Part shown: in pieces, positions 1-64,000 of the stretch | Layout of the letters: each line of letters opens with the position of its first letter | Numbering within the stretch: position 1 is the stretch's first letter | Source: an uncultured Verrucomicrobiae bacterium | GTDB lineage: Bacteria; Verrucomicrobiota; Verrucomicrobiia; Limisphaerales; UBA11358 | NCBI GenBank assembly: GCA_963835625.1 | Contig: CAWIGO010000002.1 | Coordinates: 8,116-72,115 of the forward strand | Length of the DNA stretch: 64,000 nucleotides | Direction: 5' to 3' | The notes under the pieces: model-generated | Databases searched by the model: none | What the model was told of the DNA's origin: nothing | Seen by the model: the letters and a program-made list of their open reading frames with translations, nothing else | Position numbers and translations under genes: made by a program

Positions 1-198
1 CGGCAGGGAAAGCAGAATGTGAATGTGATCTTCAACTCCACCGATTTCGATGGCCTTCATTTTATTCTGCCGGGCGATGCCGCCAAGAAATGGCCAAAGC
101 CGTTCGCGGAGTTCCGGCGTGATGAAAGGGCGGCGTTCTTTGGTGCTGAAAACGCAATGGAAATAACAACTAACGTAGGACATGGAATCCATTCAGCC

Positions 199-277
199 GT
201 CCCTGCGGGACTTTGGCAATGCGGAATTTATCCCGGCGTTAAAACGCCGGGCTATTGTCAGGATGTCCCGCTGGGAC
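199..277. repeat. Cluster of three short hairpins (GTCCC-N3-GGGAC, CCCGGCG-N6-CGCCGGG, GTCCC-N3-GGGAC), REP/MITE-like
   Basis: Self-complementary stems read directly at 199-211, 232-251 and 265-277. Confidence 0.5.
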
Positions 278-400
278 AAAGTCAAATGGGTTATTTTCAG
301 CTGAAAAGGGTGCTCGGCCGGGCACTTCATCCCCAAACTTGCCCAATAGGCAGAACAATCGCGCTTGCCGTCGTGCGATGCATTTCCCATCCTCATCACA

Positions 401-1417
401 ATGTCTGAACGGCCCATTTCCACTTTAAACAAACCCGACCCGGCATTGGAACTGACGCTGCGCCCGTCGCTATTTTCCGAATTCACAGGTCAGTTAAAAG
501 TCAAAGAACGTCTGGAAATCGCCGTCGCGGCCGCCAAAAAGCGGAAAGAGGCGCTCGACCATATTTTATTGAGCGGCCCGCCCGGCCTCGGCAAGACCAC
601 GCTCGCCTACATCCTCGCCAAAGCCATGGGCGCAAACGTCAGGAGCACCAGCGGCCCGACCATTGAAAAAGCGGGCGACCTCGCCGGCCTGCTCACCAAT
701 CTCGAAGAAGGCGACGTGCTGTTCATTGACGAAATCCATCGCCTGCAAAAAACCATCGAAGAATATCTTTATCCGGCGATGGAGGATTTCAAACTCGATA
801 TCATCATTGATCAGGGACCAAACGCCCGCAGCGTCCGCCTGAACCTGCCCCGGTTCACCCTGATTGGCGCGACGACCCGCAGCGGCCTGCTCACCGCGCC
901 GTTGCTGACGCGCTTTGCCATCCGCGAACGGCTTGATTATTACGTGGCCGAAGATTTGGAGAAAATCGTCGTCCGCTCCGCGCGGTTGCTGAAGGTGGAA
1001 ATCGAACCCGCCGGCGCGCATGAAATCGCCCGGCGCAGCCGCGGCACGCCGCGCATCGTGAACAACCTGCTCCGCCGCGTCCGCGATTACGCGCAGGTCC
1101 GTCACGACGGCCGCATCACCGCCGCCGTTGCCGACAAGGCGCTGGCCATGCTGGAAATTGACCAGAACGGTCTCGACGAAATGGACAAGCGCATCATCGA
1201 AGCCATCATCGTGAAATTCGGCGGCGGACCGGTCGGTCTCAATTCTCTTGCCGTGGCCGTGGGTGAAGAGCCGGACACGATTGAGGAAGTTTACGAGCCG
1301 TATCTCATCATGGAAGGTTTTCTGAACCGCACGTCGCAAGGCCGCATGGCAACGGAATTGAGTTACAAAAAGCTGGGTTTGAAACCGGCGGCGGGGAATC
1401 AAACGCGGTTGCTTTAG
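401..1417 (+). CDS. ruvB: Holliday junction branch-migration helicase RuvB
   Basis: ORF 365..1417. AAA+ Walker [10 protein letters not shown] and Walker B DEIHR, RuvB-like over the full length. Start moved to ATG 401 (MSERPIS). Confidence 0.95.
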
Positions 1418-1431
1418 CCACAGATTAAATT

Positions 1432-2979
1432 ATGCCTAAACGGACGGACATTCATTCAGTGCTCATCATCGGCGCCGGACCGATCATCATCGGGCAGGCG
1501 TGCGAGTTCGATTATTCCGGCACGCAGGCTTGCAAGGCGCTCAAAGAGGAAGGCTATCGCGTCGTTCTCGTCAACTCCAACCCGGCCACCATCATGACCG
1601 ACCCGGAGTTCGCCGACCGCACCTACATCGAGCCGATTACACCCGAGTGCGTCGAGAAAATCATCGTGCGCGAATTGGAAGAGATGAAACGGATGGGCGT
1701 GCCTGTCGGCCAATCCGCAATCCGCAATCCGCAATCCGCAATTCCACATAAACTCGTTTTGCTCCCGACGCTCGGCGGCCAGACGGCGCTGAACACGGCG
1801 ATGGCCCTCTACCGCAGCGGCGTGCTGGATAAATACGGCGTCGAGATGATTGGCGCGAATGACAAAGCCATCGAACGCGGCGAAGACCGGCAGGTTTTCA
1901 AAGACCTTATGCTCTCCATCGGCCTCGACGTTCCGATTTCCGGCACCGCGCATAACATAGAGGAAGCCCGCGCTGTGACGGACAAGATTGGACGATTTCC
2001 TGTCATCATTCGTCCGGCGTTCACGCTGGGCGGCACCGGTGGCGGCATCGCCTATAACCGCGATGAATTCGACGAACTCGCCAGGCGCGGCATGGAGCTT
2101 TCGCCCGTCAACGAAATCCTCATCGAAGAATCGCTGCTCGGCTGGAAGGAATATGAAATGGAGGTCATGCGCGACAAAGCCGACAACTGCGTCATCATCT
2201 GCTCCATCGAGAACTTCGACCCGATGGGCGTCCACACCGGCGATTCCATCACCGTCGCGCCCATCCAGACGCTGACGGACAAGGAATTCCAGATCATGCG
2301 CGACGCCAGCTTCGCGGTGATTCGCGCGGTGGGCGTCGAGACCGGCGGCTCCAACATCCAGTTTGCCGTCAACCCGGACAACGGCCGCATGGTCATCATC
2401 GAGATGAACCCGCGCGTCAGCCGCAGCTCCGCGCTGGCGTCCAAGGCAACGGGCTTTCCCATCGCAAAAATCGCCGCCAAACTCGCCGTTGGCTACCTGC
2501 TCGACGAACTCAAAAACGACATCACGCGCGAAACCCCGGCTAGCTTCGAGCCGAGCATTGATTACGTCGTCATCAAGATTCCGCGGTTTGCCTTCGAGAA
2601 ATTCGCGCAGGCCGACCCGACTCTGACAACCCAGATGAAAAGCGTGGGCGAAGCGATGGCGATTGGCCGCACGTTCAAGGAAAGCCTGCAAAAATGCCTG
2701 CGCTCGCTGGAGATTGGTCGCAGCGGTCTGGGCGGCGACGGCAAACCCTGGCGCATCGGCACGGAAGTCTATGGCGACCGCGACATCCTGCCGAAGGACG
2801 TCATCAGCCGCAAATTGAGCGTACCGAATGCCGAACGGATTTTCTTCATCCGGCATGCATTGCGGGCAGGATTCACAATTGAGGAAATCTTCCAACTGAC
2901 CAAGATTGACAGATGGTTTTTAGTCCAAATAAAAGAAATCGTGGACTTCGAAGAAGAACTCGCCACGGCTAAACACTAA
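1432..2979 (+). CDS. carB: Carbamoyl-phosphate synthase large subunit, N-terminal half only (split CarB)
   Basis: CPSase ATP-grasp motifs ([43 protein letters not shown]). Stops at residue 515 just after the [11 protein letters not shown] motif of the oligomerisation domain. Confidence 0.9.
1712..1746. repeat. 7-bp-period tandem array (AATCCGC x4 plus one degenerate unit) inside carB
   Basis: Direct reading. Translates in frame as [11 protein letters not shown]. Confidence 0.9.
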
Positions 2980-2989
2980 AATGACCGCT

Positions 2990-3079
2990 TCATTCCGCAA
3001 TCAGCTTGGCCGCTGGTTTCTGACGCAGATCAAAGAAATCGTAGATTTTGAAGAAGAGTTGGCGGCAGCGAAGAATTAG
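2990..3079 (+). repeat. Diverged second copy of the carB-N 3' terminus (encodes [22 protein letters not shown]-stop)
   Basis: Protein-level match to the carB end ([22 protein letters not shown]-stop) with the stop codon at the equivalent position. Confidence 0.85.
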
Positions 3080-3083
3080 TCAG

Positions 3084-3134
3084 GTAGGGCGCGCCACTCC
3101 GTGCGCGCCGGTGGGGCGAGCGTCCTCGCGAGCC
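3084..3134. repeat. REP-like pair: GTAGGG head plus hairpin, followed by a GTGGGG unit
   Basis: GTAGGGCGCGCCACTCCGTGCGCGCC followed by GGTGGGGCGAGCGTCCTCGCGAGCC. Confidence 0.6.
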
Positions 3135-3221
3135 GTAACTAAAATTAGGAAACTTGAAGTCACAAACTGTGACCTCAAAGGTAGTCGCAACCTGTGACCA
3201 CCTCTCAGAGAAAGGGAAAAA

Positions 3222-3777
3222 ATGAATGGGCAAATGGCGGTGGTTCCGATGGAACGAATTGAAAGGGCAATCTTCTCCATTCGCGGCGAAAAGGTGATGC
3301 TGGACAGCGATCTGGCTGAACTTTATGGGGTAGAAACGAAGGCCTTGAATCAGGCCGTCAAACGCAATGCCAATCGCTTTCCAGAAGACTTCATGTTCCA
3401 ACTCACTGCAGGTGAGGTCTTTAAGCTGAACCGGTCACAAATTGTGACCGGTTCCCAGAAGCACCGCGATCCACGTTTTCCGCCTTACGCCTTCACCGAA
3501 CATGGGGCATTGATGCTGGCTAACGTGTTGAACAGCGAGCGGGCGGCGCAAACCAGCGTTCAGGTGGTGCGTGCGTTCGTGCGGCTGACGGCAAATGCTG
3601 GCTTCCAATGCCGAATTGGCGCGGAAACTCGCGGCGGTTGAAAATAAATACGACCGACAGTTCAAAGTTGTCTTTGACGCCATCCGACAGTTAATGTCTC
3701 CACCGGAAACCAAGTGGCGCGAAATCGGATTTCATGTGAAATATGACGACGACAAGCCAAAATCAAAGAAGCGATAG
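3222..3777 (+). pseudogene. ORF6N (KilA-N-like) domain protein, frameshifted near 3590-3600
   Basis: ORFs 3222..3641 and 3595..3777 together rebuild a typical ORF6N protein (IRGEKVMLDSDLAELYGVETKALNQAVKRNANRFPEDFMFQLT ... [33 protein letters not shown]). Confidence 0.8.
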
Positions 3778-3782
3778 TGACG

Positions 3783-3810
3783 CTCAACCCTCAACCATGA
3801 ACTCTCAACC
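3783..3810. repeat. 7-bp-period tandem array (CTCAACC units)
   Basis: ctcaacc ctcaacc atgaact ctcaacc, read directly. Confidence 0.7.
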
Positions 3811-3814
3811 GACT

Positions 3815-3880
3815 TCGTTTCTGGTGCAGGTTAAAGAGATTGTGGATTTTGAGGAAGAACTGGCGGGGGCGACGAAATGA
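3815..3880 (+). repeat. Diverged third copy of the carB-N 3' terminus (encodes [21 protein letters not shown]-stop)
   Basis: Protein-level match to the carB end with the stop at the equivalent position. Confidence 0.8.
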
Positions 3881-3917
3881 AATAATCCGGCAAAACTGCA
3901 ATCTGAAAGGTAAAGCT

Positions 3918-5069
3918 ATGACTACGGATAACTATATTATGATATTCCTCGTAGCAACCTTGTTCGTCTTCGGGACATTCGCGTTGCAAATGTTTTTCAG
4001 ATGGCAGCGAGAAACGAATAAAGACCGGCACGCGGAGGAACAAGCAAGTCGAGAGCAGATGGCCGTTTTTCAGAAAATGCAACAAGAGGCTTCGGAAAGG
4101 CAATCCGCGCATTTGGCTCAAATTTTGCACAGCACGTTGAAATCACAAGAGGACCTTCAGCGTAAAGTCACAAGCCAAGAACCACGCGAAGACGCGGGCT
4201 TAAACGCAGGTGGCTACATAATTTTCGACATACCCGAAGCGAAAAAAAGCATGTTTCACGACTTACTCAAAGGTTTCGAGGATTATGCAAAACTGAGGGG
4301 ATACGTAATAAACTTTTCAATTGACAATTCTTTTTCAAACAAGGTCGCTTTCAAGTTCACATTGGATAGCAGTGGGATCGTCGTCTCGACAAAGCAGGTG
4401 CGCCAAGATTTTAAGGATTACATTGAAAAGATTCAGAGGGGAGATTCCTTGGATGATTTGCCTGTGGTTTTATCGCAAGAAGAACACGCCACCTTACTTG
4501 CTTGCATGAAAACACGGATCAACTTCTTACAGCACAATTACAACATGGAGAAGACTGAAAAGGAGTTTTATCGTCGGTTGGTAAGCGAACTACCAAAACT
4601 TGGGTTTGGAATTGCACCTCTGCAAAACTTTTTTTTGCAAGCGGGCAATTCAAACCAGGCATCCAGCTACCATGCTCTGAATTCGCCCCAAGCCGCTGTA
4701 GGGGTGGGAAACCGCCTAATTGGCAATACGATTGACCAAAGCATTTACATTGCAGATTCGTTCAACGGAAGAACTGAACAGGTTCATGCAGTGTCGGATT
4801 TATGGCTAAAGCTTTGCGATGAATGTAAAAAGCTGCCTGAAGGTAGCCCGGAACACAAAGAATGTTCAAAAGCTATAGATAACCTGCGTAAGGTTGAAAA
4901 CGAGATGAGGGAAGGCGAGCCTCCTGAGCCCAATCGAATTCACAAATGGCTTGAACAGACCAAATACGCGCTTAAAGCGTTCGGGTTGACTAAGGAAATA
5001 ATTGATGCTGGGCGAAAACTTGAAGAAGCGTTTCATCTTTCGGATTGGATCGCGCCCCTCATTTCCTGA
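3918..5069 (+). CDS. Hypothetical protein: N-terminal TM helix, charged coiled-coil segment, unknown C-terminal domain
   Basis: Long ORF in a visibly AT-richer stretch. ATG 3918 is preceded by aaagg. No recognisable motif. Confidence 0.6.
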   Translation: MTTDNYIMIFLVATLFVFGTFALQMFFRWQRETNKDRHAEEQASREQMAVFQKMQQEASERQSAHLAQILHSTLKSQEDLQRKVTSQEPREDAGLNAGGYIIFDIPEAKKSMFHDLLKGFEDYAKLRGYVINFSIDNSFSNKVAFKFTLDSSGIVVSTKQVRQDFKDYIEKIQRGDSLDDLPVVLSQEEHATLLACMKTRINFLQHNYNMEKTEKEFYRRLVSELPKLGFGIAPLQNFFLQAGNSNQASSYHALNSPQAAVGVGNRLIGNTIDQSIYIADSFNGRTEQVHAVSDLWLKLCDECKKLPEGSPEHKECSKAIDNLRKVENEMREGEPPEPNRIHKWLEQTKYALKAFGLTKEIIDAGRKLEEAFHLSDWIAPLIS

Positions 5070-5185
5070 AAGCGCGTTGAAGCGGGTTGAATCCCGCGTT
5101 CCGTCCGCGCATCCCAACGGAATGGACTCACTCGCTCCTGCTCGCTCGGCCCTTGCAGGCCTTCGGCTTCGCCGCCACCTGATTC

Positions 5186-5259
5186 AACCGCGAAACACAC
5201 GAACCACGCGAAAAGAAAAATCCGGACTCCGGTTCGCGTATTTGGCGTCTTTCGCGGTT
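5186..5259. repeat. Imperfect inverted repeat (CGCGAA / TTCGCG-rich arms)
   Basis: Arms 5186-5212 and 5233-5259 are about 21/27 complementary. Confidence 0.5.
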
Positions 5260-5354
5260 TGCCCTGCCGCCGTCTCCCACTTTCCCCGTGCTGCACCCAA
5301 AACGCTTCGGTTTGAATTGAGTTATCCGCCGAGCTTCTTCATTCTGCGAATCAT

Positions 5355-6189
5355 CATGGGCGCAAAACAGAACTCCTCCCGCCGCGCGGATGAATACGTC
5401 CACGGTTATTCGGAGCGCGAGGATCAACGGCTTCGCGATCAAGCACAAACGCTGGCGGAATTGTTGCATCAAGACACATTTTATCCGGTCGGAAGCCGCG
5501 TGCTTGAAGCCGGCTGCGGCGTCGGCGCGCAAACGGTCATTCTGGCGAAGAACAGTCCCGGCGCGCGGTTCACGTCCGTGGATATTTCGCCCGTGTCGGT
5601 GAAGGCGGCGGAAGCGGCGGTTCACCGCGCGGGTTTTTCCAACGTTACTTTTCGGCCGGCAAACATTTTCAAGCTGCCATTTCCGAAGGCGAGTTTCGAT
5701 CATGTGTTCGCGTGCTTCGTGCTGGAACATTTGAAAGAGCCAGCCAAAGCGCTGCGGTGTTTGAAGGCGGTTCTGAAGCCGGGCGGGACGCTGACGGTCA
5801 TCGAAGGCGACCACGGCTCGACTTTATTTCATCCGCGCAGTGACGCGGCGTGGAAGACCATCCAGTGCCTGATTGATCTTCAGGCGGAGGCGGGCGGTGA
5901 TGCGCTGATTGGCCGGCGGCTGTTTCCCCTGGTGCGTGCGGCGGGTTTTCGCAAGGTCAAGGTTTCGCCACGCTTTGTTTATGTGGACGCCAGCCGTCCC
6001 GCGTGGGTGGAGGGATTCACGCGCAACACTTACATCGCCATGGTGGAAGGCGTGCGCGACCGCGCACTGGCGGCGGGATTGATTGGCCGGCGGGCATGGG
6101 AAAAAGGCATCGCCGACTTGAAGGAGAGCGCCGGTTCGAGCGGTGTGTTTTGTTACACCTTCTTCAAAGCGGTGGCGGTGAAAAGTTAA
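5355..6189 (+). CDS. Class I SAM-dependent methyltransferase
   Basis: Motif I VLEAGCGVGAQT and Methyltransf_11-like layout. Start set at ATG 5355 (MGAKQNSS). Confidence 0.8.
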
Positions 6190-6294
6190 CTCGTCCGGAG
6201 GCAACCATCCCCCGTTTTCCCCGCGCTTCCGTCCTCGCTTCGCTGCGACCAGTTGCGTTGAAACCCGCGCGAAAGGGATGATTTCTTCCGCGCG

Positions 6295-7047
6295 TTGTGT
6301 CATCATGAAGTCGTGGCGCGACACCAATCCCATCGCGGGCCGGCTTCCAAGAACGAACAGCTCTTTGGCGCGCGTCAGCTTCCCGCGTTATGCACCGCCA
6401 TGCAAGACCTCTGCTGGCTGCTCGACCGTGGTTACGCTTCGCACTCCGCCACCGAACTCGTCGGCAACCGCCACAATCTCACCAGCCGCCAGCGCATGGC
6501 GGTGGGCCGTTGCGCCTGTTCTCTCGACGACGCGCAACATCGCCGTCGCCTTCAGCTCCAGCCTGCGGATGTCCGTGGCCGGGAACTCTGGCTGGACGGT
6601 TACAACGTGTTGACCGTGCTTGAAAGCGCGCTTGCCGGCGGCGTGGTGTTGCTGGGCCGCGACGGTTGTTGCCGCGACATCGCCGGCATTCACCGCCGTT
6701 ATCGAAAAGTGAATGAGACCGCAACCGCGCTGCGCATGGTCGGTGAAACCGCGGCGGGCTGGGGAGTGACGTGTTGCCGTTGGTGGCTGGACAAACCGGT
6801 GTCGAACAGCGGGCGGCTCAAGACGCTCATCAAGGAAATGGCCGCCAGCGCCGGTTGGAACATGCCGGTGGAACTGGTGTTCAATCCCGACCGCGTTCTG
6901 TGGGAAAGCGAACACGTCATCGCCACGTCCGACGGTGTCGTGCTGGATCGTTGCCGGCAATGGGTGAACCTGACTCGGCAAATCATCATGGAGCGCATCC
7001 CACAGGCGCGGCTGCTGAATTTGTCTTGTCCCGACGGGACAAGGTAG
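6295..7047 (+). CDS. DUF434-like conserved hypothetical protein
   Basis: HRGP...LF...L..A..DL.WLLDRGY....ELVGNRHNLTSRQRMAV pattern recalled from the DUF434 family. Start uncertain. Confidence 0.55.
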   Translation: MCHHEVVARHQSHRGPASKNEQLFGARQLPALCTAMQDLCWLLDRGYASHSATELVGNRHNLTSRQRMAVGRCACSLDDAQHRRRLQLQPADVRGRELWLDGYNVLTVLESALAGGVVLLGRDGCCRDIAGIHRRYRKVNETATALRMVGETAAGWGVTCCRWWLDKPVSNSGRLKTLIKEMAASAGWNMPVELVFNPDRVLWESEHVIATSDGVVLDRCRQWVNLTRQIIMERIPQARLLNLSCPDGTR

Positions 7048-7058
7048 TGTCTTAGTTT

Positions 7059-7113
7059 GGTAGGGACGCCTCGCCGAGGCGTCCGCGGACGGCTAGGGCC
7101 AGCCGTCCCTACC
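7059..7113. repeat. REPIN: two inverted REPs, each a GTAGGG head plus an 8-9 bp stem
   Basis: GGTAGGGACGCCTCGCCGAGGCGTCC ... GGACGGCTAGGGCCAGCCGTCCCTACC. Confidence 0.8.
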
Positions 7114-7244
7114 ACAGCAATTAGGACACTGCCTGGCACATCGTGCCAGGTTCACCGTCCTTTTAACCTCCCACCAAAGCTGGGGGTTGAGACCCGGACG
7201 GCATGTGCTAACTTGCAAGCGTGGCTCATATTCAAATTAAGATA

Positions 7245-7850
7245 ATGTCCTGTGCGGTGATTACCGGGGCGTTGTGGCTTTGCACCCGCACCGTTCTGCC
7301 GGCTGACCCGCTGACGTCGCAATCATCCAACATCAACAGCAATATCGTGAAAACTTTTCAAAAACCTTCCGAAACGGAATTGAAAAAGAAACTGACCACC
7401 GAACAATTCGCGGTCACGCAGAAATCAGCCACCGAGCCGGCGTTCCACAATGCCTATTGGGACAATCACAAGCCGGGTATTTATGTGGACGTGGTGTCGG
7501 GCGAACCGCTGTTCAGTTCGCTGGACAAGTTTGATTCAGGGTGCGGCTGGCCGAGTTTCACCAAACCCGTCTCCAACGCGGAAATCACCGAACGTTCGGA
7601 TCATTCCTATGGCATGGACCGCACTGAAGTAAGGTCAAAAACCGCCGATTCGCACCTCGGGCATTTGTTCGATGACGGACCGGGACCGACGCATTTGCGT
7701 TATTGCATCAACTCAGCATCATTGCGGTTCATTCCCGTCGAAAAAATGCAAGCGGAAGGTTACGGCGCTTATCTGAAGCCGTTCATTAAAGCCGGCCTCT
7801 ACAAATCGGCGGCCGCGCAATCTCAAACCAACAATCCGCCGAAGAATTAA
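7245..7850 (+). CDS. msrB: Peptide-methionine (R)-S-oxide reductase MsrB with signal peptide
   Basis: SelR motifs [37 protein letters not shown]. Confidence 0.9.
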
Positions 7851-7870
7851 CAGCAAGCGCGGTTTTTTTC

Positions 7871-7930
7871 GGTGGGGCGAGCGTCCCCGCGAGCCGGAAA
7901 TTTCGGTCGCCTCGGCGAGGCAACCCTACC
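7871..7930. repeat. REPIN (GTGGGG unit plus inverted GTAGGG unit)
   Basis: GGTGGGGCGAGCGTCCCCGCGAGCC ... GGTCGCCTCGGCGAGGCAACCCTACC. Confidence 0.75.
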
Positions 7931-7934
7931 TTGC

Positions 7935-8657
7935 TTACTTCATCGCCACATACACGCGATGCACATCGTCGTGATCGTCAAGGGCGTTGAGGAAGTCCAC
8001 GACTTGTTTGCGATTGGCTGCGCTGATTTCGGGGAAATTCTTGGCGATGTAACGAATTTCAGCGGCGATGACGTTCCAACCGGCGGCCTTCAACGCCTTG
8101 GAAACGTGGTCGAGGTCTTTGATCTCGGTCAAAAACCGCGCGCCCTTCTGTCCGGCGGGAACTTCGTCGGATTCAAGCGGTTCGATTTCCTGCGCACCAG
8201 CTTCAATGGCATCGCCTTCGGCGTCGCGGTTGGCGTCGGTGTGCGTGGCTTCGACGACCCCGAGATGATTGAAGAAAAATGCGACGCTGCCCGGCTGGCC
8301 GAGTGAGCCGGCCTTGAACAAATTGCGGATTTCCGGCGCAGTGCGGTTGCGACTATCGGTGAGACACTCAACAATGACCGGCACCTTGTGCGGCGCGAAC
8401 CCTTCGTAGGTGACCAATTCGTAATTGACCTTTTCCGTGTCGAGTCCGGCGCCCTTCCTGATGGCACGTTCGATGGTGTCGCGGTAAACGGAGGCTTTCT
8501 TGGCTTTTTCGACGGCGGCGAAGAGGCGCGGATTGAGGTCGGGATCAGGTCCGCCGAGTTTGGCCGCGACCATGATTTCGCGGGCCAGCTTGACGACCAT
8601 CTGGCCTTTTTTCTGCGCGTTGATTTCGCGTCCGGATTGTTTCCATTGTGCGCCCAT
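7935..8657 (-). CDS. YebC/PmpR family transcriptional regulator
   Basis: 240 aa. N-terminus MGAQWKQSGREINAQKKGQMVVKLAREI..AAKLGGPDPDLNPRL is typical of YebC. Confidence 0.9.
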   Translation of the reverse strand: MGAQWKQSGREINAQKKGQMVVKLAREIMVAAKLGGPDPDLNPRLFAAVEKAKKASVYRDTIERAIRKGAGLDTEKVNYELVTYEGFAPHKVPVIVECLTDSRNRTAPEIRNLFKAGSLGQPGSVAFFFNHLGVVEATHTDANRDAEGDAIEAGAQEIEPLESDEVPAGQKGARFLTEIKDLDHVSKALKAAGWNVIAAEIRYIAKNFPEISAANRKQVVDFLNALDDHDDVHRVYVAMK

Positions 8658-8726
8658 GGGTTTTGACCAGTGTGAAAAGACCGGCGCGCCGGTTCAATGT
8701 AAATTGCGTGCAAAATGGCGTCATTT

Positions 8727-8819
8727 GTGGTTTACTGCGCGCATTCTTAATTGGCCGTCATATGGATGGCATGAATTCATTGATGGAACAGCACAAGGCC
8801 AAGCTGACCCCCGGAATCT
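8727..8819 (+). repeat. Diverged copy of the lysS 5' region (upstream leader plus first 16 codons)
   Basis: The atggatggcatgaattcattgatggaacagcacaaggccaagctgacc segment aligns to lysS 10383-10430 (40/48 identical by hand count). The upstream gatttactgcg motif is shared. Confidence 0.85.
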
Positions 8820-10303
8820 CCAGGACGTGCGAGCGCACAATCGTCTGTCTGTTGTGCCTGCTGGCGGCAATTCATGTTTTTGTTTATTCCGCCGCCTTTC
8901 CTTTTTTCAACAACGTGGATGAGCAAATCCATCTCGACTTGGTGGTGAGATACTCGCAAGCCCGCCTTCCGCGCGCGTTGGACACGCCGTGTCCGGAAGC
9001 CATGCTTTATTTCGTGATTTATAACACTCCGGAATATCTATGGCCGCCGGACACCTACCCTGGCGGACGATTTCCCGCGCCGCCGTGGATCCAGCCGTTG
9101 AACAAGGTCATGCCCATGTTGCAATCGCGGATAGCCGCGTGGCAAAGCATGAAAAATTGTGAAACCTCGCAGCCGCCACTCTATTACACGCTGGCGGGTT
9201 TGTGGTGGCGCTTGGGAAAGGTATGCGGAATTCATGACGGCTTTTTGCTCTATTGGGTCCGCTTCCTGAATGTGTTTCTCGTTGCGGTACTCGTGTGGCT
9301 GGGTTTTTTGGCCGCACGGATGGTTTTTCCGGACAACCTGTTTTTGCGGCTCGGCGTGCCGACATTGATCGCGTTCATGCCGCAAACCGCGTTTTACTCG
9401 ATTCAAAATGACGTGCTTTCACCATTGTGTTTCGGCGCGGCATTCATCTGCCTGGTGAAATTGCAGCGTGCGGAGGTGCCGGATACCCGACTCGGAACCG
9501 CCACCGGGCTGGCGCTGGCGGCCACGTTCCTGACCAAAATCAGCAACCTGCCGTTGCTGGTCATCTCGGCTTTGGTCGTTCTGTTCAAAACGTGGCGACT
9601 ATTCCGGGCTGAACAATTGCGCACGGCGGCTCCGGCCTTGTTATCGCTCGCGATTTGCGCCGGATTACCGATGGTGCTTTGGCTCGCGTGGTGCAAAATC
9701 GTCTTTGGCGATTTCACCGGCACGTCGGCCAAAATCCAATTCCTCGGCTGGACGCACAAACCGTTCGGCGAATGGTGGCACCACCCGATTTTCACGCCAC
9801 ATGGGTTGTGGACATTTGTTTCGGGACTCATGGCGACGTTGTGGCAGGGCGAGTTTTTCTGGCATCGCATGCCACTGGCTTGGCCTGCCATTGACACCGT
9901 TTACACGATTTCATCAATCGGCTTCATCGGGGTGGCCTTGGTCGCTTTGCTGCCGCGATTCACGGTTGTGACCCAACTACAGCGTCAGGCGCTTTGGCTT
10001 GGCTTCTGGTGTCTCATCGCGGCAGTCGCATTTCTCGGATTTCTGTCCCTCATTTACAATTTTCACGATTGCCTTTATCCATCGCAAGCGCATCCGTATT
10101 TCACTTCAGGACGGCTGATGCTTGGCGCACTGATTCCATTTCTGCTGCTGTTCGTGTATGGACTAGACCGGACATTAAGTTGTACGAAACGCCATTGGCC
10201 GCGGTGGCTGGCGTTGGGGGGATTTGTCCTGTTCATGCTGGTTTCGGAGATTGCCATAGACTGGCGGATTTTCCCGAATCCCTACAACTGGTTTCACATG
10301 TGA
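8762..10303 (+). CDS. Polytopic membrane protein, GT-C (ArnT/PMT-like) glycosyltransferase fold candidate, with a lysS-derived N-terminus
   Basis: About 12 predicted TM segments, with a DE..H motif in the first loop (NNVDEQIHLD). The first 16 codons, MDGMNSLMEQHKAKLT, mirror LysS MDDTNSLIEQRKAKLT. Confidence 0.65.
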   Translation: MDGMNSLMEQHKAKLTPGISRTCERTIVCLLCLLAAIHVFVYSAAFPFFNNVDEQIHLDLVVRYSQARLPRALDTPCPEAMLYFVIYNTPEYLWPPDTYPGGRFPAPPWIQPLNKVMPMLQSRIAAWQSMKNCETSQPPLYYTLAGLWWRLGKVCGIHDGFLLYWVRFLNVFLVAVLVWLGFLAARMVFPDNLFLRLGVPTLIAFMPQTAFYSIQNDVLSPLCFGAAFICLVKLQRAEVPDTRLGTATGLALAATFLTKISNLPLLVISALVVLFKTWRLFRAEQLRTAAPALLSLAICAGLPMVLWLAWCKIVFGDFTGTSAKIQFLGWTHKPFGEWWHHPIFTPHGLWTFVSGLMATLWQGEFFWHRMPLAWPAIDTVYTISSIGFIGVALVALLPRFTVVTQLQRQALWLGFWCLIAAVAFLGFLSLIYNFHDCLYPSQAHPYFTSGRLMLGALIPFLLLFVYGLDRTLSCTKRHWPRWLALGGFVLFMLVSEIAIDWRIFPNPYNWFHM

Positions 10304-10382
10304 TGCGGAACGCCATGCTGCGCCGCATCTTTTGCGTGCGAAGCGAGTTCCGGTGTGATTTACTGCGTGGACACCAATCGGT

Positions 10383-11831
10383 ATGGACGACACGAATTCA
10401 TTGATCGAACAACGCAAGGCCAAGCTGACCGCGTTGCGCGCCAAGGGCATTGACCCGTTCAAAAATAAATTCACGCCCGGCGAAACCTGCGAGCATGCGC
10501 GCGACCATTACGCCGAAGGCCGTGAAGTCGCCATTGCCGGTCGCATTACCGCGCACCGCGAGATGGGCAAAAGCATGTTCATTGACGTGCGCGACCAGAG
10601 CGGACGCATCCAGGCTTACGCGCAGAAAAATGTCCTCGGCGACGAGCAATTCGACATCTTCCGGCATCTCGACCTCGGTGATTTCATCGGCGCACGTGGA
10701 CATTTGTTCACAACCAAAACCGGTGAAATTTCCATCAAGCTCGCCAGCTTCACGATTCTGGCCAAGGCGTTGCGTCCGCCACCGGCGAAATGGTATGGAC
10801 TTGAAGACACGGAAATCCGTTACCGCCAACGTTATCTCGATTTGATGGCGAATCCAGAAGTGAAGGATGTTTTTTTCAAGCGCAGCCAAATCATCGCCGA
10901 GATCCGGAATTTTCTACATTCGCGCGGCTTTGTGGAAGTCGAGACACCGATGATGCAGGCGATTCCCGGCGGCGCGGCGGCGCAACCGTTCAAGACGCAT
11001 CACAACGCACTCGGCTGCGATTTTTATCTGCGCATTGCGCTGGAACTTTACCTTAAGCGTCTGCTTGTCGGCGGTGTGGACAAGGTTTTCGAGATTGGCC
11101 GCATCTTCCGCAACGAAGGTTTTTCGCGCAAACACAATCCCGAATTCACGATGTTGGAACTCTATCAGGCCTACGGCGATTACGAGAGCATGATGGAACT
11201 CATGCAAGGCATGGTCTGCCACGTTGCGCAAAAAGTTTTGGGCACGCTGAAAATCGAAACCAAAGACGCCGGGGGCAAGGTCACCAAAACAATTGATCTC
11301 ACGCCGAACTGGAAGCGTGTGAAATACAAGGATCTTGTGCGTGGAAAAGCGGGCGCGGATTGGTTTGACGTTTCACCAAAGGAACGGCACGAGCGCGCAA
11401 TCAAACTCGGCGCAGAGATTGCGAAGGACTACGAAGATTTTGAAGTCACACAGGCCGTATTCGAGAAGCTGATTGAACCAACACTTATCAATCCGACGTT
11501 TGTGACACACGCGCCGAAGGAATTGATTCCACTCGCCAAACTTTCACCCGACGATCCGACGACCGTCGAAGTTTTTGAGTGCTGCATCAACGGCCAGGAA
11601 ATCGCGCCTGCTTACACCGAACAGAACGACCCGATTGAGCAGCGCGAACGGCTGGAGCATCAGGCCGGCGGCGAGCAGCAAAAGCTGGATGAAGATTTTC
11701 TTGTCGCGCTCGAACATGGCATGCCTCCGGCGGGTGGCATGGGCGTGGGCATTGACCGTTTGTGCATGATGCTGCTCGGTCAGGAAAGCATCCGCGACGT
11801 GATTTTATTCCCGCAGTTGAAGCCAAAATAA
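10383..11831 (+). CDS. lysS: Lysine--tRNA ligase (class II)
   Basis: 482 aa with class II motifs ([33 protein letters not shown]). Confidence 0.95.
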   Translation: MDDTNSLIEQRKAKLTALRAKGIDPFKNKFTPGETCEHARDHYAEGREVAIAGRITAHREMGKSMFIDVRDQSGRIQAYAQKNVLGDEQFDIFRHLDLGDFIGARGHLFTTKTGEISIKLASFTILAKALRPPPAKWYGLEDTEIRYRQRYLDLMANPEVKDVFFKRSQIIAEIRNFLHSRGFVEVETPMMQAIPGGAAAQPFKTHHNALGCDFYLRIALELYLKRLLVGGVDKVFEIGRIFRNEGFSRKHNPEFTMLELYQAYGDYESMMELMQGMVCHVAQKVLGTLKIETKDAGGKVTKTIDLTPNWKRVKYKDLVRGKAGADWFDVSPKERHERAIKLGAEIAKDYEDFEVTQAVFEKLIEPTLINPTFVTHAPKELIPLAKLSPDDPTTVEVFECCINGQEIAPAYTEQNDPIEQRERLEHQAGGEQQKLDEDFLVALEHGMPPAGGMGVGIDRLCMMLLGQESIRDVILFPQLKPK

Positions 11832-11842
11832 GCTGTTAAATT

Positions 11843-12499
11843 TCAATCTTCCAACCATTCAATAATTTCGTGATCTCTACGCATATCAAATTTGGCGTAA
11901 TCTTCTCTTGAAGCATCGAATCCGTATTTCAAATGATACATAAGTGATTTTCCGTCTTCCGGATCATGTTTAAAACACACCTCATACCAAACTGTTTGCA
12001 AATTAAATTGCTGATGGAATACGTTCATAATTCCACGAATGAGTGCAAGCGCAGCTGTGATTTCTGAAAATTGAATCGTTGGCAAAGGGATTTCCTTCAT
12101 CTGCCTTAAGAGGTCGTTGTGCGCTATTTTCTCGTCACGCCAAGTTTTGACGGCTTTCATTTTCCCTTTGAGTGCTAAAATCTGTTGTGACACCTGACTT
12201 TGCAGACTTGCATCTTTAATTTCTAACACGAGATTATCAAACGACAGATTTTCTTTGACGATTGATTTAACTTTTGTTTTAGGTGGGTCTGTCAGCCTAG
12301 CGATGGAAAGAAGAATATCAAACAGCATTAAATTCCAGAGGTAGCCGAAAAATACTGGCGCTGTTTCATTCAACAATTTCACCTTCCTATCGCTGCCAAA
12401 AACCTGTTTGAAGTGTTTCCACTTGTAGTGCAATCGCACCACTTCAGCGTCAATGGCTTTGATCTTATTTTTAAGTGTGTCTGGCATATTGGCGGCCAC
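11843..12499 (-). CDS. HEPN-domain protein, AbiU2-like
   Basis: 218 aa, helical, with an R-x5-H motif (WRDEKIAHND). AT-rich. Overlaps the upstream GIY-YIG gene by 29 nt. Confidence 0.55.
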   Translation of the reverse strand: MAANMPDTLKNKIKAIDAEVVRLHYKWKHFKQVFGSDRKVKLLNETAPVFFGYLWNLMLFDILLSIARLTDPPKTKVKSIVKENLSFDNLVLEIKDASLQSQVSQQILALKGKMKAVKTWRDEKIAHNDLLRQMKEIPLPTIQFSEITAALALIRGIMNVFHQQFNLQTVWYEVCFKHDPEDGKSLMYHLKYGFDASREDYAKFDMRRDHEIIEWLED

Positions 12500-13310
12500 G
12501 TTTTAGAGTTACGCCCAAACGTCGTAGGCGACTCGATATGCCATGATGGTCTATGTTAAACAACCGCCCGATTTCGCGGCACGATTTGCCTTCTGAATGT
12601 AATTTTAGACAGGCCTGATCCATTTCTTCTGCACTATTAAAACCTAAAGATTTTCTGTTAAATTTTTCAAAATAGATTTTTCGAAGCCCTGCGGTTCTCG
12701 ATGGTAACTTTCTAATTTTATCCAAAAGCTGAACCAGCGGGTTGTAAATTTCTGGACGTTTGAGGGCTGCTGTAAAACCAGCTATGCGCTTGGCTTCATT
12801 TTCCGGCGAATGCAACCATTTTTGCGCGTTCTTTCTCCATTCTGGATTTTTTGCATGACGTTGTTTCAGTGCTTCAGAAACTCGCTTGTGAGTGTCAGGC
12901 GTCCATACGCCTCTGCGATACCCACGAATTTTCTTCTTCTGTGATTCGGTCCATTTGTAACCGCGGGTTGATTCTGCTTTTGGCGCAGAATTGAAGTTTC
13001 TCGTGTAAGCATGGAAATGATCCATCCAGAATTGTTCCCGTTCATCTAACCGTTTGCTCTCGCCAACCTTTTCCAACAAAATAGCTGTGAAAGCTCCTTG
13101 GCCATATTTGTTCCATGCTCTTTGCAAATGTCTTGAGTGATGTCGTTTTGCTAGAAGCGCCCGTAAATGCTGGTTGAGCCGCTTCCGAACAATTTTCGAG
13201 CTGCCAACATAGATTCTGCCACTGGCATCGTGCCGGATGCCATAAACGCCACAACATTGGAAATCAATTGATAAGCGATTGTTGAATATGCTTTCAATTA
13301 TTCCGAGCAT
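12471..13310 (-). CDS. GIY-YIG homing-type endonuclease (I-TevI/Seg-like architecture with a C-terminal HTH)
   Basis: GVYGI...RIYVGSS, conserved R (KRLNQHLR), E (REQFWMDHF), and a C-terminal HTH (SCREIGRLFNIDHHGISSRLRRLG). Confidence 0.8.
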   Translation of the reverse strand: MLGIIESIFNNRLSIDFQCCGVYGIRHDASGRIYVGSSKIVRKRLNQHLRALLAKRHHSRHLQRAWNKYGQGAFTAILLEKVGESKRLDEREQFWMDHFHAYTRNFNSAPKAESTRGYKWTESQKKKIRGYRRGVWTPDTHKRVSEALKQRHAKNPEWRKNAQKWLHSPENEAKRIAGFTAALKRPEIYNPLVQLLDKIRKLPSRTAGLRKIYFEKFNRKSLGFNSAEEMDQACLKLHSEGKSCREIGRLFNIDHHGISSRLRRLGVTLKRGRQYARHT

Positions 13311-13323
13311 GGTAGAAGTTTAA

Positions 13324-13482
<159 letters not shown>

Positions 13483-13556
13483 TGTAGGACAGGCATCTTG
13501 CCTGTCTCCATTATTTGAAATATGAAGTTAGAGACAGGCTGGAAGCCTGTTCTACA
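13483..13556. repeat. REPIN (GTAGGACAGGC-hairpin and inverted GTAGAACAGGC-hairpin)
   Basis: TGTAGGACAGGCATCTTGCCTGTCTC ... GAGACAGGCTGGAAGCCTGTTCTACA. Confidence 0.8.
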
Positions 13557-13562
13557 TACCGG

Positions 13563-14147
13563 TTACAACCACGACTTCAATCGTTCGCGCAAAATCTGCC
13601 GGGCGCGATACAATCGAGATTCAACCGCTTTCGGCGTTGTCTCAAGAATCGCCGCGGCTTCAGCGACGCTGCATTCCTCCCATTCGCACAACACAATCGC
13701 TTCGCGCAAATCCTCCGGCAATTTGCTGACCGCAATCCGAACGGCTTTGGCGCGTTCAGTGGCGAGGGCTTGTTCGTTGGGTGCCGGATCATTCGCCGGA
13801 AGCGCGCCGCCAAGCGTCTGTTCCGCTTCGCCGATTTCCGTTTCGAGCGAAATGTTGGGATGCCGCGCGCGCCAGCGGAAATGGTTGCGCGCCAGATTGG
13901 CGGCAATGGTGTAAAGCCAGGTGGAGAATTTTTCGTTCGTCCGAAAACTGGCGCGGGCGCGGAAGACGCGGACGAAGGTTTCCTGTGCGAGATCATTGGC
14001 GTCGTCCTCATTGCCGACCCTGCGGCAGAGAAAACGAAAAACCGGTGTGGCGTGGCGTTCCATCAGGTCGTTGAGCGCCGTGTCGTGGCCGGCGATTAAT
14101 CGCTCCATGTCGGCCCGGTCATGGGCATCAGTGTTGGTGATGCTCAT
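13563..14147 (-). CDS. ECF-type RNA polymerase sigma-70 family factor (CnrH-like position)
   Basis: Region 2 (DDANDLAQETFVRVF, STWLYTIAANLARN) and region 4 (REAIVLCEWEECSVAEAAAILETTPKAVESRLYRAR). Confidence 0.85.
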   Translation of the reverse strand: MSITNTDAHDRADMERLIAGHDTALNDLMERHATPVFRFLCRRVGNEDDANDLAQETFVRVFRARASFRTNEKFSTWLYTIAANLARNHFRWRARHPNISLETEIGEAEQTLGGALPANDPAPNEQALATERAKAVRIAVSKLPEDLREAIVLCEWEECSVAEAAAILETTPKAVESRLYRARQILRERLKSWL

Positions 14148-14622
14148 GGCTGGAGGCGGGAGACATGGATTTCTCGATTTCTTCATGGAAACCGAGGGTG
14201 AGGCGTTGCATTTCGGCGAGGTAACGGCGGCCTTGTTCCGGCGGCATGGCCTGGCTGACGGCGATGAAATGCCGGAGCATTTGCGCCTGGCATTGGGCGC
14301 GGAGTTCGCCGAGTTCGGTCAGTTTCTTTTGCGCGTCGGCGGTGACATTGGTGCCATTGGCCAGCACCGCTTGAACTTCGGATTTCTTCGCGGCGAGAAG
14401 CGCGCACATTTTTGCGCATTGCGGCATGTATCCCTCATGCAATTGCCGGATGCGCGCCATTTCGGCGGCATTCAGATGAAATTCATCATGCAACCAGCTC
14501 AAATCGTCCGCCGGATTCGCCATGCCCATCACACAAGCCCGCTGGCTGACAAAGTATGAGCCTGCGAAAACCGCCACGCCCAAGGCCAGTGCGCCCAACA
14601 CGATGATCAGCGAGCGGTTCAT
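14128..14622 (-). CDS. Periplasmic heavy-metal sensor, Spy/CpxP/CnrX-like, with a His-rich C-terminus
   Basis: N-terminal TM, all-helical body, C-terminal SHEHHQH. Sits between a small TM protein gene and the ECF sigma gene. Confidence 0.55.
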   Translation of the reverse strand: MNRSLIIVLGALALGVAVFAGSYFVSQRACVMGMANPADDLSWLHDEFHLNAAEMARIRQLHEGYMPQCAKMCALLAAKKSEVQAVLANGTNVTADAQKKLTELGELRAQCQAQMLRHFIAVSQAMPPEQGRRYLAEMQRLTLGFHEEIEKSMSPASSHEHHQH

Positions 14623-14625
14623 GCA

Positions 14626-14952
14626 TTAGCGCAGCGGATTGGGAGCGACAACGGCGAGATAACGCGCTTGTGAATCCTGTCGTGCGACCTGCGTGCCTTG
14701 ATATGTGCCCAGCAAAACGCCCGCGAGTGCCAAGGCAGCGACGGTGGCAAATGCGAGTCGCGGACGCAGCATCAAGGCCGCAAGCGCGTCCAGCCAGGAA
14801 ACGCCGCCAATGGATTTGGAGGATGCGGCTGCGTCTTCAATTCGTCGCCAGACACTCTCTTGGAAGCGCGGTGGCAACGCCGGAGCAATGCGCGATTCAC
14901 GCAGGAGCATGGTGAGCCTGGCGTCAGCCGGATTGATATTTTCTTTGTTCAT
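14626..14952 (-). CDS. Small single-pass membrane protein, anti-sigma (CnrY-like) candidate
   Basis: 108 aa from ATG 14952 with one TM (LAFATVAALALAGVLLG). First gene of the sigma operon. Confidence 0.45.
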   Translation of the reverse strand: MNKENINPADARLTMLLRESRIAPALPPRFQESVWRRIEDAAASSKSIGGVSWLDALAALMLRPRLAFATVAALALAGVLLGTYQGTQVARQDSQARYLAVVAPNPLR

Positions 14953-15032
14953 CGGTTCAGGGGAGGCGGAGATTTTGTCCGCCGCCCATAGTTTACTGGT
15001 TTTGTTGTGCCGGGACAACCCGGCTGATGGTT

Positions 15033-15377
15033 TTATGGCGTTGTGCTCTTTGCCGCTGTTGACATGTGGCATCCCGACATGTTGGCGGGATTGCCGGTGC
15101 AAGCTTGAATCGCCTTCGGGCTGGCGGTCATGTTACGACAGTTCATAGTCGGATTCACGTCGTTAGCCACAGTGGCGACGGTGATGGTCTGGTTAGCGGC
15201 GGTGCGCGGCGACAGGGCAATTCCCGTCGCTGGTGCGGCCTGAACCACGGTGGTGCCGGAAACGCTCTTGATTTGGTTGGCTGCGGCACGCGGGGAAAGC
15301 GCAATGTCGCTGGCGTTGATGGTTATCGCGGCCAGGACTGCCGCGCCGATGGTTGTGAGGAGTATTTGTGTTTTCAT
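15033..15377 (-). CDS. Secreted hypothetical protein with a duplicated ALSPR-AANQ motif
   Basis: Signal peptide MKTQILLTTIGAAVLAA and an internal repeat IALSPRAAANQ / IALSPRTAANQ. Confidence 0.5.
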   Translation of the reverse strand: MKTQILLTTIGAAVLAAITINASDIALSPRAAANQIKSVSGTTVVQAAPATGIALSPRTAANQTITVATVANDVNPTMNCRNMTASPKAIQACTGNPANMSGCHMSTAAKSTTP

Positions 15378-15659
15378 GTTTTGTTTTTCAATTTTTGGCG
15401 GCACTTCATTGTGCCGCCGAATGATTGTGCCTGTAATTACCCCGTAGCCTGGCGAACCCCGCAAATTTTTTCAAGCAGCCAGAACTGGAATAGATTCGCA
15501 GTCCATGGTTGAAGAGAAAGGGAGTCTGCGGAGCGGCTTAATTGAAAAGCAACCGGCGGACCAGGCATTTCTACCTAGCCGCCGGTTACACTCTGGCATC
15601 GGAGGAGGATGCTCAGAATTTGTAAACGAATAAGAATCGTGCGAAACGCCACACTGCTG

Positions 15660-16981
15660 CTAAAAGGTGAAGAGGGCGTCCACGTTGAATGTCAACTGGT
15701 TGTGTTCGCCGCTGGCGAAGACCGGTTGGTCAGCGTAGTCGTAGCGAACTTCCGGCCGGATCAGCAAGTGCGAAAGGATATTGTTTTTTGGGAACGGCTT
15801 GATGGCCACGCCCACGGTGGCCTCATAGTAATCGGCGCTGACGGGCGCACCGGTGGAGAAGCCATTGGCGGCGTCTTTATACCACTCCAGCCGCGTGTTC
15901 AGTGTGAAGTGCGGATCAAGCGCGTAGCTGACGTATTGAGCCACGCCGCCCCACTGCTTGTCATTGCCCGCATAGCCGGGGATATGCGGAGTATAGACAT
16001 AGTCAAAGCCCAAGCCGAGGCTCAATTTGTCAGTGACCTTCTGGGTGAGAACCAAATCCAAGGCGGTCCAAAAGTCGCTGTTGTCGCGCGGAGGTAGATT
16101 GTTTCCTACGGTCGTCGGAAACTCCGGGCCTTCCGTCATCACGAAAATGATGGAAGTCTTGTCGCTTGGTGTAAAGGTTACGCGGCCCAGGAAGTCCAGA
16201 GAATCGTGGGAGGAGCGCAGAGACTGGTTCCAGCCCAGCGTGAAGCCGGCGTCAAATGTCCACTGGGGTTTAGCACATAGGTGAGCAAAGCACCCGTCTG
16301 CGTGCCCGGCTCGGCGTAGAGAAACTGGTAACTATAAGAATAGAGCGCCTTGGCCGGATCACCAAAGGCCCCGTAAATGTTGGCGCTGTATTGCTCGAAG
16401 CCGGCCAGCTCAATCCATTTGCCCACGCGGAGCCGCATCGGCAAGCCGGGGAGGGTCACGTCCACATAGGCTTGAAGAGGGTCCCATTGGTAGCGACCCG
16501 TCTGCGTATCCACCAACCCATCCGAGTGGATGAACTTGGCATCCGCACCATAGATGCCTTCCACGCGGAAGCCCATGTCAAACTGCTTCTTGGTCGGATC
16601 GACCGTGCGCTCCACATTCAAACTGATTTTGTCAAGGATGGCCGTGTTTTTATAACTGTTAAATCCCATGTAAGTTGGGCCATCGTGACCGCTCGGCGCG
16701 GAGAAGTCGCGCATGTAGCCGCCTTCGACATAGCCGTAGATGTTGATCCCGGCCTTATTCAAAGGATCGGCCAGGCCCACCTTGCCCAAAGCCATCATCA
16801 AGGGTGCTGGCGTCGGCGCGGCTACAGACGGCGGGTTTGCCACTTGGGTCTGATTGGTGTTCGCTGTTGATACCGGTGCGTTTTCATCGGCATGCAAAAC
16901 GGAAGTCATGCTGATGACGCCTAAGACAGTCAAACACGCCGTCCATGGATTAAGGCGAACAATTCTTTTCATGGGATTCAT
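15660..16981 (-). pseudogene. Outer-membrane beta-barrel porin (OmpL/BBP2-like), one frameshift near 16265-16275
   Basis: ORF 16178..16981 (signal peptide plus beta strands) continues in another frame as PQWTFDAGFTLGWNQSL... into ORF 15660..16142, which ends in a terminal F. Confidence 0.7.
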
Positions 16982-17233
16982 TTTCTAACGCGGCAAACAC
17001 TTTTTATTGAGTTTCTGTTTTTATTTGTTCCCCAAGTACCTCTTGGGAGCGTTCATGGAAGACTTAGCAGAAGCATTGCCAACACCAGATTGCCGATGGG
17101 GATGCCCGCGCCGTTAGCGTTAAACACTGAAAATCATCGCGCATAATTTTTTTCAGGCGAATCTCGTGGGGCACAAAGCTCCAAAATTGACGGATTGGAT
17201 TTGCGCAGCGTGAGCAAATGCCCGCATCGTAAT

Positions 17234-17312
17234 GTAGGGTGGGCTATGGACAAGATTTGTTCAAGGGTTCAGCCGCCTCGGCGGCCAGTAGGGTGTTCAG
17301 CGGGATGTGAAC
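17234..17312. repeat. REP-like units with GTAGGG heads
   Basis: GTAGGGTGGGC..., GCCGCCTCGGCGGC hairpin, GTAGGGTGTTCAGCGGGATGTGAACC. Confidence 0.4.
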
Positions 17313-17450
17313 CGATCGTGTTTTGTGGCGGTGCGAAAACCGGCTGTAAAAATTTCTGCGGAATTTTGCCGGTTGCGGTGTATAATCAGTAAGTGGCACC
17401 CGCGATGGGCGCCCGACTCAAACTGACAACAACAAAGGAAGATTGGAATT

Positions 17451-17768
17451 ATGAAACTGTTTAACCACATCAGCCGGCCTGTAATTAGGGGGTTGATTAT
17501 GGCCGCAGCGCTTGCGGTCATCTCATTTAACGTTCGCGCTGACGACACGAATTCCGTAAGTTCCGCTACCGCCAAGCCCAAGCCGGATTTACTAACAACG
17601 TGTCCTGTCTCCGGCGACAAACTTGGCGAAATGGGCAAGCCTTTGGTTTTTGTGTATCAAGGACAAGAGGTCAAACTCTGCTGTCCGCATTGTAAAAAGG
17701 ATTTCGACAAGGACCCGGCCAAATACATCAAGAAAATCCGCGAGGCCGACAAAGATACAAAAAATTGA
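17451..17768 (+). CDS. Secreted YHS/TRASH-type metal-binding domain protein
   Basis: Signal peptide, then CPVSGDKL....CCPHCKKDFDKDP. Confidence 0.6.
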   Translation: MKLFNHISRPVIRGLIMAAALAVISFNVRADDTNSVSSATAKPKPDLLTTCPVSGDKLGEMGKPLVFVYQGQEVKLCCPHCKKDFDKDPAKYIKKIREADKDTKN

Positions 17769-17883
17769 CGGATAAAGCTCAAAAGGCGCCCGGCTTATCT
17801 AATTCATTTCTTCCAAAGCTCGTAGTGTGCCTTGAGTCGGCGCACTACGTCCTGTTCTATTTTACGCCTTGTGTCTGTAAAGT

Positions 17884-19290
17884 ATGTTTGAAACCGTAAC
17901 TGAATTAATGAAACCGATTGCAATTTTGCCCGCCTTGCTGGTCGCCATTGGCGTGCTGGGCCTGGCCGGTTGCCGGGGTATTCCAGCACCGGGCGAACGG
18001 CAGGCGCGCCATGATCTCGGCGCGATCACCGGCCAATATCGGCCCGGTCAGCACAAGCCGGAATTGCCGGTGCTGACGCCCGACGCCGGCCTCAGCAATT
18101 TCCTCGCTTACACGCTGCTCAATTCGCCGAACGTGGAGGCCACTTACGACGATTGGGCGGCATCCGTTGAGCGCATCACTGTGGAACGCTCGCTGCCTGA
18201 CCCGCAAATCACGTTTCAATCGGACATCGCGGACATCGTGATGACGGTAATGCCCGGTTTCATGCAGGAGTTTCCCGGTCCCGGCAAATTGCGGGCGCGT
18301 GCCGCCACCGCCACCGCCGAAAGCCGGGTCAAATACTTCGTCTTTGAAAGCGCCGCACTGCAAACCGCGTTTGATTTGAAACAGGCTTACTACGAACTTT
18401 ACTTTCTTGATGAACGGCTGCGCATCAATCGCGAAACACTTTCGTTGCTGAACAACCTGGAACGCATCGCGCGGGCACAGAATGAAGTCGGCAAGGGAAC
18501 CTTGCAGGATGTGCTGCGCGCCCAGATCGAGAGCGACCGTGTCCGCACCGATATTGCCAATCTCGAAGATTCACGTCGGCCGATGATGGCGTCGTTCAAG
18601 GCCGCGCTTGGTCTGGCGCACGACCAACCCGACCCGCCAGTGCCCGCGCGACTGGAAACGACTACAGCAAATCCCGATTCCGATGAATTGCTGCGCGTTG
18701 CGTTCGCCCGCAATCCACGGCTTAAGGCAATGGAAGCCGACGTGCGCGCGGCGGAGGCGGGCATCGCCATGGCCTACAAGGAAAGAGTGCCCGATTTCAG
18801 CCTCGGCTTGATGGCTGATGTCAAAGCGTCGCCAACGATGTTTCGTCCACTCGCGGGGATGACCTTGCCGATTTGGCGCGACAAAATCGCGGCGGAAATC
18901 GCACAGGCCAAGGCGAACGAACTGGCAGCACGGGCGCGCCTAAGCGCGGCGCAGATTGTACTGGCGGTGGACTTCGCAAAACAATCTTTCGCTTACCGTG
19001 AAATAGGCCGCAATCTTGATTTGCTTGAAAATCAGCTTATTCCCAAAGCGCGCCAGTCGCTTGAAATCGCGCGTGCCAGTTATCTCGCGGGCACGATTGA
19101 TTTCTTCAACCTGATGGACACGGAGCGGACGCTGTTGAACTTCGAGCTTTCGGAAGTCGAAGCCCGCACCCAGCGCGAGATTGTGCTCTCGAAGTTGTCG
19201 CTGCTAATCGCGGGCGAGTTGCCAATGGGGACGGCGCTGTTCCCTGAAAACAGAATGGGCCGGCCCGCTTCAACCAAAATTTCAAAATGA
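17884..19290 (+). CDS. TolC-family outer-membrane efflux lipoprotein (CusC/CzcC-like)
   Basis: Lipobox LAGC and two OEP repeats. First gene of the RND operon. Confidence 0.85.
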   Translation: MFETVTELMKPIAILPALLVAIGVLGLAGCRGIPAPGERQARHDLGAITGQYRPGQHKPELPVLTPDAGLSNFLAYTLLNSPNVEATYDDWAASVERITVERSLPDPQITFQSDIADIVMTVMPGFMQEFPGPGKLRARAATATAESRVKYFVFESAALQTAFDLKQAYYELYFLDERLRINRETLSLLNNLERIARAQNEVGKGTLQDVLRAQIESDRVRTDIANLEDSRRPMMASFKAALGLAHDQPDPPVPARLETTTANPDSDELLRVAFARNPRLKAMEADVRAAEAGIAMAYKERVPDFSLGLMADVKASPTMFRPLAGMTLPIWRDKIAAEIAQAKANELAARARLSAAQIVLAVDFAKQSFAYREIGRNLDLLENQLIPKARQSLEIARASYLAGTIDFFNLMDTERTLLNFELSEVEARTQREIVLSKLSLLIAGELPMGTALFPENRMGRPASTKISK

Positions 19291-21083
19291 GAAACGCCAT
19301 GAACTCAAAATCAAAAATCACCCTGCTCATCATTTTGCTGGCGGCAGCCGTCGGCATCGGCCTTTTCGCCGCCGGTTGTTCCAAGCCAACAGACAAGGCC
19401 GCTGCTGCGACGCAGACCAAAACGCTCTACACCTGCGGCATGCATCCGCAGGTTATCCAGGATCATCCGGGCAACTGCCCGATTTGCGGCATGAAGCTGA
19501 CGCCCATTCGTAAACAGGCCGTCAGCGGCGCCTCGACCGCAACCGGGGTGCACAAAATCAAATACTACAAGTCCACGATGATGCCGGGTGAAGTGCGGCA
19601 GACTCCAGGCAAGGACAGCATGGGCATGGACATGGTGCCGGTTTACGAAGACGAAGCATCGGCGGCAGAATCATCCGCCATCGAGATTGACCCGGTGACG
19701 ATGCAGAACATGGGCATTCGAACGGCGACTGTCACACGCGGGCCGTTGCGCCGGGCCATCCGCACAGTCGGCGTGATTGATTACGATGAGACGACGCTGG
19801 CGGACGTGACGACCAAGTTCAAAGGCTGGATTGAGAAGCTGTACGTGAACGCCACGGGCCAGTTGGTGATCGCGGCGATCCGCTGTTTGAGATTTATTCG
19901 CCCGAACTTTACAGCGCGCAAGTCGAATATCTGCATTGTGACTGATCCTGCAAATAAAGCCGGCGCGGGCAGCGATGCGCTCAAAGCCTCGGCGCTGACG
20001 AAGTTGAAATTCTTCGACATCTCCGACGAGCAAATCGCCGAGTTGGAACGAACCCGGCAAGCGCGCAAAACCTTGCGCATCCTGGCGCCGCAGGACGGAT
20101 TCGTGATCGAAAAAAACATCGTCGAAGGCCAGATGGTGGATGCCGGCATGAAGATTTACCGGCTGGCCGATTTCGGATTGGTCTGGGTGCAGGCGCAGAT
20201 TTACGAACAGGATTTGGCTTACCTCAAGCTCGGCCAGGAGGCGACAGTCACACTGTCCTATCTGCCCGACCGCGAATTCCGCGGGCGAGTAACCTACATT
20301 TATCCGAATGTGGACGAGAAAACGCGCACGGCGAAAGTGCGGATGGAGTTTCACAATCCCGGCTATTTCCTCAAGCCCGGCATGTTTGCAACAGTTCAAG
20401 TCACATCCGAGTTGGAACCTTCGGTGTTGCTCGTGCCGGATATGGCGGTGCTGCGCAGCGGCGAGAAAAACGACCGTCTTCGTCGCTCTGGACGGCGGCA
20501 AGTTCGAGCCGCGCACAGTCACGCTCGGCCCGCAGGCCGAGAACGACATGTATCAGGTGTTGAGCGGATTGAACGAAGGCGAGCGCATCGTCACGTCCGG
20601 GCAGTTCATGCTCGATTCGGAAAGCCAGCTGCGCGAGGCGATCCAGAAAATGCTGAAGCCAAACAAATCCGGCACTTCCGCGCCGGTGGGCCAGGACGAA
20701 CGCGACGGTTACAGGTTTAACCAATCAGGAGGCGACGTCCGAAGAAGCAGCTCCCGTGAAATACATCTGCCCGATGCCGGAGCATGTCTCCATCGAATAC
20801 GATCATCCCGGCAAATGTCCCGATTTGCGGCATGACGCTGGTGCCCGTGTCCGCAAGCGAACCTGCAAGCAAGCTGCAGCCCGGCGGGAAGATTCTTTAC
20901 TACACCTGCCCGATGCCGGAGCACAGCGACGTGCGTTCCGACAAACCGGGCAAATGCCCCAAGTGCGGCATGACACTCATTCCGGTGATGGAAGCGCCTC
21001 CGCAGCCGAGGTCCGCCTCGCAATCTCCCGTTGGTGATGAAACCATGCCCGAAGGGATGGTCATGCCTGAACCGCAGCATTAA
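19287..21083 (+). pseudogene. RND membrane-fusion protein (CusB/CzcB-like) with CxxC metal-binding domains, about 5 frameshifts
   Basis: The reading frame must switch near 19868, 19935, 20468, 20700-20750 and 20820 to keep the homologous sequence (DPLFEIYSPELYSAQVEYL; TVFVALDGGKFEPRTVTLG; YICPMPEH..GKCPICGM; YYTCPMPEH..GKCPKCGM). Confidence 0.75.
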
Positions 21084-21098
21084 GCGCAAAGGATTTTC

Positions 21099-24000
21099 AT
21101 GCTCAAAGGCATCATAGATTTTTCGCTGAAGAACAAGTTCATCGTTCTTCTCGGCACGATGGTGCTCGTGCTGGGCGGCGTTTACGCGGTGAAGAACATC
21201 CCGCTCGACGCCATCCCCGATCTCTCGGACGTGCAGGTCATCATTTACACCGAATGGCCGGGCCAGGCGCCACAAATCGTCCAGGACCAGGTCACCTATC
21301 CCATCACGACCAAGATGCTTTCCGTGCCGAAGGCAAAGGTCGTGCGTGGCTATTCGTTCTACGGCTTCTCGTTCGTGTATGTGATTTTCGAGGACGGCAC
21401 CGATCCATATTGGGCGCGCAGCCGCGTGCTCGAATATCTCAACGGCTTGAGCGGACGCCTGCCCAAAGGCGTTTCGCCCGCGCTCGGCCCGGACGCCACC
21501 GGCGTCGGCTGGGCGTTCATGTATTCGCTCAACTCCACCAATCGCGATCTCGCCGCAACTGCGCTCAATGCAGGATTGGTATCTGCGCTACCAACTTGCG
21601 TCCGTCGAAGGCGTGTCTGAAGTCGCATCCGTCGGCGGCTTCGTGAAGCAATACCAGGTGACGGTGGACCCGACGAAACTCCGTGCTTACAACCTGTCCA
21701 TTTCAGACGTGGCCATGGCCGTCAAGCGCAGCAACGGCGAGGTCGGCGGGCGCTCCATCGAATTGTCGGAAAAGGAATTCATCCTGCGCGTAAAGGGTTA
21801 CGTCCAAAATCTGGAGGATTTGCGGAAAGTCGCCGTGGGCGTCGGGAACAACGGCGTGCCCATCCTGCTGCGCGACGTGGCGAACATCCAGTTCGGACCT
21901 GACATGCGGCGTGGCATCGCCGAGTTGAACGGCGAAGGAGAAACCGTCGGTGGCATTGTTATCGTCCGTTACGGCGCGAATGCGCGGCAGGTAATCCTCG
22001 ACGTGAAGAAAAAACTCGACACGGCGATGAAGGGTTTGCCGCCGGACGTAAAGTACACCATTGCCTACGACCGCAGTGCGCTGATTGATCGCGCTGTCAA
22101 AACGCTCGAAGAAAAGCTCCTCGAGGAAAGCATCGTGGTGGCGCTGGTGTGTATCGCCTTCCTGATGCACCTGCGTAGCGCGTTTGTCGCCATCGTCATT
22201 CTGCCAATCGCCGTCTTGATTTCATTCCTCGTCATGTTTGGCCAGGGCATCAGTTCCAACATCATGTCGCTCGGCGGCATTGCCATTGCCATTGGCGCGA
22301 TGGTGGACGCGGTCATCATTATGATCGAAAACGCCCACAAACATCTCGAACATGATCAGGGCAAGAAAGCGCATTGGGACATCATCCGCGACGCGGCGGT
22401 GGAGGTCGGGCCGGCCCTGTTCTACTCATTGCTGGTCATCACTGTGTCGTTCATTCCCGTGTTCACGCTCCAGGCACAGGAAGGCCGTCTTTTCAAGCCG
22501 CTGGCGTTCACAAAGACGTATTCGATGGGCGCGGCCGCACTGCTCTCCATTACGCTCGCGCCAATTCTCATGGGCTTCTTCATTCGTGGCAAGATTCCGC
22601 CCGAAGAAAAGAATCCTATCAATCGCTTTCTCATCTGGCTCTATCATCCGGTGATTGATTTTGTCATCAAGTGGCGCTGGCCGGTCATCTTCACTGCCGC
22701 CGCGCTCATCGTCTGGGTGTTCCTGCCTTCGAACAAACTCGCAGCACGGCTGCTGCCCGATGGTAAAGCCAAGGAATGGGCGTTCAAGGTTGGGAAAATC
22801 TTCCCTTACCAGAACATCGGCTCCGAATTCATGCCGCCGCTTTACGAAGGTGATTTGCTCTACATGCCGACAACTTTCCCCGGCATCTCGCCCACCAAGG
22901 CGCGCGAAATCATCCAGACCACCGACCGCATCATCAAAACGTTTCCCGAAGTGCATCATGTCTTCGGCAAGATTGGTCGCGCGGAAACCGCCACCGATCC
23001 AGCGCCCTTCGACATGATTGAAACGACCATCATGCTGAAGCCTGAAGAAGAATGGCCGAAGGTGGACATCAAAGATGAGAACGGCAAAGTCATCGCGCAC
23101 CGGCGTCGGACGCCCGACGAATTGGTGGATGCCATGAACGCCGCGGTTCAAATCCCCGGTCTGAACAACGCCTGGACCATGCCGATCAAAACGCGAATCA
23201 ACATGCTCGCCACCGGCATCAAGACGCCCGTCGGCATCAAGGTCGCTGGACCAGATCTGGCCGAGTTGGAGCGAGTGGCTTCGGAAGTCGAAGCTGTGGT
23301 CAAGGGTGTGCCCGGCACGTTGAGCGCGTTTGCCGAGCGCACGATGGGTGGCAACTACATTCAGTTCACCATTAACCGCGACGCCATCGCCCGTTACGGC
23401 CTGACCGTCGGCGACGTTCAGGACGTGCTGGAAGTTGCGTTGGGCGGAATGCCGCTGACGACGACGGTCGAAGGCTTGGAGCGGTATGACGTGAACCTTC
23501 GTTACAGCCGTGATTTCCGCGAAAACCTCGGCGCGTTGCGCGACATTGTTGTGCCCACTCCGACCGGAGCGCAAGTGCCGCTCGGACAGTTGGCGAAAAT
23601 TGAAACCGTCCACGCCCCAATGGGCATTAAGAGCGAAGCCGCCATACCCAATGCCTGGATTTACGTGGACGTAAAGGGCATTGACGTTGGTACCTACGTG
23701 CAAATGGCCATGCGCGCTGTCAACGATGCTGTCGCCAGTGGCACCATCAAGCTGCCTAGCGGCTACAACATCTTCTGGAGCGGACAATACGAATACATGA
23801 TGCGCGCCAAGCAGCGGTTGATGATGGTCGTGCCGCTCACGCTGTTCATCATTATCTTGATCGTTTACCTGAACACCCGGTCATCCGTTGCCACTGCCAT
23901 CATCATGCTGTCGGTGCCGCTGGCGCTGGTCGGCTCGTTCTGGATGCTCTACCTCTACGGCTACAATTTGAGCGTGGCGGTGTGGATCGGGTTGATTGCG

Positions 24001-24366
24001 CTGGCCGGCGTGAGCGCGGAAACCGGCGTGGTAATGCTGCTGTATCTCAACCTGGCCCACGACAAATGGAAACGCGAAGGCCGGTTGCGCACTCTCGCTG
24101 ACCTGCGTGATGCGATTTACCACGGCGCAGTCAAGCGCGTCCGGCCCAAGGCCATGACAGCGTGCGTCATCGTTGCCGGCCTCGCACCAATTCTCTGGAG
24201 CCACGGCGCCGGCGCGGACGTGATGAAACGCATCGCCACGCCGATGGTGGGCGGTGTTATCACCTCGGTAATCATGGAACTGGTCGTTTACCCGGCGGTT
24301 TTCTACCTGTGGCGCTCGCGCGAAATCAAGCAAGGGGGAGAGTTGATAAATTCGGCTGGCAGGTGA
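21099..24366 (+). pseudogene. CusA/CzcA-family heavy-metal RND permease, one frameshift near 21555-21570
   Basis: ORF 21099..21620 (N-terminus) and ORF 21568..24366 join as ...[18 protein letters not shown]. Confidence 0.8.
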
Positions 24367-24376
24367 ATTGAAGAGA

Positions 24377-25411
24377 TTATTTTGATTTACCACGCTTTTG
24401 TTTCGCGCCGAGTTTTTTTTCCAATTCCGCGACGCGCTTGAGCAGTTCTGGCAGGAGTTGAATGGCAATCATCTGGCGCTTGGTTTGTTTGTCCGGCTGC
24501 GCGGGAATTCCCATCCATTTCCCGCCGTCGGGAATGTCACTCATCACGCCGGCCTTCGCTACGACCGTGACTTGATTGCCGATTTTCAGATGCCCGGCAA
24601 TGCCGACTTGTCCGGCAATCACGACATAGTTGCCCAGCTTGGAACTGCCCGCAATGCCGGCTTGCGCGACGAGCAGACAGCCTTCGCCGATTTCAACGTT
24701 GTGCGCGACTTGCACGAGGTTATCGATCTTCGTGCCTTTGCCGATGACCGTCGAGCCGAGCGCGCCGCGGTCAATCGTCACGCCCGCGCCGATTTCCACG
24801 TCGTCGCCGATGAGCACATTTCCAATCTGCGGCACTTTTCGGTGAATGTCCCCGTCTTGCACATAACCAAAACCGTCCGCACCAACCACCGTGTTGGCAT
24901 GAATGCGGACGCGGTGGCCGATTTCCGTGCGCGGATAAATAGTCACGTTGGGAAACAAATTGACGTCATCACCGAGTTTGGAATCATCGCCGACAAAGCT
25001 GCCGGCTTGCAAAACCGTTCGCGCGCCCATGCGCACGCGCTCGCCAACGACGCAGTGCGGTCCGATGTGTGCGCTCGCGTCAATTTGCGCGCTTGATGCG
25101 ATGACGGCGGTCGGATGAATGCCCGCGGCGAATTTTTGTTCCGGGAAAAACAATGCAAGCGCCTTGGCAAATGCAATGCGCGCATTGGGCACACGGATTA
25201 AAATTTTATGCGCGGATTTGAAACGGTTGTCCGCGATAATTGCGGTCGCAGCGCTTTGTTCGGCACGGGCAAAATAGGCCTCATTTTCAGCGAACGTGAG
25301 GTCGCCGGCCTGCGCATGTTCTATGGGCGCAAAGTTTTTCAGGATGGCGGTATTATCTCCAACCGCCTTGCCACCAACGTGTTTTGCAACTTCTAATACT
25401 GTAAATGGCAT
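24377..25411 (-). CDS. lpxD: UDP-3-O-acylglucosamine N-acyltransferase
   Basis: 344 aa, N-terminal LpxD domain plus hexapeptide left-handed beta-helix repeats. Confidence 0.9.
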
Positions 25412-25497
25412 ATTTTTGCTTTTGGATGCTTGCTCGTTGACTTACTCGTTGCGGCTCACTATAAAGACCGGCAGATTCAGTTCAATCCCTACTTTTT

Positions 25498-26643
25498 ATG
25501 GCGAGGACCTTTCGTGTCGGCCTAATCGGCTACCGCTTCATGGGCAGGGCGCACTCGAATGCCTGGCGGCAGGCGCCACGCTTCTTCAATCTCAAGGCGA
25601 ATGTCGAGATGCACACCCTATGCGGGCGCGATGTGGTAGGGGTGCAAATGGCGCGCGCACAACTCGGCTGGCAGAACACCACGACGGATTGGCGCGAAAT
25701 TGTCGAATCGCCGCTGATTGACATCGTGGACATCGTCACGCCGACGAATTTTCACGCGGAAATGGCGATTGCCGCGGTGAAAAACGGCAAGCACGTTTTG
25801 TGCGAAAAGCCGCTGGCGCTGAATCTCAAACAGGCCGAGGCGATGTTCGCCGCCGCGCACAAGGCGAAGGTCGTCCACATGGTCTGCCACAATTACCGGC
25901 GCATTCCGGCAATCGCGCTGGCGAAGCGGATGATTGGCGAAGGCGCGCTGGGCCGGATTTTTCATTTTCACGCGCGTTACGCGCAGGACCGGCTGGCCGA
26001 CCCGGAATTTCCGCTGGACTGGCGTTTGCAAAAGGAGACCAGCGGCTGTGGCGTCCACAGCGACATCAATTCGCACGTCATTGATTTGGGGCGTTACCTC
26101 GTCGGCGAATTCAAGGAGGTCTGCGGGTTGCTGAACACGTTTATACCGGAACGTCCGCTGGCGGATGCGCTGGCCAAAGGCGCGCGCAGGATGGGCAAGG
26201 TCACCGTGCCGGACTCCGCAATGTTCATCGGGCGGATGGAAAATGGCGTGCTGGCGAACGTGGAAGCCACGCGCTACGCGCTCGGCCGCAAGAACCACAT
26301 CGCTGTCGAAATCAACGGAAGCAAAGGCTCGATCTATTTTGATTTTGAGGACATGAACCGGCTGAAATTTTACAATGGCGACGACCCGAAAGACCGGCGG
26401 GGTTTCCGCGACATTCTCGTGACGGAGCGCGACGGCGTGCAACCGTATGTCGGCCATTGGTGGCCGCCGGGACACGGCATCGGCTACGAACACACGTTCA
26501 TTCATGTGGTCGCCGATTTTGTGAACGCCTGCGTCGAGAGGAAACCGGCGCAACCAACTTTTGAGGATGGCTTGAAAAATCAGCGCGTGCTCGCCGCCGT
26601 CGAGGAATCGGCCAAAACCGGCAAATGGGTGAAATTGAAATGA
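25498..26643 (+). CDS. Gfo/Idh/MocA family oxidoreductase
   Basis: N-terminal Rossmann VGLIGYRFMGRAH and an EKP motif (VLCEKPLA). Confidence 0.85.
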   Translation: MARTFRVGLIGYRFMGRAHSNAWRQAPRFFNLKANVEMHTLCGRDVVGVQMARAQLGWQNTTTDWREIVESPLIDIVDIVTPTNFHAEMAIAAVKNGKHVLCEKPLALNLKQAEAMFAAAHKAKVVHMVCHNYRRIPAIALAKRMIGEGALGRIFHFHARYAQDRLADPEFPLDWRLQKETSGCGVHSDINSHVIDLGRYLVGEFKEVCGLLNTFIPERPLADALAKGARRMGKVTVPDSAMFIGRMENGVLANVEATRYALGRKNHIAVEINGSKGSIYFDFEDMNRLKFYNGDDPKDRRGFRDILVTERDGVQPYVGHWWPPGHGIGYEHTFIHVVADFVNACVERKPAQPTFEDGLKNQRVLAAVEESAKTGKWVKLK

Positions 26644-26698
26644 TTTGACCCGCCCGTCCGCGCGCCGGTGCGCATTGAAAAAGGCCGCTGGTCATTGT

Positions 26699-26735
26699 GC
26701 CCGCGTGGCGAAATTGGCAGACACGCCAGATTCAG
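26699..26735 (+). pseudogene. tRNA-Leu 5' half remnant (acceptor, D arm and anticodon stem up to CAG)
   Basis: GCCCGCGTGGCGAAATTGGCAGACACGCCAGATTCAG aligns to the first 37 nt of the intact tRNA at 27232, then the similarity stops. Confidence 0.85.
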
Positions 26736-26891
26736 TTTTTTACGTTCACCATTTTTAGAGGACATCTCCGCGTTTCAATGAGAGCGATAATGGCGGGGAT
26801 TTTGCAAAGTTATAAATAATTCTATACAGGCTGAAGAATGTGTTATAAACGGCATTAACCCATTAAAAACCATCGTGAATGAAACCAAAAT

Positions 26892-27080
26892 ATGAAAGCC
26901 ACAATCAAAATCGAAGTGGAAGTGCCTGATGGGACAATGGATCACCAATTAACCGTGGACAGGATTTTAACCACCAGAGATATTTTCTCTGAGGTAAAGC
27001 GTGATATGGAATCCTATTTTAGAACCAGTGGTGACTGGCAAACCATTGCGAGGCTCAAATTTTCCATGATGCCGGAATAA
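26892..27080 (+). CDS. Hypothetical 62-aa protein (cassette cargo)
   Basis: The only ORF in the AT-rich insert. No clear SD and no motif. Confidence 0.3.
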   Translation: MKATIKIEVEVPDGTMDHQLTVDRILTTRDIFSEVKRDMESYFRTSGDWQTIARLKFSMMPE

Positions 27081-27092
27081 TGGTGTCTGATC

Positions 27093-27176
27093 TGTTTGAG
27101 GCGGCGGCTCAGCCGGTGCTCAAGGCGGTGTGTCGAAGAATCGTCCAAAGCCGGCAAGTGGGTGAAATTGGAATGA
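27093..27176 (+). pseudogene. Diverged, frameshifted copy of the oxidoreductase 3' terminus
   Basis: Encodes LFEAAAQPVLKAV / (1-nt shift) / VEESSKAGKWVKLE-stop, against TFEDGLKNQRVLAAVEESAKTGKWVKLK-stop in the gene. Confidence 0.8.
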
Positions 27177-27231
27177 TTTGGCTTGCCCGTTCATGCGGTG
27201 GCGCGTATTGAAAGAAGCTGCCGGTCATCGT

Positions 27232-27316
27232 GCCCGCGTGGCGGAATTGGCAGACGCGCTAGATTCAGGTTCTAGTGGGTAACACCATACAGGTTCAAAT
27301 CCTGTCGCGGGCACCA
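27232..27316 (+). tRNA. tRNA-Leu (anticodon CAG), type II with a long variable arm and encoded CCA
   Basis: Manual fold: acceptor GCCCGCG/CGCGGGC, anticodon stem CTAGA/TCTAG with loop TTCAGGT, T arm ACAGG-TTCAAAT-CCTGT. Confidence 0.9.
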
Positions 27317-27464
27317 TATTGAAACTTGATGGATTCTCGAGGAGGAGCGACCCTGCATTCCGGCGTTGGGATGGACGGCGTTTGGCCTTTCAGGCTGGTC
27401 ATTGAATTTGCCGGGAAATCAGTTCGACAGGAAAAACAATGTGAGTTAATCTTGTCCTCAACAC

Positions 27465-27911
27465 ATGAAGATTCTGTTCCTAAATGGTCCGAATTTGAAT
27501 TTGCTCGGAGGACGTGAACCGGATGTATATGGCCATGCGACTTTGGCTGACATCGAGACCGAGGTCCGTGAACACGCCAAAGGCTTGGGTGTGGAAGTTG
27601 ACTTTCGACAGTCCAACTTGGAGGGTGAATTAGTTGGTTGGATTCAAGAAGCAAAAGGGAATTTCGATGTGATCGTTCTCAATGCCGCTGCCTATACCCA
27701 TACTAGCGTCGCGCTTCGGGATGCAATTGCTGCGGTTGGGGTACCAACAATTGAAATCCATCTTTCAAATATCCATGCAAGGGAAAAATTTAGGCAAAAG
27801 TCGCTGATAGCTCCAGTTTGCTGTGGTCAGATTACAGGTTTTGGGCAACAGTCTTACATTCTGGCATTAGAAGCGTCAGTTAGCGTTAAAGTATATAAAA
27901 AATGCCATTAA
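27465..27911 (+). CDS. aroQ: Type II 3-dehydroquinate dehydratase
   Basis: [21 protein letters not shown] and [12 protein letters not shown] motifs. Confidence 0.92.
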
Positions 27912-27964
27912 AATGGCTGATTTTAGTTATTTTTTGGTTGAATTCAATTTGTTATTTTGTTTCC

Positions 27965-27993
27965 TTGACGTTAATAATTTGGACCAATAAGCT
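27965..27993 (+). promoter_or_regulatory. Candidate sigma-70 promoter upstream of accB
   Basis: TTGACG, 17 nt spacer, TAAGCT. Confidence 0.3.
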
Positions 27994-28095
27994 GATGCCA
28001 GATTAACAAGAAATTAAGCAGAGTCGCAACACGGCTACTGCTTTTTTGCTTATGGCTCGAAGTTGGGATTTGTAATAACTCTAACGAAATCGAAC

Positions 28096-28563
28096 GTGGA
28101 TATTAAAGATATTAAGGCTATAATTGACCTGATGAAGAAAAACTCCATCACGGAGTTTGAGTTGGAAAGGCAGGATTCCAAAATCAGGTTAAAACGCGGA
28201 TTGAATGGTGGCCCCCTCCCATCTGTTCAATATGAGGAACCGATGTTATCTCCGCCCAGTCAACCGACGGTTCCTGTTTCGTCAACACTTCCAGTAGTTG
28301 CGCCGCAAGCTCTGGTGACGGGCGAAATTGAGATTAAATCGCCAATGATTGGCACATTTTACCGGGCGCCATCTCCCGAGGCCAACAGCTATGTTGAAAT
28401 TGGCACTGAGGTCAATCCTGATACCGTCGTTTGCATCATTGAAGCGATGAAAGTGATGAATGAAATCAAGGCGGAAGTAAAAGGCGTCATCACTCAAGTT
28501 TTAGTTGAAAATGCCAAGCCGGTGGAATTTGGCCAGCCCTTGTTCAAAACACGTCCGGCTTGA
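28096..28563 (+). CDS. accB: Biotin carboxyl carrier protein of acetyl-CoA carboxylase
   Basis: EAMKVMNEI biotinylation motif. GTG 28096 start gives VDIKDIKAIIDLM. Confidence 0.9.
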   Translation: MDIKDIKAIIDLMKKNSITEFELERQDSKIRLKRGLNGGPLPSVQYEEPMLSPPSQPTVPVSSTLPVVAPQALVTGEIEIKSPMIGTFYRAPSPEANSYVEIGTEVNPDTVVCIIEAMKVMNEIKAEVKGVITQVLVENAKPVEFGQPLFKTRPA

Positions 28564-28611
28564 AGGTGCAAAACCATACTGATTGACCCCATTCGCCCTC
28601 ACTAAAAGTCC

Positions 28612-29994
28612 ATGTTCGAAAAAATCCTGGTCGCTAATCGCGGTGAGATTGCTGTTCGGATTATTCGCGCTTGCAAGGAGTTGAACATCCGAACGGTGGC
28701 TGTTTATTCCAAGGCGGATGTGAACTCAATGCACGTGCAACTGGCCGATGAAGCCATTTGTATCGGTGAAGCACCATCGGCAGAGAGTTATTTGCGCATT
28801 GACCGAATTATAAGCGCAGCGGAAGTAATGGATGTGGATGCGATTCATCCCGGCTACGGTTTTCTTTCTGAGAACCCTCATTTTGTCGAAGTATGTTCAA
28901 GTTGTAATATTCGCTTCATAGGACCCAGCCCACGCGCAATGCAATTGTTAGAAGATAAGGCAGTCAGCCGTGCGCTGGCCAAAAAAGCTGGTGTGCCAAC
29001 GCCGCCGGGTTCGGAAGGCGCTGTTGAGAAAGAGCAGGAAGCATTGGCCATCGCCAAACGCATTGGTTATCCGGTGATGATTAAGGCTGTGGCTGGCGGC
29101 GGCGGACGTGGGATGCGCACGGCGCATAATGATATTTCGCTGGTGAAGGGCTATCACACGGCGCGAACCGAAGCGGAAAAGGCGTTTGGCAATTCAGGCG
29201 TCTATATCGAGAAATTCATCGAAAATCCGCATCACATTGAAATTCAAATTCTGGGCGATCAAAAGGGTCGCATCATTCATTTGGGGGAGCGTGATTGTTC
29301 CGTTCAACGCCGCAACCAAAAACTTATTGAAGAGGCGCCGTCGCCGTTGCTGGAATACAAGTTTCGCAAACTACGGGACAAAATCGGCAAGGCCGCCGTG
29401 AAAATTGCCGAGGCGGCGCACTACACCAACGCCGGCACGGTTGAATTCCTCGTGGATAGCCGCGGCAATTTTTATTTCCTCGAAGTCAACAAACGAATTC
29501 AAGTCGAGCACCCTGTTACCGAGGAAGTTACTGGCATTGACCTCGTGCGTTATCAAATCTTGCTCGCGATGGGCGAACCATTGCAGCATTCGCAGAGCGA
29601 CATCCAAATCAAAGGCCATGCTATTGAATGCCGCATTAATGCCGAAGACCCGTTTGATGGCTTTCGTCCCAGCCCCGGTCGCATTGAAATGTATTTTCAA
29701 CCCGGCGGACGAGGTGTGCGCGTGGATACGCATGCTTACGCGGGTTACACGATTCCGCCGACTTATGACTCGATGATTGGCAAGCTCATCACGAGCGGCA
29801 ATGATCGGCGTGAGGCCATGGATCGAATGAACTGCGCGCTCTCCGAATACATGATTACAGGCATCAAGACAAATGTCGCCTTTCAGCAAGCCGTCATGCA
29901 GGATCCGAATTTCCGGCGCGGTGTTTATTCAACCGGCTTTGTCGAGCAATTACTGGGTGGTGCACGACGGGAGCTGATTGATGAAAAAAGTTAA
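28612..29994 (+). CDS. accC: Acetyl-CoA carboxylase biotin carboxylase subunit
   Basis: [23 protein letters not shown]-grasp fold, 460 aa. Confidence 0.95.
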
Positions 29995-30035
29995 AATTGT
30001 TCCACTTTTTGTTGATTTCGAACGGTTGTTCTCTT

Positions 30036-30073
30036 AACCGGAGTGGTATTTTTTGCCCGGTTTTTATTTTTTT
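30036..30073 (+). terminator. Weak intrinsic terminator candidate after accC
   Basis: AACCGG-15 nt-CCGGTT followed by a T-run. Confidence 0.3.
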
Positions 30074-30083
30074 GAATAAGGAT

Positions 30084-30111
30084 TTGACAGCCGCCGGAGG
30101 CCGGTTATTCT
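30084..30111 (+). promoter_or_regulatory. Candidate sigma-70 promoter
   Basis: TTGACA, 16 nt spacer, TATTCT. Confidence 0.3.
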
Positions 30112-30126
30112 AACTGACCAAACATT

Positions 30127-30540
30127 ATGGCCGAGATTCCTCCGAAAATTCCAAGTGCTTCCACGGGCATTGTGCTGCCGCCGAAAAAAGAAACCGGCAA
30201 AGTTCAGCCCAAAAAAGAAACCGTTCGCATCAGTTTACCGTCCAAGCCGTCCACCGCGCCGACAATTAAATTGCCCACGCTTCCACCCGGCGGCCCAACC
30301 GGTGCGCCAAGCGCCATGCCGTCCGCTGCAGCTCCCGCGCAAGCTGTGCCTCGTGCAACTGCTGCGCCCGCTACTCCACCACGTTCCGCTCCGGCAGTGC
30401 GGCAAACTGCGCGTGCTGCTGCTCCGACGATCAACCCGCTGGATCAAATTCTTGTCATTGCCGCAGCCGTGACCGGACTGTTCGCCATCGTCACAACGGT
30501 TTGGATGATGCTGATTCTGAGCGGCGCGATGAATCGGTAA
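30127..30540 (+). CDS. Pro/Ala-rich hypothetical protein with a C-terminal TM anchor
   Basis: Low-complexity PKKET repeats and one C-terminal TM. Confidence 0.5.
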   Translation: MAEIPPKIPSASTGIVLPPKKETGKVQPKKETVRISLPSKPSTAPTIKLPTLPPGGPTGAPSAMPSAAAPAQAVPRATAAPATPPRSAPAVRQTARAAAPTINPLDQILVIAAAVTGLFAIVTTVWMMLILSGAMNR

Positions 30541-30575
30541 TTTGGTGCGACAACCGTATTTTTCTCGTTTGACGT

Positions 30576-30908
30576 ATGGCTTCCCCATTAATCGTCGCGC
30601 TCACACAGGAAAACTTTGCCCATCAAGTTTTGCAATCACCGGTGCCCGTGCTCGTGGATTTCTGGGCTGAATGGTGTGGCCCGTGTAAAATGATCGTGCC
30701 GCTTCTTGACGAACTCGCCGACGAATACGACGGCAAAGTGAAAATCGGCAAGGTCAATGTTGACGAACAACAGTTGCTCGCCGCCGAATATGGCATTCGC
30801 GCCATTCCCACGTTGCTCATTTTCCACAACGGCCAGGTTGCCGACCAGATTGTCGGTGCGCGCAGCAAACGGGAATTTAAAGCCAGTCTCGACAGCGTCA
30901 TGGCCTGA
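30576..30908 (+). CDS. trxA: Thioredoxin
   Basis: WAEWCGPCK active site, 110 aa. Confidence 0.95.
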   Translation: MASPLIVALTQENFAHQVLQSPVPVLVDFWAEWCGPCKMIVPLLDELADEYDGKVKIGKVNVDEQQLLAAEYGIRAIPTLLIFHNGQVADQIVGARSKREFKASLDSVMA

Positions 30909-30998
30909 GAGTGTCGCGGAGTACGCCTTTCATTGTGTCACACCCCGACAATTCACCCGGCGCTGCGGGCGGATTCTAATTCCACTTTCACCGCATTT

Positions 30999-33182
30999 TT
31001 ACAACTCATCTTGCCGGCTGAATTCGCGAATCGCGGCTCTCCACCATGACCCGAGTGATTCCCTTGGACACAGCCATGATTGATGATGCAGCCAGACCAT
31101 CGTGTGTGCATCGGCCATGACCAAAAGCCGTTCAGCAGCGGTCAGCTTGTTCGGCCCATCGGCGAGCAGTTTTTCAGCGAGCGCACGAACCACCGGACTG
31201 CCAACGCCGAGTTTGTTCAATTGCTCGGCATAAATCGGATTTAATTTTTTCTCGCGTAAAAGTGAAACATGAATCGCGTTGACATAAGGGTCGAGCACGG
31301 CTTTGGCCAGGCCGGCATGCGGGCGGCATGGCGCGGTATCACTGGTGAGTTCATGAATTTTCAAATGTGCGCGCAAAGAGACAAGTTCCGGCGGCGGTTT
31401 TGTTTCTTCCGGCGTTAGAAACAGTCCGAGTTTTCGCGCGTGCGCTCCAAGGCTGCGCCGGCTGGTCAACACGCTGAGTGGAATGGAAAACGCCAAGCCC
31501 GTGAATACAGGCGTGAACCACCAGAACAAAGACCGGTCAAGCTGCCACATGAACGCGCCCCAAATCAATCCAATCAATGTGTGTCCCCAATGACGTCGAA
31601 TGGCAAATAACCAGGATGTGCCATCGGCGGCGCGTTTTTGCCGGCCCCAACTCACGCTCCTGCCAAACAGATTTGTGACGATAAAGCGCGTATGCCACAA
31701 CATTTGCAACGGTGCATGCAAGGTGGAAAAGATTGTTTCGCCGGTGACGCCAACAGTGGCACGGGACAACCCGCCAAACGCCCGCCGACGTTTCCCATCG
31801 TGTGCGAGGTCGATCAGAGCGAGCAGTTTGGGCAGCATGAGCACGATCATGCAAATAATGAAAACGAGCAACGCGTGCGCGGTACCGCTCAAGTTCAAAT
31901 ATGGTGTGAAGGCGTGAACGGTGATGTTTGACAGGCCGGAGTGTTTTTGAAACCAGTGGATCCAAATAAACGTCACCAGGAATGCCAGCCAAAGCGGTCC
32001 CGCGAGATAGCCACAAATGCCAAGGAGCAAATGCACCCGGCTTACGTCGCGCAATCCTTTGGCAAAGAGCACGAGGCCGTGTTGCAGGTTGCCCTGGCAC
32101 CAGCGGCGGTCGCGTTGGGCATTTTCGATGATGCCTTGAGGCGTTTCTTCATAGCTGCCTTCAAGGTCGTAAGCGAACCAGATTTCCCAGTTTTCGCGCA
32201 GCAATAACGCAGCTTCGACAAAGTCGTGGCTGAGAATCTGGCCGCCGAACGGTTTGCGACCGGGCAGTTGCGGCAGGTCGCAATATTGCATAAACGGCTC
32301 GGTGCGGATGATGGCGTTGTGTCCCCAATAATTGCCGAGGTTGAGCGCCCAATAATTCAGGCCGGCGATGAAAAGCGGCGCATAGAGGCGGTTGGCGAAT
32401 TGCTGAATGCGTCCGAATAACGATTCCGCATTGACCAGCGCCGGCACCGTTTGAATCAGTCCGACGGTCGGATGCGCTTCCATTAATTTGACCAAACCCA
32501 CGAGTGTTTCACCGCGCATGACGCTGTCGGCATCGCACACCATGAAATAGCGATAACGACGGCCCCAGACGTTGAGAAAATCACGGACGTTGCCACTCTT
32601 GCGGCCTTCGTTGTTCAGGCGGCGTCGATAGTAAATGCGGCCGAGCGCGTCGAGTTCGTGAATCAAATCATACCAGCACTGTTCCTCTTCAACCCATTTG
32701 TCGGGGTCGGTCGAATCACTCAGGATGAAGAAGTCGAAACGCTCAAGTTGGCCGGTTTTTTCGAGCGATTCATAAGTGGCGCGCAAGCCTTCATAAACGC
32801 GGACGACATTCTCGTTGTAGATCGGGAAGACAATTGCCGTGCTCGTGCCGGCGATGCTCTGCGCGCGGCAGTCCACCAGTCGCGTGATGCTTTGGCGCGC
32901 GCCGGACTTTCGCAGCACAAAGCCATATATGCCGTGCATGCAGCCGATGGCGGCCAGAAAAAACAAAATGACGAACAAAACCAGCAAAACCGTCCGCGAC
33001 GCGGACCAGCCCGTGCGCCAAAGCAAATCGGCAAAAAGCATCGAAACCAAGCCAGTGAGCGCCATGGCGCATGAATAAAAAATGAACAGCCGCCAGCCGC
33101 GTCGGATGCGAGGCATGGGCGTCACGCCAAGCGGTGGCGACTGGCTCGAAGCCGGAGGGGATTGGGAAACAACGCCGGGCAT
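30999..33182 (-). CDS. opgH: Osmoregulated periplasmic glucan glucosyltransferase OpgH/MdoH
   Basis: 727 aa, GT2 core with DAD and QRDRRWCQGNLQH motifs, multiple TMs. Confidence 0.9.
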   Translation of the reverse strand: MPGVVSQSPPASSQSPPLGVTPMPRIRRGWRLFIFYSCAMALTGLVSMLFADLLWRTGWSASRTVLLVLFVILFFLAAIGCMHGIYGFVLRKSGARQSITRLVDCRAQSIAGTSTAIVFPIYNENVVRVYEGLRATYESLEKTGQLERFDFFILSDSTDPDKWVEEEQCWYDLIHELDALGRIYYRRRLNNEGRKSGNVRDFLNVWGRRYRYFMVCDADSVMRGETLVGLVKLMEAHPTVGLIQTVPALVNAESLFGRIQQFANRLYAPLFIAGLNYWALNLGNYWGHNAIIRTEPFMQYCDLPQLPGRKPFGGQILSHDFVEAALLLRENWEIWFAYDLEGSYEETPQGIIENAQRDRRWCQGNLQHGLVLFAKGLRDVSRVHLLLGICGYLAGPLWLAFLVTFIWIHWFQKHSGLSNITVHAFTPYLNLSGTAHALLVFIICMIVLMLPKLLALIDLAHDGKRRRAFGGLSRATVGVTGETIFSTLHAPLQMLWHTRFIVTNLFGRSVSWGRQKRAADGTSWLFAIRRHWGHTLIGLIWGAFMWQLDRSLFWWFTPVFTGLAFSIPLSVLTSRRSLGAHARKLGLFLTPEETKPPPELVSLRAHLKIHELTSDTAPCRPHAGLAKAVLDPYVNAIHVSLLREKKLNPIYAEQLNKLGVGSPVVRALAEKLLADGPNKLTAAERLLVMADAHTMVWLHHQSWLCPRESLGSWWRAAIREFSRQDEL

Positions 33183-33185
33183 GGC

Positions 33186-33764
33186 TCAATGGGTGAGGAT
33201 GAAAATAATTATCAGCAACAATGCAAATAACGTCCATGACAACGCCATTTTCAGGTAGGGGATCCGGCCCAAATTTGTTAGTGTTGTGATGGGGCCGAGA
33301 TCAAATGGGCGCGGTGTCATTTTGGAAAGCTGAAAATCCGGCCCGGCGCGCAAATAGGTTTCGCGCATGGCATCGACAAATTGCTCAGGCCACGGGCCAG
33401 GACGCAAAAATTGATCCTGCCACCTGCCCGGCATATCGGCGAGCAGCAATGCCAGCCGCCCGCGCGTCGTTAACATTTGATCGGCATTCGCAGGCGATTC
33501 CTGAAGCACGGCGGCGAACCATTCAATCACAAGACGATCCATTTCCTCGGCGGCGAGCTGGGTGGTGGAACGGTCCGGCTCGGCGGGCGCGCGGTGCGCG
33601 GCGCGTTCGAGCACGCGGAGCACCAACTGGCCGAGCAGGGCTTTGTTGCGGACGCGCAGGGCGTGGAAATAATTCTCCACTTTTTCATACGCCGCATTCC
33701 ATTCTTCGAGCGGACGTCCCGCCAATTGGCCGGAGGAGTCGGTCAGCGTGCCGATGCCATTCAT
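33186..33764 (-). CDS. Hypothetical protein with a C-terminal TM, embedded between opgG and opgH
   Basis: The start ATG overlaps the opgG stop (ATGA) and the stop lies 3 nt before the opgH start. No recognisable domain. Confidence 0.6.
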   Translation of the reverse strand: MNGIGTLTDSSGQLAGRPLEEWNAAYEKVENYFHALRVRNKALLGQLVLRVLERAAHRAPAEPDRSTTQLAAEEMDRLVIEWFAAVLQESPANADQMLTTRGRLALLLADMPGRWQDQFLRPGPWPEQFVDAMRETYLRAGPDFQLSKMTPRPFDLGPITTLTNLGRIPYLKMALSWTLFALLLIIIFILTH

Positions 33765-35323
33765 GGCGGACTCCATTGATATGTCCAGGTTTCGCTTAAA
33801 ATGTTGGTTCCCTTTTGCAACGTGCAGCGCAGATCCACCAGATCGGTGTTGCCGGGCTTGGGCTGCATTTTTAAAACAACGCGCCAGGTGCCCAGTTCGG
33901 TGCAGCGCATGACCTGATTGTCCACAATCGCCGCGTTGGCACTGCAATTGGCAATGGCCTGCGGGGGATTGGTTTCGGAAATGGCGTCGAGTTCCGGCCC
34001 GTCGAAATCAATCACGAATTGCCGGCAATTCGCACAGCTTGAGTCAAGCCCCATGCGCGTGGACACGACTCTGTTTTCGGACACTTTGTCCGTTTCGCTC
34101 ATCCAACGAAGTGTATAGCTGAAGCGGTAGGGTTGCAGCGGCGCGGGTTTGTCTTTGGGATCCCAAAATACCACGATGTTGTCGCAGCCCTCGTAATTCG
34201 CGCTCAGTTCCACCAGATGCAAATCGCCGTCGCCCCAGTCGCCCCGCGGCTCGATCCACACGCTTGGTTCAAGCTGATAAAGGTTGAACATATCCTGGTA
34301 CGCCGCGAATGAACGCTCGCGCTGCAACAACCCAAAACCGCGGACATTCGGGGCGGAAAAAATCTGGTGGCGCATGACGGAGGGATTGTCGAGCGGATGC
34401 CAGAGCATTTCGCCGTTGTCCATGTGCACCAGCAGTCCATCGGTGTCGTGAACTTCAGGGCGGTAATCGTCGAATTTGCGCTCCGAATTTTTGCCGTACC
34501 AAAACATGCTTGTCAACGGCGCCAGCCCGATGGTTTTGACGGGTAGCCGGTTCGTATCCACGGCGTGGACCATGTTCGTATCGCGAAAAAACAGCACAGC
34601 CTCAACGTCAACCACGGTCGTTTCACCCGGGTGGATGATAAATTGATACGCGCCGGCGCAACTCACGCTGTCGAGTATGGCGAACAACTTTAATTGTCCA
34701 TCGTCCTTTTGCGGCTTGCCCAGCCACCAGTCGGTGAAAATGGGAAATTCCTCCGGACGATCCGGTTCGCCGCAGTCTAGGGCCAGCCCGCGCGCGGATT
34801 GGCCGTAACGTTGATCTTTGCCGAGCAGCCGGAAATAGCTTGCGCCAAGAAATGCGCCCAGTTCGTCCCATTGGTTGGTTTTGTTCAATTTATACAACAA
34901 ACGGAAGCCGGCGTAACCCGTGTCCGCGGGAATCTGGTTTTGAATGTGCAGATCCCCGTAATCGAAAAAATCCTGCACAAAGCGGATGGGCTGCATGTGC
35001 GTGGCCGTAAATTCATTGATATGCACCGGCTCCTGATAAAGATAGCCCGGGTGGAAAAACTCGACACGAAAGGGCAGATCGTCCGCCGTCCAGAGCGCTT
35101 GGTCGCGGCGGAAGCGGATTTCGCGATACTTGTCGTAATCGAGATTTTCCTGCCGCAATACCTTCGGCAAATCGGCGCGCGGCGAGTGGAAGGGATGTTC
35201 CGCCCGTTTCTCGGCCAGTTTTGCCACATAATCCAGCGTCACCTCGGCTGAATCCATGCCGGCCGAAGCCCTGGCCGCCAGCATCATACCCAAGAGCAAA
35301 ATCAGGCAATTACGTCGCAACAT
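33761..35323 (-). CDS. opgG: Periplasmic glucan biosynthesis protein OpgG/MdoG
   Basis: 520 aa, signal peptide, MdoG-family pattern (FHPGYLYQ, GFRLLYKLN, RGLALD). Confidence 0.88.
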   Translation of the reverse strand: MLRRNCLILLLGMMLAARASAGMDSAEVTLDYVAKLAEKRAEHPFHSPRADLPKVLRQENLDYDKYREIRFRRDQALWTADDLPFRVEFFHPGYLYQEPVHINEFTATHMQPIRFVQDFFDYGDLHIQNQIPADTGYAGFRLLYKLNKTNQWDELGAFLGASYFRLLGKDQRYGQSARGLALDCGEPDRPEEFPIFTDWWLGKPQKDDGQLKLFAILDSVSCAGAYQFIIHPGETTVVDVEAVLFFRDTNMVHAVDTNRLPVKTIGLAPLTSMFWYGKNSERKFDDYRPEVHDTDGLLVHMDNGEMLWHPLDNPSVMRHQIFSAPNVRGFGLLQRERSFAAYQDMFNLYQLEPSVWIEPRGDWGDGDLHLVELSANYEGCDNIVVFWDPKDKPAPLQPYRFSYTLRWMSETDKVSENRVVSTRMGLDSSCANCRQFVIDFDGPELDAISETNPPQAIANCSANAAIVDNQVMRCTELGTWRVVLKMQPKPGNTDLVDLRCTLQKGTNILSETWTYQWSPP

Positions 35324-35401
35324 AAAAGGATATAAGTAACGGATTGGCTGCGATTTGCAAGTTTACTCGGAACTCGCTGCGAATTGGAGAATTGCGCACG
35401 T

Positions 35402-36541
35402 TTAATCCAACGTCTGGCGGTAACGCTTGATGCCGATGGCCAGCATCACGACCAAGAACAGCGCAATCGGCCAGAGATCGGGCGTGATTTCGGCAAAGCC
35501 GTTTCCCTTCAACAAAATCCCGCGCACGACGCGGAGAAAATGCGTGAGCGGCAAAAGCTCGCCGATGTCCTGCGCCCAACCCGGCATTCCTCGAAACGGA
35601 AACATGTAGCCGGACAACAGCAGCGACGGCAGAAAAAAGAAAAACGCCATTTGCACCGCCTGAAGCTGGTTTTTGGCAATGGTCGAAAACGTGATGCCGA
35701 CCGCGAGGTTCGCCACGATGAACAGAAACGTAAGCCCCAGCAACAACGGCACGCTGCCCACAATCGGCACGTTGAACAGAAACTTCGACGCCAGCAAAAT
35801 CAGAAAGACCTGAATGTAACCTACTGTGATGTAGGGCACGATTTTGCCAATCATCACTTCACCCGGACGCGCCGGTGTGGAGAGCAGATTTTCCATCGTG
35901 CCGCGCTCGCGCTCGCGCGTGATGGCCAGCGCGGTGATGATGATCATTGTCATTGTCAGCATAATGCCCATCAACCCGGGCACGATGTTGTATTGGGTGA
36001 TGTTTTCCGGGTTGTAATGCTGATGCACCACTAGATTGAACGGCGAAGGGGTGTAGCGCAGCTTCGTCAATGGTCCGGTGAGGTCGCGATTCAACACAGT
36101 GGTCGCCAGCAAGTTTACAGCGGCGATGGCGTAGCCGGTGGCTGCCGGATCGGTCGCGTCGGCTTCCAGCAACAAGTCGGGTTTTTCGCCGTGCAGCAGT
36201 TTGCGGGAAAAATCCACCGGGATTTCCATGGCGAATTGGACCGTGCCTTGAGCGAGCATTTTTTGGATTTCCGCCTCATTTTTCGGTTCGCGGACAATGT
36301 CGAAGTAACTGCTGTTGCGCATTGCCCACACAATCGTCCGCGAAAAAACGCTGTTATCCGCCACATAAACGGCTGTGGGCAGATGCTTCGGATCAGAATT
36401 GATGGCGTAGCCGAAGATAATAAGCTGGAGTATCGGGATGCCGATCATCATGGCGAACGTGACACGGTCACGGCGCATCTGGATGAATTCCTTGCCGACA
36501 ATCGCGCAGAACCGCCGCCAGTTGAACTCGTGCAGTTTCAT
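35402..36541 (-). CDS. ABC-2 type transporter permease
   Basis: YbhS/YbhR-like layout with a large first loop and six TMs. ATGA overlap with the upstream ATPase gene. Confidence 0.85.
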   Translation of the reverse strand: MKLHEFNWRRFCAIVGKEFIQMRRDRVTFAMMIGIPILQLIIFGYAINSDPKHLPTAVYVADNSVFSRTIVWAMRNSSYFDIVREPKNEAEIQKMLAQGTVQFAMEIPVDFSRKLLHGEKPDLLLEADATDPAATGYAIAAVNLLATTVLNRDLTGPLTKLRYTPSPFNLVVHQHYNPENITQYNIVPGLMGIMLTMTMIIITALAITRERERGTMENLLSTPARPGEVMIGKIVPYITVGYIQVFLILLASKFLFNVPIVGSVPLLLGLTFLFIVANLAVGITFSTIAKNQLQAVQMAFFFFLPSLLLSGYMFPFRGMPGWAQDIGELLPLTHFLRVVRGILLKGNGFAEITPDLWPIALFLVVMLAIGIKRYRQTLD

Positions 36542-37464
36542 GAAAAATTGTCCTCTGCACTTTTCATCAGGCCGACGAATACGTCCTCCAGCCCGGATTC
36601 GATTTGTTGCCAGCGATACGCGCCGGTCATCCACGGACTCATGCTTTCGCGCAGTCGCGCCGCGTCACGACCGCTCACGTGCAACGTCGTGCCAAACGCG
36701 ACGACCTGTTCGACTCCGGGTTTGTTGCGGATTTTTCCGGCGAGCTCCGGCAAATCCGGCCCGGTGACTTCCCAAGTTGTCAGGCCTGCGGCTTTCACGA
36801 CCTCCTCAACGCTGCCACGCGTGAGCAAATTACCATAGGCGATGTAGGCCAGCCGATGGCAGCGTTCGGCCTCATCCATGTAATGTGTCGTGATGAGGGC
36901 GGTCAAGCCACCGGCGGCGAGCTGGTGAATCTCGTCCCAAAAATCGCGGCGCGCCTTTGGGTCCACACCCGCCGTCGGCTCATCAAGCAGCAGCAATTGC
37001 GGCTCATGAATCAAACATGCGGAAAGCGCCAATCGTTGTTTCCAACCACCGGAAAGCGTTCCGGCAAGCTGGCGGCGGCGCGCCGTCATGCCGAGGCGTT
37101 CAAGGCTTTTTTCAACGGCGGTTTTGCGCCGCGGCACGCCGTAAATGCGCGCAGTGAAATCCAGATTCTCCTCGATGGTCAGGTCTTCATAAAAACTGAA
37201 CCGCTGTGTCATGTAACCGACGTTTTTCTTGATCTCGCTGGATTCAGTGCGGATGTCGAACCCCAGACAACGCCCGCTGCCGCCGTCAGGCCTGAGCAGG
37301 CCGCAGAGCATACGCAGAAACGTTGTCTTGCCGCTGCCGTTCGGCCCAAGAAAACCGTAAATCTCGCCACGCTGCACCTGCATGGGGATGTTGTTTACGA
37401 CCGTGCGGCTGCCGAACCGCTTCGTGATGCCCTGCACGTCAATCACGAGGTCGTTCGCACTCAT
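36538..37464 (-). CDS. ABC transporter ATP-binding protein
   Basis: Walker A GPNGSGKTT, signature LSGGWKQR, Walker B LLLLDEPT. Confidence 0.92.
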   Translation of the reverse strand: MSANDLVIDVQGITKRFGSRTVVNNIPMQVQRGEIYGFLGPNGSGKTTFLRMLCGLLRPDGGSGRCLGFDIRTESSEIKKNVGYMTQRFSFYEDLTIEENLDFTARIYGVPRRKTAVEKSLERLGMTARRRQLAGTLSGGWKQRLALSACLIHEPQLLLLDEPTAGVDPKARRDFWDEIHQLAAGGLTALITTHYMDEAERCHRLAYIAYGNLLTRGSVEEVVKAAGLTTWEVTGPDLPELAGKIRNKPGVEQVVAFGTTLHVSGRDAARLRESMSPWMTGAYRWQQIESGLEDVFVGLMKSAEDNFS

Positions 37465-37466
37465 AA

Positions 37467-38285
37467 TCAGGGATTTACCTGCACATCAACTGGCTGCCCG
37501 GGACGAAGGTTCGCCGCATCCGCCGGAGAAAATTTTGCTTCAATCATGTAAACCAGCTTCGCGCGGTTCTCTTGGCTGTAAATCACCGGTGGCGTGAACT
37601 CGGCCTGTGTCGAAATGTAATTGACCGTGGCCGAATGCGCGTGCTGACCGCCATCGAACGTCACGCTGACGGTCTGGCCGGGTTTGATTCGCGGCAAAAC
37701 CGTTTCCGGCACGAAGAAACGCACTTTAATGTTTGCCGGCGGCAGCAATTCAACGACTGGATTGCCCGCCGCCACCCATTCGCCGACGCGATACAGCGTG
37801 TCTTGAACGAACGCATTCGTCGGTGCGAATTGCTCCTTTTGGTCGAATGACCAGAGCGCTTTGTCCACCGCGGCTTTTTGCGACCCGACTCGCGCCTGGT
37901 CGGCATCCCGCTGAGCACGGGCCTGGTCCAGTTCTTCGGCGGAAATCACCTCCAGATGATCTTCGCGCAATTGTTGGCGGCGGGCATATTCGGCTTGTGA
38001 AAGCACAAGGTTGGCTTCCGCTTGCGCCAGATTTTTTTCGGCCTCATTCAATGCGGCAGCCTCGGAATTCCGCTCCAATTCAAACAGCAGTTGTCCGGTT
38101 TTTACCTCATCGCCACGGGCGACGGCAAGATTTGTCAGTGCGCCACCGAGGGGAGAGGCCACGTAAACATATTCGCCTTCGATGTAGCCTTGGAACACGC
38201 TGGACGATTTGCTTGAACAACCGGTGATAAAAACCGCGGATAAAAGCAGTCCGACGGACAAAATGGCAGTTTTTCGCAGGCTCAT
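37467..38285 (-). CDS. HlyD-family periplasmic adaptor lipoprotein
   Basis: Lipobox ITGCS, biotinyl-lipoyl-like hairpin plus coiled coil. Confidence 0.85.
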   Translation of the reverse strand: MSLRKTAILSVGLLLSAVFITGCSSKSSSVFQGYIEGEYVYVASPLGGALTNLAVARGDEVKTGQLLFELERNSEAAALNEAEKNLAQAEANLVLSQAEYARRQQLREDHLEVISAEELDQARAQRDADQARVGSQKAAVDKALWSFDQKEQFAPTNAFVQDTLYRVGEWVAAGNPVVELLPPANIKVRFFVPETVLPRIKPGQTVSVTFDGGQHAHSATVNYISTQAEFTPPVIYSQENRAKLVYMIEAKFSPADAANLRPGQPVDVQVNP

Positions 38286-38364
38286 TTACGTCAAGAAGAA
38301 CCGAAGTGGCGGAAATTTGCAAGTTTGCGTCAGACTGGCTGGAACTGCTAAGTTTGTGGCCGGT

Positions 38365-39747
38365 ATGAAAAGACCGTTTTTAGGCGTTAAAATTCTCCTA
38401 CTGGCATTTATTGGATTCCTCCATTGGAATGCGATTGCGCAAAACGCAAACACGAATTTACCCGCGTGGCTTACGCGGCCACTGCCGCTGATGGATTGCT
38501 TGAATCTGGCGTTGCAGCAAAATGCCACCATCCTCAAGGCCAAGAACGATCTCGAAGCGTCTTATGGTATCGTCGTGCAAACACGCGCCGTGGCGCTTCC
38601 GCGGGTGCAGGCCACTGGCAATTACACGGATACCGACCCGGAAGCGATTGACAAGTTTCCCATTTTGCCTTCCGGCTTCACCCAGCCGCATGAAAATTGG
38701 AATGCCGGTATCAAGATTATTCAATCCATCTATGAAGGCGGGAAGATGCTTGCTGCGGTGCGCGCGGCCAAAGTCACCAAGGAACAGGTATTGGCACAAT
38801 ATCAAACCACGATTGCCGACACATTGCTCGCCACGCGCGTGGCGTATTACGATGTGCTGCTCGCCGCGCAACAAATCACCGTGCACGAGGCCTCGGTCAA
38901 CCTGCTTCAAAATGAACTCGAAGACCAGCAACGCCGCTACGACGCCGGCACGGTGCCGCATTTCAACGTGCTCCGCGCCGAAGTCGCCGTCGCCAACGAA
39001 CGCCCCAATTTGATTCGGGCGCGCAATGACAATCGCATTGCCAAAAATAATCTGGCCAATCTGCTCGGCTACAATCTGCCGCGGGATGTTTGGGAAGACG
39101 TTCCGCTGCAACTGACCGACACCCTGGAGGCCGCGCCGTATCAGGTAAATCTGCCCAACGCTGTCCAGCAGGCGCTGGCCAATCGCACGGAACTGGTGGC
39201 CCTGCGCAAGACGGTTGAACTACAGCGACTCAACGTCGTCAACGCCGAGGCCGGCTATAAACCAACCGTCCAGGTGTTTGCCGGTTACAATTGGTTCAAC
39301 TCGCAATTTACAGACGACTTGAACCACGATTTACACGGCTGGAACGCGGGTGCGCAAATGAGCTGGGACATTTTCGATGGAATGTTGACCCACGGCAGAG
39401 TTATTCAGGCCAAGGCGCTTTACGAAAAAGCCAAAACCGACGTGATTGATCAAGCGCGTCAGATTGAGCTTCAAGTCCGCACGGCTTATTCCAGTTTCAT
39501 CGAAGCCAGGGAGGTTCTGGAATCCCAGCAAAAGGTGCAGGAGGAAGCCGAGGAAGCCTTGCGTGAGGCCGAGGCGCGCGCTGCCGCCGGCACCGGCACT
39601 CAACTCGACGTGCTCGACGCCCAGACATCGCTCACTCAAGCGCGCACAACGCAGGTGCAGGCGCTGCACGATTACGCCGCCGCTTGCGCCAGGCTCGAGC
39701 GCGCGATTGGCGAGGACATGCTTCAAACCGCGGCGAATAAATCGTGA
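38365..39747 (+). CDS. TolC-family outer-membrane protein
   Basis: Signal peptide and two OEP repeats. Divergent from the HlyD-ABC operon. Confidence 0.85.
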   Translation: MKRPFLGVKILLLAFIGFLHWNAIAQNANTNLPAWLTRPLPLMDCLNLALQQNATILKAKNDLEASYGIVVQTRAVALPRVQATGNYTDTDPEAIDKFPILPSGFTQPHENWNAGIKIIQSIYEGGKMLAAVRAAKVTKEQVLAQYQTTIADTLLATRVAYYDVLLAAQQITVHEASVNLLQNELEDQQRRYDAGTVPHFNVLRAEVAVANERPNLIRARNDNRIAKNNLANLLGYNLPRDVWEDVPLQLTDTLEAAPYQVNLPNAVQQALANRTELVALRKTVELQRLNVVNAEAGYKPTVQVFAGYNWFNSQFTDDLNHDLHGWNAGAQMSWDIFDGMLTHGRVIQAKALYEKAKTDVIDQARQIELQVRTAYSSFIEAREVLESQQKVQEEAEEALREAEARAAAGTGTQLDVLDAQTSLTQARTTQVQALHDYAAACARLERAIGEDMLQTAANKS

Positions 39748-39792
39748 TTTGCCGTTGACGAAACCGGCAAGTCTGGAAGATTTTGTCACGTC

Positions 39793-41343
39793 ATGGCGAA
39801 AATTCAACGGGCGCTGCTCTCTGTTTCCGAGAAAACCGGCCTCATTCCGCTGGCGCAAATCCTTGTGACGGCGGGCATCGAACTGATTTCAACCGGTGGC
39901 ACGGCCAAAATCCTTCGCGACGCGGGACTCAAGGTGAAGGACATTGGCGAACACACCGGCTTTCCTGAAATGCTCGACGGCCGCGTCAAGACGCTGCATC
40001 CCAAAGTTCACGGGGGTCTGCTCTTTATTCGTGGAAACGAGAGTCATGAAGCCGCTGTGCGGGCGCACGGGATTAAGCCGATTGATCTGGTCGTCGTGAA
40101 TCTTTATCCATTCGAGCAAACGGTTGCGAAGCCGGATGCAACATTACACGATGCAATTGAAAACATAGACATTGGCGGACCTTCGATGCTTCGCAGCGCG
40201 GCAAAGAATCATGAGAGCGTAACCGTCGTGGTTGACCCGGCGGATTACGACGAAGTCGCCGCGCAAATCAGTGCGAACGGCAATACGACGCTGGAGTTGC
40301 GCCGCAGACTGGCTGCAAAGGTGTTTGCACGGACTGCGGCGTATGATGCCGCCATCGCGTCGCATTTGAATAAAACGTTTGACGTGCAGAGCGCCGGCTT
40401 GCCGGACGCACTTTTTATTTATGCGCCACTTGTCCAACCGTTGCGTTATGGCGAAAATCCACACCAAGTCGCGGCGCTCTACGGCAGCTTTCATGATTTT
40501 TTCCAGCAAATCCACGGCAGGGAACTTTCCTACAACAATGTTTTGGACCTGACAGCGGCGGCAAATTTGATCACGGAATTTTCGGAGGACATTCCGACGT
40601 TGGCGATTTTGAAACACACGAATCCGTGCGGCGTCGGACAAGGTGAAAATTTATGTGAAGCGTGGAACAAGGCGTTCGCAACGGACAAACAAGCGCCTTT
40701 TGGCGGGATCATCGTGACAAACCGTCCGCTCGATGGCGCGTGCGCCGCAGCCATCGCTGAAATTTTCAGTGAGGTCATTGTCGCGCCGGATTTTTCCGCA
40801 GATGCACTGGCGGCTTTGCAAAAGAAAAAGAACCTGCGTTTGTTGAAAATGGTGAAATCGCCAACAGCCGGCAGCGAGTTCAATTTGCGGAGCGTCGGCG
40901 CAAATTCGTTTTTGTTGCAGGAGCATGATACAAAAGTGACGGCGCGCGCGAACTTGAAGATTGTAACATGGCGCAAGCCGAACGAGGAAGAATTGCGTGC
41001 AATGCTGTTTGGCTGGCATGTGGTCAAGCATGTGAAATCAAACGCGATTGTTTATGCAGCGGACGACCGGACGCTGGGCATTGGCGCGGGACAAATGAGC
41101 CGCGTGGACGCGAGCCGGATTGCGGTTTGGAAAGCGCGCGAAGCCGGATTATCGCTCAAGGGTAGTGTGGTGTGCAGCGACGCGTTTTTCCCGTTCCCCG
41201 ATGGTTTAATTGCCGCAGCGGAAGCGGGCGCGACGGCGGCAATTCAGCCGGGCGGTTCGGTGCGCGACGCAGAAGTCACCGCTGCGGCGAACGAGCGGAA
41301 TATGGCGATGGCATTCACCGGCATCCGCCATTTCCGGCATTAA
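39793..41343 (+). CDS. purH: Bifunctional AICAR transformylase / IMP cyclohydrolase
   Basis: [27 protein letters not shown], 516 aa. Confidence 0.95.
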
Positions 41344-41732
41344 TGAATCAGCTGGTAGATTAGAAAAAGCTCACACAAGACAACCAGGGCCAGAAGAGCC
41401 CAAAAGAACCCTTCGCGGAGACACAAGCCACGCTGTCGAACTGCAGTAAGCCAAAATTGGAGTTTGGCAGCACCGAGAGTGATGACATCGCCATTGCGGA
41501 GCAGTGCGGTTTGCACGGGCTGACTGTTCACGGTGACCAGAGCGTTCGGCGCTGCCGCGAGGATGACGCCCTGCTGTGGGTTGAATTCAAGCGTCGAATG
41601 TTGATCCCAGACACCATCATCATCCAACTGTAAATCGTTTCCATGCGCGCGGCCGATACGAAAAGGAAAACGGCAGGCAACCAATTGATTGCCCGCCTTC
41701 TTGCCCGCAAGGATGTGAAGTTGAATCTTCAA
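41340..41732 (-). CDS. FHA-domain protein with a C-terminal TM anchor
   Basis: FHA core (FRIGR...NDLQL.D..VWDQHSTLEF ... NGDVITLG). 4-nt overlap with the wza-like gene. Confidence 0.7.
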   Translation of the reverse strand: MKIQLHILAGKKAGNQLVACRFPFRIGRAHGNDLQLDDDGVWDQHSTLEFNPQQGVILAAAPNALVTVNSQPVQTALLRNGDVITLGAAKLQFWLTAVRQRGLCLREGFFWALLALVVLCELFLIYQLIH

Positions 41733-42385
41733 AAGAAGCGGCGCAGCACTTGGATTTGGTCGCCGGGATAAACAGGCGGGTCCAAAGACGGGTTTTCAAA
41801 GACTTTGTTGCAGTTGACCTTGATGCGTTTCCCATTGGCGCGGATGAGCCACACCTTGCCTCGGTTCGCGAAATCAGTGAAATCACCGGCGGATTGAATG
41901 GCTTGGGTTACGGTGGTTTCGCCTACGTAAAGTTGGCGGCCGGGTTGCTTGACTTCGCCGCCAACGTAATAAACGCGGTCCCCTGATTTCACGGTGACAG
42001 TAAGCCGAACGTAATATTTGGGCACGTAAAGGTTGTGAATCTCATTCTGCAGTTGACCGAGCGTCTTGCCTGCCGCCTGAACCGCGCCAATATAGGGAAG
42101 CGTGATGGTGCCGTCTTCTTTGATGGGCTCTGCATGTTCGGGGATTTGCTCGACTGTGCCTGTGAGATCCACAATCACAGTTTCACCCACGTGGAAACCG
42201 TTGGCGGCTGGATTACCAGGTGCCGAATCCTCCGGCAAGGGCCCGGCCAAAGAAGGCGGCGGTTTAGGTTTGTTGGGAGCCAATGACCGGTCTGAGGACG
42301 ATGAACAGCCGCCGAGCACAAGCCCAAGCAGCAAAAACCCGCATGCGCACCATTCCAAACACGACGGTCTGCAAAACAGTTTCAT
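41729..42385 (-). CDS. Polysaccharide export lipoprotein (Wza-like, Poly_export plus SLBB)
   Basis: Lipobox LGGCSS, then the FHVGETVIVDL...YVGGEVKQPG...PGDQIQV pattern. Confidence 0.75.
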   Translation of the reverse strand: MKLFCRPSCLEWCACGFLLLGLVLGGCSSSSDRSLAPNKPKPPPSLAGPLPEDSAPGNPAANGFHVGETVIVDLTGTVEQIPEHAEPIKEDGTITLPYIGAVQAAGKTLGQLQNEIHNLYVPKYYVRLTVTVKSGDRVYYVGGEVKQPGRQLYVGETTVTQAIQSAGDFTDFANRGKVWLIRANGKRIKVNCNKVFENPSLDPPVYPGDQIQVLRRFF

Positions 42386-42419
42386 GTGCACACCAATCCT
42401 TGTTAAATTCACCGCACAA

Positions 42420-44564
42420 TCAATACTTTTGTTTGATCCCGGCCTCATTGGATTCGTCGGGAACATTTTGGGCTGGTGTTTCCTGTTTGTCTTCGTTGCG
42501 CGAATAGTAGTAGTAATAACCTTCGTCGTGCGACATGGTGACATTGTTGAGGACGATGCCGATCAGATTACCGCCCGCCTTCTCGACCAACTGTTTGACG
42601 CGCATGTTCATCTGTTGTGGGTAACGGCGGTATTGTATGACTTGCACGGCCATGTCCACTTCGCTGGCCAGTATGGCGGCATCGCTCACGCCCAGGATTG
42701 GAGGTGAGTCGAAAAACACGAAATCATAGCGCCGTTTCAATTCCGCAATTAAATCTTTCATCTGCGGCGAATTGAGAATGCTCATGGAACTGCTTGGTAA
42801 TTTGCCACTGGCCATGAAATCAAGCATCGTCACACTGGTGGTTTGAATGACTTCTTCAAGCGTGTTTTGTTTCAGTAGATAATTGGTCAGGCCGATGTTG
42901 TTGCTGACGCGGAGCAAGTTGTGGAGGGTGGGGCGACGCAGATCCGAGTCCACGATCAAAACACGCTGGCCAGCTTGAGCAAAGACCGTAGCCAGATTGA
43001 GGGTGGTGATGGATCTGCCTTCGCCCATACCGGCACTGATGGTGACAATCGCATTGCGCTCGTCATCCTTGCGAGAAAACAAAAGATGGGTTCGCAAGAC
43101 GCGATAAACCTCGGCATGTTGGCTCTCGGGACCTTCGTCCAGCAGACAACCAACGTTCTGGGGAATCACACCAAGCACTGGCACTTGAAACACGCGCTCG
43201 ATTTCATCAATGGTTTTGACGCTGGTGTCGAGATATTCGATGAAGAAGGCCAGAGCGATGCCAAGAACCAAACCGCCGATAATACCGAGAGTGATGTTCA
43301 GTTTTTTATTTGGAGAAACGGGATTTTTAGCCGGTTCGGCCCGGCGGATGATTTCCACCATCGCCGTTCTTGGAATTTCCACGTCGAGCTTCTCCGCTTC
43401 AATTTTCGCGGCGAGCAACTTGTGGAATTCCAGCATGTTCGCGAATTTGCGCTTTTCCTCCCAGTAAGGCTGTCCTCTCGAGGCTTCCTCCTGATCTTTC
43501 TGTTTGGCTTCGTCAACCGCCTCGGTGAGCGCATCAAGCGCGGCCTTCTCGGATTCCACCTGGCTGCCAAGGCCAGCCATGATGCCGCTGACCCGGTCAT
43601 CAATCTGAAGATTCAACTTGTCAATCAAGGATTGCACGCGGGTGACATCCGGGTTTGCAAGCGAATAATCATTCGTCAAGGTGACGAATTTCTGCTGGGC
43701 TTCATGCAGTTTTCCCAACAATTCAGAAAGCGCAGCATCAGGAACAACCGTGGGCAAAACCTCCCTCAATTTTTCCGGGCCTAATGGTTGCAGTTCGGTC
43801 AACTGTTTTTCAAACTTCATGTAGCGCGCCTGGCCTTCGATCATCAAGTTGTTGTAGTTGTGCAGTTGCTCCGAAGTCAGCGTGGGGGTGGGGCTGGTGG
43901 AATTGGGATCGTAGTCGTGAATGCGCAGTTCCTTGCGCAATTGATCCACTTTTTGCTCGACGACATCAAGTTGCTGTTCGTCTGCTTGATACTGGTCTTC
44001 AAAAACCTTGATGCCGCGCAGCGATTGTTCCTTGCGCAGGTTGATCCGGTAATCGCGATAGGCTTCGGTGGTGGCATTGGCAATGCGGGCCGCCAAATCG
44101 TTGTCCTCGTCGCGCACGGTGATTTCGATCAATTTGGTGTTGCGGATGGGGTTGAGAGACATCCGTCCTTTGAGCATCTCCATTGTGATGGAGGTCTCAA
44201 GTGGTACACCGCCGTTATATTTCCTGCCCCACTCAACATTCAAATTGAGCTTTTCGATGATCTTGCCGAGGACAACTTGGTCATGAATGATTTCAAATGC
44301 AGTCTGAATGAAATATGGATCGTATGGGGCGTATGTGACATCACCTGCTCCAACCCCTTGAATGTCTGAAATGATATCAGGTTCGATCTGGATTCGCGCG
44401 GTGCTGGCGTAGGTCGGCCGCAGAATGAACGTTACCACCGTAGCGACGGTAAGGGTAATCAAAAAAACGGTAATGATGATGGTTTTGCGGGTGCGAAGGA
44501 TGCGCCAATAGTCCAGGAAGTGCAGCCTGGTTTCCTGTTGCGGCTGATTTTGTAATGCATCCAT
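42420..44564 (-). CDS. Polysaccharide co-polymerase / tyrosine autokinase (Wzc/GumC-like)
   Basis: Wzz N-terminal domain, long coiled coil, P-loop-like SAGMGEGRS, C-terminal tyrosine cluster EGYYYYYS. Confidence 0.85.
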   Translation of the reverse strand: MDALQNQPQQETRLHFLDYWRILRTRKTIIITVFLITLTVATVVTFILRPTYASTARIQIEPDIISDIQGVGAGDVTYAPYDPYFIQTAFEIIHDQVVLGKIIEKLNLNVEWGRKYNGGVPLETSITMEMLKGRMSLNPIRNTKLIEITVRDEDNDLAARIANATTEAYRDYRINLRKEQSLRGIKVFEDQYQADEQQLDVVEQKVDQLRKELRIHDYDPNSTSPTPTLTSEQLHNYNNLMIEGQARYMKFEKQLTELQPLGPEKLREVLPTVVPDAALSELLGKLHEAQQKFVTLTNDYSLANPDVTRVQSLIDKLNLQIDDRVSGIMAGLGSQVESEKAALDALTEAVDEAKQKDQEEASRGQPYWEEKRKFANMLEFHKLLAAKIEAEKLDVEIPRTAMVEIIRRAEPAKNPVSPNKKLNITLGIIGGLVLGIALAFFIEYLDTSVKTIDEIERVFQVPVLGVIPQNVGCLLDEGPESQHAEVYRVLRTHLLFSRKDDERNAIVTISAGMGEGRSITTLNLATVFAQAGQRVLIVDSDLRRPTLHNLLRVSNNIGLTNYLLKQNTLEEVIQTTSVTMLDFMASGKLPSSSMSILNSPQMKDLIAELKRRYDFVFFDSPPILGVSDAAILASEVDMAVQVIQYRRYPQQMNMRVKQLVEKAGGNLIGIVLNNVTMSHDEGYYYYYSRNEDKQETPAQNVPDESNEAGIKQKY

Positions 44565-44722
44565 ATGTCGAAAAAAAAATTAATGGAAGCCATGCCATTG
44601 CCCCGGCTCCCGTCTACATTGACCCGGTCCCCGTCTAAACGTTCAAAACAATTTGCGGAGTATATAGTTAGCGCAAATAGCGGTGATGCTGGCGTGGATT
44701 GTGCCGGGACAGAGGCAAAACC

Positions 44723-44896
44723 TCACTGGCTCTTCGCTATCTCGATTATTTGTCGCCTCAAAAGGTCAAGCTCTCTCTGCGTCTCGCCATTTTGAAGTTG
44801 CAACTCCGTAATTGTGTTATCGTGGGATTCATTTGCTTTCTCAAGCTCCGCAACTCGGTTACGGAGTTCCGCTGCCATTTTTTGGTCTTCATTCAT
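44723..44896 (-). CDS. Small coiled-coil protein (57 aa), hypothetical
   Basis: Hand-translated: MNEDQKMAAELRNRVAELEKANESHDNTITELQLQNGETQRELDLLRRQIIEIAKSQ. Below the ORF-track cutoff, weak RBS. Confidence 0.3.
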   Translation of the reverse strand: MNEDQKMAAELRNRVAELEKANESHDNTITELQLQNGETQRELDLLRRQIIEIAKSQ

Positions 44897-45025
44897 AATG
44901 TCGCTTCAGCCTTTTGCCAGCAAAAGCGATGCCACCCAAAACGCGCTGGCAACAAACTAAGCCTGCATTACCCTTTTCTTGTAAAACGACCGGCAAAAGG
45001 CTGGCCTAAGGCGGAGGTTTAGCTT

Positions 45026-45214
45026 ATGAGCACATTCAAAATCATAGCTATATGCGTCGTTGTCCTCGGTTTAGTTCTTGGTTTCTTTGAACGCCTTAAA
45101 GCACCGTCCTTTCTTGTTATAGAGCAATCGCCCAATTATCCAGCTTGGCTTGGATGGTTTGGCTGGATTTTGGCCGCAGCGGGCACGTTAATGTTGATTT
45201 TTGCCCAAGAATAA
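45026..45214 (+). CDS. Small two-TM membrane protein (62 aa), hypothetical
   Basis: Strong SD (GGAGG 7 nt upstream of the ATG) and two hydrophobic helices. Confidence 0.5.
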   Translation: MSTFKIIAICVVVLGLVLGFFERLKAPSFLVIEQSPNYPAWLGWFGWILAAAGTLMLIFAQE

Positions 45215-45265
45215 CGCGGTTTGCGTTAGATATATACTCCCGACAATTTGGTTTAACACGGCTGG

Positions 45266-46654
45266 CTAATAGGCGGCTGTAACTCCCAAGTAAATGCGGT
45301 TGCGCGTGTAACCGTTTCCTGAAATTTGAGAGACAATGTTTCCTGGAATTTGAGAGACAACATCATCAAAATTATAGCCGGCATCAACTGAAAGGTGCTG
45401 GTTGAAACTATACGACAGGTTCACACCCAAACTATAGTAATCACTCGCCTGATTGTTGTAAAAGCCCCCGTTGTATACCGAGTGTTGCCAGCGCCCAATG
45501 ACTGAGCCCAGCAGCTTGGGTGTCAATTTGTGGTTGATGGAAGCGTAAACCGTGGAACTTTCCTGGCTCTGCGTAATACGCCCTTGGGCGTCCGGCGTAA
45601 TCTCGTCCGTTGCACTCTGCGATTCCGTGAAACCAATCTGCGCATAGCTGCCCGGAGCATAGGTGTAGGTTGCCGACATGACCGCATAAGGAGCCAGCGA
45701 TGGCGAGCTAAGCGGATCATTGTAAGTCTCCGAATATTGAAAGCCGCCCTGTGCGTTCACAGACAGATTCGGCAGAAAGGCGTGTTGAAAACCCAAATAA
45801 CCGGTGTAGGAACGACTGTTGCGGTCGGAACTGTGATAAAGAATGGATGTGTTTGGATCGTATGGAAACGGCGAAAAATAAGCCACAGGTTCGTTTCCCG
45901 TGTAATTCACCAGCCCAAAGTTGCCACCGACCAGGACCATGGTTTCCGGCCGGACCTGCCATTGCAAATTCAACCATACTGATTGTTCAATCCGATTCAG
46001 CAAGCCGGCAAGGCTGGTAACGACCAACCCGGGAGAGCCGACCGACCCAGGAAAGAAGAAGTAGGGGTAGACCGAAGGCACGGGCGGGGTAGCCGTCCCG
46101 CCACTGTTTTCGTAGTCGTAAATTGTGTTTTGATAGCCCAACACGGTGCTGAACAGCCGCGTCCAAACCGTGTTCAGAGTTAGGCTGCCCGTGTTGCTGA
46201 TGTTATTTCCCTCAGTGCGGGTAGTCAGAGAGGTATTGGGATCAATCAATTCCGGCTCCTGCCCCACGACGAATGAATCCTGCACTCTTGCCTGCCAGCG
46301 TTCGGAGAACGCGTGATCCACCCACAAATCAAACTGGTGCGTCTGGTCAACCGGATTCTCGCCGAGGGTCTTCCGATCCTGATAATAATACAAACCGTAA
46401 GTGTAGCGCAGTCCCAATTCCGTTTGTTGAAGCGGCACATTCAGGCTGAAAGAAGGACTGACTTCAAATGCGAAACTGCCGCGTTTGCTTGGCCCCGACG
46501 ACACGGTGTTGTAGTTATCGTCATAGAAACCGCGCAAGGTGCCTGACAGGCTCCACATGGAAGCCGACGTGGAACTCCAGTCAGGGGCATAGGCAGCCTG
46601 AAGGCTGGCCGTCCCAGCAGCAATGAGTCCCACAGAGGCAAAAAACTTCCTCAT
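45266..46654 (-). CDS. Outer-membrane beta-barrel protein (EPS-locus associated)
   Basis: Signal peptide MRKFFASVGLIAAGTASLQA, alternating beta-strand pattern, aromatic C-terminus (AAY). Confidence 0.6.
   Translation of the reverse strand: MRKFFASVGLIAAGTASLQAAYAPDWSSTSASMWSLSGTLRGFYDDNYNTVSSGPSKRGSFAFEVSPSFSLNVPLQQTELGLRYTYGLYYYQDRKTLGENPVDQTHQFDLWVDHAFSERWQARVQDSFVVGQEPELIDPNTSLTTRTEGNNISNTGSLTLNTVWTRLFSTVLGYQNTIYDYENSGGTATPPVPSVYPYFFFPGSVGSPGLVVTSLAGLLNRIEQSVWLNLQWQVRPETMVLVGGNFGLVNYTGNEPVAYFSPFPYDPNTSILYHSSDRNSRSYTGYLGFQHAFLPNLSVNAQGGFQYSETYNDPLSSPSLAPYAVMSATYTYAPGSYAQIGFTESQSATDEITPDAQGRITQSQESSTVYASINHKLTPKLLGSVIGRWQHSVYNGGFYNNQASDYYSLGVNLSYSFNQHLSVDAGYNFDDVVSQIPGNIVSQISGNGYTRNRIYLGVTAAY
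45314..45361. repeat. 24-bp tandem duplication within the barrel gene
   Basis: gtttcctgaaatttgagagacaat / gtttcctggaatttgagagacaac. Encodes IVSQIPGN IVSQISGN. Confidence 0.85.
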
Positions 46655-46804
46655 AATATGCTTTTCTTCACGTTGCTGATTAAAAAACACCGGACGGCCA
46701 ACGAACACAGAAACAACCGATGACTATGGCGGAAGTATCAACAAGAGGAGAATTCTGTCAAACCCATTTCCAATTTTTCGATTCAAAAAATCCCGCTGAT
46801 TCGC

Positions 46805-48565
46805 TTAAAATCCTTTATTTTTAAGCCGTTTGGACTTTAACTCCTTCAACAACACCTTCAATGGCGACGCATTTACCACATCCACTTTCTCCAACCAACC
46901 TTTTCGCCCAATCCCCGCGCCCAACCGGAGAAAACCCGCGTGCTCATTCCGATGCGCGTCTGGATTAATGACGCACTTGACACCTTTGCTTTTCGCGTAA
47001 GGCCAAAGCCGCCAGTCCAAATCGAACCGATGCGGATTGCAATTCAGTTCAATCCACGTGCCCATCTCCGCGCACACGTCAATCACTGCCTGCGCATTGA
47101 CAGGATATGCCTCCCGCTCGAGCAACAGCCGGCCAGTCATATGACCAATCATGTGAACGAACGGATTCTGTGCCGCGCGAATCAACCGTTTTGTGTTTTC
47201 CGCCTCATTGTTGGACGGAACATGCAGGCTCGCAACGACCACGTCCAGCTCAACAAGTAATTCATCATCGAAATCCAGCCGGTCGCGTAAAATGTCCACT
47301 TCGATGCCCGTGAGTAAACAAAACTTGCTGCCACGTCGGGCGAATCGCTCGTTAATTTTTTTGATTTCCTTGATTTGCTCACGAACCCGCTTCACATCGA
47401 GGCCGTTCGCCTGAAACGACGATTTTGAATGGTCGGTGATGGCCCAGTATTCAAGGCCGAGTTCCTCCATGTAATCGGCGATTTCGCCCAATTGATCATG
47501 CCCGTCGCTCCAGGTCGAATGACCATGCAACGCGCCCCGCAAATCCGTCCATTCAATGAGTTGTGGCAGTGCATTTTTTTCGCCGGCGGCAAATTCGCCA
47601 TGGTCTTCGCGTAATTCCGGCGGGACAAATGGCAAGTCGAGCTTCGCAAAAATTTCTTCTTCATCCCGGCATGGCACGAGCAATTTCGGGTCGCGGGTTT
47701 CTTCCTTTGACTTGAACAGCCCATATTCATTCAACCGCAAACCACGCTGGATCGCGCGCTGGCGCATGACGATATTGTGTTCCTTGCTGCCGGTGAAATA
47801 CGCGAGCGCAAACGGAAATTCCCTGTCGCCCACCACACGCAGATCGCATTGAATGCCGCCTTCCAGAATCACACTTGCCTTCGTTTCGCCTTTCGCCGTC
47901 ACCTTGATGATTCCGGGTTGCAAAACGAAAAATTCAATCACTTCCACCGGTTTTTTTGACGACGCGAGCAAATCAATGTCACCGATGACTTCCCTGAATC
48001 GGCGCAAGCTGCCCGCCGCGCTGCAGCGAATCACTCCGGGATGCTCGCGCAGGCTTTCCAGCAATGGCTCCGCGGCGGCCAGTGTGTCGCTCAACAAATG
48101 TTTGGAAGCGTAAGTTCGCCGACGCTCAATGCCTTCAAGAATGTTGGCCTGTGTCTTTTCGCCGAAGCCGTCGATCTCCGCAACTTTGCCTGCCTTGCAC
48201 GCGGCTTCAAGTTTCTCGACCGAATCCACGCCGAGTTTTTTGTTGAGCGCCTGGATTTTCTTGGGTCCGAGTCCGGAAATTTCCAGCATCGCAATCAAGC
48301 CCGGTGGAATCGAAGCTTTCAGTTCGTCGTAGTAGGCAAGTTTGCCGGTTTCGACCAGCTCGGTGATTTTCTTTTCCAGCGCTTCGCCGATGCCTTTGAT
48401 TTGGCCAAGCTGTTTTTCAGCGACGATTTTTGCCAGCGGCTCGCTCAAGCTTTCAATCGTGCGCGCGGCATTCATGTAGGCGCGCGTCTTGAAAGGATTT
48501 TCGCCCTTCAGTTCGAGCAACGTCCCGATCTCGACCAGGATTTCCGCAACTTGGTCCTTGTCCAT
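46805..48565 (-). CDS. polX: Family X DNA polymerase with a C-terminal PHP domain
   Basis: HhH N-terminus (GENPFKTRAY), nucleotidyltransferase core (GSLRR..E.IGDIDLL), PHP motifs (HGHSTWSDG). Confidence 0.9.
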   Translation of the reverse strand: MDKDQVAEILVEIGTLLELKGENPFKTRAYMNAARTIESLSEPLAKIVAEKQLGQIKGIGEALEKKITELVETGKLAYYDELKASIPPGLIAMLEISGLGPKKIQALNKKLGVDSVEKLEAACKAGKVAEIDGFGEKTQANILEGIERRRTYASKHLLSDTLAAAEPLLESLREHPGVIRCSAAGSLRRFREVIGDIDLLASSKKPVEVIEFFVLQPGIIKVTAKGETKASVILEGGIQCDLRVVGDREFPFALAYFTGSKEHNIVMRQRAIQRGLRLNEYGLFKSKEETRDPKLLVPCRDEEEIFAKLDLPFVPPELREDHGEFAAGEKNALPQLIEWTDLRGALHGHSTWSDGHDQLGEIADYMEELGLEYWAITDHSKSSFQANGLDVKRVREQIKEIKKINERFARRGSKFCLLTGIEVDILRDRLDFDDELLVELDVVVASLHVPSNNEAENTKRLIRAAQNPFVHMIGHMTGRLLLEREAYPVNAQAVIDVCAEMGTWIELNCNPHRFDLDWRLWPYAKSKGVKCVINPDAHRNEHAGFLRLGAGIGRKGWLEKVDVVNASPLKVLLKELKSKRLKNKGF

Positions 48566-48613
48566 GTCGCTAATCTACGTGGTCAGCGGTGATTTGTGAA
48601 TGGCGAAGGCGCG

Positions 48614-48648
48614 CACAATTCACTATTCACCATTCACAATTCACTATT
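48614..48648. repeat. 7-bp-period tandem array (CACAATT / CACTATT / CACCATT), 5 units
   Basis: Direct reading, upstream of thiD. Confidence 0.85.
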
Positions 48649-48658
48649 TAATTGCGCC

Positions 48659-49453
48659 ATGCCGAAGCGGAAACAATTACCCGTCGCGCTGACCATCGCC
48701 GGCTCGGATAGTGACGGCGGCGCGGGCATTCAGGCCGACTTGAAAACGTTCGCCGCGCTTGGCGTGCATGGCGCAAGCGTCATCACTTGTGTGACCGCGC
48801 AAAATCCAAATCGCGTTCGCAATATCGAATCGTGCTCACCCAAAATCGTGCGGCAACAAATCGAAACCGTGTTCGAAGAATTGCGACCGGGGGCGGTGAA
48901 AACTGGCATGCTGTTTTCTGCTGAAATTGTCCGTGTCGTCGCCAGTTTTTTCAAAAAAAGGGATCGCCCGCCGTTCATTATTGATCCGGTGATGATTTCG
49001 ACCAGCGGCGCAATGTTGCTGAAGCCGGCGGCAATTAAACTTTTACGGGAACACCTGCTGCCACTTGCTGCGCTGGTCACGCCCAATTTACACGAGGCCG
49101 GAATTTTGACCGGACGCAAAATGACATCCATCGAAAATATGCGCGCCGCCGCCCACGAGATTCACGCGCATTTTGGATGCGCAGCGCTGGTGAAGGGCGG
49201 TCATTTGCGTGGAGGGTGTGAGGCGGTGGACATTTTTTTTGATGGCCGGACGGAATTGCTGTTAACCGCGCCATTTGTGAAAAGAGTCCACCCGCACGGC
49301 ACCGGTTGTGTGTATTCAGCGGCTATCGCGGCGGAGCTTGCGTTGGGGCATGATTTGTCGGATGCGGTAAAACTTGCCAAACACTACGTCACTCACGCCA
49401 TCGCGCGAAGCTATCGCATCGGGCAACATTTTGCGCTCGGACATTTTGCTTGA
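48659..49453 (+). CDS. thiD: Hydroxymethylpyrimidine/phosphomethylpyrimidine kinase
   Basis: ALTIAGSDSDGGAGIQADLKTF and GTGC motifs. Confidence 0.92.
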   Translation: MPKRKQLPVALTIAGSDSDGGAGIQADLKTFAALGVHGASVITCVTAQNPNRVRNIESCSPKIVRQQIETVFEELRPGAVKTGMLFSAEIVRVVASFFKKRDRPPFIIDPVMISTSGAMLLKPAAIKLLREHLLPLAALVTPNLHEAGILTGRKMTSIENMRAAAHEIHAHFGCAALVKGGHLRGGCEAVDIFFDGRTELLLTAPFVKRVHPHGTGCVYSAAIAAELALGHDLSDAVKLAKHYVTHAIARSYRIGQHFALGHFA

Positions 49454-49466
49454 GCGCGCGAAATTT

Positions 49467-51059
49467 TCACGGTCGCTGCAGCCGGAAAAACTGGCTGCCA
49501 TTCGTCGCGCCGAGCGTGACGCAATTTTGACTATTGGTCACGGCGGGAGCCGGGTTGTTTGTATTCCAAACCGGCGCAGCCAGATTGGTGGCGGCTTGGA
49601 GCACGAAGCCCGCCGGGTAAATCGGCCATGTGAGAACTATATTGGTGCCGGAGCTGGCGATGTTCAACGGCGTCGAGAAAAATTCAAATGCCAGCGCGTA
49701 GGTTTCATTGGTGCTGACCGTCGCTCCGCCACTTTTGAAAACCTGCAAATCGTAACGGCCTTGCGCCAGATGCGGCACCCAGATGTGTTCGACGTTGTCC
49801 ACTAGGCTCGTGCTGCAGGCGACCAGGTTGCTGGAAATCGCGTCATATAAAAACAGGTCAAGGTTGTTGATGTTGGTCTTATTCAGGTGGCGATTCCAAA
49901 CGAGCGTGATGGTCGCGGTAAAAGTGGCGCTGTTCACACCGTTGGTGACGTTGAAATAATAATGGTTCACCCCGTCGGACGAGGAACTGCTGGTGTTGGT
50001 GTTGAAATCCCAGCCGCTCAACACACTGACCGTTCCGGTGGCGCTGGTCGGTGGATGCAGGCTGTTGGTGAAAACACTCATTGAAACGATGTAACCATGC
50101 TTGCCGCCGGTGAGCTGCTCGTAGGAGTTGAAAACGTTTAATACGCCCGCGCCGTAGCGGGTGTCCAGCGGCGAAGGCGCGTTGTTTGTCCAATCAGCGG
50201 GCTTGATCGCGCCGTTTAGCAGCAATGCTTTCACCGTGCGGATGTCGGCGGCGGAATTGGTGTCGCTGCCGCCGTCGCCGCGCAATCCCGCCTGCATCAG
50301 CACCGCCGCCGCGCCCGCAACCTGCGGCGTGGAAAAGCTTGTGGCACTTGCCGGGGCGGTGATGTCCGGTTTGGCGCGGCCATTGTCGATCGTCGGCCCA
50401 AAACTCGAAATGCCGCCGTAAGCGCCGACGCCGATGCAGTTGTAGCTGGTTCCCGGCGGGCTGACCGATCCGCTGTTGTTCACAGCCGAAACAAAAAGCG
50501 TGTTATAGTGCGCGGCGTAATTGTCATACTGCGAATCAACCTGTTGCTGTTCGCTGACGGAGAGATAATTGGTAGGCGTGGGAATGTTGGTGGACACGTT
50601 GCCAAACGTGAAGCTTTGATTGACTGCCAGGCTATTCAGGCTTGGCTGAAAAGGCGAAGCGGCGATGAAGTTCGTGTAAAAGAAATAAGCGTCGTAATTG
50701 TCCACGTGCGCAACGTTCGTGGCCACGCCGTTTGGAATCCCGTAAAAAGCGTTGCCAACGTCTTCTGCGTGCCAGGAGTTGGTTCCCAAGGTGTTCGGAT
50801 AAACATTGGTCGAACCGTCGGCGGAAAAATAAGTAAAAAGACTCGCGGACTGGCCGACATGGGCCGGGTTCACCTCAAAGGCAATCGGATTCACGGCTAC
50901 ATCCGCCTCCACCTGCGCCACGCGGATGCCCGCGCCGTTGACGTTGGTCGTCACCGCTTGCAACAGCGTAACGCCGATGGTGTCGAGATTCTGTGCGCGG
51001 GCGGCCATGTGCCCCAAGAAAACGAAGGCCAGGAGGAATTGTGCGCCGCGCAATTTCAT
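49467..51059 (-). CDS. Secreted S8 (subtilisin-like) serine peptidase with a C-terminal beta domain
   Basis: Signal peptide, His box SWHAEDVG, Ser box ATSFSTPQVAGAAAVL. Confidence 0.8.
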   Translation of the reverse strand: MKLRGAQFLLAFVFLGHMAARAQNLDTIGVTLLQAVTTNVNGAGIRVAQVEADVAVNPIAFEVNPAHVGQSASLFTYFSADGSTNVYPNTLGTNSWHAEDVGNAFYGIPNGVATNVAHVDNYDAYFFYTNFIAASPFQPSLNSLAVNQSFTFGNVSTNIPTPTNYLSVSEQQQVDSQYDNYAAHYNTLFVSAVNNSGSVSPPGTSYNCIGVGAYGGISSFGPTIDNGRAKPDITAPASATSFSTPQVAGAAAVLMQAGLRGDGGSDTNSAADIRTVKALLLNGAIKPADWTNNAPSPLDTRYGAGVLNVFNSYEQLTGGKHGYIVSMSVFTNSLHPPTSATGTVSVLSGWDFNTNTSSSSSDGVNHYYFNVTNGVNSATFTATITLVWNRHLNKTNINNLDLFLYDAISSNLVACSTSLVDNVEHIWVPHLAQGRYDLQVFKSGGATVSTNETYALAFEFFSTPLNIASSGTNIVLTWPIYPAGFVLQAATNLAAPVWNTNNPAPAVTNSQNCVTLGATNGSQFFRLQRP

Positions 51060-51212
51060 GAGATTTTCATTTTTTGCCGCAAATTTTATGCCCCAATTCC
51101 AACCCCATATCTGAAGTTTGAGGCGGTTGCGGATTCCTAGAATATAGCCGCGAATCGTGCCAAAGCAAATCACCGCCATTTCCTTTTAACGCCGGAGCGC
51201 TACACTGCCAGC

Positions 51213-51956
51213 GTGTCCGACACACTGGTTGTCAACGAAATCTATTTGGGCCTGCAAGGGGAAAGCACCTTCGCCGGGCTGCCGTGCGTTTTTATCCGGC
51301 TCACCGCCTGCGACTTGCGCTGCTCGTATTGCGACACCGCCTACGCCTTCACCGAAGGCAGAAAAATGTCGCTCGGAGAAATCCGCGCGGCAGTGCAGCG
51401 CTTGGCCTTGCCATTCTCAAATCCGAAATCCGAAGTCCGAAATCAAAAATTGCCCCTGGTCGAGCTGACCGGCGGCGAGCCGTTGCTTCAGAAAAATTCC
51501 CTGGCGCTGATGGAGCAGCTTTGTGACGATGGGTTCACCGTTCTTCTCGAAACCAGCGGCGCACACGACATTTCTCAAGTGGACGCCCGGGTTCGCCAGA
51601 TCATGGATTTGAAATGTCCCAGCAGCGGCGAAGTCGCGCGCAATCGTCTTGAGAACATTCCGCACCTCAAGGCCACCGATGAAATCAAATTCGTCGTTGG
51701 CACGCAGCAGGATTACGATTGGGCAAAGCAAAAAATTTCCGAGCACAAGCTCGACGCCATTTGCCCGTTGTTAATTTCGTGGGTGCAGCCGCTCGCGCCG
51801 GAGCAGCGGGATACATCGCTTAAAAAAGTTCCATTGGGGCAGACGCCCATTTCACGCCAGCAACTCGCGGAAAAAATCATCGCCGACGCACTGCCCGTGC
51901 GTTTTCAGATTCAAATACACAAGGTGATTTGGCCGCCGGAGCAACGCGGCGTTTGA
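51213..51956 (+). CDS. queE: 7-carboxy-7-deazaguanine synthase (radical SAM)
   Basis: LQGESTFAGLPCVFIRLTACDLRCSYCDT and TGGEPLLQ motifs. Confidence 0.9.
   Translation: MSDTLVVNEIYLGLQGESTFAGLPCVFIRLTACDLRCSYCDTAYAFTEGRKMSLGEIRAAVQRLALPFSNPKSEVRNQKLPLVELTGGEPLLQKNSLALMEQLCDDGFTVLLETSGAHDISQVDARVRQIMDLKCPSSGEVARNRLENIPHLKATDEIKFVVGTQQDYDWAKQKISEHKLDAICPLLISWVQPLAPEQRDTSLKKVPLGQTPISRQQLAEKIIADALPVRFQIQIHKVIWPPEQRGV
51420..51447. repeat. 7-bp-period tandem array (AATCCGA-type, 4 units) inside queE
   Basis: aatccga aatccga agtccga aatcaaa. In frame as NPKSEVRNQ. Confidence 0.85.
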
Positions 51957-51961
51957 TTCCG

Positions 51962-53257
51962 ATGAAGACGAAACAAATTCTCGATTTATTGCGTGCTTAC
52001 GAATCGCGCAACATTGTTTTCATGGAGCCGGACGGCTCTTGGCCCATCATTTGGGAACGCGCCAAAGATGTTTACGTTTGGGACACTGACGGAAAAAAAT
52101 ATCTGGATTTGTCCGGTGCATTCGGTGTTGCCGCTGCAGGTCACGCGAATCGGCACGTCGTCAAGGCCGGTCAAAAACAAATGGCGCGGTTACTCCACGC
52201 GATGGGCGACGTGCATCCACATGCGCGCAAGGCCGAGCTCGCGCGCGAGTTGAGCCGGATTACTTTCGAGCGATGGAGCAACGGCAAAAAATCCGGCAAA
52301 ACCATCTTCAGCAATTCCGGCTTCGAGGCCGTCGAATCCGCGCTCAAAACCGCGATTCTTGCCACGGGCAAACAGGGCGTCATCGCATTTTCCGGCGCGT
52401 ATCACGGACTCGGCTACGGTGCGCTCAACGCGACGCACCGCGATTTTTTCCGCAGCCCGTTCCAATCGCAACTTCGCGAGTTCGGGCATTTCGTCCAGTT
52501 TCCGTCAAAAGCCAGCGACCTCGCATCCGTGGAGTTCAGCATCCGCCACTTTTTTCGGCGTGAACGCATTGGCGCGATTCTGGTCGAACCGGTCCAAGCT
52601 CGCGGTGGCATCAATGTTCCGCCAAAAGAATTTTTGCCGCTGCTTCGCAAACTTTGCGACGAACACGGCGTGTTGTTGATTCTCGATGAAATTTACACCG
52701 GCTTTGGCCGCACCGGAAAATGGTTTGCGTGTGAACACAACGGCGTGGTTCCTGATTTGATTTGCCTCGGCAAGGCGCTTACCGGCGGTTTCCCGCTCTC
52801 GGCTTGTGTCGGTCGCGCCGACCTGATGGATGCCGCATGGCCGGCTTCGCGCGGCGAGGCGATTCACACCAGCACATTTCTCGGCCATCCTGTTGGTTGC
52901 GCGATGGCGCTGGCGCAAATCAAGGAAATTGAGCGACTCAACCTTTGCAAACGAAGCGCGGAGCTCGGAGAATTTCTTTTGGCGGAGTTGTTTAAAATCC
53001 AAAGTCTAAAATTCAAAGTTGTTTGCAAATCACGCGGTTTGGGTCTGATGGCCGGTGTTGAATTGCGATTGCCCGACGGCAAACCTGCCACCGAAGCCAC
53101 AATGCGGGCCATCAAAAACATGTTGCATCGTGGCTTCATTCTTTTGCCCGAAGGCGAGCATAGCAACGTCATCAGCTTCACACCGCCGCTTACGATTACC
53201 AAAATGCAATTGGCCAAAGCGGTCAACACGCTGGCGGAAGTCTTGAACCACGGATAA
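51962..53257 (+). CDS. Class III pyridoxal-phosphate aminotransferase (ArgD/GabT-like)
   Basis: SGFEAVESALK, LILDEIYTGFGRTG, LGKALTGG motifs. Confidence 0.85.
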   Translation: MKTKQILDLLRAYESRNIVFMEPDGSWPIIWERAKDVYVWDTDGKKYLDLSGAFGVAAAGHANRHVVKAGQKQMARLLHAMGDVHPHARKAELARELSRITFERWSNGKKSGKTIFSNSGFEAVESALKTAILATGKQGVIAFSGAYHGLGYGALNATHRDFFRSPFQSQLREFGHFVQFPSKASDLASVEFSIRHFFRRERIGAILVEPVQARGGINVPPKEFLPLLRKLCDEHGVLLILDEIYTGFGRTGKWFACEHNGVVPDLICLGKALTGGFPLSACVGRADLMDAAWPASRGEAIHTSTFLGHPVGCAMALAQIKEIERLNLCKRSAELGEFLLAELFKIQSLKFKVVCKSRGLGLMAGVELRLPDGKPATEATMRAIKNMLHRGFILLPEGEHSNVISFTPPLTITKMQLAKAVNTLAEVLNHG

Positions 53258-53365
53258 ACACGGATGGACACGGATATGGAAAACAAATCTTTACGCGAAT
53301 GCCGCCAATTGTCGCGAATTGTTTGCGTCTGTTTTTTAATTCGTGCCAATTCGCGCAATTCGTGT
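53249..53365. repeat. Composite repeat: 10-bp-period array (CACGGATNNN x3) plus a CGCGAATTG-type inverted repeat
   Basis: cacggataaa cacggatgga cacggatatg. Arms 53293-53321 and 53339-53365 are partly complementary. Confidence 0.6.
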
Positions 53366-53396
53366 AAAAGCTGCTTTCCCGGTGAAGCTTTCTGAG

Positions 53397-54230
53397 ATGC
53401 GGGAACTTCTGGCCACGCGCGGGATTCAGTTGACGAAATCCCTCGGCCAGAATTTTCTGCACGACGGCAATCAACTTCGGCGCATCATTGAGGCGGCGGA
53501 ATTAAAAAAGACGGACAAAGTCCTTGAAATCGGGCCGGGACTTGGGCCGCTCACCGAATTGCTTTTGGAAAGAGCGGGTGAGGTTTTGGCCATTGAAAAG
53601 GACGCGCGGCTGGTGCAATTTTTGCGCGAGCGATTTTCCAACCCGCAATCCGTAATCCGCAATCCGCCATTGCATTTGCTCCACGCCGACGCGCTTGAAT
53701 TCCTGCGTCGTGAGCCGCGCGACTGGAGCGATTGGAAGCTCGTGGCCAATCTGCCGTATTCCGTCGCTTCGCCGATTTTGGTGGAACTGGCGCAATCGCG
53801 CGGGCGACCGGAACGGATGGTCGCAACGCTGCAACTCGAAGTCGCGCGGCGGCTCACGGCCAAAGCCGGCGATGCGGATTACGGCGTGTTCACGTTGCTG
53901 ATTCAACTCGACTATGAATCCCGAAAGACTTCGGGATTCAAGATTCCGGCAAGTTGCTTTTTCCCGGAGCCGGACGTGGATTCAGCATGTGTGGTTTTGA
54001 TTCGCCGCGCCACGCCGCTTTTGCCCGAAAGCCAGCGTGCGGCGTTTGTGAAAATTGTGAAACGGGCGTTTTCGCAGCGGCGTAAAATGATGCTGAAACT
54101 GCTGCGCGAAGACTGGCTGGCGGAGAAATTGGAGCGGGCGTTTGAAGACTTACAGCTTTCGTCACAAGTGCGCGCGGAAGCGGTGAGCTTGGAGCAGTTT
54201 ATTGAGTTAACTCAAATATTGGCGGAGTAG
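53397..54230 (+). CDS. rsmA: 16S rRNA (adenine1518/1519-N6)-dimethyltransferase
   Basis: KSLGQNFL, EIGPGLGPLT, NLPYSVASP motifs. Confidence 0.92.
   Translation: MRELLATRGIQLTKSLGQNFLHDGNQLRRIIEAAELKKTDKVLEIGPGLGPLTELLLERAGEVLAIEKDARLVQFLRERFSNPQSVIRNPPLHLLHADALEFLRREPRDWSDWKLVANLPYSVASPILVELAQSRGRPERMVATLQLEVARRLTAKAGDADYGVFTLLIQLDYESRKTSGFKIPASCFFPEPDVDSACVVLIRRATPLLPESQRAAFVKIVKRAFSQRRKMMLKLLREDWLAEKLERAFEDLQLSSQVRAEAVSLEQFIELTQILAE
53640..53667. repeat. 7-bp-period tandem array (AATCCGC-type, 4 units) inside rsmA
   Basis: aacccgc aatccgt aatccgc aatccgc. In frame as NPQSVIRNP. Confidence 0.85.
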
Positions 54231-54316
54231 TTTTTATCCAAAAATCGGGAGGATCGGCATATTACCGGCCAAAATTTCAGGGATGGCGGCACGCCGTCCC
54301 TCCCATGTGTTGAATC

Positions 54317-54823
54317 ATGACCGAAGAAATTTTTGATGTCGTCAACGAGCGCGACGAGGTGATTGACCACCAGCCGCGCAGCGAAGTGCACCGCCTCGGC
54401 TTGCTGCACCGCGCGGTGCATGTGCTGGTGTTCAATTCGCGCGGCGAGATTTTTCTCCAAAAGCGTTCGATGAAGAAAGACCGCGAGCCGGGTAAATGGG
54501 ATTCGTCGGCATCCGGTCACGTGGGTTCAGGTGAGGATTATGATGCCTGTGCGGTGCGCGAATTGCGTGAGGAAATTGATCTGGAAATTGCGCGGCCACC
54601 GCAACGATTATTCAAAATCACCGCGTGCAAGGAAACAGACATGGAATTCGTCTGGGTTTATCGCTGTGAGAATGAAGGGCCGTTTCAGTTGCATCCTGAC
54701 GAAATTGAGCGTGGCGGGTGGTTTCCGCTGGAAAAAGTCACGCGTTGGGTTGCGGAAAAACCGGAAGATTTCGCCGGCGCGTTCAGACTCGATCTGGCAA
54801 ACGTTGAACCGTTGAATTGTTGA
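54317..54823 (+). CDS. NUDIX hydrolase
   Basis: Nudix box [23 protein letters not shown]. Confidence 0.85.
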
Positions 54824-54890
54824 ATCGTTACATCGGCTGCCATGCCAGGCGTCCGGTTCAACGATTTAACGATGCAACCATTCACGATTC
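54802..54890. repeat. Inverted pair of 8-bp-period arrays (CGTTGAAN x4 / NNCAACGA-type x4)
   Basis: Left arm 54802-54833 and right arm 54855-54890 are largely reverse-complementary. Overlaps the NUDIX stop codon. Confidence 0.6.
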
Positions 54891-54939
54891 CCGTTTCGCG
54901 CCTTTACCTTTCGCCGTGAATGGGGTATTGGTTTCCCAT

Positions 54940-55569
54940 ATGCAAAATTTCCTGGTTCCGATTGTGGTCGAGCAGACCGGTCGCGGTGAGCGGACGTGGG
55001 ACATCTATTCGCGCCTGCTTGTGGATCGTATCATTTTTCTCGGCATGGCCGTGGATGACACGGTCTCCAACATCGTCATCGCCCAATTGCTTTTCCTCCA
55101 AATGTCCGATGCAAAGAAGGATATTCATCTCTACATCAACTCGCCAGGCGGCAGCGTCACGGCGGGGCTGGCGATTTACGACACGATGCAATATCTCACG
55201 TGCGACGTGAATACGTATTGCGTCGGGCAGGCCTCAAGCATGGCTGCCGTGCTGCTCGCGGCGGGCACGAAGGGCAAACGTTACGCACTGCCGAACGCAC
55301 GCATCCTGATCCATCAGCCGTGGGGTGGCGTGCAGGGACAGGCCTCCGACATCAGCATTCAGGCCAAAGAGATTCTGCGGCTCAAAGACCGGCTGAATGA
55401 AATCCTTGCCAAACATTGCGGGCGCCAGGTCGAGGAACTCACGCGCGACACCGACCGCGACCGTTTCATGTCCGCCGAAGAAGCGAAAGAATACGGCCTC
55501 GTGGATCAAGTCGTGCAATCGCGCAAGGAAATCGCGGGACTGACTGAAAAAACTTCCGTGGTGGTTTGA
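54940..55569 (+). CDS. clpP: ATP-dependent Clp protease proteolytic subunit
   Basis: [30 protein letters not shown] motifs. Confidence 0.95.
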
Positions 55570-55617
55570 CACAAAAGAATTGTTCGGTGCGGGCGGGGTT
55601 GGGAAGTGACGTGAGAA

Positions 55618-56055
55618 TCATTCACCGATATCTTCATTCCACAATTCTGGCCGCGTGGCGATAAAATCGCGCATGAGTTGAATGCACACTGGGTCTTGCA
55701 GCACTTCCACTTTCACGCCTTGGGAGCAGACATATTCCTCCGGGCCTTGGAAGGTTTTGTTTTCGCCAACGACGATACGCGGGATTTTGTAGAGCAAAAT
55801 CGCGCCGCTGCACATCGGGCACGGCGAAAGTGTCGAATACAAAACACAACGCTTATAGACCGATGCTTTGAGCCGCCCGGTGTTTTCGAGGCAGTTCATT
55901 TCCGCGTGATGAATCACGCTGTCGCGTTGAACGCGTTGATTATGTCCGCGCCCGATGACTTTGCCATCGAGCACAAGCACCGAACCGATAGGAATGCCGC
56001 CTTCCGCCAGGCCTTTTCTGGCCTCTTCAATGGCTGCTTGCAGAAAAACATCCAT
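55618..56055 (-). CDS. CMP/dCMP-type zinc deaminase (cytosine/nucleoside deaminase-like)
   Basis: HAEMNC and PCPMCSGA zinc motifs. Confidence 0.85.
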   Translation of the reverse strand: MDVFLQAAIEEARKGLAEGGIPIGSVLVLDGKVIGRGHNQRVQRDSVIHHAEMNCLENTGRLKASVYKRCVLYSTLSPCPMCSGAILLYKIPRIVVGENKTFQGPEEYVCSQGVKVEVLQDPVCIQLMRDFIATRPELWNEDIGE

Positions 56056-56090
56056 GCACGGAGTGAAACATCTTTTCGAGGGGATAACAA

Positions 56091-56166
56091 GGTAGGGACA
56101 CGCGGCCCGCGCGTCCGGCGGAAGTTCCGCTTCCCAACCCGGTCGCCTCGGCGAGGCGCCCCTACC
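56091..56166. repeat. REPIN (two inverted GTAGGG-head REPs)
   Basis: GGTAGGGACACGCGGCCCGCGCGTCC ... GGTCGCCTCGGCGAGGCGCCCCTACC. Confidence 0.75.
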
Positions 56167-56170
56167 AATT

Positions 56171-57148
56171 TTAGCGCGCAAAAATCTGGCGAATCACGTC
56201 CTCAATCGGCACTTCCTGAATGTCAATGTCGCTCACCGGCAAATCGTCGAGCAGCGATTTGCAGACGGCGATGACACGGTCGCGTTTCACCTTGAAGGTG
56301 ATTGAGCCGGCATTTTTTCCGACGATTTCGCCGTAACGACTCAAATGATCCGCCGGATAATCATTCGCCTTTTCGCATTGGATCGTTACAACCTTGAAGT
56401 CGGCGAAGCGATCCACAATTTCGTCGAGTTTGCCATCGTAGAAAATCTTGCCGTGGTCAATGATGATGACACGCTCGCAAAGCGCCTGAATATCAGCCAT
56501 GTAATGGCTCGTAAGCAGAATCGTTGTCTTTTGCCCGGCGTTGTGGCGGCGGATGAATTCGCGGACGGTCTTTTGCGAAACCACGTCGAGGCCGATGGTC
56601 GGCTCGTCGAGGAACAGAACCTTGGGCTGGTGGAGCAATGACGCGATGAGTTCCATTTTCATCCGTTCGCCAAGCGAAAGCTCGCGAACGCTGATGTTGA
56701 GTTTGTCGCGGGTGTTGAGCATTTCGCTCATTTCGGCGACGGTGCGCTCGAAGCGGTCGGCGGGAATGCCGTAAATTTTTGAGTTCAGTTCAAGCGATTC
56801 GCGCGCAGGCAAGTCCCACCAAAGCTGGTTTTTCTGGCCGAGCACGAGTGCGAACTGGCGGCGGTAGCCGTCGTGGCGCTCCCACGGAACGTAGCCGAGC
56901 ACGCGCGCCGAACCGGCTGTCGGGTGAAGCAGGCCGGCGAGCATTTTGAGCGTGGTGGTCTTGCCCGCGCCATTCGGGCCGAGGAAACCGACGAGTTCGC
57001 CGGGTTCAATCGTGAAATGCACGTCGTTGACTGCAACGGTTTGTTCGTATCGGCGGTGAAACAACCCTTTGATCGCGCCTGTAAAACCGGGCTGCTTTTT
57101 ATAGGAGCGAAAGGTTTTGGTGAGACCGCTGACTTCAATAACAGGCAT
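56171..57148 (-). CDS. ABC transporter ATP-binding protein with no adjacent permease gene
   Basis: Walker A GPNGAGKTT, signature LSLGERMK, Walker B LFLDEPT. Confidence 0.88.
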   Translation of the reverse strand: MPVIEVSGLTKTFRSYKKQPGFTGAIKGLFHRRYEQTVAVNDVHFTIEPGELVGFLGPNGAGKTTTLKMLAGLLHPTAGSARVLGYVPWERHDGYRRQFALVLGQKNQLWWDLPARESLELNSKIYGIPADRFERTVAEMSEMLNTRDKLNISVRELSLGERMKMELIASLLHQPKVLFLDEPTIGLDVVSQKTVREFIRRHNAGQKTTILLTSHYMADIQALCERVIIIDHGKIFYDGKLDEIVDRFADFKVVTIQCEKANDYPADHLSRYGEIVGKNAGSITFKVKRDRVIAVCKSLLDDLPVSDIDIQEVPIEDVIRQIFAR

Positions 57149-57159
57149 CGGGGAAGTCT

Positions 57160-57222
57160 TCAGTTTTAAGTTTTCAGTTTCAAGTTCTAAAACTGAACAC
57201 TGGAAACTTCAGACTTGAAACT
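57160..57222. repeat. Inverted pair of 7-bp-period arrays (CAGTTTT-type x4 / AAAACTG-type x5)
   Basis: Direct reading. Lies immediately after the dnaA stop, so it could act as a hairpin terminator. Confidence 0.7.
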
Positions 57223-58586
57223 TATCTCATCAATTGCTTTTCGATGTAATGGACGACCTGACGGACGTTGGCGTCCACTTCCATGCGGTCTTTGACGAGG
57301 CGGCAGGCGTGCATCACCGTGCCGTGATCGCGCCCGCCGTAGGCTTCGCCGATGGAGTTGAGCGAACTTTCGGTCATCCGACGCGAAAGATACATGGCGA
57401 TTTGGCGCGGGAAAGCGATGTTTTCCGGGCGGCGCTTGCTGGTCATGTCGGCAAGGCGAATGTCAAAATGTTCCGCGACTTTCTTCTGAATGACTTCGAT
57501 GCTGATGGAAAAACGGCCTTCTTCGTGAAGGATTTCACGCAGCAAGCCTTCGACGACCTCGATGCTGAGTTTCTTGCCGGTGAGCGAAGCGTAGGACGCC
57601 ACGCGGATGAGCGCGCCTTCGAGCCGGCGGACATTGGTGCGGATGCGGTTGGCCAGAAAATTCATAATGTCATCCGACAGCGTCACGCCCATAATCTGCG
57701 CCTTTTTGTTGAGAATGGCCAGGCGCACTTCGACGTCCGGCGGCTGCAAATCCGTCACCAAGCCCCATTCGAAACGCGAGACGAGGCGGTGTTCGAGCCC
57801 CTGAATCTCGCTGGCCGGGCGGTCGCACGTGAGCACGATTTGCTTGTGCGATTCGTGAAGCGCGTTGAAGGTATGGAAAAATTCCTCCTGAATCCGTTCC
57901 TTGCCGGCTAGAAACTGGATGTCGTCAATCAACAGCACGTCGGTCTGGCGGTATTTTTTGCGGAATTTGACGAGTTGGTTGTTTTGGATTCCGTCAATGT
58001 ATTCGTTGGTGAACTTCTCCGAGGATAAATAGGCGACGTGCGCACCTTTCCTGTTGCTGACAACATACTGGCCGATGGCGTGAAGCAGGTGTGTCTTGCC
58101 GAGACCCACACCCCCGTAAAGGAAAAGCGGGTTATAGGATTTGCCGGGCGCTTGGGCGACGGCGAGCGCGGCGGCGTAGGCAAAGTTATTGTTATTGCCA
58201 ACAACAAAGGCTTCGAACGTGTTCTTGGGATTAAAACCAAATTCGCCATTGTGTGTTGCTCGTTCGTGGCTGGAGCCAGCAGCTTTTGTTGTTTTCGCCG
58301 GTGCTGGAGAAAGTGCAGCGGCGGGGTGAACATTTCCGCCGGCAATTTTGAATTTTACCTGCAATTGGCGGCCAGCGGCCACAGCCAGGGCATCTTGCAA
58401 CAGGCTGAGGTAATTGTCCTTAAGCCAGACTTCGCAGAATTCGTTGGCCACTTCCAAAGTGACGTGGTTGGAATCAATCGCATTGGCTCGCAACGGAGCA
58501 AACCACATGTTGTAAGTGTCTGCGTTCAACTTGGAACGGAGATGTTCCTGCGCCGAATTCCAAATTTTTTCTGCTGAAAGCTGCAT
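57222..58586 (-). CDS. dnaA: Chromosomal replication initiator protein DnaA
   Basis: Walker A GGVGLGKTHL, LLIDDIQF, and domain IV (IAFPRQIAMYL...SL..IG..YGGRDHGTVMHA). Confidence 0.96.
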   Translation of the reverse strand: MQLSAEKIWNSAQEHLRSKLNADTYNMWFAPLRANAIDSNHVTLEVANEFCEVWLKDNYLSLLQDALAVAAGRQLQVKFKIAGGNVHPAAALSPAPAKTTKAAGSSHERATHNGEFGFNPKNTFEAFVVGNNNNFAYAAALAVAQAPGKSYNPLFLYGGVGLGKTHLLHAIGQYVVSNRKGAHVAYLSSEKFTNEYIDGIQNNQLVKFRKKYRQTDVLLIDDIQFLAGKERIQEEFFHTFNALHESHKQIVLTCDRPASEIQGLEHRLVSRFEWGLVTDLQPPDVEVRLAILNKKAQIMGVTLSDDIMNFLANRIRTNVRRLEGALIRVASYASLTGKKLSIEVVEGLLREILHEEGRFSISIEVIQKKVAEHFDIRLADMTSKRRPENIAFPRQIAMYLSRRMTESSLNSIGEAYGGRDHGTVMHACRLVKDRMEVDANVRQVVHYIEKQLMR

Positions 58587-59040
58587 TTACGTTTCGTCAA
58601 AAAGCCCGTTTTTCAAGCGTTTTATTCACTTAGCCCTAAAATTGGCGGTTAACCTCGCCCGCTGTGACCGCCCACGCCGCTCAAAACCTGCTGTTTCGTT
58701 AAAGGGTTCGCATACACGCTTTTATTAATTAAAATCTTCATCCAAGTACTGAAACAACACATTGACTCCCAATATGTTACAAATCAAAAAATCAAAACCC
58801 TCATCCCGCTTTTTCCACAGATGCTAAAACGGCCGCGACCGACTCATACTTACACGAGGGTTTTATGTGAATGAGCCGAACGTTTCGAGGATAACATATT
58901 AACTTTTGTTCACGAGTTATTCACATCGGCCTTTCGACCCATTAAATCAATGATTTACAATTACTTTACAAATCGCTTTCTGAATTTGCACCCGGTCAAA
59001 ATTATACTTCCAACGGGTATTTCCCTCAAAAAGAAATCAC
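58587..59040. other. Candidate oriC / dnaA upstream region
   Basis: AT-rich. DnaA-box matches: TTTTCCACA 58811-58819 and TTATTCACA 58917-58925 fit TTWTNCACA; near matches lie at 58622-58630, 58866-58874 (reverse strand) and 58906-58914. Confidence 0.5.
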
Positions 59041-59478
<438 letters not shown>

Positions 59479-59531
59479 TCATTGACACTATTTTCCCCGA
59501 CTGTTAGCTTTCGTCCTTCCAGAAGCCCAAA

Positions 59532-62435
59532 ATGGACTATAAAAACACATTGAATTTGCCGCGCACCGATTTCCCAATGAGGGCCGATTTGGTGGCGCGC
59601 GAGCCTGAACGGTTGAAAAAGTGGGGGGCGGCGAGGCTTTACGAAAAAATCCAGGCTGACCACGCCAATGTGAAGGAAAAGTTTGTCCTGCACGATGGTC
59701 CGCCGTTTGCCAACGGCGACGTGCACATCGGCACCGCGCTGAACAAGATTCTCAAGGATATCATCGTCAAATACAAGACCTTGCGTGGCTTCAGCACGCC
59801 CTACATTCCGGGTTGGGATTGCCACGGATTGCCCATCGAATTCAAGGTTTCACAGGAGATGCGGAAAGGCCAGAAGTCAGAAGTCGGAAGTCAGAAGCCG
59901 GATCCCGATCGATTTTCGCCGTCCGCGATTCGCAAAGCTTGCGAAGCTTACGCCCGCAAGTTCATTGACATCCAGCGAACTCAATTCAAACGGCTCGGCG
60001 TGCTCGGCGATTGGGACAATCCCTATCTCACATTCAATAAAGAATACGAGGCCGACGAACTGCGCCTGTTCGCCGACATCGTTGAAAAGGGTTTTATCTA
60101 TCGCGGCAAAAAGCCGGTTTACTGGAGCATCCCTTGCCACACCGCGCTGGCTGAAGCCGAGGTCGAATATCAAGACCACGTTAGCCCCAGCATCTATGTA
60201 AAATTTCCGGTCGTCGGCCAGTCAAAAACTTTTATCCTGATCTGGACGACCACTCCATGGACTCTGCCGGCGAATCTCGCGGTGGCTTACAATTCGAAGT
60301 TCCAATACGTGAAGGTCCGCGTCGGCGATGAAAATTACATTCTGTTCCGCGGTCTGCTGGCCGCTGTCGCGGGAAAATGCGGTTGGAGCAATTGCAAAGA
60401 ACAACCGTTTCCAACCAAAAAGCTTGCTGTGCTGCAGTTTCAGCATCCATTCTGTAGTCGCACTGGCAGGTTTTATCCCGCTGACTTTGTTGCCAGCGAC
60501 ACTGGCACGGGCTTCGTCCATATCGCACCGGGACACGGCTTGGAGGACTATCAACTCGGCTCATCTGTCGGTCTGCCGATTTATTCGCCGGTGGATGATG
60601 ATGGTAAGTTCATGCACACGAACGATTTGCCCGTTGAGCAACAGATGCCGTCAGAGATGGTTGGCAAATCCATCCTCGAAAAACATGGCAAGAGCGATGC
60701 GAACGAAGCAGTGCTACATGAACTGCGCGTTCGTAAGGCGCTGTTGCACCAGGAAGATTATCACCACAGCTATCCGCATTGCTGGCGCAGCAAAACGCCA
60801 ATCATTTTCCGCGCAATGGATCAATGGTTCATCGAAATTGACCATGAGAAATTCCGTGACCGTGCTCTGGCAGAAATTGACCGCGTGAACTGGATTCCCG
60901 ATTGGAGCGTCAATCGAATTAAAAGTGCCGTGCAAACTCGTCCCGACTGGTGCATCTCGCGCCAGCGCACTTGGGGTGTGCCGATTCCCGCGTTCTACGA
61001 TGCGAAAGGAAATCCGATTCTCGATGCACAAATTGTTCGCAACGCGGCTGATTTGATTGAAAAGCATGGTTCAAATATCTGGTTCGAAAAATCCGCTGCG
61101 GAACTTTGGTCGCTGGTGAAACCGAAGAATTGGAATGGACCAGAAGCCGTCACCAAATCCAACGACACATTGGATGTGTGGATCGATTCGGGAAGTTCGT
61201 CGCGAAGTGTGCTGATGCGGCGGACGGAACTCCATCATGAGGTAGGGCGCGCTGTCCCCAGCGCGCCGCGGCGCAGTGAGAACACTGCGCCCTACCAGGC
61301 TTGGCAAGCCGACATTTATTTCGAAGGCTCCGACCAGCATCGCGGCTGGTTTCAATCGTCACTGCTGCTGTCACTCGCGGGCAACGGGGCCGCGCCGTTT
61401 AAGACGGTGCTTACGCACGGATTCATGGTGGATGCCGACCGCGAAAAGATTTCCAAGAGCAAACAAAGCCAGGGCGGCTACGAAAAACCGCAGACATCCG
61501 AAGCCTATGTGAAGAAATGGGGCGCGGATATTGTGCGCCTGTGGGTTTCGTCGCAGGATTTTCGCAACGACATCATTGTGAGCGAGGAGCGCATCAACAA
61601 GGTGGCCGAGACCTACCGCGTCATCCGCAACGCGCTGCGTTATCAACTTTCGAACCTTTACGACTTCGATCCGGCAAAACACACCGTGCCGGACGACAAG
61701 CTCACCGGTCTCGACCGCTGGATTCTCGGCGAATTCTCGAAACTGGAGCGGGAAGTCATCGAGGCTTACGATAAATACGAATTTCACGTCGTCTATCAGG
61801 AGGTCAGCCAGTTCATTGCTGTTGAGTTGTCCTCGATTTACCACGACGTCATCAAAGACCGGCTTTACACCGACCCGGCGAATTCGCATCGCCGCCGCTC
61901 GACGCAGACGGCGTTGCACCGGCTCGTGACCGGCCTGTGCCAGATGCTCGCGCCGGTTCTGGCGTTCACGGCAGACGAAGCGTGGGAGTTTGTGCCGGGG
62001 AAAAAGGTGAATTCCGTTCATAAAGCGAATTGGAAACTAATTAAATTCTCGCTGACGGGATCTGAAATAGAAGATTGGGAATATTTATTCGTAGCGCGCG
62101 AAATCTGGTTGCCAATGTTGGAACAGAAACGTCGCGACAAAACTATCGGGAAATCTCTGGACGCTAAAATCCGACCTGTAACCGAACAAATGCCAGAATT
62201 GGCAAATAGCGAAAAACTTCAAGACACATTCAAAGAGTTGTTGAATGTTTCGCAGCTTGAATTTTTATCTTACAAAGGCAATCCAGAAGCCGATTTTACA
62301 GGCAAATTAGTCGTTCATGCTGATGGGCAAAAATGCGAGCGTTGTTGGCATTGGGAAACCGATATCGGTCAGAACAAGGAACATCCGACGCTTTGCGGTC
62401 GTTGTGTCGAGGCGGTGATTCAATTTAAGACGTAA
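59532..62435 (+). CDS. ileS: Isoleucine--tRNA ligase
   Basis: HDGPPFANGDVHIGT (HIGH), KISKSK (KMSKS), EGSDQHRGWF, C-terminal Cys cluster CERCWH...CGRC. Confidence 0.96.
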   Translation: MDYKNTLNLPRTDFPMRADLVAREPERLKKWGAARLYEKIQADHANVKEKFVLHDGPPFANGDVHIGTALNKILKDIIVKYKTLRGFSTPYIPGWDCHGLPIEFKVSQEMRKGQKSEVGSQKPDPDRFSPSAIRKACEAYARKFIDIQRTQFKRLGVLGDWDNPYLTFNKEYEADELRLFADIVEKGFIYRGKKPVYWSIPCHTALAEAEVEYQDHVSPSIYVKFPVVGQSKTFILIWTTTPWTLPANLAVAYNSKFQYVKVRVGDENYILFRGLLAAVAGKCGWSNCKEQPFPTKKLAVLQFQHPFCSRTGRFYPADFVASDTGTGFVHIAPGHGLEDYQLGSSVGLPIYSPVDDDGKFMHTNDLPVEQQMPSEMVGKSILEKHGKSDANEAVLHELRVRKALLHQEDYHHSYPHCWRSKTPIIFRAMDQWFIEIDHEKFRDRALAEIDRVNWIPDWSVNRIKSAVQTRPDWCISRQRTWGVPIPAFYDAKGNPILDAQIVRNAADLIEKHGSNIWFEKSAAELWSLVKPKNWNGPEAVTKSNDTLDVWIDSGSSSRSVLMRRTELHHEVGRAVPSAPRRSENTAPYQAWQADIYFEGSDQHRGWFQSSLLLSLAGNGAAPFKTVLTHGFMVDADREKISKSKQSQGGYEKPQTSEAYVKKWGADIVRLWVSSQDFRNDIIVSEERINKVAETYRVIRNALRYQLSNLYDFDPAKHTVPDDKLTGLDRWILGEFSKLEREVIEAYDKYEFHVVYQEVSQFIAVELSSIYHDVIKDRLYTDPANSHRRRSTQTALHRLVTGLCQMLAPVLAFTADEAWEFVPGKKVNSVHKANWKLIKFSLTGSEIEDWEYLFVAREIWLPMLEQKRRDKTIGKSLDAKIRPVTEQMPELANSEKLQDTFKELLNVSQLEFLSYKGNPEADFTGKLVVHADGQKCERCWHWETDIGQNKEHPTLCGRCVEAVIQFKT
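59872..59899. repeat. 7-bp-period tandem array (AGAAGTC-type, 4 units) inside ileS
   Basis: agaagtc agaagtc ggaagtc agaagcc. In frame as QKSEVGSQK. Confidence 0.85.
61241..61296. repeat. REPIN inserted in frame within ileS
   Basis: GGTAGGGCGCGCTGTCCCCAGCGCGCC + GCGGCGCAGTGAGAACACTGCGCCCTACC. Terminal GGTAGGGCGC/GCGCCCTACC inverted repeat and two internal hairpins. Translates as EVGRAVPSAPRRSENTAPYQ. Confidence 0.85.
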
Positions 62436-62455
62436 AAAGAAAATGCAAAATCCAA

Positions 62456-63313
62456 TTACGCATACAGTCCGTCAACCTGCAACAACGCTAGTTGCGGTGG
62501 CAACCATTCGCTGCCAAGCAATTTGGCGTTCTTACTTTCGTTGCACTGTCCACATGACATGCAAATATTTTCTGGGGAATGCGACCCGCCACGAGCTAAA
62601 GCTACGATGTGTTCAACGTGCATGTTCTTTGTCAAAAACCTCTTGGCACAATATGCACAATCGGCGTGCCTATGTGACAGCATTTGAATGATTTTAAGAT
62701 CGGCGGCTTTAATTTGTTCGGGCGTGCTGTTTTTATATTTGCGGGCGCGGCGGCGATGCCCTTTGGCGCGCACCTTGTCGGGATTGTTAGCCGCCCACCT
62801 TGCGTTAATTATTTTCTTAAAATCTCGGTTTTCAGACCGCCATTTCGCCGAATATTTGACGTTTCTTTCAGGGTGTTGTTTATTCCATTCTTGAATTCTG
62901 GATAGCACCTGATTCCTATTTTTAAGATAATATTTTTTGACAGAGGCTATCTTCTGCCGCCTTACTTCGAGATAATGTTTTGCATCGTATATTTTCTTCC
63001 GCTTGTTATTTTCAGGGTGGGCAGCTTTATACGTCGGCCATTTCGCTAAAATCGCGCCGCGATTTTTGGCATACCACGCCGCGTTTGTGGCTTTGCGCCT
63101 TTCCTTATTTTCCGCCCGCCATTTCGCATCAGCGGCTTTTTTTCGCTCCTTATTTTCACTGACCCATTTCCGGTTACTTGATCTCTCACGATCCTTGTTT
63201 TCGAGATAACGCTTTATCCTATTTGCTTTCTGCGTTGCCCGATTATTTGCATACCATCTTACTTGATAGTCTTTCTGCTTTTTTCTTTGTTCGGGCGAGA
63301 GGATACGTTTCAC
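62456..63313 (-). CDS. HNH endonuclease with a long N-terminal array of ~15-aa basic (W/Y)xxxN repeats
   Basis: HNH core HVEHIVALARGGSHSPENICMSCGQCNESK. About 10 repeat units such as WVSENKERKKAADAK and WRAENKERRKATNAA. AT-rich. Convergent with ileS. Confidence 0.8.
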   Translation of the reverse strand: MKRILSPEQRKKQKDYQVRWYANNRATQKANRIKRYLENKDRERSSNRKWVSENKERKKAADAKWRAENKERRKATNAAWYAKNRGAILAKWPTYKAAHPENNKRKKIYDAKHYLEVRRQKIASVKKYYLKNRNQVLSRIQEWNKQHPERNVKYSAKWRSENRDFKKIINARWAANNPDKVRAKGHRRRARKYKNSTPEQIKAADLKIIQMLSHRHADCAYCAKRFLTKNMHVEHIVALARGGSHSPENICMSCGQCNESKNAKLLGSEWLPPQLALLQVDGLYA

Positions 63314-63399
63314 AATTTTGACTTTGCGCCGGGCAAAAATTTTGTCCAGAAAAAATCACACCGGCTGCTGCTGCGTGAGGCGTGCAACGAACCGACAAC

Positions 63400-63560
63400 A
63401 AACCAAGCCCCGTCAGGGGCGACATATTTGTAGAAATCGCATCCCAAAACATTTCCAAGCTCCGTCAGGAGCGGCATATTCCGTTCGCCACCAGACGATG
63501 CCGCTTCTGACGGAGCTTGGGATTTCTACAAAACGCAAAACTACAAATATGCCGCGCCTA
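63400..63560. repeat. MITE-like hairpin repeats (CCGTCAGGAGCGGCATAT family)
   Basis: ccaagctccgtcaggagcggcat (63451-) and atgccgcttctgacggagcttgg (-63517) form an inverted repeat. Related half-sites lie at about 63400-63440 and 63535-63560. Confidence 0.6.
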
Positions 63561-63565
63561 CGGCG

Positions 63566-63610
63566 CTTTGCGGCCGTTGTGTCAAAGCAGTAAAACGGTT
63601 CAAGGCATAA
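63566..63610 (+). pseudogene. Diverged second copy of the ileS 3' terminus
   Basis: Encodes (PTA)LCGRCVKAVKRFKA-stop against (HPT)LCGRCVEAVIQFKT-stop at 62391-62435. About 33/45 nt identical by hand count, with the stop aligned. Confidence 0.6.
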
Positions 63611-63682
63611 ACGTGTCACAGACCTCTGGTCTGTATTTCCAACCCCTCACAGGCGTGACGCCCGTGCCACATTTTCGCTCGC

Positions 63683-64000
63683 CTAAAACCCGCCGCCCTT
63701 GTTGTTGATGAAGCTGATGCGGTTGGTGCTGCTGAAAGAGTTGGCTTGGGAAGTGTTCAGGAACCGGCAATTGGCGACGGTCACGTCCGTAATCGGGTTC
63801 GCAGAACTCAATCCCTGGAGATAAATCGCCTGCTTCACATTGGCAAAGGCGCAATCGCGGATGTCAATGTTGTGAATGACCGGCGTGTTCGTGCCCGTGT
63901 TGGCCGGGGAAGAGGAAGTATACTGCATCGTCATGTGAATGCCGGTTGTCTTGATAATTTTTAACATGCAGTTGCGAAAGTAAATGTTTGCAATATAACC
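63683..64000 (-). CDS. Right-handed beta-helix (pectin-lyase fold / GH28-like) protein, C-terminal part; the gene continues beyond the window
   Basis: The frame is open to position 64000, with periodic N/I/V beta-helix rungs (IHNIDIRDCAF, ITDVTVANCRF). Confidence 0.45.
   Translation of the reverse strand, partial: GYIANIYFRNCMLKIIKTTGIHMTMQYTSSSPANTGTNTPVIHNIDIRDCAFANVKQAIYLQGLSSANPITDVTVANCRFLNTSQANSFSSTNRISFINNKGGGF

Follow-up and report, generated by a model that had tools for sequence, protein, structure and literature searches.

Conserved gene ends in a verrucomicrobial genome as probable scars of replacement by foreign DNA

Why should the ends of conserved genes be present more than once, as diverged direct repeats, at five places in a short bacterial sequence? 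The question is raised by a 64,000-nt stretch of DNA from an uncultured Verrucomicrobiae bacterium (hereafter, the window), for which a preliminary description had reported five such repeat sets. A repeat finder and self-BLASTN recovered all five where they had been reported, and it is also correct that one copy keeps the gene whole and that the second is a detached remnant. As a control, the final 15 codons and stop codon of each of 48 window genes were compared with the same-strand sequence up to 3 kb downstream. Four of the 48 have a detached end copy (scores of 71 for lysS, 61 for a GFO/IDH/MocA-family oxidoreductase gene, hereafter GFO, 59 for carB-N, and 56 for ileS), with the stop codon aligned in all four top matches; no other gene scored above 21, and the background median was 14. 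In the 5′ counterpart of this control, lysS scored highest (52 vs. 40). The duplications are genuine, and transposition target-site duplications are ruled out, as had been proposed. The explanation that seems to us probable is that the loci are scars of gene-end replacement, driven by homing endonucleases at the lysS 3′ and ileS 3′ ends and probably by something else at the other loci.

The lysS 3′ locus is the best place to start. The gene (10332–11831, + strand; Pfam tRNA-synt_2 plus an anticodon-binding OB fold; 79% protein identity to L001) is intact, and its 3′ terminus in use is the left copy (11692–11831, +), of which 11692–11830 matches 13343–13481 at 93.5% identity over 139 nt (E = 2e-54, self-BLASTN). 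Between the copies lie a HEPN_AbiU2 gene (11843–12499, −; Pfam HEPN_AbiU2, 1.3e-19) and a free-standing GIY-YIG homing endonuclease gene (12471–13310, −; Pfam GIY-YIG) that is convergent with lysS. The former is a passenger in a two-gene module, and the same pairing occurs in L081 and L089–L092. The GIY-YIG protein belongs to homing-endonuclease families in PHROG and PADLOC, and its homologues (60–87% identity) adjoin lysS or gltX 3′ ends, tail-to-tail with the aminoacyl-tRNA synthetase gene in every case found. Searches of the window, the GIY-YIG gene included, gave no intron ribozyme. The conserved right end of the element (13311–13342; CATGGTAGAAGTTTAAGAATTGAAC.TGGAATT.AAAGTT) abuts the displaced lysS remnant (13343–13482, +; 46 codons plus stop), which is followed by the native terminator hairpin (13483–13556). 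The remnant is 94.8% identical to that of L082, in which the hairpin is conserved.

The right-end sequence is the same in five independent contigs (the window, L082, L083, L084, and L087), and their remnants differ by microhomology deletions only (start at −376 or −140 nt, or an internal deletion); the element thus appears to have a single ancestral junction. The order lysS, GIY-YIG gene, remnant is found in L082, L083, and L084 (three JGI samples), L087 (an NCBI MAG), and L088 (JGI), with three nested lysS remnants in the first group and two in the second. An identical GIY-YIG protein occurs in contigs with different remnants, including a mosaic patch in L083, and the element appears from these comparisons to have moved horizontally. 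Empty sites exist: none of the 80 representative lysS loci (L001–L080) has a detached lysS fragment.

Which copy is foreign can be read from composition in two relatives. In L082 and L087, the in-use lysS termini (last 138 nt) have a GC3 of 0.41–0.43 and are 90% identical to each other, and the GC3 of the remnants is 0.78–0.83. The L082 remnant is 86.7% identical to window lysS, near the 87.3% of the 5′ part of the gene, and the L082 in-use terminus only 76%. By these measures, the in-use end in both relatives appears to be an AT-rich foreign tract and the remnant host-like. The window lysS does not repeat this pattern, as its in-use terminus has no GC3 drop and matches the remnant at 93.5% identity. 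This counts against our reading, as do the gltX-associated GIY-YIG modules, which have no detectable remnant. At the window lysS 3′ locus, both copies are candidates for the foreign one, with no compositional contrast.

The second nuclease-bearing locus is at ileS (59532–62435, +; Pfam), the last ~450–600 nt of which form an AT-rich tract common to L093. GC3 is 0.33–0.57 in the last 150 codons versus 0.47–0.90 upstream (0.67–0.90 in the eight windows immediately before the drop). A free-standing HNH endonuclease gene (62456–63313, −; Pfam HNH and HNH_5) is convergent with ileS and is 96%–100% identical in nucleotide sequence to that of L093, against a background of ~80%–88%. Identity to L093 is also raised over ~450 nt of ileS flanking the HNH gene (86%–99% at 61832–62289, against the same background), and the HNH gene too appears to have moved horizontally; its next homologue (57%) lies beside a phage portal gene. 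The displaced ileS remnant (63561–63610, +; ending in LCGRCVKAVKRFKA and a stop) is short, with 75% identity over 51 nt between 62386–62436 and 63561–63611, and a REP-like palindrome (63405–63568) overlaps its first ~8 nt; longer equivalents occur in L271, L299, and L306. Two observations here count against our reading. L093 has the HNH gene with no ileS remnant, and the last ~140 nt of ileS beside that gene are ~78% identical between the window and L093 although both flanks are near-identical, a patch not expected from simple co-conversion.

Relatives show the pattern again: at ileS in L271, L299, and L306; at lysS in L082, L087, L198, L225, and L238; as a tRNA-Leu 5′ half in L180, L188, and L245; and at an esterase gene in L095. 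The esterase gene and the window GFO gene mean that “ends of essential genes” is too narrow a description of the targets. A crude scan for gene-end repeats gave similar frequencies for verrucomicrobial and diverse loci (6.4–8.6 per Mb). After inspection, clear aligned-stop remnants were present in Verrucomicrobiota only, bar one doubtful case (40 nt, at a Kiritimatiellaeota locus). The ileS remnants start at −105, −90, −66, and −48 nt, and the lysS remnants at −376, −143, −140, −65, −47, −41, and −36 nt, a spread (−36 to −376 nt) that speaks against a fixed att site. AT-rich gene-end tracts of variable length occur in window ileS, window carB-N, L082, L087, L093, L299, and L089 gltX, and the foreign tract in the in-use gene reaches a variable distance upstream (90 to >1000 nt). 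Nucleases are lacking at three of the five window loci and in all three ileS cassettes of GTDB relatives, which again counts against our reading.

That copies had evolved as coding sequence in another lineage is demonstrable in several cases. The supporting statement that their differences are mostly synonymous is true of lysS 3′ (seven synonymous and one nonsynonymous, within the homology). It fails for ileS (four and six) and for lysS 5′ (two and four). The GFO remnant has a frameshift.

Some genomic islands sit at tRNA genes or gene 3′ ends, where an integrase inserts them, att repeats regenerate the target, and integrase-less cis-mobilizable derivatives exist; in Streptococcus thermophilus, such cis-mobilizable elements accrete at the fda 3′ end. 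Our loci resemble these islands in having gene or tRNA direct repeats around cargo, a functional target, and possibly tandem accretion. The strongest alternative, to which we give a minor but real chance, is that they are decayed integrative elements: a tyrosine or serine integrase whose attP embeds a gene end or tRNA half was deleted or acts in trans, leaving integrase-less cassettes between att-like direct repeats, and arrays formed by successive integration.

The oxidoreductase/tRNA-Leu locus speaks for this alternative. The GFO gene (25498–26643, +; Pfam; 78%–93% protein identity to 80 relatives) lies upstream of tRNA-Leu. The left repeat (26558–26738, +) comprises the in-use GFO terminus, a spacer with a promoter-like motif, and a dead tRNA-Leu 5′ half (tRNA positions 1–40) with four substitutions and a break in the anticodon loop (after ATTCAG). 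A 355-nt cargo follows (26739–27092, +), with a 62-codon ORF (26892–27080) that has no family match in PADLOC or PHROGs; the cargo is absent from seven empty-site relatives (L195, L202, L219, L225, L231, L238, and L251). The right repeat (27093–27316, +) comprises a decayed GFO terminus (with indels and a frameshift, but stop aligned), the spacer, and the intact tRNA-Leu(CAG) (27232–27316; ARAGORN and Rfam). The repeats are 83% identical over 140 nt (26599–26738 and 27132–27271, E = 6e-35), and homology reaches 26558 and 27093 with indels included. The window, L188, L180, and L245 all have their break within the anticodon loop, and such a fixed break is a tyrosine-integrase signature. This locus looks integrase-like and may be integrase-mediated, which counts against our reading and makes one mechanism for all five loci, as first envisaged, improbable, given that lysS and ileS remnant starts vary widely. 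L238 also has a classical 3′ tRNA fragment repeat, 2.4 kb of cargo in L188 lies between perfect 100-nt repeats, and the nested arrays of L082 and L087 look like accretion; the inspected part of the genome is 64 kb.

As a general explanation, decayed elements fare less well. Pfam scans of ~58 window ORFs detected no integrase, transposase, or reverse transcriptase, and, as the preliminary description had it, the window lacks a recombinase gene; integrases are likewise missing from L082 and L087 (precomputed Pfam) and from the L188 and L180 cargo. The lysS and ileS remnant starts are spread over 36–376 nt, repeats of 140–376 nt are long for att sites and vary in extent, and the variable upstream conversion tract fits a homologous crossover rather than a fixed core. 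Even the tRNA locus is unusual in that the 5′ half is duplicated, together with 140 nt of upstream sequence that includes the promoter region; tRNA-targeting integrases usually restore the 3′ part of the tRNA. The further step from “no recombinase” to an undescribed mechanism does not follow, because it ignores the GIY-YIG and HNH nucleases, which are themselves mobility enzymes.

The carB-N locus shows how remnants can accumulate. carB-N (1432–2979, +; Pfam CPSase_L_D1/D2/D3) encodes the N-terminal half of the carbamoyl-phosphate synthase large subunit, which is naturally split. It ends at the same residue in L095, L096, and L098, which have a single terminus and represent empty sites. The in-use terminus (copy 1, 2903–2979, +) is AT-rich (GC3 0.50 in the last 30 codons vs. 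0.63–0.97 upstream) and probably foreign; it is missing in L095, which runs straight into a copy-2-type terminus. Copy 2 (2996–3079, +) is a displaced remnant with aligned stop; the L095 orthologs of this copy and its downstream flank are the native terminus, the flank beyond it, and the ORF6N gene. Copy 2 begins 16 nt past copy 1, so this pair brackets no cargo, contrary to the original account. Between copies 2 and 3 is a frameshift-split ORF6N/ORF6C-like gene (3222–3777, +; Pfam ORF6N, 1.4e-32; PADLOC PDC-S05 and PHROG anti-repressor families), the C-terminal part of which is in a different frame (3595–3777). Copy 3 (3804–3880, +; stop aligned) matches copy 2 at 78% identity over 60 nt and is the oldest displaced remnant. 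The low-GC ORF downstream (3915–5069, +; GC 0.41–0.47 vs. ~0.58 in the flanks), without a match in Pfam, PADLOC, or PHROGs, is possibly older cargo.

In a Campbell-type model, recombination between the two direct repeats in an earlier host forms a small circle with the cargo and a single homology segment, and one RecA-dependent crossover then integrates it. This would leave the same topology of cargo between direct repeats, and repeats of 100–376 nt with 80%–100% identity are adequate RecA substrates; the perfect L188 repeat could have arisen recently in this way, between near-identical strains. We nevertheless think this unlikely. A random crossover should make both copies chimeric, whereas the in-use 376 nt of L082 and L087 are foreign throughout and the remnants are host-like from their first bases. 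The L082 foreign tract extends >1 kb upstream of the duplicated segment, for which a repeat-only circle is insufficient, and the model explains neither the origin of the first duplication nor the cargo-free carB-N copies 1 and 2.

At the lysS 5′ end, the detached copy consists of the leader and codons 1–16 (8704–8809, +; gapped alignment to 10332–10430) fused in frame to a DUF2142-family membrane protein gene (8810–10303, +; Pfam DUF2142) that lacks its own first ~10 codons, and lysS downstream retains its own leader. The repeat comprises a leader part (8704–8739 and 10332–10367) and a coding part (8761–8809 and 10382–10430; 88% identity, E = 6e-10, self-BLASTN). Pfam, PHROGs, and PADLOC confirmed the cargo identities first proposed for the window, including this membrane protein, but it is not from a sporadic family: it has 2528 homologues, and its DUF2142 family is large and conserved in Verrucomicrobia. 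In relatives, this gene lies after ABM and Fe-ADH genes, and its product begins MQNGVNAADS.

It is improbable that a local segmental duplication diverged in place without any horizontal transfer. The two oxidoreductase/tRNA-Leu copies are each conserved only in their functional part, their 17% divergence could all be later decay, and the L188 repeat is still 100% identical; on the other hand, empty-site relatives lack the cargo, the composition of which is unlike that of the host, the 7:1 synonymous-to-nonsynonymous ratio at lysS 3′ fits purifying selection on both copies, and in-use termini are compositionally foreign and occur in more than one host. Least credible is a chimera in which the assembler joined diverged strain alleles head to tail, for although the window resembles a metagenome contig and three of its five junction sets (carB-N copies 1/2, lysS 5′, and tRNA-Leu) lack an independent assembly, at least five assemblies, made independently in different projects, have the lysS order, the specific GIY-YIG cargo junction is conserved across independent assemblies, L093 also has the ileS–HNH junction, several GTDB MAGs (some with Mb-scale contigs) have analogous remnants, and remnants are decayed by frameshift and deletions.

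How might gene-end replacement work? DNA of another lineage would recombine homologously inside the conserved gene at a variable upstream point, bringing its own gene end plus whatever followed that end in the donor, and its far end would join the recipient within the native gene end. The gene would remain whole with a foreign terminus, and the native terminus, displaced beyond the cargo, would decay by substitutions and microhomology deletions. Repeat events would build arrays with the newest insertion nearest the gene. At lysS 3′ and ileS 3′, the process was probably driven by the GIY-YIG and HNH nucleases. Each may cut a naive allele close to the future junction (a target site predicted from sequence), and repair would then copy the donor terminus plus the nuclease gene, as mosaic identity and composition suggest. 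Neither the in-use terminus, being recoded, nor the remnant, being truncated, would be cut again. Once made, a remnant may act as the right-hand homology arm, so that the cassette could home to any genome with the gene, regardless of downstream sequence; the single conserved right junction and the mosaic L083 remnant are consistent with this idea. At carB-N, lysS 5′, and oxidoreductase/tRNA-Leu, the topology is the same and the driver probably different: the nuclease may have been lost, or one-sided homologous plus illegitimate recombination may have acted without a dedicated enzyme.

The architecture has precedents. In fungal mitochondria, free-standing LAGLIDADG or GIY-YIG genes form mobile “gene hybrids” with C-terminal duplication, for example at atp6 in Allomyces and atp6, atp9, cox2, and nad3 in Glomus (PMC3630166), and at cob and atp6 in Endoconidiophora (PMC6279837). 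Shared features are the order (gene body, foreign C-terminus, endonuclease ORF, displaced native C-terminus), an inserted terminus diverged largely at synonymous sites, a native remnant that matches close relatives, sporadic distribution, and the GIY-YIG family. The window differs in being bacterial chromosome rather than organelle DNA, with aminoacyl-tRNA synthetase targets, a nuclease gene that is convergent rather than in phase, a HEPN_AbiU2 gene that travels with it, arrays of up to three remnants, and the same topology also without a nuclease, at a 5′ end, and at a tRNA. C-terminal displacement and orphan arrays are also known for rhs, cdiA, and Vibrio cholerae T6SS effector–immunity clusters, and are attributed to homology-facilitated illegitimate recombination (PMC5361080, citing Jackson 2009; Poole 2011; Koskiniemi 2014). 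There too the 5′ part is constant, homology-anchored incoming DNA replaces the 3′ end, old ends and their neighbors are pushed downstream to accumulate newest first, and no recombinase is involved. However, those ends encode toxins that differ in function and are under diversifying selection, whereas the ends here encode the same conserved housekeeping sequence, and the novelty is the cargo between copies. In “fractured genes” (PMC2677866), a free-standing homing endonuclease gene likewise lies in an essential bacterial gene, with neither an intron nor a contiguous intein, and host function is preserved by compensation. There, a split intein rejoins the halves by protein trans-splicing, whereas here the gene is given a second copy of its end, stop codon included.

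Gene-end replacement by homing endonucleases is known from fungal mitochondria, and we found no report of it for bacterial chromosomes. In this soil/peat Verrucomicrobium, foreign DNA has probably entered the genome repeatedly at conserved gene ends.

Gene ends are duplicated at five places in the window, as the preliminary description had claimed: the 3' end of carB-N (three copies), the 5' and 3' ends of lysS, the 3' end of a GFO-family oxidoreductase gene together with the 5' half of tRNA-Leu, and the 3' end of ileS. The claim was confirmed by repeat finding (the five sets rank highest among the direct-repeat families of the window), by self-BLASTN for most sets, and by an internal null. 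With self-BLASTN, the lysS 3' pair is 93.5% identical over 139 nt, the oxidoreductase/tRNA-Leu pair 83% over 140 nt, the lysS 5' pair 88% over 49 nt, and carB-N copies 2 and 3 are 78% identical over 60 nt. BLASTN cannot detect a pair as short as that of ileS 3' (75% over 51 nt), hence the null, in which the last 15 codons plus stop of 48 window genes were compared with the 3 kb downstream. The lysS, GFO, carB-N, and ileS ends scored 56–71, with the stop codon aligned, and the best score among the other 44 genes was 21. In the 5' version of the test, lysS ranked first.

The earlier interpretation is supported in part. Differences between copies were said to be mostly synonymous, which holds for lysS 3' and for none of the other sets. 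In each of the four 3' cases the stop codons align, as stated, but the oxidoreductase remnant is frameshifted (we use “remnant” for the detached copy beyond the cargo, and “in-use terminus” for the copy that keeps the gene intact). Cargo does not separate every pair of copies, as there is none between carB-N copies 1 and 2. The window, from a Limisphaerales-type verrucomicrobium, is otherwise made up of ordinary housekeeping, efflux, and envelope genes (Pfam, ~58 ORFs). Species representatives match its LysS at 79% identity or less, and its GFO-family oxidoreductase is 93% identical to those of peat and soil MAGs. We found no exact-sequence record of the LysS, and no second assembly of the same strain.

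The lysS 3' cassette is probably a homing-endonuclease element. Its GIY-YIG protein matches Pfam at 1.6e-10 and PHROG homing-endonuclease families at 1e-21, and its homologues form a tight family (60–87% identity) with a single distant match among GTDB representative genomes. In all retrieved contexts, which were drawn from metagenome loci, the gene, accompanied in some cases by a HEPN_AbiU2 neighbor, lies tail-to-tail with an aminoacyl-tRNA synthetase gene, against its 3' end. The partner is lysS in five contigs (L082–L084, L087, and L088) and gltX-type in five others (L081 and L089–L092). GIY-YIG and HEPN_AbiU2 genes form a conserved two-gene module, seen in the window (11843–13310), L081 (4552–6075), and L089 (5001–6549). 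In L089, the module sits flush against the gltX stop codon; the final 30 codons of gltX are AT-rich there (GC3 0.40), and no remnant of the gene could be detected.

The order gene, terminus, nuclease, remnant is found in the window and in all five lysS contigs. The lysS end occurs four times in L082, as the in-use terminus and an array of three remnants, one of 376 nt and two that are shorter, with DUF4268 and DUF433 genes between them; L087 has an array of two. These two contigs come from separate samples and projects, and the architecture is therefore not an assembly artifact. In both, the in-use terminus is foreign and the remnant native, based on GC3 and identity. The in-use termini are AT-rich (GC3 0.41–0.43) and 90% identical to each other, whereas the remnants are host-like (GC3 0.78–0.83). 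The L082 remnant is as similar to the window lysS as the rest of the gene is, and the L082 in-use terminus is not. The window pair, at 93.5% identity, shows no drop in GC3, and the L082 remnant is 91% and 93–95% identical to the two window copies over ~135 nt, values too close to call which copy is native.

The AT-rich tract in the L082 lysS reaches >1 kb upstream of the duplicated 376 nt, as would be expected from homologous crossing over at an upstream point that varies. The lysS genes of L082 (5995–7917) and L087 (5995–7794) also carry in-frame insertions in the catalytic domain (~120–160 aa in total), which probably came with the element because they lie inside the AT-rich foreign tract. 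At the right end of the element, five contigs (the window, L082–L084, and L087) share the same sequence and then pass into the lysS remnant, which starts at −376 nt in L082, L083, and L087. Remnants decay by deletion: that of the window starts at −140 nt, consistent with deletion at a short TTTC repeat, and that of L084 has lost an internal segment. The L083 nuclease protein is identical to that of L082, yet there is a diverged patch within the L083 remnant, as expected if the remnant is the right-hand recombination arm. A scan of 80 representative lysS loci, which did not take in the closest relatives, gave no detached lysS fragments among the matches listed; lysS remnants also turned up by chance in three loci of relatives (L198, L225, and L238).

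The ileS 3' cassette behaves like the lysS 3' cassette. Its nuclease belongs to the HNH family (Pfam), and the gene is found at the same position in a related genome (L093). The element has moved horizontally: the HNH gene is 97–100% identical between the two against a background of ~80–88%, and ~450 nt of the adjoining ileS are 86–99% identical. The last ~150 ileS codons are AT-rich in both genomes and, based on GC3 and the comparison with L093, the in-use terminus in the window is foreign. Simple co-conversion leaves two features unexplained. The terminal ~140 nt of ileS (62290–62428) are only ~78% identical to L093, between flanks of 97–100% (20 synonymous and six nonsynonymous codon differences), and L093 has no ileS remnant. 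The patch may be the nuclease target or immunity region, or may reflect secondary conversion. Among 80 verrucomicrobial ileS loci, three more (L271, L299, and L306) have clear detached C-termini, with differing start points and differing cargo that contains no nuclease: a Sel1 protein plus a PemK toxin, two unknown proteins, and small membrane proteins.

No nuclease is present at the carB-N, lysS 5', and tRNA-Leu loci of the window. The split carB is native to the lineage; in three relatives (L095, L096, and L098) the gene ends at the same residue, with a single terminus. In the window, copy 1 (2903–2979) is AT-rich and is followed after 16 nt by copy 2 (2996–3079), with copy 3 at 3804–3880. 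Copy 1 is foreign based on GC3 and comparison with L095, which has the copy-2-type terminus, its flank, and the ORF6N gene, without copy 1. Copy 1 has the appearance of a terminus replacement that either came without cargo or lost it later by deletion. As side observations, carB-N (window 1432–2979; also L095, L096, and L098) encodes 515 aa and ends within the oligomerization domain, and no carB-C half occurs within the window. A simple repeat encoding 11 aa is inserted in frame in the window gene (~1700–1750) and absent from L095; a 37-nt copy of it, 89% identical, lies at 53638–53674.

The lysS 5' locus has the mirror-image topology, without a nuclease. The cargo gene belongs to a large conserved DUF2142 family found elsewhere in relatives; in the window copy, the initial ~10 codons are missing and lysS codons 1–16 are joined on in frame. 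In L082, SelR is directly upstream of lysS, and the DUF2142 and YebC genes are absent there. A single cargo family serving both 5'-type cassettes can be set aside, as the window DUF2142 protein has no significant similarity to the 514-aa membrane protein carried at a tRNA-Leu locus of a relative (L188).

At the oxidoreductase/tRNA-Leu site, seven relatives are empty (stop codon, ~70-nt spacer with a promoter-like motif, tRNA, aroQ), and many others have unrelated inserts. Each of the two window copies is conserved in its functional part only. Dead tRNA-Leu 5' halves (positions 1–40) also occur in L188, L180, and L245, and in all of these, as in the window, the break is in the anticodon loop, after ATTCAG. 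In L188, a perfect 100-nt repeat (6341–6440 / 8842–8941, comprising 60 nt upstream plus tRNA-Leu 1–40) flanks 2.4 kb of integrase-free cargo, the membrane protein included. The constant position of the break is the strongest argument for an integrase, and it applies to the tRNA-Leu locus alone; remnant starts at lysS and ileS are scattered over 36–376 nt, with no fixed core. Neither the L188 and L180 cargo nor the L082 and L087 neighborhoods contain a tyrosine or serine recombinase gene. Separately, L238 has a 24-nt tRNA-Leu 3'-end repeat downstream of the intact tRNA (5272–5295 / 6657–6680), which is a classical att-type signature, unlike the 5'-half duplications.

The window itself contains no integrase, transposase, or reverse transcriptase among its ~58 ORFs (Pfam), and no att/attC-like motif shared by the junctions was seen across the five loci, in agreement with the preliminary description. 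A group I or II intron or an intein around the nucleases was rejected, as Rfam detects tRNA-Leu(CAG) alone in the window, with no intron of either group, and each in-use terminus ends in a stop codon of its own. Integron gene cassettes fail too, with no common junction motif, no integrase, and boundaries that are copies of gene ends.

How widespread is the pattern? An automated scan for gene-end repeats returned 6.4–8.6 per Mb in all locus sets, dominated by paralogs and antisense frames. By inspection, clear aligned-stop remnants are all from Verrucomicrobiota, save a doubtful 40-nt case in L060 (Kiritimatiellaeota). In L095, an esterase 3' end is present twice (2426–2520 / 3919–4013, minus-strand genes; 91.6% over 95 nt), and the cargo between the copies encodes an NHL-repeat protein. 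This esterase is non-essential, so the pattern is not confined to essential genes.

Several other features of the window should be mentioned. REP-like palindromes (7042–7134, 13483–13556, and 63405–63568) and a 30-mer (CGGTGGGGCGAGCGTCC...) repeated at 3109–3138 and 7870–7899 lie at or near cassette junctions. The native lysS terminator is one such palindrome; another abuts the ileS remnant, and its end, which encodes NYKYAAPTAL, is seen again in the L271 cargo. Copies of these repeats are also present in L095 and L098. An ~11-kb block (13563–24366) with a sigma-70/anti-sigma pair, a porin, and Cus-type efflux genes lies between lysS and lpxD-GFO. In L225 and L238, lysS and lpxD-GFO are direct neighbors, so the block may represent an independent insertion of metal-resistance genes. 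Its cusA-type RND gene is split into overlapping ORFs (21099–21620 and 21568–24366; Pfam ACR_tran 1–155 and 156 onward) by a frameshift, which reflects a sequencing error or marks a pseudogene.

The common denominator of these loci would be a homologous crossover on the left and a non-homologous join on the right, within the native terminus, giving the order gene, foreign terminus, cargo, native remnant. Foreign 3' tracts range from ~90 nt to >1 kb, and the three carB-N copies in the window form an array comparable to those of L082 and L087. On inspection of the junction sequences, microhomology is plausible where remnants carry deletions (TTTC, GAAG) and where the REP-like palindrome meets the ileS remnant. 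In the two nuclease cassettes, a double-strand break made by the nuclease would initiate the event, and the start of the remnant would mark the break region. The recoded terminus and the truncated remnant would then protect the invaded allele, and the remnant could later provide downstream homology for further homing. The nuclease-free cassettes have a topology for which homology-facilitated illegitimate recombination has been proposed in work on T6SS/Rhs loci (PMC5361080).

Among described systems, the mobile ORFs of fungal mitochondria come closest; in these, a C-terminal is inserted and the native C*-terminal displaced (PMC3630166, PMC6279837). The lysS 3' and ileS 3' cassettes share with them a homing-family nuclease outside any intron or intein, an inserted terminus that keeps frame and stop, a displaced terminus beyond the nuclease gene, sporadic occurrence with empty alleles, and, at ileS, a nuclease gene far more alike than its hosts. 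The closest bacterial analog is the C-terminal displacement of polymorphic toxins (PMC5361080), which likewise has a constant 5' part, a variable foreign 3' tract, and older 3' ends stacked downstream. In fractured genes (PMC2677866), too, an essential bacterial gene accommodates a free-standing nuclease gene, by another route. A full-text literature search of incomplete coverage found no report of such an arrangement for bacterial housekeeping genes. What had been suggested to be a possibly undescribed mechanism is a variant of a described kind. The specific new elements are the aminoacyl-tRNA synthetase targets, the GIY-YIG plus HEPN_AbiU2 module, and the nested remnant arrays.

Free-standing homing endonucleases of bacteria are known mainly from phages, introns, and inteins. 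Here, homing nucleases appear to occupy the essential chromosomal genes lysS, ileS, and gltX by supplying a replacement gene end, which would be a third route, beside self-splicing elements and fractured genes. Fungal mitochondria evolved the same solution, which would make it convergent. As the GIY-YIG gene moves with the HEPN_AbiU2 gene, the module suggests that homing may spread defense or toxin genes between species, or that the toxin stabilizes the nuclease. Detached gene ends with aligned stops are easily searched for and record the order of insertion, and the native remnant keeps the pre-invasion allele. For annotation and binning, it is important to note that such loci yield short pseudo-ORFs and mosaic essential genes, and can mislead marker phylogenies based on aminoacyl-tRNA synthetases.

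A bolder proposal, to which we give a low probability, is that in Limisphaerales-type Verrucomicrobia the duplicated gene end acts as a pair of portable homology arms (in-use terminus on the left, remnant on the right), such that any cargo between them moves. If so, cargo could enter any genome that has the gene by ordinary recombination, whatever is downstream, with transfer perhaps enhanced in cis or in trans by homing endonucleases already resident. On this view, the ends of lysS, ileS, carB-N, and tRNA-Leu would be recombinase-free gene-capture platforms, at which defense, toxin, and other accessory genes are gathered in ordered arrays, functionally integron-like and using host recombination alone.

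Follow-up and report, generated by a model that had tools for sequence, protein, structure and literature searches.

Stacked, diverged copies of the carB-N 3' end in uncultivated Verrucomicrobiota, probably left by serial displacement of the gene end

The carB-N gene and its stacked 3' ends

The window, i.e., the whole stretch of 64,000 nucleotides (64 kb) of DNA that was analysed, resembles sequences known solely from metagenome-assembled genomes. Close to its beginning lies carB-N, which encodes the N-terminal half of a split carbamoyl-phosphate synthetase large subunit and terminates, according to Pfam, within the oligomerisation domain. An unsplit carB of ~1070 aa occurs in other phyla; in the related loci (Verrucomicrobiota, Limisphaerales-like; designated L plus a number), carB is split at the same point in all cases, and the stop position of carB-N is common to the relatives L001-L003 and ~67 metagenome loci. 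The other half, carB-C, was searched for and is absent from the 64-kb window. An exact-protein lookup of carB-N returned no record, and the synteny comparison with the three closest reference genomes revealed nothing shared beyond carB-N itself. The end of the gene is followed by a series of small features, as listed below.

1432-2979, plus strand: carB-N, 515 aa (Pfam CPSase_L_D1, D2 and partial D3)
2823-3010, plus strand: foreign patch with an ancestry switch, comprising the last ~52 codons of carB-N (copy 1 included), the stop and a short spacer
2911-2979, plus strand: copy 1, the gene end in current use, inside carB-N; stop TAA
2980-3010, plus strand: short spacer with a degenerate ATTCCGC/AATCCGC heptamer motif
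3011-3079, plus strand: copy 2, displaced former gene end, inside the small ORF 2981-3079; stop TAG
3085-3135, plus strand: GC-rich REP-like double-hairpin element, directly 3' of the copy 2 stop
3154-3198, plus strand: GTCACA-N-TGTGAC palindromes, upstream of the ORF6N gene
3222-3777, plus strand: ORF6N-domain gene, anti-repressor-like (Pfam PF10543, E = 1.4e-32; PADLOC defence candidate PDC-S05; also matched in PHROGs)
3783-3810, plus strand: heptamer array CTCAACC x4 (TRF), at the 5' junction of copy 3
3818-3880, plus strand: copy 3, the most distal and most altered displaced end, inside the ORF 3743-3880; stop TGA
3918-5069, plus strand: gene for a 383-aa protein of unknown function, GC 44.5%, immediately behind the array

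The initial annotation of this DNA had proposed three tandem copies of the gene end, and all three were recovered by tblastn: each peptide searched against the window retrieves the other two copies with E = 5e-10 to 1.5e-6, the best unrelated match in the window having an E of at least 0.075, and no fourth copy was found in the window. Over the last 22 codons, aligned by codon, the copies differ pairwise at 21/66, 22/66 and 17/66 nucleotides, which corresponds to 68%, 67% and 74% identity and agrees with the earlier estimate of some 70% accompanied by nearly identical peptides. Between copies 1 and 2, 15 of the 21 differences occupy third codon positions, and the changed codons comprise 12 synonymous and 3 non-synonymous ones. 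The three stops, TAA, TAG and TGA, fall at one aligned position, just as had been stated. The distance of 10-20 nt given earlier for the gap behind carB-N proved too short, since recognisable homology to copy 2 begins ~31 nt after the carB-N stop. The longest exact run shared by copies 1 and 2 is ~12 nt, none longer exists among the copies, and no identical core is common to them.

A different lineage is closest to each copy. Copy 1, in which the rare A/T-ending codons AGA, TTA and ATA are abundant, is on average least like the gene ends of the relatives (72% versus 79.5% for copies 2 and 3), its nearest match being the first copy of L102 (88%). The sequence equivalent to copy 2 is still the working gene end in L133, where it is followed by the same cassette, and the exact string TAGTCAGGTAGGGCGCGCC that stands after copy 2 also follows the displaced copy of L147. 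For copy 3, identities of 92-94% were obtained with displaced copies in L100 and L118, as well as with the L140 and L090 gene ends. Because most of the differences are synonymous, the copies must have diverged as functional gene ends in separate genomes.

The carB-N gene itself is mosaic, with a 3' end of horizontal origin. Its identity to the closest relatives amounts to 90-98% up to ~2822, and then falls to 72-84% against all relatives; over the stretch downstream of ~2823 these relatives keep 83-98% among themselves. The ancestry breakpoint thus located at ~2823 lies ~90 nt upstream of the repeated stretch, and the patch that it opens has a GC content of 45% versus 54% for the window. Similar patches occur in L153, L143 and L156. 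Longer heptamer spacers homologous to the short one stand in L102, L092, L114, L106 and L136, and the junction GGC/CGCTGG of the short spacer (the slash marking the join) is common to the window, L102 and L092. What had been annotated as an "empty cassette" running from copy 1 to copy 2 is a real unit, also found in L102, L092, L114, L106 and L136, but is better described as a ~190-nt foreign gene-end patch with a short heptamer-rich spacer.

The REP element, the frameshifted ORF6N gene and the heptamer array that had been announced between copies 2 and 3 were all found there. The second half of the REP-like element recurs at 7874-7895; its predicted fold is no stabler than that of shuffled sequence (z = 0.16), and the element also follows the carB-N stop in L101, L111, L138 and L147 (peptide SGRARHSVRAG). 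A scan of 2700-4100 for promoters and terminators yielded sites no more frequent than in shuffled sequence. One unit does carry ORF6N, as claimed, in the form of the PF10543 gene located between copies 2 and 3 and broken, relative to the intact homologues in L133, L107 and L118, by a 1-nt insertion at 3588. The GTCACA-N-TGTGAC palindromes, conserved in L133 and L118, are likely operator sites, and a perfect 13+13-nt palindrome occurs within the gene at 3428-3454; the inverted-repeat scan of 2850-4000 located palindromes in the ORF6N cassette and none in the repeated units. ORF6N is not strictly bound to the repeat pair: in L084, L101, L149 and L153 it stands behind carB-N although no second copy is detectable there, and the CTCAACC array with the copy-3 unit, present in L133, L088, L146, L144, L182 and L190, occurs free of ORF6N in L088, L182 and L190. 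The 383-aa protein encoded behind the array has no Pfam, PADLOC or PHROGs match and is absent from all related loci.

Recurrence in related loci and further scars in the window

The same architecture occurs in at least 18 of ~114 related metagenomic loci, with two to three copies in at least 14 of the ~74 loci analysed, orphan fragments on 5 further contigs and four more two-copy loci (L163, L182, L190 and L202), the loci L163-L202 being covered by a pattern count and one alignment; tblastn picked up short fragments more sensitively than an HMM built on the gene end. Several of these arrays share ancestry, namely the short-spacer family, the CTCAACC unit and the ORF6N cassette, so that the independent events number perhaps 6-8 rather than 18. 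Since most relatives, including L001-L003 and most metagenome loci, possess a single copy, the extra copies are gains.

The displaced fragments measure from 12 to 112 codons, depending on the locus. Part of this variation reflects later trimming, because the short fragment of L118 derives from an L107-like long fragment by a deletion between GACCG repeats. Some of the 5' boundaries cluster at RWFL or FL, a clustering that is attributed to shared ancestry and could alternatively mark a preferred break site. The cargo between or behind the copies also varies by locus, and consists of ORF6N/PDC-S05, BrnT, ParE, DUF4160-like, PIN-like, Mrr or TIR genes, a restriction-modification system, or ordinary genes; the earlier suggestion to check whether relatives hold different cargo at this site was thus answered in the affirmative. 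One and the same former end, recognised by its stop and REP-like string, is still in use in L133, L101, L111 and L138; a patch of 100 nt has displaced it in the window, and a segment of 1.9 kb in L147. Constraint is relaxed on the displaced copies, which carry residues outside the in-gene repertoire at 16/313 positions versus 5/1206 for the in-gene copies (p = 6e-8), i.e., ~13-fold more often, with L-to-P changes and one internal stop among the departures.

Three further scars, made of diverged repeats of 50-160 nt at genes unrelated to carB-N, occur in the same 64 kb. Their features are as follows.

8704-10430, plus strand: third scar, at the 5' end of a class-II aminoacyl-tRNA synthetase gene; 10332-10430 is repeated at 8704-8809, flanking a DUF2142 membrane-protein gene
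11692-13481, plus strand: second scar, at the 3' end of the same class-II aminoacyl-tRNA synthetase gene; its last 139 nt (11692-11830) are repeated at 13343-13481
11843-12499, minus strand: AbiU2 gene, between the synthetase 3' repeats
12471-13310, minus strand: GIY-YIG homing-endonuclease-like gene, between the synthetase 3' repeats (PADLOC E = 1.2e-17, PHROGs E = 1.4e-21)
26580-27316, plus strand: fourth scar, a ~160-nt stretch present at 26580-26738 and 27109-27271 with ~78% identity
27232-27316: intact tRNA-Leu (ARAGORN)

The insert of the second scar has a GC content of 41.5%, and its repeats differ mostly at synonymous sites. The synthetase 3' site is uninterrupted in L112 and L103, which are also single-copy at the third-scar site; comparison with these two loci did not reveal which member of the 3' pair is native, and no homologues of the GIY-YIG and AbiU2 genes were found in the 74 related loci. 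The stretch repeated in the fourth scar runs from the 3' end of an oxidoreductase gene through the intergenic region into the first 40 nt of the tRNA-Leu, the only Rfam match in 1-30000, and encloses a low-GC insert of ~370 nt.

Origin of the array

The array is probably best understood as a set of fossil gene ends, left by successive displacements of the 3' end that required no integrase and were anchored by homology in carB-N. DNA from related bacteria would bring part of carB-N, together with its stop codon and the downstream sequence of the donor. The left side would be fixed by recombination within the conserved body of carB-N, and the right side would join within the resident gene end or immediately before it. 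The pathway behind this distal join, as we infer it, would be either a homology-facilitated illegitimate recombination or a single crossover involving a small circle with one repeat and its cargo. The newly arrived end would then serve as the working end, and the resident end would move downstream as a promoterless fragment and decay. At least two such events would have occurred in the window, where copy 3 would represent the oldest end, copy 2 with the REP-like element and the ORF6N gene the next working end, as it still is in L133, and the ~190-nt foreign patch 2823-3010 with copy 1 the latest arrival.

The locus has the organisation expected of such a displacement array, i.e., an intact gene followed on the same strand by 3' fragments of variable length devoid of any 5' part, with horizontally acquired tips and a mosaic parent gene. 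The breakpoint within carB-N (~2823) fits the homologous junction expected of homology-facilitated illegitimate recombination; at the distal junctions, heptamers have expanded and deletions have followed. The serial insertions at the carB-N end proposed in the initial annotation, taken as foreign DNA that each time brings its own gene end, are supported by the synonymous-biased divergence, the single copy of most relatives and the varied cargo. Against serial displacement, a single crossover within 60-130 nt at 70-90% identity would be inefficient, the junctions yielded no demonstrable microhomology of the 3-10 nt expected, and homology-facilitated illegitimate recombination is rare in experiments (PMC5361080).

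A site-specific origin has to be weighed against serial displacement. The copies might be attL/attR-type remnants of prophage-, ICE- or CIME-like elements integrated at the carB-N 3' end, with a surrogate end in attP, tandem accretion and subsequent loss of the integrase modules. Phages 21 and e14 provide the precedent at icd, where the element supplies a surrogate gene end in attP. As with such elements, copy 1 completes the carB-N reading frame, the displaced old end keeps its orientation, relatives show an empty site, the cargo is of the mobile, defence or toxin-antitoxin type, low-GC DNA lies behind the array, and some fragment boundaries recur at RWFL or FL. However, neither a recombinase gene nor a fixed crossover core at a constant position was found. 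A regex for the box-II motif and phmmer, queried with lambda Int, XerC, XerD and gamma-delta resolvase, detected tyrosine or serine recombinases neither in the 74 related loci nor in the 64-kb window, although a divergent or novel recombinase could escape these searches, and many of the contigs are short. None occurred among the ~30 cargo proteins scanned individually with Pfam, and no integrase appeared among the 25 of 96 families listed in the Pfam census of 141 cargo ORFs, a census from which a single integrase may escape. In viral contigs, the strict pattern of the peptide motif gave 0 matches and the loose pattern 2 chance matches devoid of any carB context. In addition, the fragments range from 12 to 112 codons with no identical core longer than ~12 nt, the foreign patch begins ~90 nt upstream of the repeat, and units of 100-800 nt are too small for autonomy. 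The "attachment point" invoked earlier, if understood as a defined site served by a site-specific recombinase, is thus not supported, and a site-specific origin is considered unlikely, although it deserves more credit than the other rivals of serial displacement.

Other types of elements were also considered. The integron was rejected, given that no intI or other recombinase was found by the above searches of the 74 loci and the window and that the repeated units contain no inverted repeats. The diversity-generating retroelement was discarded as well, since the differences span all four bases, most of them at third codon positions, and the Pfam matches of the neighbouring ORFs include no reverse transcriptase.

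It is doubtful that the displacement was driven by double-strand breaks, a process in which a homing-type nuclease would cut the insert-free gene end and repair would copy the insert from a donor allele protected by its synonymous differences, leaving the distal resident sequence as a fragment. The synthetase 3' scar, which encloses a GIY-YIG protein matching homing-endonuclease families between repeats that differ mostly synonymously, is in line with this process, which would also account for discrete 5' boundaries. None of the carB-N arrays, however, contains such a nuclease, and homologues of the GIY-YIG protein are missing from the 74 loci. In classical homing, the target is not duplicated. 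The ORF6N domain binds DNA and is not known to act as a nuclease.

Two further readings are very improbable. A duplication of the 3' end in place, by slippage or unequal crossing-over followed by drift, would agree with the tandem, same-orientation copies and with the heptamer microsatellites at the junctions, which show slippage in this genome; but neutral drift to 30% divergence would produce mostly non-synonymous changes and stops instead of the 12 synonymous versus 3 non-synonymous codons, each copy best matches different relatives, and copy 1 is part of a larger foreign patch. Equally hard to accept are copies 2 and 3 as functional small genes for peptides mimicking the C-terminal helix of CarB-N: ATG starts do exist in the ORFs 2981-3079 and 3743/3797-3880, and an ATG directly follows the stop in L102, L114 and L092 as well, but the ~13-fold excess of departures from conserved residues, with L-to-P changes and an internal stop, the lengths from 12 codons up and the lack of any start codon in many of the displaced copies argue against a function. 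Finally, an assembly artefact joining strain variants of the gene end in tandem can practically be dismissed: even if the window is similar to sequences that only metagenome-assembled genomes have provided, the same arrangements recur in many independent assemblies from different projects, and an assembly-graph error is unlikely because the copies share no exact run beyond ~12 nt, hence no k-mer long enough to mislead an assembler.

As an extension of serial displacement, which is considered rather unlikely, the conserved gene ends of this clade may act as integrase-free landing pads, at which circulating units composed of a gene end plus cargo insert by homology and stack. Such units might travel as small RecA-generated circles or be aided by homing nucleases such as the GIY-YIG protein (12471-13310). 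If this were true, it would amount to a chromosome-wide, recombinase-independent counterpart of the integron, spreading defence and toxin-antitoxin genes and leaving a dated fossil record of the donors.

Comparison with known systems

The scars record gene acquisition in an abundant uncultivated lineage of soil and freshwater, with an integrase detected at none of the loci examined, and the flank of carB-N is a hotspot of small defence and toxin-antitoxin genes. Because each fossil end preserves the synonymous signature of the genome it once belonged to, sequence alone suffices to read which lineages were the donors and in which order the events occurred. For annotation purposes, such fragments should be labelled as scars, not as small genes or att sites.

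Phages 21 and e14 at icd and the accretion of streptococcal ICE/CIME elements rely on a site-specific integrase and a fixed crossover core. They resemble the carB-N array in that the insert brings a diverged, protein-conserving gene end, the old end is found at the far side and tandem stacking is possible, but differ from it by this integrase and fixed core, which were not found at carB-N. The cassette arrays of integrons are similarly one-directional stacks of small promoterless units, often of the toxin-antitoxin or defence type, with new units entering at a fixed end and shifting the older ones away from it; at carB-N, in contrast, neither intI nor attC-type imperfect palindromes were found, and the repeat is a coding gene end.

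[quoted passage not shown] 2017, PMC5361080). In these arrays, a conserved upstream region serves as the anchor, older genes and 3' ends are shunted downstream with no integrase, and build-up by successive events is followed by spread through ordinary homologous recombination (PMC5361080). The T6SS arrays persist via selection for the retained immunity genes, whereas carB-N retains non-functional ends and its cargo is of the toxin-antitoxin, defence or miscellaneous type.

In rhs loci, C-terminal displacement involves tips acquired horizontally with no integrase, and a RecA-type recombination, possibly via small circles, has been proposed (Jackson et al. 2009, PMC2935791). Together with the orphan cdiA-CT/cdiI and rhs-CT modules, these loci share with carB-N an intact gene followed by promoterless 3' fragments in the same orientation, with a variable length of conserved upstream sequence. 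Their tips, however, are hypervariable toxins accompanied by immunity genes, and displacement alters the protein. At carB-N, the tips all encode the same conserved housekeeping peptide rather than a polymorphic toxin with its immunity gene, so that the CarB protein is unaffected, and it is the cargo behind each tip that varies. The scars extend to housekeeping genes, with no change in the protein, an architecture of 3'-end displacement that had so far been known from polymorphic toxin loci.

The three gene ends and the split carB gene

The open reading frame 1432-2979 (carB-N, the N-terminal half of the split gene for the carbamoyl-phosphate synthetase large subunit) encodes a 515-aa protein that contains the pre-ATP-grasp and ATP-grasp domains but, of the oligomerisation domain, only the initial two thirds. 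Its end peptide was found again twice downstream by tblastn (E = 5e-10 to 1.5e-6), the best unrelated match having E >= 0.075, and no fourth copy was detected in the 64-kb window. The three tandem copies proposed in the initial annotation are thus confirmed, and the REP-like element, the frameshifted ORF6N gene and the heptamer array are present between them as first described:

1432-2979, carB-N
2911-2979, copy 1, the gene's own end
3011-3079, copy 2
3085-3135, GC-rich REP-like element, its second half occurring again at 7874-7895
3588, extra base that breaks the ORF6N gene
3783-3810, four-fold CTCAACC array
3818-3880, copy 3

The nearest reference genomes are the Verrucomicrobiota metagenome-assembled genomes L001, L002 (labelled Limisphaerales) and L003, with 90%, 85% and 83% amino-acid identity, respectively. 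Since carB stops at exactly the window's position in all three and is uninterrupted, with about 1070 aa, in other phyla and other Verrucomicrobiota, the carB-N stop truly terminates the gene, as is typical of a clade in which carB is split. Each of these genomes contains a single copy of the carB-N end. Across the whole clade (the window, L001-L003 and the related metagenome loci L084-L202) the split in carB falls within the oligomerisation domain, at a point which we take to correspond approximately to residue 455 of the E. coli sequence, and the C-terminal half is encoded elsewhere; this second half was not found in the 64-kb window. The split carB genes of Aquifex and Methanocaldococcus are cut at other places than in this clade.

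Origin, order and decay of the displaced ends

Over the last 22 codons, the pairwise differences among the copies amount to 21, 22 and 17 of 66 nucleotides. In the comparison of copy 1 with copy 2, 12 of the changed codons are synonymous and 3 non-synonymous, third positions holding 15 of the 21 differences. Because a non-functional duplicate drifting by 30% in place would show mostly non-synonymous changes, this bias means that the copies diverged largely while each was the functioning gene end of a different genome.

Rare codons ending in A or T are used in copy 1, whose mean identity to the ends of the relatives is the lowest (72%, versus 79.5% for copies 2 and 3). Until about position 2822, carB-N is 90-98% identical to that of L133, L132 and L149, whereas its last ~155 nt show 72-84% identity to every relative, the relatives sharing 83-98% with one another over the same stretch. 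Per-site alignment locates the switch of ancestry at 2815-2823, past which the window is similar to L143, L153 and L105 at first and later to the first copy of L102. Given this drop in identity, at a place where the relatives stay alike, copy 1 was supplied by a foreign patch, some 190 nt long (2823-3010), with a GC content of 45% (54% in the window). In L133, the order copy 2, ORF6N, copy 3 occurs without the patch. Local identity drops in the last 150-400 nt of carB-N of L153, L143 and L156 suggest similar recombination patches.

The string formed by the stop of copy 2 and the start of the REP-like element has an exact match after the displaced copy of L147; in L101, L111 and L138, one like it comes after the working end. 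Since it lies behind displaced copies in some loci and working ends in others, one former end has been displaced independently by different inserts. In the window, copy 3 is the oldest, followed by copy 2, copy 1 being the latest to arrive.

A degenerate DNA pattern for E[IL]V[DE]FEExLA matched at least 120 metagenome stretches, and 74 of the first 80, from soils, peat and fresh water, proved to be genuine ends of the split gene. Two or three tandem copies occur in at least 14 of these 74 loci, the window not counted, and two exact pattern matches occur in L163, L182, L190 and L202, among the remaining 40 loci.

Tandem copies and displaced fragments in related loci
Tandem copies: L088, L092, L100, L102, L105, L106, L107, L114, L118, L133, L136, L147, L156
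Orphan fragments, no gene body on the contig: L093, L103, L144, L146, L157
Fragments of 12-13 codons: L136, L106, L114
Fragments of 20-23 codons: window, L092, L102, L118, L133
Fragments of 42 codons: L107, L100
Fragment of 55 codons: L147
Fragment of 112 codons: L105

At 18 aligned positions, 5 of the 1206 residues of 67 in-gene ends fall outside the recurrent repertoire. In 21 copies that are displaced or orphaned, 16 of 313 residues do so, an internal stop and L-to-P substitutions among them (odds ratio 13, p = 6e-8). The displaced copies thus look like fossils rather than genes. They are also trimmed secondarily; e.g., the 23-codon fragment of L118 derives from a 42-codon fragment of the L107 type by deletion between GACCG repeats.

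Cargo of the carB-N flank and other scars of the window

The ORF6N cassette has homologues in the DNA between the copies of L133 (80% nucleotide identity) and of L107 and L118 (72-73%), where the ORF6N gene is intact; in L084, L101, L149 and L153 the cassette occurs behind carB-N with no detectable second copy. In PADLOC, the ORF6N protein hits the defence candidate PDC-S05 (E = 4e-46); it also matches families of phage anti-repressors. Its coding region contains a perfect 13+13-nt palindrome (GAACCGGTCACAA/TTGTGACCGGTTC) at 3428-3454, kept at the equivalent place in L107 and L118 with both arms changed (GTCACA/TGTGAC to GTGCCA/TGGCAC), which may be an operator or a hairpin co-evolving with the protein. 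Similar palindromes occur upstream of ORF6N, at 3154-3198.

The suspicion that relatives carry different cargo at this end was borne out; besides ORF6N, the DNA between or next to the copies contains:

L105, BrnT toxin
L144, ParE toxin, in front of the orphan copy
L136, weak DUF4160 match
L100, gene PIN-like by eye, without Pfam match; related sequences in L152 and L126
L147, glycosyltransferase, opposite strand
L088, 1141-aa CotH protein

Among the matches listed for another 141 ORFs, all situated no more than about 3 kb from the gene end, are three TIR domains, a pair of BsuBI/PstI restriction-modification genes and numerous ordinary enzymes; Mrr occurs in L110. An EngB-like GTPase is the conserved right-hand neighbour in many loci, at 267 to 4800 nt from the gene end. 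Owing to this differing cargo and variable distance, the carB-N flank is a hypervariable hotspot.

Adjoining the oldest displaced copy, a low-GC (44.5%) gene at 3918-5069 encodes a 383-aa protein for which Pfam, PADLOC and PHROGs gave no match and the related loci no homologue. A class-I SAM methyltransferase (5359-6189; partial match to the PADLOC 'mad2' (MADS) model, E = 3e-21), followed by a DUF434/DUF5616 protein (6295-7047), sits between the array and the conserved msrB-yebC genes; both may be further cargo.

Heptanucleotide tandem arrays (CAATCCG, AAATCCG, CACAATT, CAGAAGT) are scattered across the window (1711-1742, 48614-48648, 51419-51444, 53639-53667, 59871-59897), several of them inside long ORFs. 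Where the array lies in carB-N, the protein has an in-frame insertion of 14 aa that L002 and L003 lack, and related heptamers fill the short inter-copy spacers of L102, L092, L106, L114, L136 and L157.

Self-comparison of the window revealed three further scars, i.e., diverged direct repeats of a gene end flanking inserted DNA:

11692-11830 and 13343-13481, last 139 nt of a class-II aminoacyl-tRNA synthetase gene, 93.5% identity
10332-10430 and 8704-8809, leader and first ~50 nt of the synthetase gene, across a DUF2142 membrane-protein gene
26580-27316, ~160-nt repeat, 78% identity, spanning an oxidoreductase 3' end, the intergenic region and the first 40 nt of tRNA-Leu(CAG)

The synthetase 3' repeats, which differ mostly synonymously and both end at the stop, flank a 1.5-kb insert of 41.5% GC encoding HEPN/AbiU2 and a GIY-YIG protein that matches homing-endonuclease families and carries a C-terminal HTH. 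The sites of both synthetase scars are uninterrupted and single-copy in L112 and L103, so the upstream repeat represents such a scar at the 5' end of the gene. The low-GC insert of ~370 nt at tRNA-Leu contains a 62-aa ORF (26892-27080) without family match. Four scars within 64 kb point to a general mode of DNA acquisition in the lineage.

Probable 3'-end displacement, its alternatives and known parallels

Displacement of the 3' (C-terminal) end is the best explanation and probably the correct one. Incoming DNA from relatives would be anchored by the conserved carB-N body, its end would become the working end, and the resident end would be shunted downstream and then decay. The first proposal, a series of insertions in which every unit carried a gene end of its own, is supported by the synonymous-biased divergence, the 2823-3010 patch and the recurrence in relatives. 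The distal join could have arisen illegitimately, by one crossover of a circle or by the repair of a nuclease-induced break; the distal junctions are overlaid by heptamer expansion and deletions.

The attachment point, also part of the first reading, and integron-like cassettes found no such support. Elements made by an integrase with a single att site at the carB-N end are hard to reconcile with the widely varying fragment lengths, copies devoid of an identical core, a foreign patch starting upstream of the repeat, and very small units (100-800 nt). No recombinase was detected in the 74 loci or the window: the HxxR...GH...Y box motif is absent from all their stop-free segments, phmmer gave no match to lambda Int, XerC, XerD or gamma-delta resolvase (approximate query sequences), and about 30 individually scanned proteins included none. 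Similarly, no viral contig showed the carB-N end motif in a carB context. Such elements thus appear unlikely, the limited sensitivity of the recombinase searches keeping us from rating them lower. Displacement driven by a nuclease-induced break is a quite improbable variant, which the GIY-YIG gene within the synthetase scar makes worth testing.

To go beyond end displacement and regard the scars as integrase-free landing pads distributed genome-wide is rather doubtful at present; if confirmed, this reading would add to the importance of the finding.

The anatomy of the carB-N array corresponds to 3'-end (C-terminal) displacement at rhs loci, where strings of dissociated tips with variable core lengths have been explained by RecA-dependent insertion of small circles (PMC2935791). 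It also corresponds to that of the T6SS arrays of V. cholerae, attributed to homology-facilitated illegitimate recombination followed by spread via ordinary homologous recombination (PMC5361080). The architecture is therefore a known one, new in occurring, with no integrase detected, at a housekeeping tip with defence and toxin-antitoxin cargo. In the known displacement architecture the tip is a polymorphic toxin, whereas that of the carB-N array is conserved.

Follow-up and report, generated by a model that had tools for sequence, protein, structure and literature searches.

A lysS-derived start on a DUF2142 membrane-protein gene beside yebC and lysS in a verrucomicrobial genome: a probable scar of illegitimate recombination

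The window examined here, by which we mean the whole 64,000-nucleotide stretch of DNA that was analysed, carries a gene for a polytopic membrane protein between yebC and lysS, and the first 16 codons of this gene resemble those of the lysS gene that follows it. The features of the locus are listed below, with the terms resident and imported used in the sense argued for later in the text.

7935 to 8657, minus strand: yebC (TACO1/YebC family; PF01709 and PF20772), left flank of the ancestral yebC-lysS pair
8658 to 8761, plus strand: resident yebC-lysS intergenic region, 104 nt, with a lysS-type leader/promoter motif at ~8706-8761; now upstream of the chimeric gene
8762 to 10303, plus strand: complete chimeric open reading frame, 513 aa
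8762 to 8809, plus strand: resident lysS start and first 16 codons (copy 1), at present encoding the membrane-protein N-terminus; 42/48 nt identical to the current lysS start
8804 to 8812, plus strand: illegitimate in-frame joint CTGACC/CCC (the slash marks the junction), lysS codon 16 to DUF2142 codon ~9-10
8810 to 10303, plus strand: body of the DUF2142/GT-C-like polytopic membrane protein, residues 17-513, delimited by orthologue alignment
10304 to 10382, plus strand: imported 79-nt spacer between DUF2142 and lysS, with a further lysS leader allele that differs from the first (motif at ~10332-10369)
10383 to 11831, plus strand: lysS, class II lysyl-tRNA synthetase, whose first 16 codons are copy 2

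A repeat search of the window returned the two lysS-type starts as a pair (family D7; 8761-8809 against 10382-10430) with 43/49 identical nucleotides (88%) at a spacing of 1621 nt, and the number of such pairs to be expected in the window by chance is, on a binomial estimate, below 1e-6. The initial annotation had reported a duplicated lysS start matching at 40/48 nt; this is borne out, the agreement from the ATG being slightly better at 42/48. Copy 1 (8762-8809) encodes MDGMNSLMEQHKAKLT and copy 2 (10383-10430) encodes MDDTNSLIEQRKAKLT. Relative to the lysS consensus, copy 1 carries four replacement changes (D3G, T4M, I8M and R11H), and it has GAT and CAG codons in common with L084, where L-numbers denote loci from related genomes, 172 lysS-bearing loci having been fetched. 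The similarity between the copies ends exactly past codon 16 (CTGACC), beyond which the reading frame aligns with DUF2142 orthologues. In the upstream direction, the proposal that part of the lysS leader was duplicated as well proved correct: the blocks TTGCGTGC and GTG(G/A)TTTACTGCG are found at 8706-8741 and again at 10332-10369. Weaker leader similarity extends to ~8706 and ~10332, the two leaders being ~59% identical overall with a 7-nt length difference. Because these blocks are common to lysS leaders across the clade, the likeness of the two leaders reflects homology rather than chance. Nor is the motif a general repeated element, as the two lysS-type copies were its sole matches in the window.

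From residue ~17-20 to its end, the membrane protein is 60-74% identical to many Verrucomicrobiota orthologues, the nearest of them being only 74% identical. The orthologues begin with MSNADSNLATGISGTRERTIV... or MQNGVNAADSNPPA..., and it is from PGISRTCERTIV onward that they are homologous to the window protein. The lysS-derived peptide is absent from all 119 orthologues, which upholds the proposal that the N-terminus is a chimera taken from the lysS start. A real start downstream of the duplicated segment had been raised as an objection. It can be seen that, past codon 8, the next ATG, GTG or TTG is a TTG at codon 31, inside the first transmembrane segment (TM1, residues 21-45); since this candidate comes only after the onset of TM1, the start codon must lie in the lysS-derived part.

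The 513-aa protein has ~10-11 hydrophobic segments. An AlphaFold (AF2) model of it (pLDDT 80, pTM 0.84) places TM1 at residues 21-45 and assigns low confidence to residues 1-17, which contain a short helix at 2-13. All of the top 20 Foldseek matches of this model in the PDB are GT-C glycosyltransferases (STT3, ArnT, DPY19, PMT and Emb), and these matches are weak (E 2e-3 to 0.15, TM 0.25-0.43) although their probability is 0.89-1.0. The family-invariant residues are all intact in the chimeric protein (87/87), including D53 and E54 directly past TM1. On the strength of its polytopic fold and a conserved acidic motif in the first extracytoplasmic loop, the DUF2142 protein is predicted to have a GT-C fold. 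It resembles the GT-C enzymes (STT3/PglB, ArnT, PMT, DPY19, Emb/Aft) in being polytopic and in having TM1 followed by a large loop with an invariant Asp-Glu (NNVDEQ); it differs from them in the weakness of its fold matches and in a family score that falls just short. The PF09913 (DUF2142) model scored 28.3 bits, under the gathering cut-off of 30.1 (E 1e-6, residues 47-426), but precomputed annotation assigns PF09913 to the window protein and to its orthologues, which points to a borderline or divergent member of that family. NCBIfam held no model for the protein, and the exact sequences of the window LysS and DUF2142 proteins are both absent from the record. DUF2142 proteins are found in cell-wall polysaccharide loci (PMC9746298).

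Comparison with related loci confirmed that the gene is an insertion at the 5' end of lysS, because L083, L084 and L170-L178 have yebC on the minus strand, a spacer of 103-104 nt and then lysS. This empty site occurs in five independent relatives or groups, whose LysS proteins are 89-97% identical (L083, L084, L170-175 and L176-178), the L170-175 group comprising 11 contigs from several samples. When the window was compared with L170 by blastn, three blocks were obtained (7935-8809, 10381-11830 and 13347-15469); the window is thus an L170-like backbone with two inserts, each flanked by a repeated lysS end.

The initial annotation regarded the copy within the membrane gene as a diverged duplicate and the lysS 5' region downstream of the cargo as the authentic one. 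Our comparisons reverse this assignment. The upstream copy is collinear with every close relative over 104 + 48 nt: the 104-nt spacer has the length and collinearity seen in the empty-site relatives (92/104 identical in L084 and 82/104 in L083), it is nearly identical to that of L176 over its yebC-proximal half, and yebC through lysS codon 16 forms a single contiguous blastn block with L170 at 92.7%. The window yebC itself shares 96% amino-acid identity with L083/L084 and 96.3% nucleotide identity with L170. As the full 104-nt spacer lies at the upstream copy, including the yebC-proximal half that is absent from copy 2, we conclude that the upstream copy represents the resident 5' region of lysS, still at its ancestral position beside yebC, and that ~10332-10382 is the imported one.

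The imported spacer comes right after the conserved DUF2142 gene end (...PYNWFHM and stop), as it does in L087, L093, L167 and L168, where DUF2142 natively lies directly upstream of lysS; in L168 the spacer is 81 nt long. It matches the resident-type intergenic region at only 39/104 positions. Within a 56-nt leader family formed by copy 1, L083, L084, L087 and L093, the copy 1 leader is 77-88% identical to L083/L084 and 63-66% to L087/L093, and the copy-2 leader is an outlier at 56-64% to every other leader allele. However, the yebC-lysS spacer is a mosaic among close relatives, whose leaders are of allele A, allele C or a hybrid of the two, and this makes the odd copy-2 leader weaker as proof of import.

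The cargo had also been called foreign, a description that does not hold. DUF2142 has a genome-typical GC content (54.7%, the window as a whole having 54.0%), it has diverged from its orthologues in step with YebC and in a manner compatible with vertical descent in the clade, and its synteny with yebC and lysS is clade-wide. A wider yebC-ABM-FeADH-DUF2142 block is present in L082 and L163-L166, with three tandem copies of DUF2142 in L082. The three closest GTDB representative genomes have LysS 75-79% identical and lack the conserved context. No donor genome for the DUF2142-lysS segment was found among the relatives.

The two borders of the insert were then considered separately. The lysS gene scores 554.5 bits against TIGR00499 (cut-off 427.6, equivalog level) and is also matched by PF00152 and PF01336. 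It is 97% identical to L170 in amino acids and 91.7% in nucleotides, with mismatches evenly spread along the gene, and its first ~120 nt are ~90-100% conserved across lineages. No divergence step for a right-hand crossover was visible, either in sliding-window identity with ten relatives or in mismatches per 100 nt against the 97% relatives, and the right border of the insert blends into lysS without discontinuity. A homologous crossover can be placed, with due reserve, at some point within the initial ~50-120 nt of lysS. At the left border, lysS codon 16 is fused in frame to DUF2142, and the window reads AAGGCCAAGCTGACCCCCGGAATCTCCAGG across the joint. At this site lysS has AAG CTG (G/A)CC GCG, and the orthologues have CTGGCCACC or CCAGCCGCC (DNA AAT CTG GCC ACC GGT ATT TCC in L082 and AAT CCA GCC GCC GGA ATT TCC in L168). 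A microhomology of 2-6 nt (up to 8/9) is possible at the joint, as reconstructed from distant orthologues.

We consider it probable that the locus arose when DNA from a related lineage recombined with this genome on a single occasion, through a homologous crossover in lysS together with an illegitimate in-frame joint. The ancestor would have had yebC and lysS as divergent neighbours, and the incoming DNA would have been transferred from a related Verrucomicrobiota lineage in which DUF2142 (GT-C-like) lay directly upstream of lysS. On the right side the homologous crossover would have fallen in the very conserved first ~50-120 nt of lysS, and on the left side DUF2142, without its own promoter, start and first ~9 codons, would have joined resident lysS codon 16 at a CTGRCC microhomology. 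A single crossover with a circularised fragment is an alternative route that would give the same product. The resident leader, start codon and 16 codons would have stayed upstream as the one place from which transcription and translation of DUF2142 could plausibly start, and the protein would have gained a 16-residue cytoplasmic tail before TM1, and lysS would now be served by the imported DUF2142-lysS spacer with its own lysS leader motif. We infer the exact positions of the joint and the crossover from the alignments. As far as the sequence allows a judgement, the chimeric GT-C-like protein is apparently functional and driven by the former lysS signals; both leaders would act as promoters, and the fusion protein would be made and be active. 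A scan of the locus for sigma-70 consensus promoters and terminators gave no promoter and nothing significant, and RNA folding of both leaders and of a hairpin past the DUF2142 stop gave z-scores of -0.2 to -0.8, which are not significant.

An explanation that would not need to invoke incoming DNA is that the arrangement is of purely internal origin. Here the ancestral order would have been yebC-ABM-FeADH-DUF2142-lysS, and a tandem duplication running from DUF2142 codon ~9 to lysS codon 16 would have created the joint; a deletion at a TTGCG microhomology would later have removed ABM, FeADH and the first DUF2142, and the empty sites would have come about by recombination between the lysS-start repeats. 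Such a history agrees with the tandem DUF2142 arrays of L082 and with the native GC and on-trend divergence of the gene. It also agrees with an AAATTGC/GTGC boundary common to the window and the empty-site relatives which, set against L082, resembles a microhomology deletion joint. It requires, however, either that every one of the relative lineages sampled, at least five in number and with those of 97% LysS identity among them, lost the insert, or that the duplication is very old, and the copy-2 leader, although natively placed, would have had to drift to ~60% while copy 1 stayed at 77-88% to L083/L084. Of the genes that might betray a local rearrangement, ABM, Fe-ADH, CorA, PMT_2 and a second DUF2142 were all looked for in the window and none was found. 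We regard a purely internal origin as unlikely, and prefer recombination with DNA from a related lineage.

The second insert in the L170-like backbone lies at the 3' end of lysS (11843-13481) and bears on whether the 5' insert belongs to a class of mobile cassettes. It contains the following.

11843 to 12499, minus strand: AbiU2 (Pfam and NCBIfam matches)
12471 to 13310, minus strand: GIY-YIG (Pfam and NCBIfam matches; group I intron endonuclease family TIGR01453)
13343 to 13481: displaced resident lysS tail (repeat D1, 139 nt, 94%)

The GC content of the 3' cargo is 40-44%, and the displaced lysS tail aligns together with the sig70 flank of L170 and L083 as one unbroken stretch. The 5' insert had been presented as the counterpart of such 3' cassettes. 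The mirror geometry stands: at both ends of lysS the gene now uses the imported end, the resident one having been displaced outward, and the 3' site too is empty in L083 and L170. The two are not the same kind of element, since the 3' cargo is AT-rich and of defence/homing type with a nuclease, its displaced fragment being an unused stub, whereas the 5' insert has no mobility gene. By Pfam and NCBIfam its single open reading frame is neither an integrase, a transposase nor a nuclease, so that an integrase- or homing-driven insertion was rejected. An Rfam scan of 8500-10500 found no element, only a chance lncRNA match, and in place of a fixed attachment core with a recombinase the repeats consist of a 48-nt gene start (88%) and a diverged leader (59%).

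Four duplicated gene ends in 64 kb, together with the duplicated lysS tails of L087 and L176 with their near-same boundary, are what would speak for a general and possibly enzyme-assisted process by which this lineage inserts genes at the ends of conserved genes along with a replacement end, the co-option of lysS signals being a selected design; we think this very improbable. The more specific version, in which the ends of essential genes are the targets of mobile cassettes that come with a replacement end, and the 5' insert would be the counterpart of 3' cassettes at lysS, carB and other places in the window, we likewise hold to be very improbable. It draws on the same four loci (repeats D1, D2, D3 and D7), on the fact that the lysS tail in L087 and L176 lies beside different cargo, and on the mirror geometry. 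Against it, neither a recombinase nor a nuclease is present in the 5' insert, the gene carried there is native to the clade as a syntenic neighbour and has a genome-typical GC content, the right-hand 'arm' of the insert is the natural DUF2142-lysS spacer of other genomes, and duplication lengths of 48, 37, 40 and 139 nt do not fit a fixed attachment site. A second lysS 5' duplicate was not found at any of the 172 lysS-bearing loci (L001-L162 by systematic scan; L167, L168 and L170-L177 by direct comparison). Nothing points to a dedicated mechanism, contrary to the suggestion in the initial annotation that the locus exemplifies a special way of plugging genes into the signals of an essential gene.

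Mis-assembly of a yebC-lysS strain with a DUF2142-lysS strain is hardly credible and was rejected: the source is probably a metagenome contig and both arrangements are present in related populations, but no more than 6-9 nt are shared at the lysS16/DUF2142 joint, which is far under assembler k-mer sizes, a repeat-induced chimera would switch within the 48-nt repeat rather than make a new in-frame joint, and copy 1 has private substitutions.

We conclude that illegitimate recombination probably left a scar at the lysS::DUF2142 locus that is clean but of an ordinary sort, and that the locus is not a new kind of genetic element; the fusion reveals no new mechanism and opens no long-standing question. 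It does provide a natural case in which illegitimate recombination anchored in a conserved gene would have moved a gene between related genomes and at the same time supplied it with a new promoter, start codon and N-terminus, the essential anchor gene lysS being left undamaged. Annotators should not take the 'extra' lysS start for a pseudogene, and the start of the membrane protein is truly chimeric; duplicated gene ends in the window genome are not by themselves proof of a cassette system. The yebC-lysS-sig70 neighbourhood is a recombination hotspot in this Verrucomicrobiota clade.

Two known systems invite comparison. One is homology-facilitated illegitimate recombination, an established route to products of this sort (PMC3240628; PMC5361080, which cites de Vries & Wackernagel 2002, Prudhomme 2002 and Meier & Wackernagel 2003). 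Experiments in Acinetobacter, Streptococcus pneumoniae, Pseudomonas stutzeri and E. coli have demonstrated it. The lysS locus is alike in that one end merges seamlessly into lysS, the other would be a novel joint with a few bases of GC-rich microhomology, and mobility genes are absent. It differs in that the joint fell inside the anchor gene, so that 48 nt and the leader were duplicated and recipient DNA was not deleted, and in that the joint happens to be in frame and gives a working-looking fusion. The other system is the orphan gene-end arrays of T6SS effector-immunity, Rhs and CDI loci, for which a sequential displacement model has been described (Kirchberger et al. 2017; PMC5361080). There, as here, a module anchored in the conserved part of a gene displaces the resident end and a partial duplicate is left behind. 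Those arrays, however, are recurrent and involve toxin tips at the 3' end together with immunity genes, whereas the present case concerns the 5' end of a housekeeping synthetase and a single event, and the displaced fragment, rather than being orphaned, would now serve the incoming gene as promoter, start and N-terminus.

The lysS gene of the window lies downstream of a GT-C-like membrane-protein gene (the DUF2142 gene) that separates it from yebC:

7935-8657, minus strand, yebC
8658-8761, spacer of 104 nt
8762-10303, 513-aa ORF, the DUF2142 gene; its first 48 nt (8762-8809) with their leader are copy 1 of the lysS start; a 79-nt spacer follows
10383-11831, lysS (TIGR00499, 554 bits against a cut-off of 428), a bona fide class II lysyl-tRNA synthetase; 10383-10430 with its leader is copy 2

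The initial annotation had reported that the lysS start is repeated at the membrane-protein gene. The repeat is real, with 42 of 48 nt identical (43 of 49 with the preceding T), slightly above the 40 of 48 originally counted, and fewer than 1e-6 such pairs are expected by chance in the window. The similarity stops exactly past codon 16. The blocks TTGCGTGC and GTG(G/A)TTTACTGCG are present upstream of both copies, and the two leaders are about 59% identical overall and differ by 7 nt in length. Neither a sigma-70 consensus promoter nor an Rfam family (8500-10500) was found in scans of the locus, and folding of both leaders gave nothing significant. As a separate observation, copy 1 departs from the lysS consensus by four changes, each of which replaces an amino acid (D3G, T4M, I8M and R11H); two of them add in-frame ATGs (codons 4 and 8), nearer TM1.

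A homologue search with the membrane protein returned 2,528 sequences, and N-termini were compared in the best 119 of these, all of Verrucomicrobiota/Limisphaerales metagenomic origin and 62-74% identical. Their N-termini read, for example, MSNADSNLATGISGTRERTIVCLL or MQNGVNAADSNPPATFSESQERRIV; MDGMNSLMEQHKAKLT was found in none of the 119, and the orthologues align with the window protein from PGISRTCERTIV onward. Since the 16 N-terminal residues are absent from the orthologues, whereas the LysS proteins of all relatives start MDDTNSLIEQRKAKL, they are lysS-derived. Moreover, the first possible start past codon 8 is a TTG at codon 31, within TM1, so that translation would have to begin inside the lysS-derived stretch. 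The chimeric N-terminus proposed in the initial annotation is therefore upheld: the best 119 of the 2,528 homologues do not share the peptide, and past codon 8 no possible start precedes TM1.

The 513-aa protein has about 10-11 hydrophobic segments. In an AlphaFold model (pLDDT 80, pTM 0.84) residues 21-45 make up TM1, preceded by an N-terminal tail (residues 1-17) modelled with low confidence. Foldseek against the PDB gave GT-C glycosyltransferases for all 20 best matches (STT3, ArnT, DPY19, PMT, PimE, AftD and Emb), with modest scores (E 2e-3 to 0.15). In the usual layout of GT-C enzymes the N-terminus is cytoplasmic, and the position of an invariant Asp-Glu pair (D53, E54; motif NNVDEQ) directly past TM1 fits this layout. 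The Pfam DUF2142 match falls slightly under threshold (28.3 against 30.1 bits). DUF2142 proteins have been described only as polytopic membrane proteins of cell-wall polysaccharide loci (PMC9746298). The joint is in frame. None of the 87 residues that are invariant across a 34-member family alignment has changed, which suggests a functional fusion gene.

Loci of relatives (L-numbers) were retrieved via LysS. In every close relative yebC, on the minus strand, is followed by a spacer of 103-104 nt, lysS directly, and then sig70 and an anti-sigma gene, which bears out an insertion at the lysS 5' end in the window:

L170-L175, 97% LysS identity, 11 contigs from several samples, empty site; spacer in L170 at 4898-5000
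L176-L178, 93% LysS identity, empty site; spacer in L176 at 4897-5000
L083, 92% LysS identity, empty site; spacer at 5897-6000
L084, 89% LysS identity, empty site; spacer at 5086-5189

Between yebC and copy 1 there are exactly 104 nt, and the collinearity of copy 1 with the relatives' spacers extends over their full length. The yebC-side spacer of the window matches L084 at 92 and L083 at 82 of 104 positions, and its yebC-proximal half is nearly identical to L176. In blastn against L170 the window falls into three blocks (7935-8809, 10381-11830 and 13347-15469); it thus consists of an L170-like backbone and two inserts, both flanked by repeats of a lysS end. Being collinear with the empty-site spacers and contiguous with this backbone, copy 1 is the resident lysS 5' region, and the copy in present use by lysS came with the insert. 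This reverses the polarity originally assigned, in which copy 1 was the duplicate and copy 2 authentic.

Among genomes with 89-97% identical LysS, the 104-nt spacer is constant in length and mosaic in sequence. Window copy 1 shares leader allele A with L083 and L084, whereas L170-175 have allele C and L176 has an A/C hybrid. This mosaicism indicates that recombination is frequent in the spacer.

DUF2142 followed by lysS is the native order in other lineages (L087, L093, L167 and L168), with a spacer of 81 nt in L168, which is among the closest orthologues. L082, L163-165 and L166 have a longer block, yebC(-)-ABM-FeADH-DUF2142, in which DUF2142 occurs in tandem copies and lysS is close by, and the C-terminus ...PYNWFHM* is common to all those loci and the window. 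The GC content of the gene is genome-typical, at 54.7% against 54.0% for the window (40-44% in the cassette at the lysS 3' end), and its divergence from orthologues matches that of YebC for the same genome pairs. On these three grounds, native synteny elsewhere, typical GC and YebC-matched divergence, DUF2142 is a clade-native gene, and its description as foreign cargo is unsupported. The boundary AAATTGC/GTGC between yebC spacer and lysS leader is common to the window and the empty-site genomes and, set against L082, resembles the scar of an earlier microhomology deletion that removed the ABM-to-DUF2142 block. The native DUF2142 leader (GGCTTGTGATTTGCCGCGCGTGCTTTAATTTGACCGCGCA before ATG) also resembles the resident-type lysS leader (TTTGTGGTTTACTGCGCGCATTCTTAATTGGCCGTCAT before ATG) in the same register, at about 25 of 41 positions by eye (L167 1640-1680, L163 3950-3990 and L087 4050-4091 against window 8722-8761). 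The motif is not a general repeat within the window, and the likeness could stem from a promoter type in common or from an earlier exchange.

Further duplicated gene ends were seen, among them that of the lysS 3' cassette:

11692-13481, lysS 3' insertion, AbiU2 and GIY-YIG genes between lysS-tail repeats
11843-12499, minus strand, AbiU2 (HEPN), GC 40-44%
12471-13310, minus strand, GIY-YIG protein of the group I intron endonuclease family (TIGR01453), GC 40-44%

The bounding repeat is a 139-nt lysS tail (94%). Its downstream copy (13343-13481) is the resident tail in a displaced position and continues into the sig70 flank known from L170 and L083; no close relative carries an insert at this site. 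Two more lineages carry a short second lysS tail (about 35-40 nt), behind a DUF433-like/PIN-like pair in L087 (7842-7874) and an ABC-F gene in L176 (8457-8496). As both tails begin at almost the same lysS nucleotide (GA/CGTGAT), the 3' end of lysS may be a hotspot or the target of a site-specific process. CarB appears to be encoded by a naturally split gene: its N-terminal half has a gene of its own (515 aa; locus 1432-3873), as in L176, where the corresponding product is 501 aa long. The last ~70 nt of this gene recur twice downstream (3003-3072, 70%; 3804-3873, 60%), with ORFs between and after the copies (3222-3641 and 3840-5069), a layout resembling an array of displaced gene ends. Another duplicated gene end is a 140-nt direct repeat (83%; 26599-26738 and 27132-27271, ~0.5 kb between copies) at and just past the 3' end of ORF 25498-26643, presumably a sugar-type oxidoreductase. 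Finally, in L114 (715-2499), L115 (451-2313), L144 (647-2413) and L082 (12010-13518) the tblastn segments of lysS overlap, and the gene carries ~240-400 additional nt around residues 292-329, which could be an internal duplication, an insertion or a variable insertion domain.

In the feature at the head of lysS, the resident 5' end is fused in frame to a neighbouring GT-C-like gene, apparently re-acquired. The best explanation, which we think probable, is one recombination with related-lineage DNA bearing DUF2142-lysS. On the right, a homologous crossover would have occurred within the opening ~50-120 nt of lysS, which are highly conserved; no divergence step marking it was found along lysS against relatives. 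On the left, an illegitimate microhomology joint would have linked DUF2142 codon ~9 to resident lysS codon 16. Here lysS reads AAG CTG (G/A)CC GCG, the window AAG CTG ACC CCC GGA ATC TCC, and the orthologues AAT CTG GCC ACC GGT ATT TCC (L082) and AAT CCA GCC GCC GGA ATT TCC (L168), which leaves room for a GC-rich microhomology of a few bases. Because this joint fell within the anchor gene, the lysS start would have been duplicated and no DNA deleted. DUF2142 would now be headed by the resident leader, start and 16 codons, and lysS served by an imported spacer with its own version of the conserved leader motif. A single crossover with a circularised fragment could give the same product.

An internal tandem duplication followed by deletion seems unlikely to us, because precise loss of the insert would have to have happened repeatedly, in every relative sampled. 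The scenario also leaves unexplained the fast divergence of the copy-2 leader, an outlier with 56-64% identity to the 56-nt leader family of copy 1, L083, L084, L087 and L093, although this argument is softened by the spacer being mosaic even among close relatives. The dedicated gene-end cassette system suggested in the initial annotation, by analogy with the 3' cassette, is unsupported and very improbable: no mobility gene lies in the insert, whose 'arm' is a natural intergenic region, duplication lengths vary between events, and the 5' duplicate is confined to the window among 172 lysS-bearing loci (L001-L162 scanned systematically; L167, L168 and L170-L177 compared directly). Mis-assembly is very unlikely, since no more than a few bases are shared at the joint and copy 1 carries private substitutions.

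Homology-facilitated illegitimate recombination is recognised by one homologous crossover combined with a microhomology joint (PMC3240628; PMC5361080 and references therein). With a probable homologous crossover on one side and a putative microhomology joint on the other, the locus would resemble the products of that process, and the lysS::DUF2142 fusion probably exemplifies a recombination outcome already known rather than a new system.

Follow-up and report, generated by a model that had tools for sequence, protein, structure and literature searches.

Results

A duplicated gene end flanks a two-gene cassette at lysS

Positions 11692-13482 of the window, i.e. the whole 64,000-nucleotide stretch of Verrucomicrobiae DNA analysed here, are probably a compact, free-standing homing-endonuclease cassette lodged at the 3' end of the lysyl-tRNA synthetase gene, lysS. 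In the best reading, a selfish cassette made of a GIY-YIG endonuclease gene and a gene for an AbiU2-type HEPN protein was inserted into the end of lysS, and a duplicate of the gene end came along with it. We also consider it fairly likely that the HEPN gene is co-mobilised, defence-type cargo and not one half of a toxin-antitoxin pair.

The locus is composed of an intact lysS, the convergent HEPN and GIY-YIG genes, a 139-nt copy of the lysS end (94% identity) and a terminator (Table 1). Both ORFs are present on the minus strand at the coordinates given by the initial annotation, which did not take in the feature that defines the locus, namely the duplication of the lysS 3' end. The stop codon of the HEPN gene is only 11 nt away from that of lysS, and the GC content is 0.42 in the bin that covers the cassette (12001-13000) compared to ∼0.55 around it. 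The short leader located 5' of the endonuclease gene is also kept in the lysS cassettes of loci L045 and L051, whose lysS remnants begin at another codon. A 27-nt inverted match (78% identity) between lysS (11466-11492) and the 5' end of the endonuclease gene (13267-13293) was also noticed and is probably due to chance.

Table 1. Features of the lysS cassette and its borders (positions within the window).
Feature	Position	Strand	Support
lysS, lysyl-tRNA synthetase, 482 aa, intact	10383..11831	+	Pfam tRNA-synt_2 E=7.7e-88 and OB anticodon domain
Direct repeat copy 1 (139 nt), in-frame lysS 3' end in use	11692..11830	+	repeat family D1
AbiU2-family HEPN gene, 218 aa from GTG	11843..12499	-	Pfam PF18734 E=1.3e-19
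Free-standing GIY-YIG homing endonuclease gene, I-TevI type, 279 aa	12471..13310	-	Pfam, NCBIfam, PHROGs, PADLOC
Short leader 5' of the endonuclease gene, outer end of the cassette	13311..13342	-	junction comparison
Direct repeat copy 2, displaced lysS 3'-end remnant, codons ∼438-482	13343..13481 (stop to 13482)	+	identity and Pfam
Two hairpins, from the remnant to the convergent ECF sigma-factor gene	13483..13556	.	terminator scan 13487-13507; inverted repeat I1

Alignment of the two repeat copies gave 93.5-94% identity with 9 differences, 8 of which are silent and one of which changes V to M. The translated remnant matches Pfam tRNA-synt_2 (E=4.5e-18) and is detached from the gene. As an inserted 3' end followed by a native remnant is the hybrid architecture of the mitochondrial mORFs (see Discussion), lysS is probably a hybrid as well, its last ∼46 codons being the cassette-side, donor-derived copy. 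It is the position and the terminator that point to the donor origin of the in-frame end, the two copies differing by just 6%. The first of the two downstream hairpins is followed by a T-run and has a predicted fold of -19.8 kcal/mol (z=-4.4); it probably served lysS as terminator before the insertion and today lies 1.65 kb away from the lysS stop codon, and the terminator scan found no terminator between lysS and the convergent HEPN gene. The label 'group I intron endonuclease' (JGI) would suggest a group I intron, a reading that we set aside on the architecture alone: it is the duplicated end, not splicing, that completes lysS. No clean, cassette-free lysS allele was recovered among the peat metagenome contigs, which are too fragmentary. 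Read depth in these metagenomes was 2-5x for the cassette and 10-170x for the flanks, a comparison confounded by relatives.

Both cassette genes encode conserved proteins

The domain calls of the initial annotation, a GIY-YIG endonuclease and an AbiU2-like HEPN protein with an R-x5-H motif, proved correct. The 279-aa protein matches Pfam GIY-YIG above the gathering score (E=1.6e-10), NCBIfam TIGR01453 ('group I intron endonuclease'; 86.8 bits for a cut-off of 56) and homing-endonuclease models in PHROGs and PADLOC. Among 20 homologs, the catalytic-motif positions G21, Y23, Y34, V35, G36, R44, H48, E92 and N107 vary little or not at all. The single C-terminal HTH is visible as a weak, sub-threshold match to HTH_38 (E=0.006, residues 236-264), and homologs give equally faint matches to HTH_23, HTH_28 and HTH_7. 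Sister endonucleases repeat this ∼60-aa HTH segment, which supports a modular domain, and the second HTH repeat is found in the HEPN-free endonucleases but missing from the HEPN-linked ones. No relative of the endonuclease was found in 2.9 million viral contigs. The proposal that the module rides on a homing element is supported.

The 218-aa protein matches Pfam HEPN_AbiU2 with 70.8 bits for a cut-off of 26.8 (residues 8-165), and this domain is present in all 29 HEPN homologs. R121 and H127 of the R-x5-H motif are invariant in 26 homologs, within a block of the form R-[ND]-x-x-[IL]-A-H-N-D-L. The AlphaFold model of the protein (AF2) is confident (pLDDT 86.8) and nearly all-helical with one short beta hairpin. 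The HEPN fold assigned by the initial annotation is backed by the profile search but not by Foldseek, which returned no significant match for the model in the PDB or BFVD; a sequence-profile search of the PDB gave no match either. To our knowledge, no AbiU2 structure has been solved. PADLOC, one of the programs that the initial annotation had named for the locus, matched its homing-endonuclease model and nothing for the HEPN protein: none of the PADLOC and PHROGs models recognised this protein, and no PADLOC AbiU hit was obtained.

The homologs and the database copy (P0001, 214 aa) begin at the ATG at 12487 rather than at the GTG, and this conserved ATG is probably the true start, which would yield a 214-aa protein. 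The genes do overlap as first described, but the figure of 29 nt is valid for the GTG start alone; the overlap is 17 nt from the ATG, and 8 or 17 nt at other loci. The HEPN gene lacks its own Shine-Dalgarno sequence and starts within the end of the endonuclease gene; it is probably translated by coupling to the endonuclease. The dN/dS ratios are 0.11-0.25 for the endonuclease and 0.11-0.26 for the HEPN protein, the latter also between cassette copies at different targets. Both ORFs are therefore real genes under purifying selection, not chance ORFs. A search for RNA runs that could document their expression returned none.

Related cassettes bear probable marks of repeated invasion

Related loci (L045-47 and L051-52) carry at lysS an endonuclease that is 75-80% identical to that of the window, with 124-codon remnants and without HEPN. 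Their in-frame lysS ends have just 76-78% DNA identity to the lysS 3' end of the window, their displaced remnants have 84-87%, and the in-frame ends present few differences from their own remnants over the last ∼120 residues. The lysS end is stacked in up to 4 copies in these relatives, which points to serial invasions. The presence/absence signs of mobility are the duplicated lysS end in the window, the recoded ends and stacked remnants in the relatives, and the occurrence of the unit at gltX. A second cassette lies in the window itself, where ileS is followed by a convergent HNH endonuclease gene and an ileS-end remnant, without HEPN. Two other candidate readings were rejected. An insert of 110-160 aa in the lysS of relatives was considered as an intein, but it is a variable segment without intein boundary residues. 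Cross-phylum transfer, suggested by the label 'Candidatus Aquilonibacter' of L001/L011, was dropped: the whole lysS is 77-90% DNA-identical to that of the window, with syntenic neighbours, and the bin label may be wrong.

The two genes travel together and also occur apart

The initial annotation had made co-conservation of the pair in other genomes a test of the module, alongside the HEPN profile search, and both gave positive results. The GIY-YIG and HEPN unit is seen in at least five other metagenomic loci, of which three abut gltX (L048, L055, L004) and two are elsewhere (L007/8, L071). DNA homology between the window cassette and the three gltX loci runs from the endonuclease start (±∼15 nt) to at most 4 nt from the HEPN stop codon. 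By these sequence comparisons, the pair appears to move as a unit, and relatives from peat soil have this two-gene unit at essential genes other than lysS. No gltX remnant was found at the gltX cassettes at the DNA or protein level; these cassettes may therefore sit just past the stop codon. A related HEPN gene also follows an HNH endonuclease gene at another lysS, and a further HEPN gene may be linked to a PD-(D/E)XK-like protein (L019). In all, HEPN has been retained at three or more target sites and with two families of nucleases.

The partners do not share one history. Between L004 and L007, the endonucleases are 83% identical whereas the HEPN proteins are just 61% identical, and the endonuclease and HEPN trees disagree, from which we infer that the HEPN gene was swapped in more than once. 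The HEPN gene of L055 is split into two ORFs. In L048, HEPN is fused to the endonuclease ORF, possibly by an assembly indel; this GIY-YIG/HEPN fusion (P0031) was discounted as 'Rosetta stone' evidence, as gltX, its neighbour on that contig, is split too, which points to indel errors.

The pairing is facultative on both sides. The endonuclease occurs without HEPN at L045-47, L051-52, L049/50, L053, L054, L056, L057 and L059, and HEPN occurs without the endonuclease at L009/10 and L064-70. The closest HEPN relatives (92%, 86% and 85% identity) follow zinc-ribbon ankyrin or Sel1-like proteins, partners restricted to the non-cassette relatives, the upstream gene in the window being the endonuclease. 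An obligate two-gene system is not supported, nor is the toxin/antitoxin-like pair that the initial annotation had envisaged: sister endonucleases lack HEPN, HEPN proteins of 85-92% identity lack the endonuclease, and neither product has an antitoxin domain. Distant HEPN relatives are solitary in 17 viral contigs or adjoin TIR, PIN, WYL, DUF4238, integrase or recombinase genes, and the family comprises 2,374 clusters at 50% identity. Judged by its genomic distribution, the HEPN gene behaves as an independent, self-sufficient module. It should be noted that the cassette lacks the zinc-ribbon repeat partner of these closest relatives; the HEPN protein alone may be unregulated or inactive.

AbiU2-like genes also adjoin lysS, gltX and valS (L033), and three Acidobacteriaceae MAGs have one between hisS and aspS; RNR, polA, guaA and hypF are found as neighbours too. 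No 3'-end duplication was found around the distant AbiU2 genes located by RNR, polA, valS and hisS.

Discussion

Proposed mechanism

We propose that the GIY-YIG endonuclease would cleave lysS alleles devoid of the cassette around codon 438, a short way upstream of the region encoding class II motif 3. Repair from a cassette-bearing donor would then copy a slightly recoded lysS end together with the HEPN and endonuclease genes, and the native lysS end and its terminator would be pushed downstream as a dead remnant. Because lysS stays intact, the insertion should cost the host little. The endonuclease lineage would have acquired its HEPN cargo where sister endonucleases carry the second HTH repeat, and HEPN would now travel with the endonuclease as one unit. 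Its most likely job would be that of an RNase-type abortive-infection or defence effector, like other stand-alone AbiU2 HEPN proteins. Through the defence gene, the host would gain from retaining a selfish cassette that is of no use to it otherwise, and the defence gene would in return owe its mobility and a safe place to land to the endonuclease. Analogy suggests both RNase activity and a benefit to the host through defence: AbiU2 counts among the HEPN Abi families (PMC3710099), and protection against T4 and T7 is reported for a single-gene integron cassette of Vibrio mimicus that encodes an AbiU2 HEPN domain (bioRxiv 10.64898/2026.03.17.712381). Against this reading, the repeated acquisition at one position, the tight overlap and the co-mobility could equally mean that HEPN serves the cassette, not the host.

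Relation to known systems

The closest architecture is that of the mORFs of fungal mitochondria (Allomyces macrogynus atp6; Glomus atp6, atp9, cox2 and nad3; PMC3630166), in which the gene body is likewise followed by an inserted foreign C-terminal end, an endonuclease ORF and the displaced native C*-terminal remnant. As in the window, the inserted and native ends of mORFs differ mostly by silent changes; mORFs spread horizontally, and those of Allomyces and Glomus include GIY-YIG-type enzymes (PMC3630166). However, the window cassette is hosted by a bacterial chromosome and has an aminoacyl-tRNA synthetase gene as its target; its endonuclease is convergent to the host gene, whereas mORFs are in phase with theirs; its cargo is a second, non-nuclease gene; and its relatives have stacked remnant arrays from serial invasions. 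The free-standing GIY-YIG enzymes of phage T4 and its relatives (Seg proteins, I-TevI family; PMC2988022) also have an N-terminal GIY-YIG domain, together with a C-terminal HTH-type module that is putative in the window protein, and no intron or intein; their mobility, with double-strand-break repair, co-conversion of flanks and tolerance of target switching, is similar to that proposed here. Unlike them, the window endonuclease is not phage-borne, duplicates the end of its target rather than lying between genes, and has a HEPN gene in place of the second HTH repeat.

The HEPN protein resembles the AbiU2 family (PF18734) in its size (∼200-230 aa), its helical nature, its R-x4-6-H motif and its being a small, mobile single gene. 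AbiU2 is known from the company of Sel1-repeat partners and from R-M operons, integrons and prophages (PMC3710099), whereas the context here is a homing endonuclease; in the literature searched, no paper linked AbiU2 HEPN proteins to homing endonucleases or synthetase gene ends. The small HEPN, the overlapping two-gene unit and the location in mobile DNA are shared with HEPN-MNT and other HEPN toxin-antitoxin pairs, but the partner is a DNA endonuclease and not a nucleotidyltransferase or antitoxin-like protein, and the pairing is facultative both ways. The locus also differs from lactococcal AbiU (AbiU1 and AbiU2), as no AbiU1-type or Sel1-repeat partner is found upstream of HEPN. In the original lactococcal work, resistance was reportedly ascribed to AbiU1, not to AbiU2.

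Alternative explanations

That the cassette is an addiction module seems to us very unlikely. The HEPN protein would then be an RNase toxin curbed by the endonuclease protein or by antisense lysS read-through RNA, and loss or silencing of the cassette would poison the cells. HEPN domains do act as toxins in HEPN-MNT and other systems (PMC3710099), the overlapping genes and the lack of a ribosome-binding site of its own for HEPN argue for coupled expression, lysS read-through would be antisense to HEPN as no terminator stands in between, and the cassette has no space for anything else. Yet each gene is found without the other at high identity, the products contain no antitoxin-type domain and leave no room for an antitoxin gene, AbiU2-like genes are solitary in viral contigs, and lactococcal AbiU2 by itself is non-toxic in E. 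coli (PMC3985639). We regard as quite unlikely that HEPN assists the homing element itself, as an accessory that would tune endonuclease expression, process colliding convergent transcripts and so spare lysS or gltX expression, or cleave mRNA from rival cassettes at the site. Sister endonucleases need no HEPN to home into lysS in the same convergent arrangement, the ileS/HNH cassette of the window lacks it, and the closest HEPN relatives occur in endonuclease-free contexts; these observations stand against the constant location of HEPN between the endonuclease and the convergent essential-gene end, a few nucleotides from the stop codon, its gain or replacement more than once at exactly that position, its ties to nucleases of two families and perhaps a third (GIY-YIG, HNH and the PD-(D/E)XK-like protein of L019), and the real competition between cassettes that serial invasions reveal at the lysS site.

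A link to tRNA biology, in which AbiU2-type HEPN RNases would target tRNAs or the transcripts of aminoacyl-tRNA synthetase genes and owe to this their association with synthetase genes, is highly improbable. The HEPN nucleases PrrC and RloC are established tRNA-cleaving enzymes (PMC3710099), AbiU2-like genes are found by lysS, gltX, valS and hisS-aspS, and 3 adjacencies were seen for ∼0.35 expected by chance (a rough estimate over ∼28 independent genome loci). The preference of homing endonucleases for conserved genes, however, explains the synthetase association without a functional tie; moreover, the HNH cassette at ileS has no HEPN, RNR, polA, guaA and hypF are neighbours too, and most family members are in ordinary mobile or defence contexts. 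We give equally little credence to HEPN being a neutral passenger, caught once by illegitimate recombination, functionless and decaying. The broken copies (L055 split; L048 fused, perhaps by an assembly indel) and the fact that the endonuclease-linked clade is a small twig of a very large family would suit a passenger, but not the dN/dS of 0.11-0.26, including across targets, the invariant R-x5-H motif, or the retention of HEPN at at least three target sites with two nuclease families. Finally, it is possible, although unlikely, that AbiU2-type HEPN RNases are recurrent, functionally integrated partners of GIY-YIG, HNH and perhaps PD-(D/E)XK endonucleases, forming undescribed 'armed' homing cassettes in stacked arrays at the ends of synthetase and other core genes, where HEPN enforces or assists the drive. 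Candidate roles for HEPN in such cassettes are the punishing of loss or of rival invasion, a tRNA/synthetase axis, and the managing of convergent transcription into the essential gene. Our preferred reading remains that of a homing cassette with a defence-type cargo.

Implications

Phages, plasmids, transposons and integrons are known carriers of defence genes. If the preferred reading is true, a bare homing endonuclease would serve as such a vehicle in a bacterial chromosome, and two genes in 1.5 kb would come close to the minimum size of a mobile defence element. It is an old puzzle that free-standing homing endonucleases should decay once fixed, and a cargo wanted by the host would suggest how they last in cellular genomes. 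The ends of lysS, gltX and ileS would be homing hot spots in peat-soil bacteria, gathering stacked remnants and single-gene cassettes, and synthetase gene ends would offer a practical marker for new cargo genes. Replacement of 3' ends in the mitochondrial style would occur in bacteria too; as the ends of synthetase genes may be foreign, phylogenies built on such genes would be affected.

The endonuclease/HEPN gene pair lies between two copies of the lysS 3' end

Both minus-strand ORFs of the pair proposed in the initial annotation are present at the coordinates claimed. As judged from its sequence, the 279-aa product is an I-TevI-type GIY-YIG homing endonuclease: it matches Pfam GIY-YIG (E=1.6e-10), NCBIfam TIGR01453 (86.8 bits, cut-off 56) and the homing-endonuclease models of PHROGs and PADLOC, and its catalytic positions are kept across 20 homologs; its HTH gave only a weak Pfam match. 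The AbiU2-like HEPN identity suggested for the other product was borne out by the Pfam HEPN_AbiU2 profile (E=1.3e-19, well over threshold) and by the R-x5-H residues R121 and H127, invariant in 26 homologs. The AlphaFold model of this protein is confident (pLDDT 86.8) and nearly all-helical, with one short beta hairpin. As no significant structural neighbour was returned by Foldseek searches of PDB and BFVD, and no relative by a sequence search of the PDB, the HEPN assignment rests on profile and motif. The conserved HEPN start is the ATG at 12487, yielding a protein of 214 aa, the length of the database copy (P0001); the two genes therefore do overlap, but by 17 nt and not by 29 as initially read. 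The overlap is 8 or 17 nt in other loci.

Coordinates of the two homing cassettes and their target genes in the window
Feature	Position	Strand	Remarks
lysS, intact	10383-11831	+	
lysS 3'-end copy in gene	11692-11830		139-nt repeat
AbiU2-family HEPN ORF	11843-12499	-	Pfam HEPN_AbiU2 and R-x5-H motif
GIY-YIG endonuclease ORF	12471-13310	-	279 aa; Pfam, NCBIfam, PHROGs, PADLOC
Displaced lysS 3'-end copy	13343-13481		139 nt; 94% identical to 11692-11830
ileS	59532-62435	+	967 aa
HNH endonuclease gene	62456-63313	-	285 aa, GC 0.45; convergent, 20 nt from ileS stop
ileS C-terminal zinc finger remnant, diverged	about 63518-63607		50% aa identity over 30 residues

On one side of the pair lies intact lysS, on the other a 139-nt duplicate of the gene's 3' end. 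The two copies show nine differences, eight of them silent, and the displaced one terminates in a stop codon, past which a strong hairpin with a T-run probably represents the original lysS terminator. The insert is filled entirely by the two genes, leaving 11 nt between the stops of lysS and HEPN, and 32 nt between the endonuclease start and the lysS remnant; GC content is 42% in the window bin that covers it (12001-13000) versus ~55% for the genome. The same order (inserted C-terminal end, endonuclease, displaced native C-terminal remnant) is that of mORFs, mobile endonuclease ORFs known from fungal mitochondria, where they give rise to gene hybrids (PMC3630166). A 27-nt inverted match (78%) between 11466-11492 and 13267-13293 is probably due to chance; the former corresponds to the lysS codons (KLIEPTLIN) at which remnants of the L045 type start, the latter to the 5' coding end of the endonuclease gene. 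The window bears a second homing cassette (59532-63607), at ileS, with an HNH endonuclease and no HEPN gene.

The pair recurs at other targets and sister cassettes lack HEPN

The co-conservation of the pair was confirmed in related loci: GIY-YIG and HEPN genes adjoin the gltX stop codon in L004-6/L061, L048 and L055, lie near a rubrerythrin gene in L007/8, and also occur in L071. In DNA, the window cassette is homologous to L048, L055 and L004 from the endonuclease start (within ~15 nt either side) up to a point at most 4 nt from the HEPN stop codon, and not past it; the two genes thus constitute the mobile unit. At lysS in L001-3/L011, the HEPN gene is overlapped by a small HNH endonuclease gene (82 aa, E=9.7e-10). 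Both genes of the pair are under purifying selection (dN/dS 0.11-0.26). The endonuclease and HEPN trees conflict: between L004 and L007 the endonucleases share 83% identity but the HEPNs only 61%, and the L007 HEPN is closest to that of a Sel1-partner operon. The tree conflict and this affinity indicate that HEPN alleles were exchanged or captured more than once.

At lysS, L045-47 and L051-52 encode endonucleases 75-80% identical to that of the window, without a HEPN gene. The alignment showed that HEPN-free endonucleases have a second HTH repeat of ~60 aa which HEPN-linked ones lack, the HEPN gene occupying the place where it would be. In L045-47 and L051-52 the displaced remnants comprise 124 codons, and among the last ~120 residues only a few distinguish each in-frame end from the remnant of its own locus; DNA identity to the window lysS 3' end is only 76-78% for the in-frame ends and 84-87% for the remnants. 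Copies of the lysS end are stacked in L045 (four at 2900-6400, with single genes in between), L051 (three at 4100-6400) and L001 (three or four pieces at 3140-6700, with an extra remnant past an ABC-F gene). We read these as traces of serial invasions, for which the lysS 3' end is a hot spot in relatives; endonuclease-free cassettes may have moved in trans or by recombination between repeats. The genes that separate the copies in L045 are that of the GIY-YIG endonuclease, one each for a DUF4268 and a DUF433 protein, and an ORF of 76 aa; an ABC-F gene comes next.

The LysRS enzymes of L001, L045 and L051 carry a poorly conserved 110-160-aa insertion near window-lysS codon ~300, absent from the window's 482-aa enzyme; it does not look like an intein, and that reading was rejected. 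The contig of L001/L011 (DATJRH010000015.1) is labelled 'Candidatus Aquilonibacter' (Vulcanimicrobiota), but its lysS shares 77-90% DNA identity with that of the window and the neighbouring genes are in synteny with L045, which suggests possible mis-binning or a large transfer.

HEPN relatives occur without the endonuclease

The closest HEPN relative, P0002 (92%), is encoded near hsdS, with a 536-aa ankyrin protein upstream and a trypsin-like gene downstream. P0004 (86%) lies downstream of a zinc-ribbon ankyrin protein, and P0003 (85%) and P0011 (59%) downstream of a Sel1-like transmembrane protein with a zinc ribbon (383-391 aa), matching the Sel1 partner noted for AbiU2 (PMC3710099). The partner proteins in these cassette-free loci (L009 4798-5973, L064 1350-2702, L070 2280-3890, L066 1-774) share an N-terminal double zinc ribbon, followed by ankyrin repeats or by a transmembrane helix with a Sel1-like repeat. 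The trypsin-like gene overlaps the HEPN stop in L070, and P0018 is a protease-HEPN fusion. These zinc-ribbon partner and HEPN (plus protease) sets appear to be separate systems of two or three genes.

The window clade is one of the 2,374 clusters (50% identity) of the AbiU2 family. Distant members stand alone in 17 viral contigs or adjoin TIR, PIN, WYL, DUF4238, integrase and recombinase genes. Others directly follow class II ribonucleotide reductase, polA, valS or guaA, or lie between hisS and aspS or hypF and hypD; no 3'-end duplication was detectable around these core-gene-linked members. In L023-L025, L031, L033 and L017 the neighbours (class II ribonucleotide reductase, polA, valS, hypF/hypD) are typical homing or intein targets or conserved operons, and neither a nuclease gene nor a 3'-end repeat was found. 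In three Acidobacteriaceae MAGs (L036, L038, L039; ~4500-8600) the gene lies between hisS and aspS and shares their strand; there is no endonuclease, a duplication was not detectable, and the gene looks stably inherited. Downstream of guaA, L053 (527-3138) carries a GIY-YIG endonuclease of the window's clade, and L019 (1128-4508, Reyranella MAG) a 263-aa protein followed by an AbiU2-like HEPN gene; the PD-(D/E)xK-like motif (GTPDVIGV...EIKAV) of the 263-aa protein hints that this may be a third nuclease family so paired. L012 (5986-7543, Verrucomicrobiae MAG) has a 43%-identical HEPN gene and then a TIR-domain protein (TIR_2, E=1.4e-15), a defence-island-like pairing. In L042, a distant AbiU2-like gene lies between 31-nt direct repeats (97% identical; 5935-5964 and 6626-6656), which recall the boundary of a cassette.

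Discussion

The locus is most economically explained as a free-standing homing cassette with an acquired cargo, the self-sufficient AbiU2-type HEPN gene. The endonuclease would provide mobility and a harmless landing site, by cleaving and replacing the end of an essential, conserved gene, and the HEPN gene would plausibly benefit the host through RNase-based abortive infection, slowing the usual decay of a fixed homing element. We infer the cleavage site, the RNase activity, the defence benefit and the descent of the in-frame lysS end from a donor. A preprint (bioRxiv 10.64898/2026.03.17.712381) reports protection against T4 and T7 by an integron cassette whose single gene has an AbiU2 HEPN domain.

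The toxin/antitoxin-like stabilisation first envisaged, with the HEPN and the endonuclease as the pair, is a weak explanation because the pairing is facultative in both directions, no partner is antitoxin-like, and one family member, lactococcal AbiU2, is not toxic alone in E. coli (PMC3985639). The HEPN might instead serve the cassette itself, in expression control, in handling convergent transcription into lysS or in competition between cassettes, or have a link to tRNA and synthetase biology; we consider both less likely, since sister cassettes home without HEPN and the window's own HNH cassette at ileS does without it.

Taken singly, the ingredients are known: free-standing endonucleases of the I-TevI type, 3'-end replacement in the manner of mORFs, and AbiU2 HEPN proteins. 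The searchable literature yielded no account of them combined, with a homing cassette of a bacterial chromosome occupying aminoacyl-tRNA synthetase genes, bearing an AbiU2 HEPN gene as its cargo, recurring at different targets and with different nuclease families, and forming stacked arrays of remnants. Should the HEPN prove functionally integrated with homing, the finding would gain much in interest.
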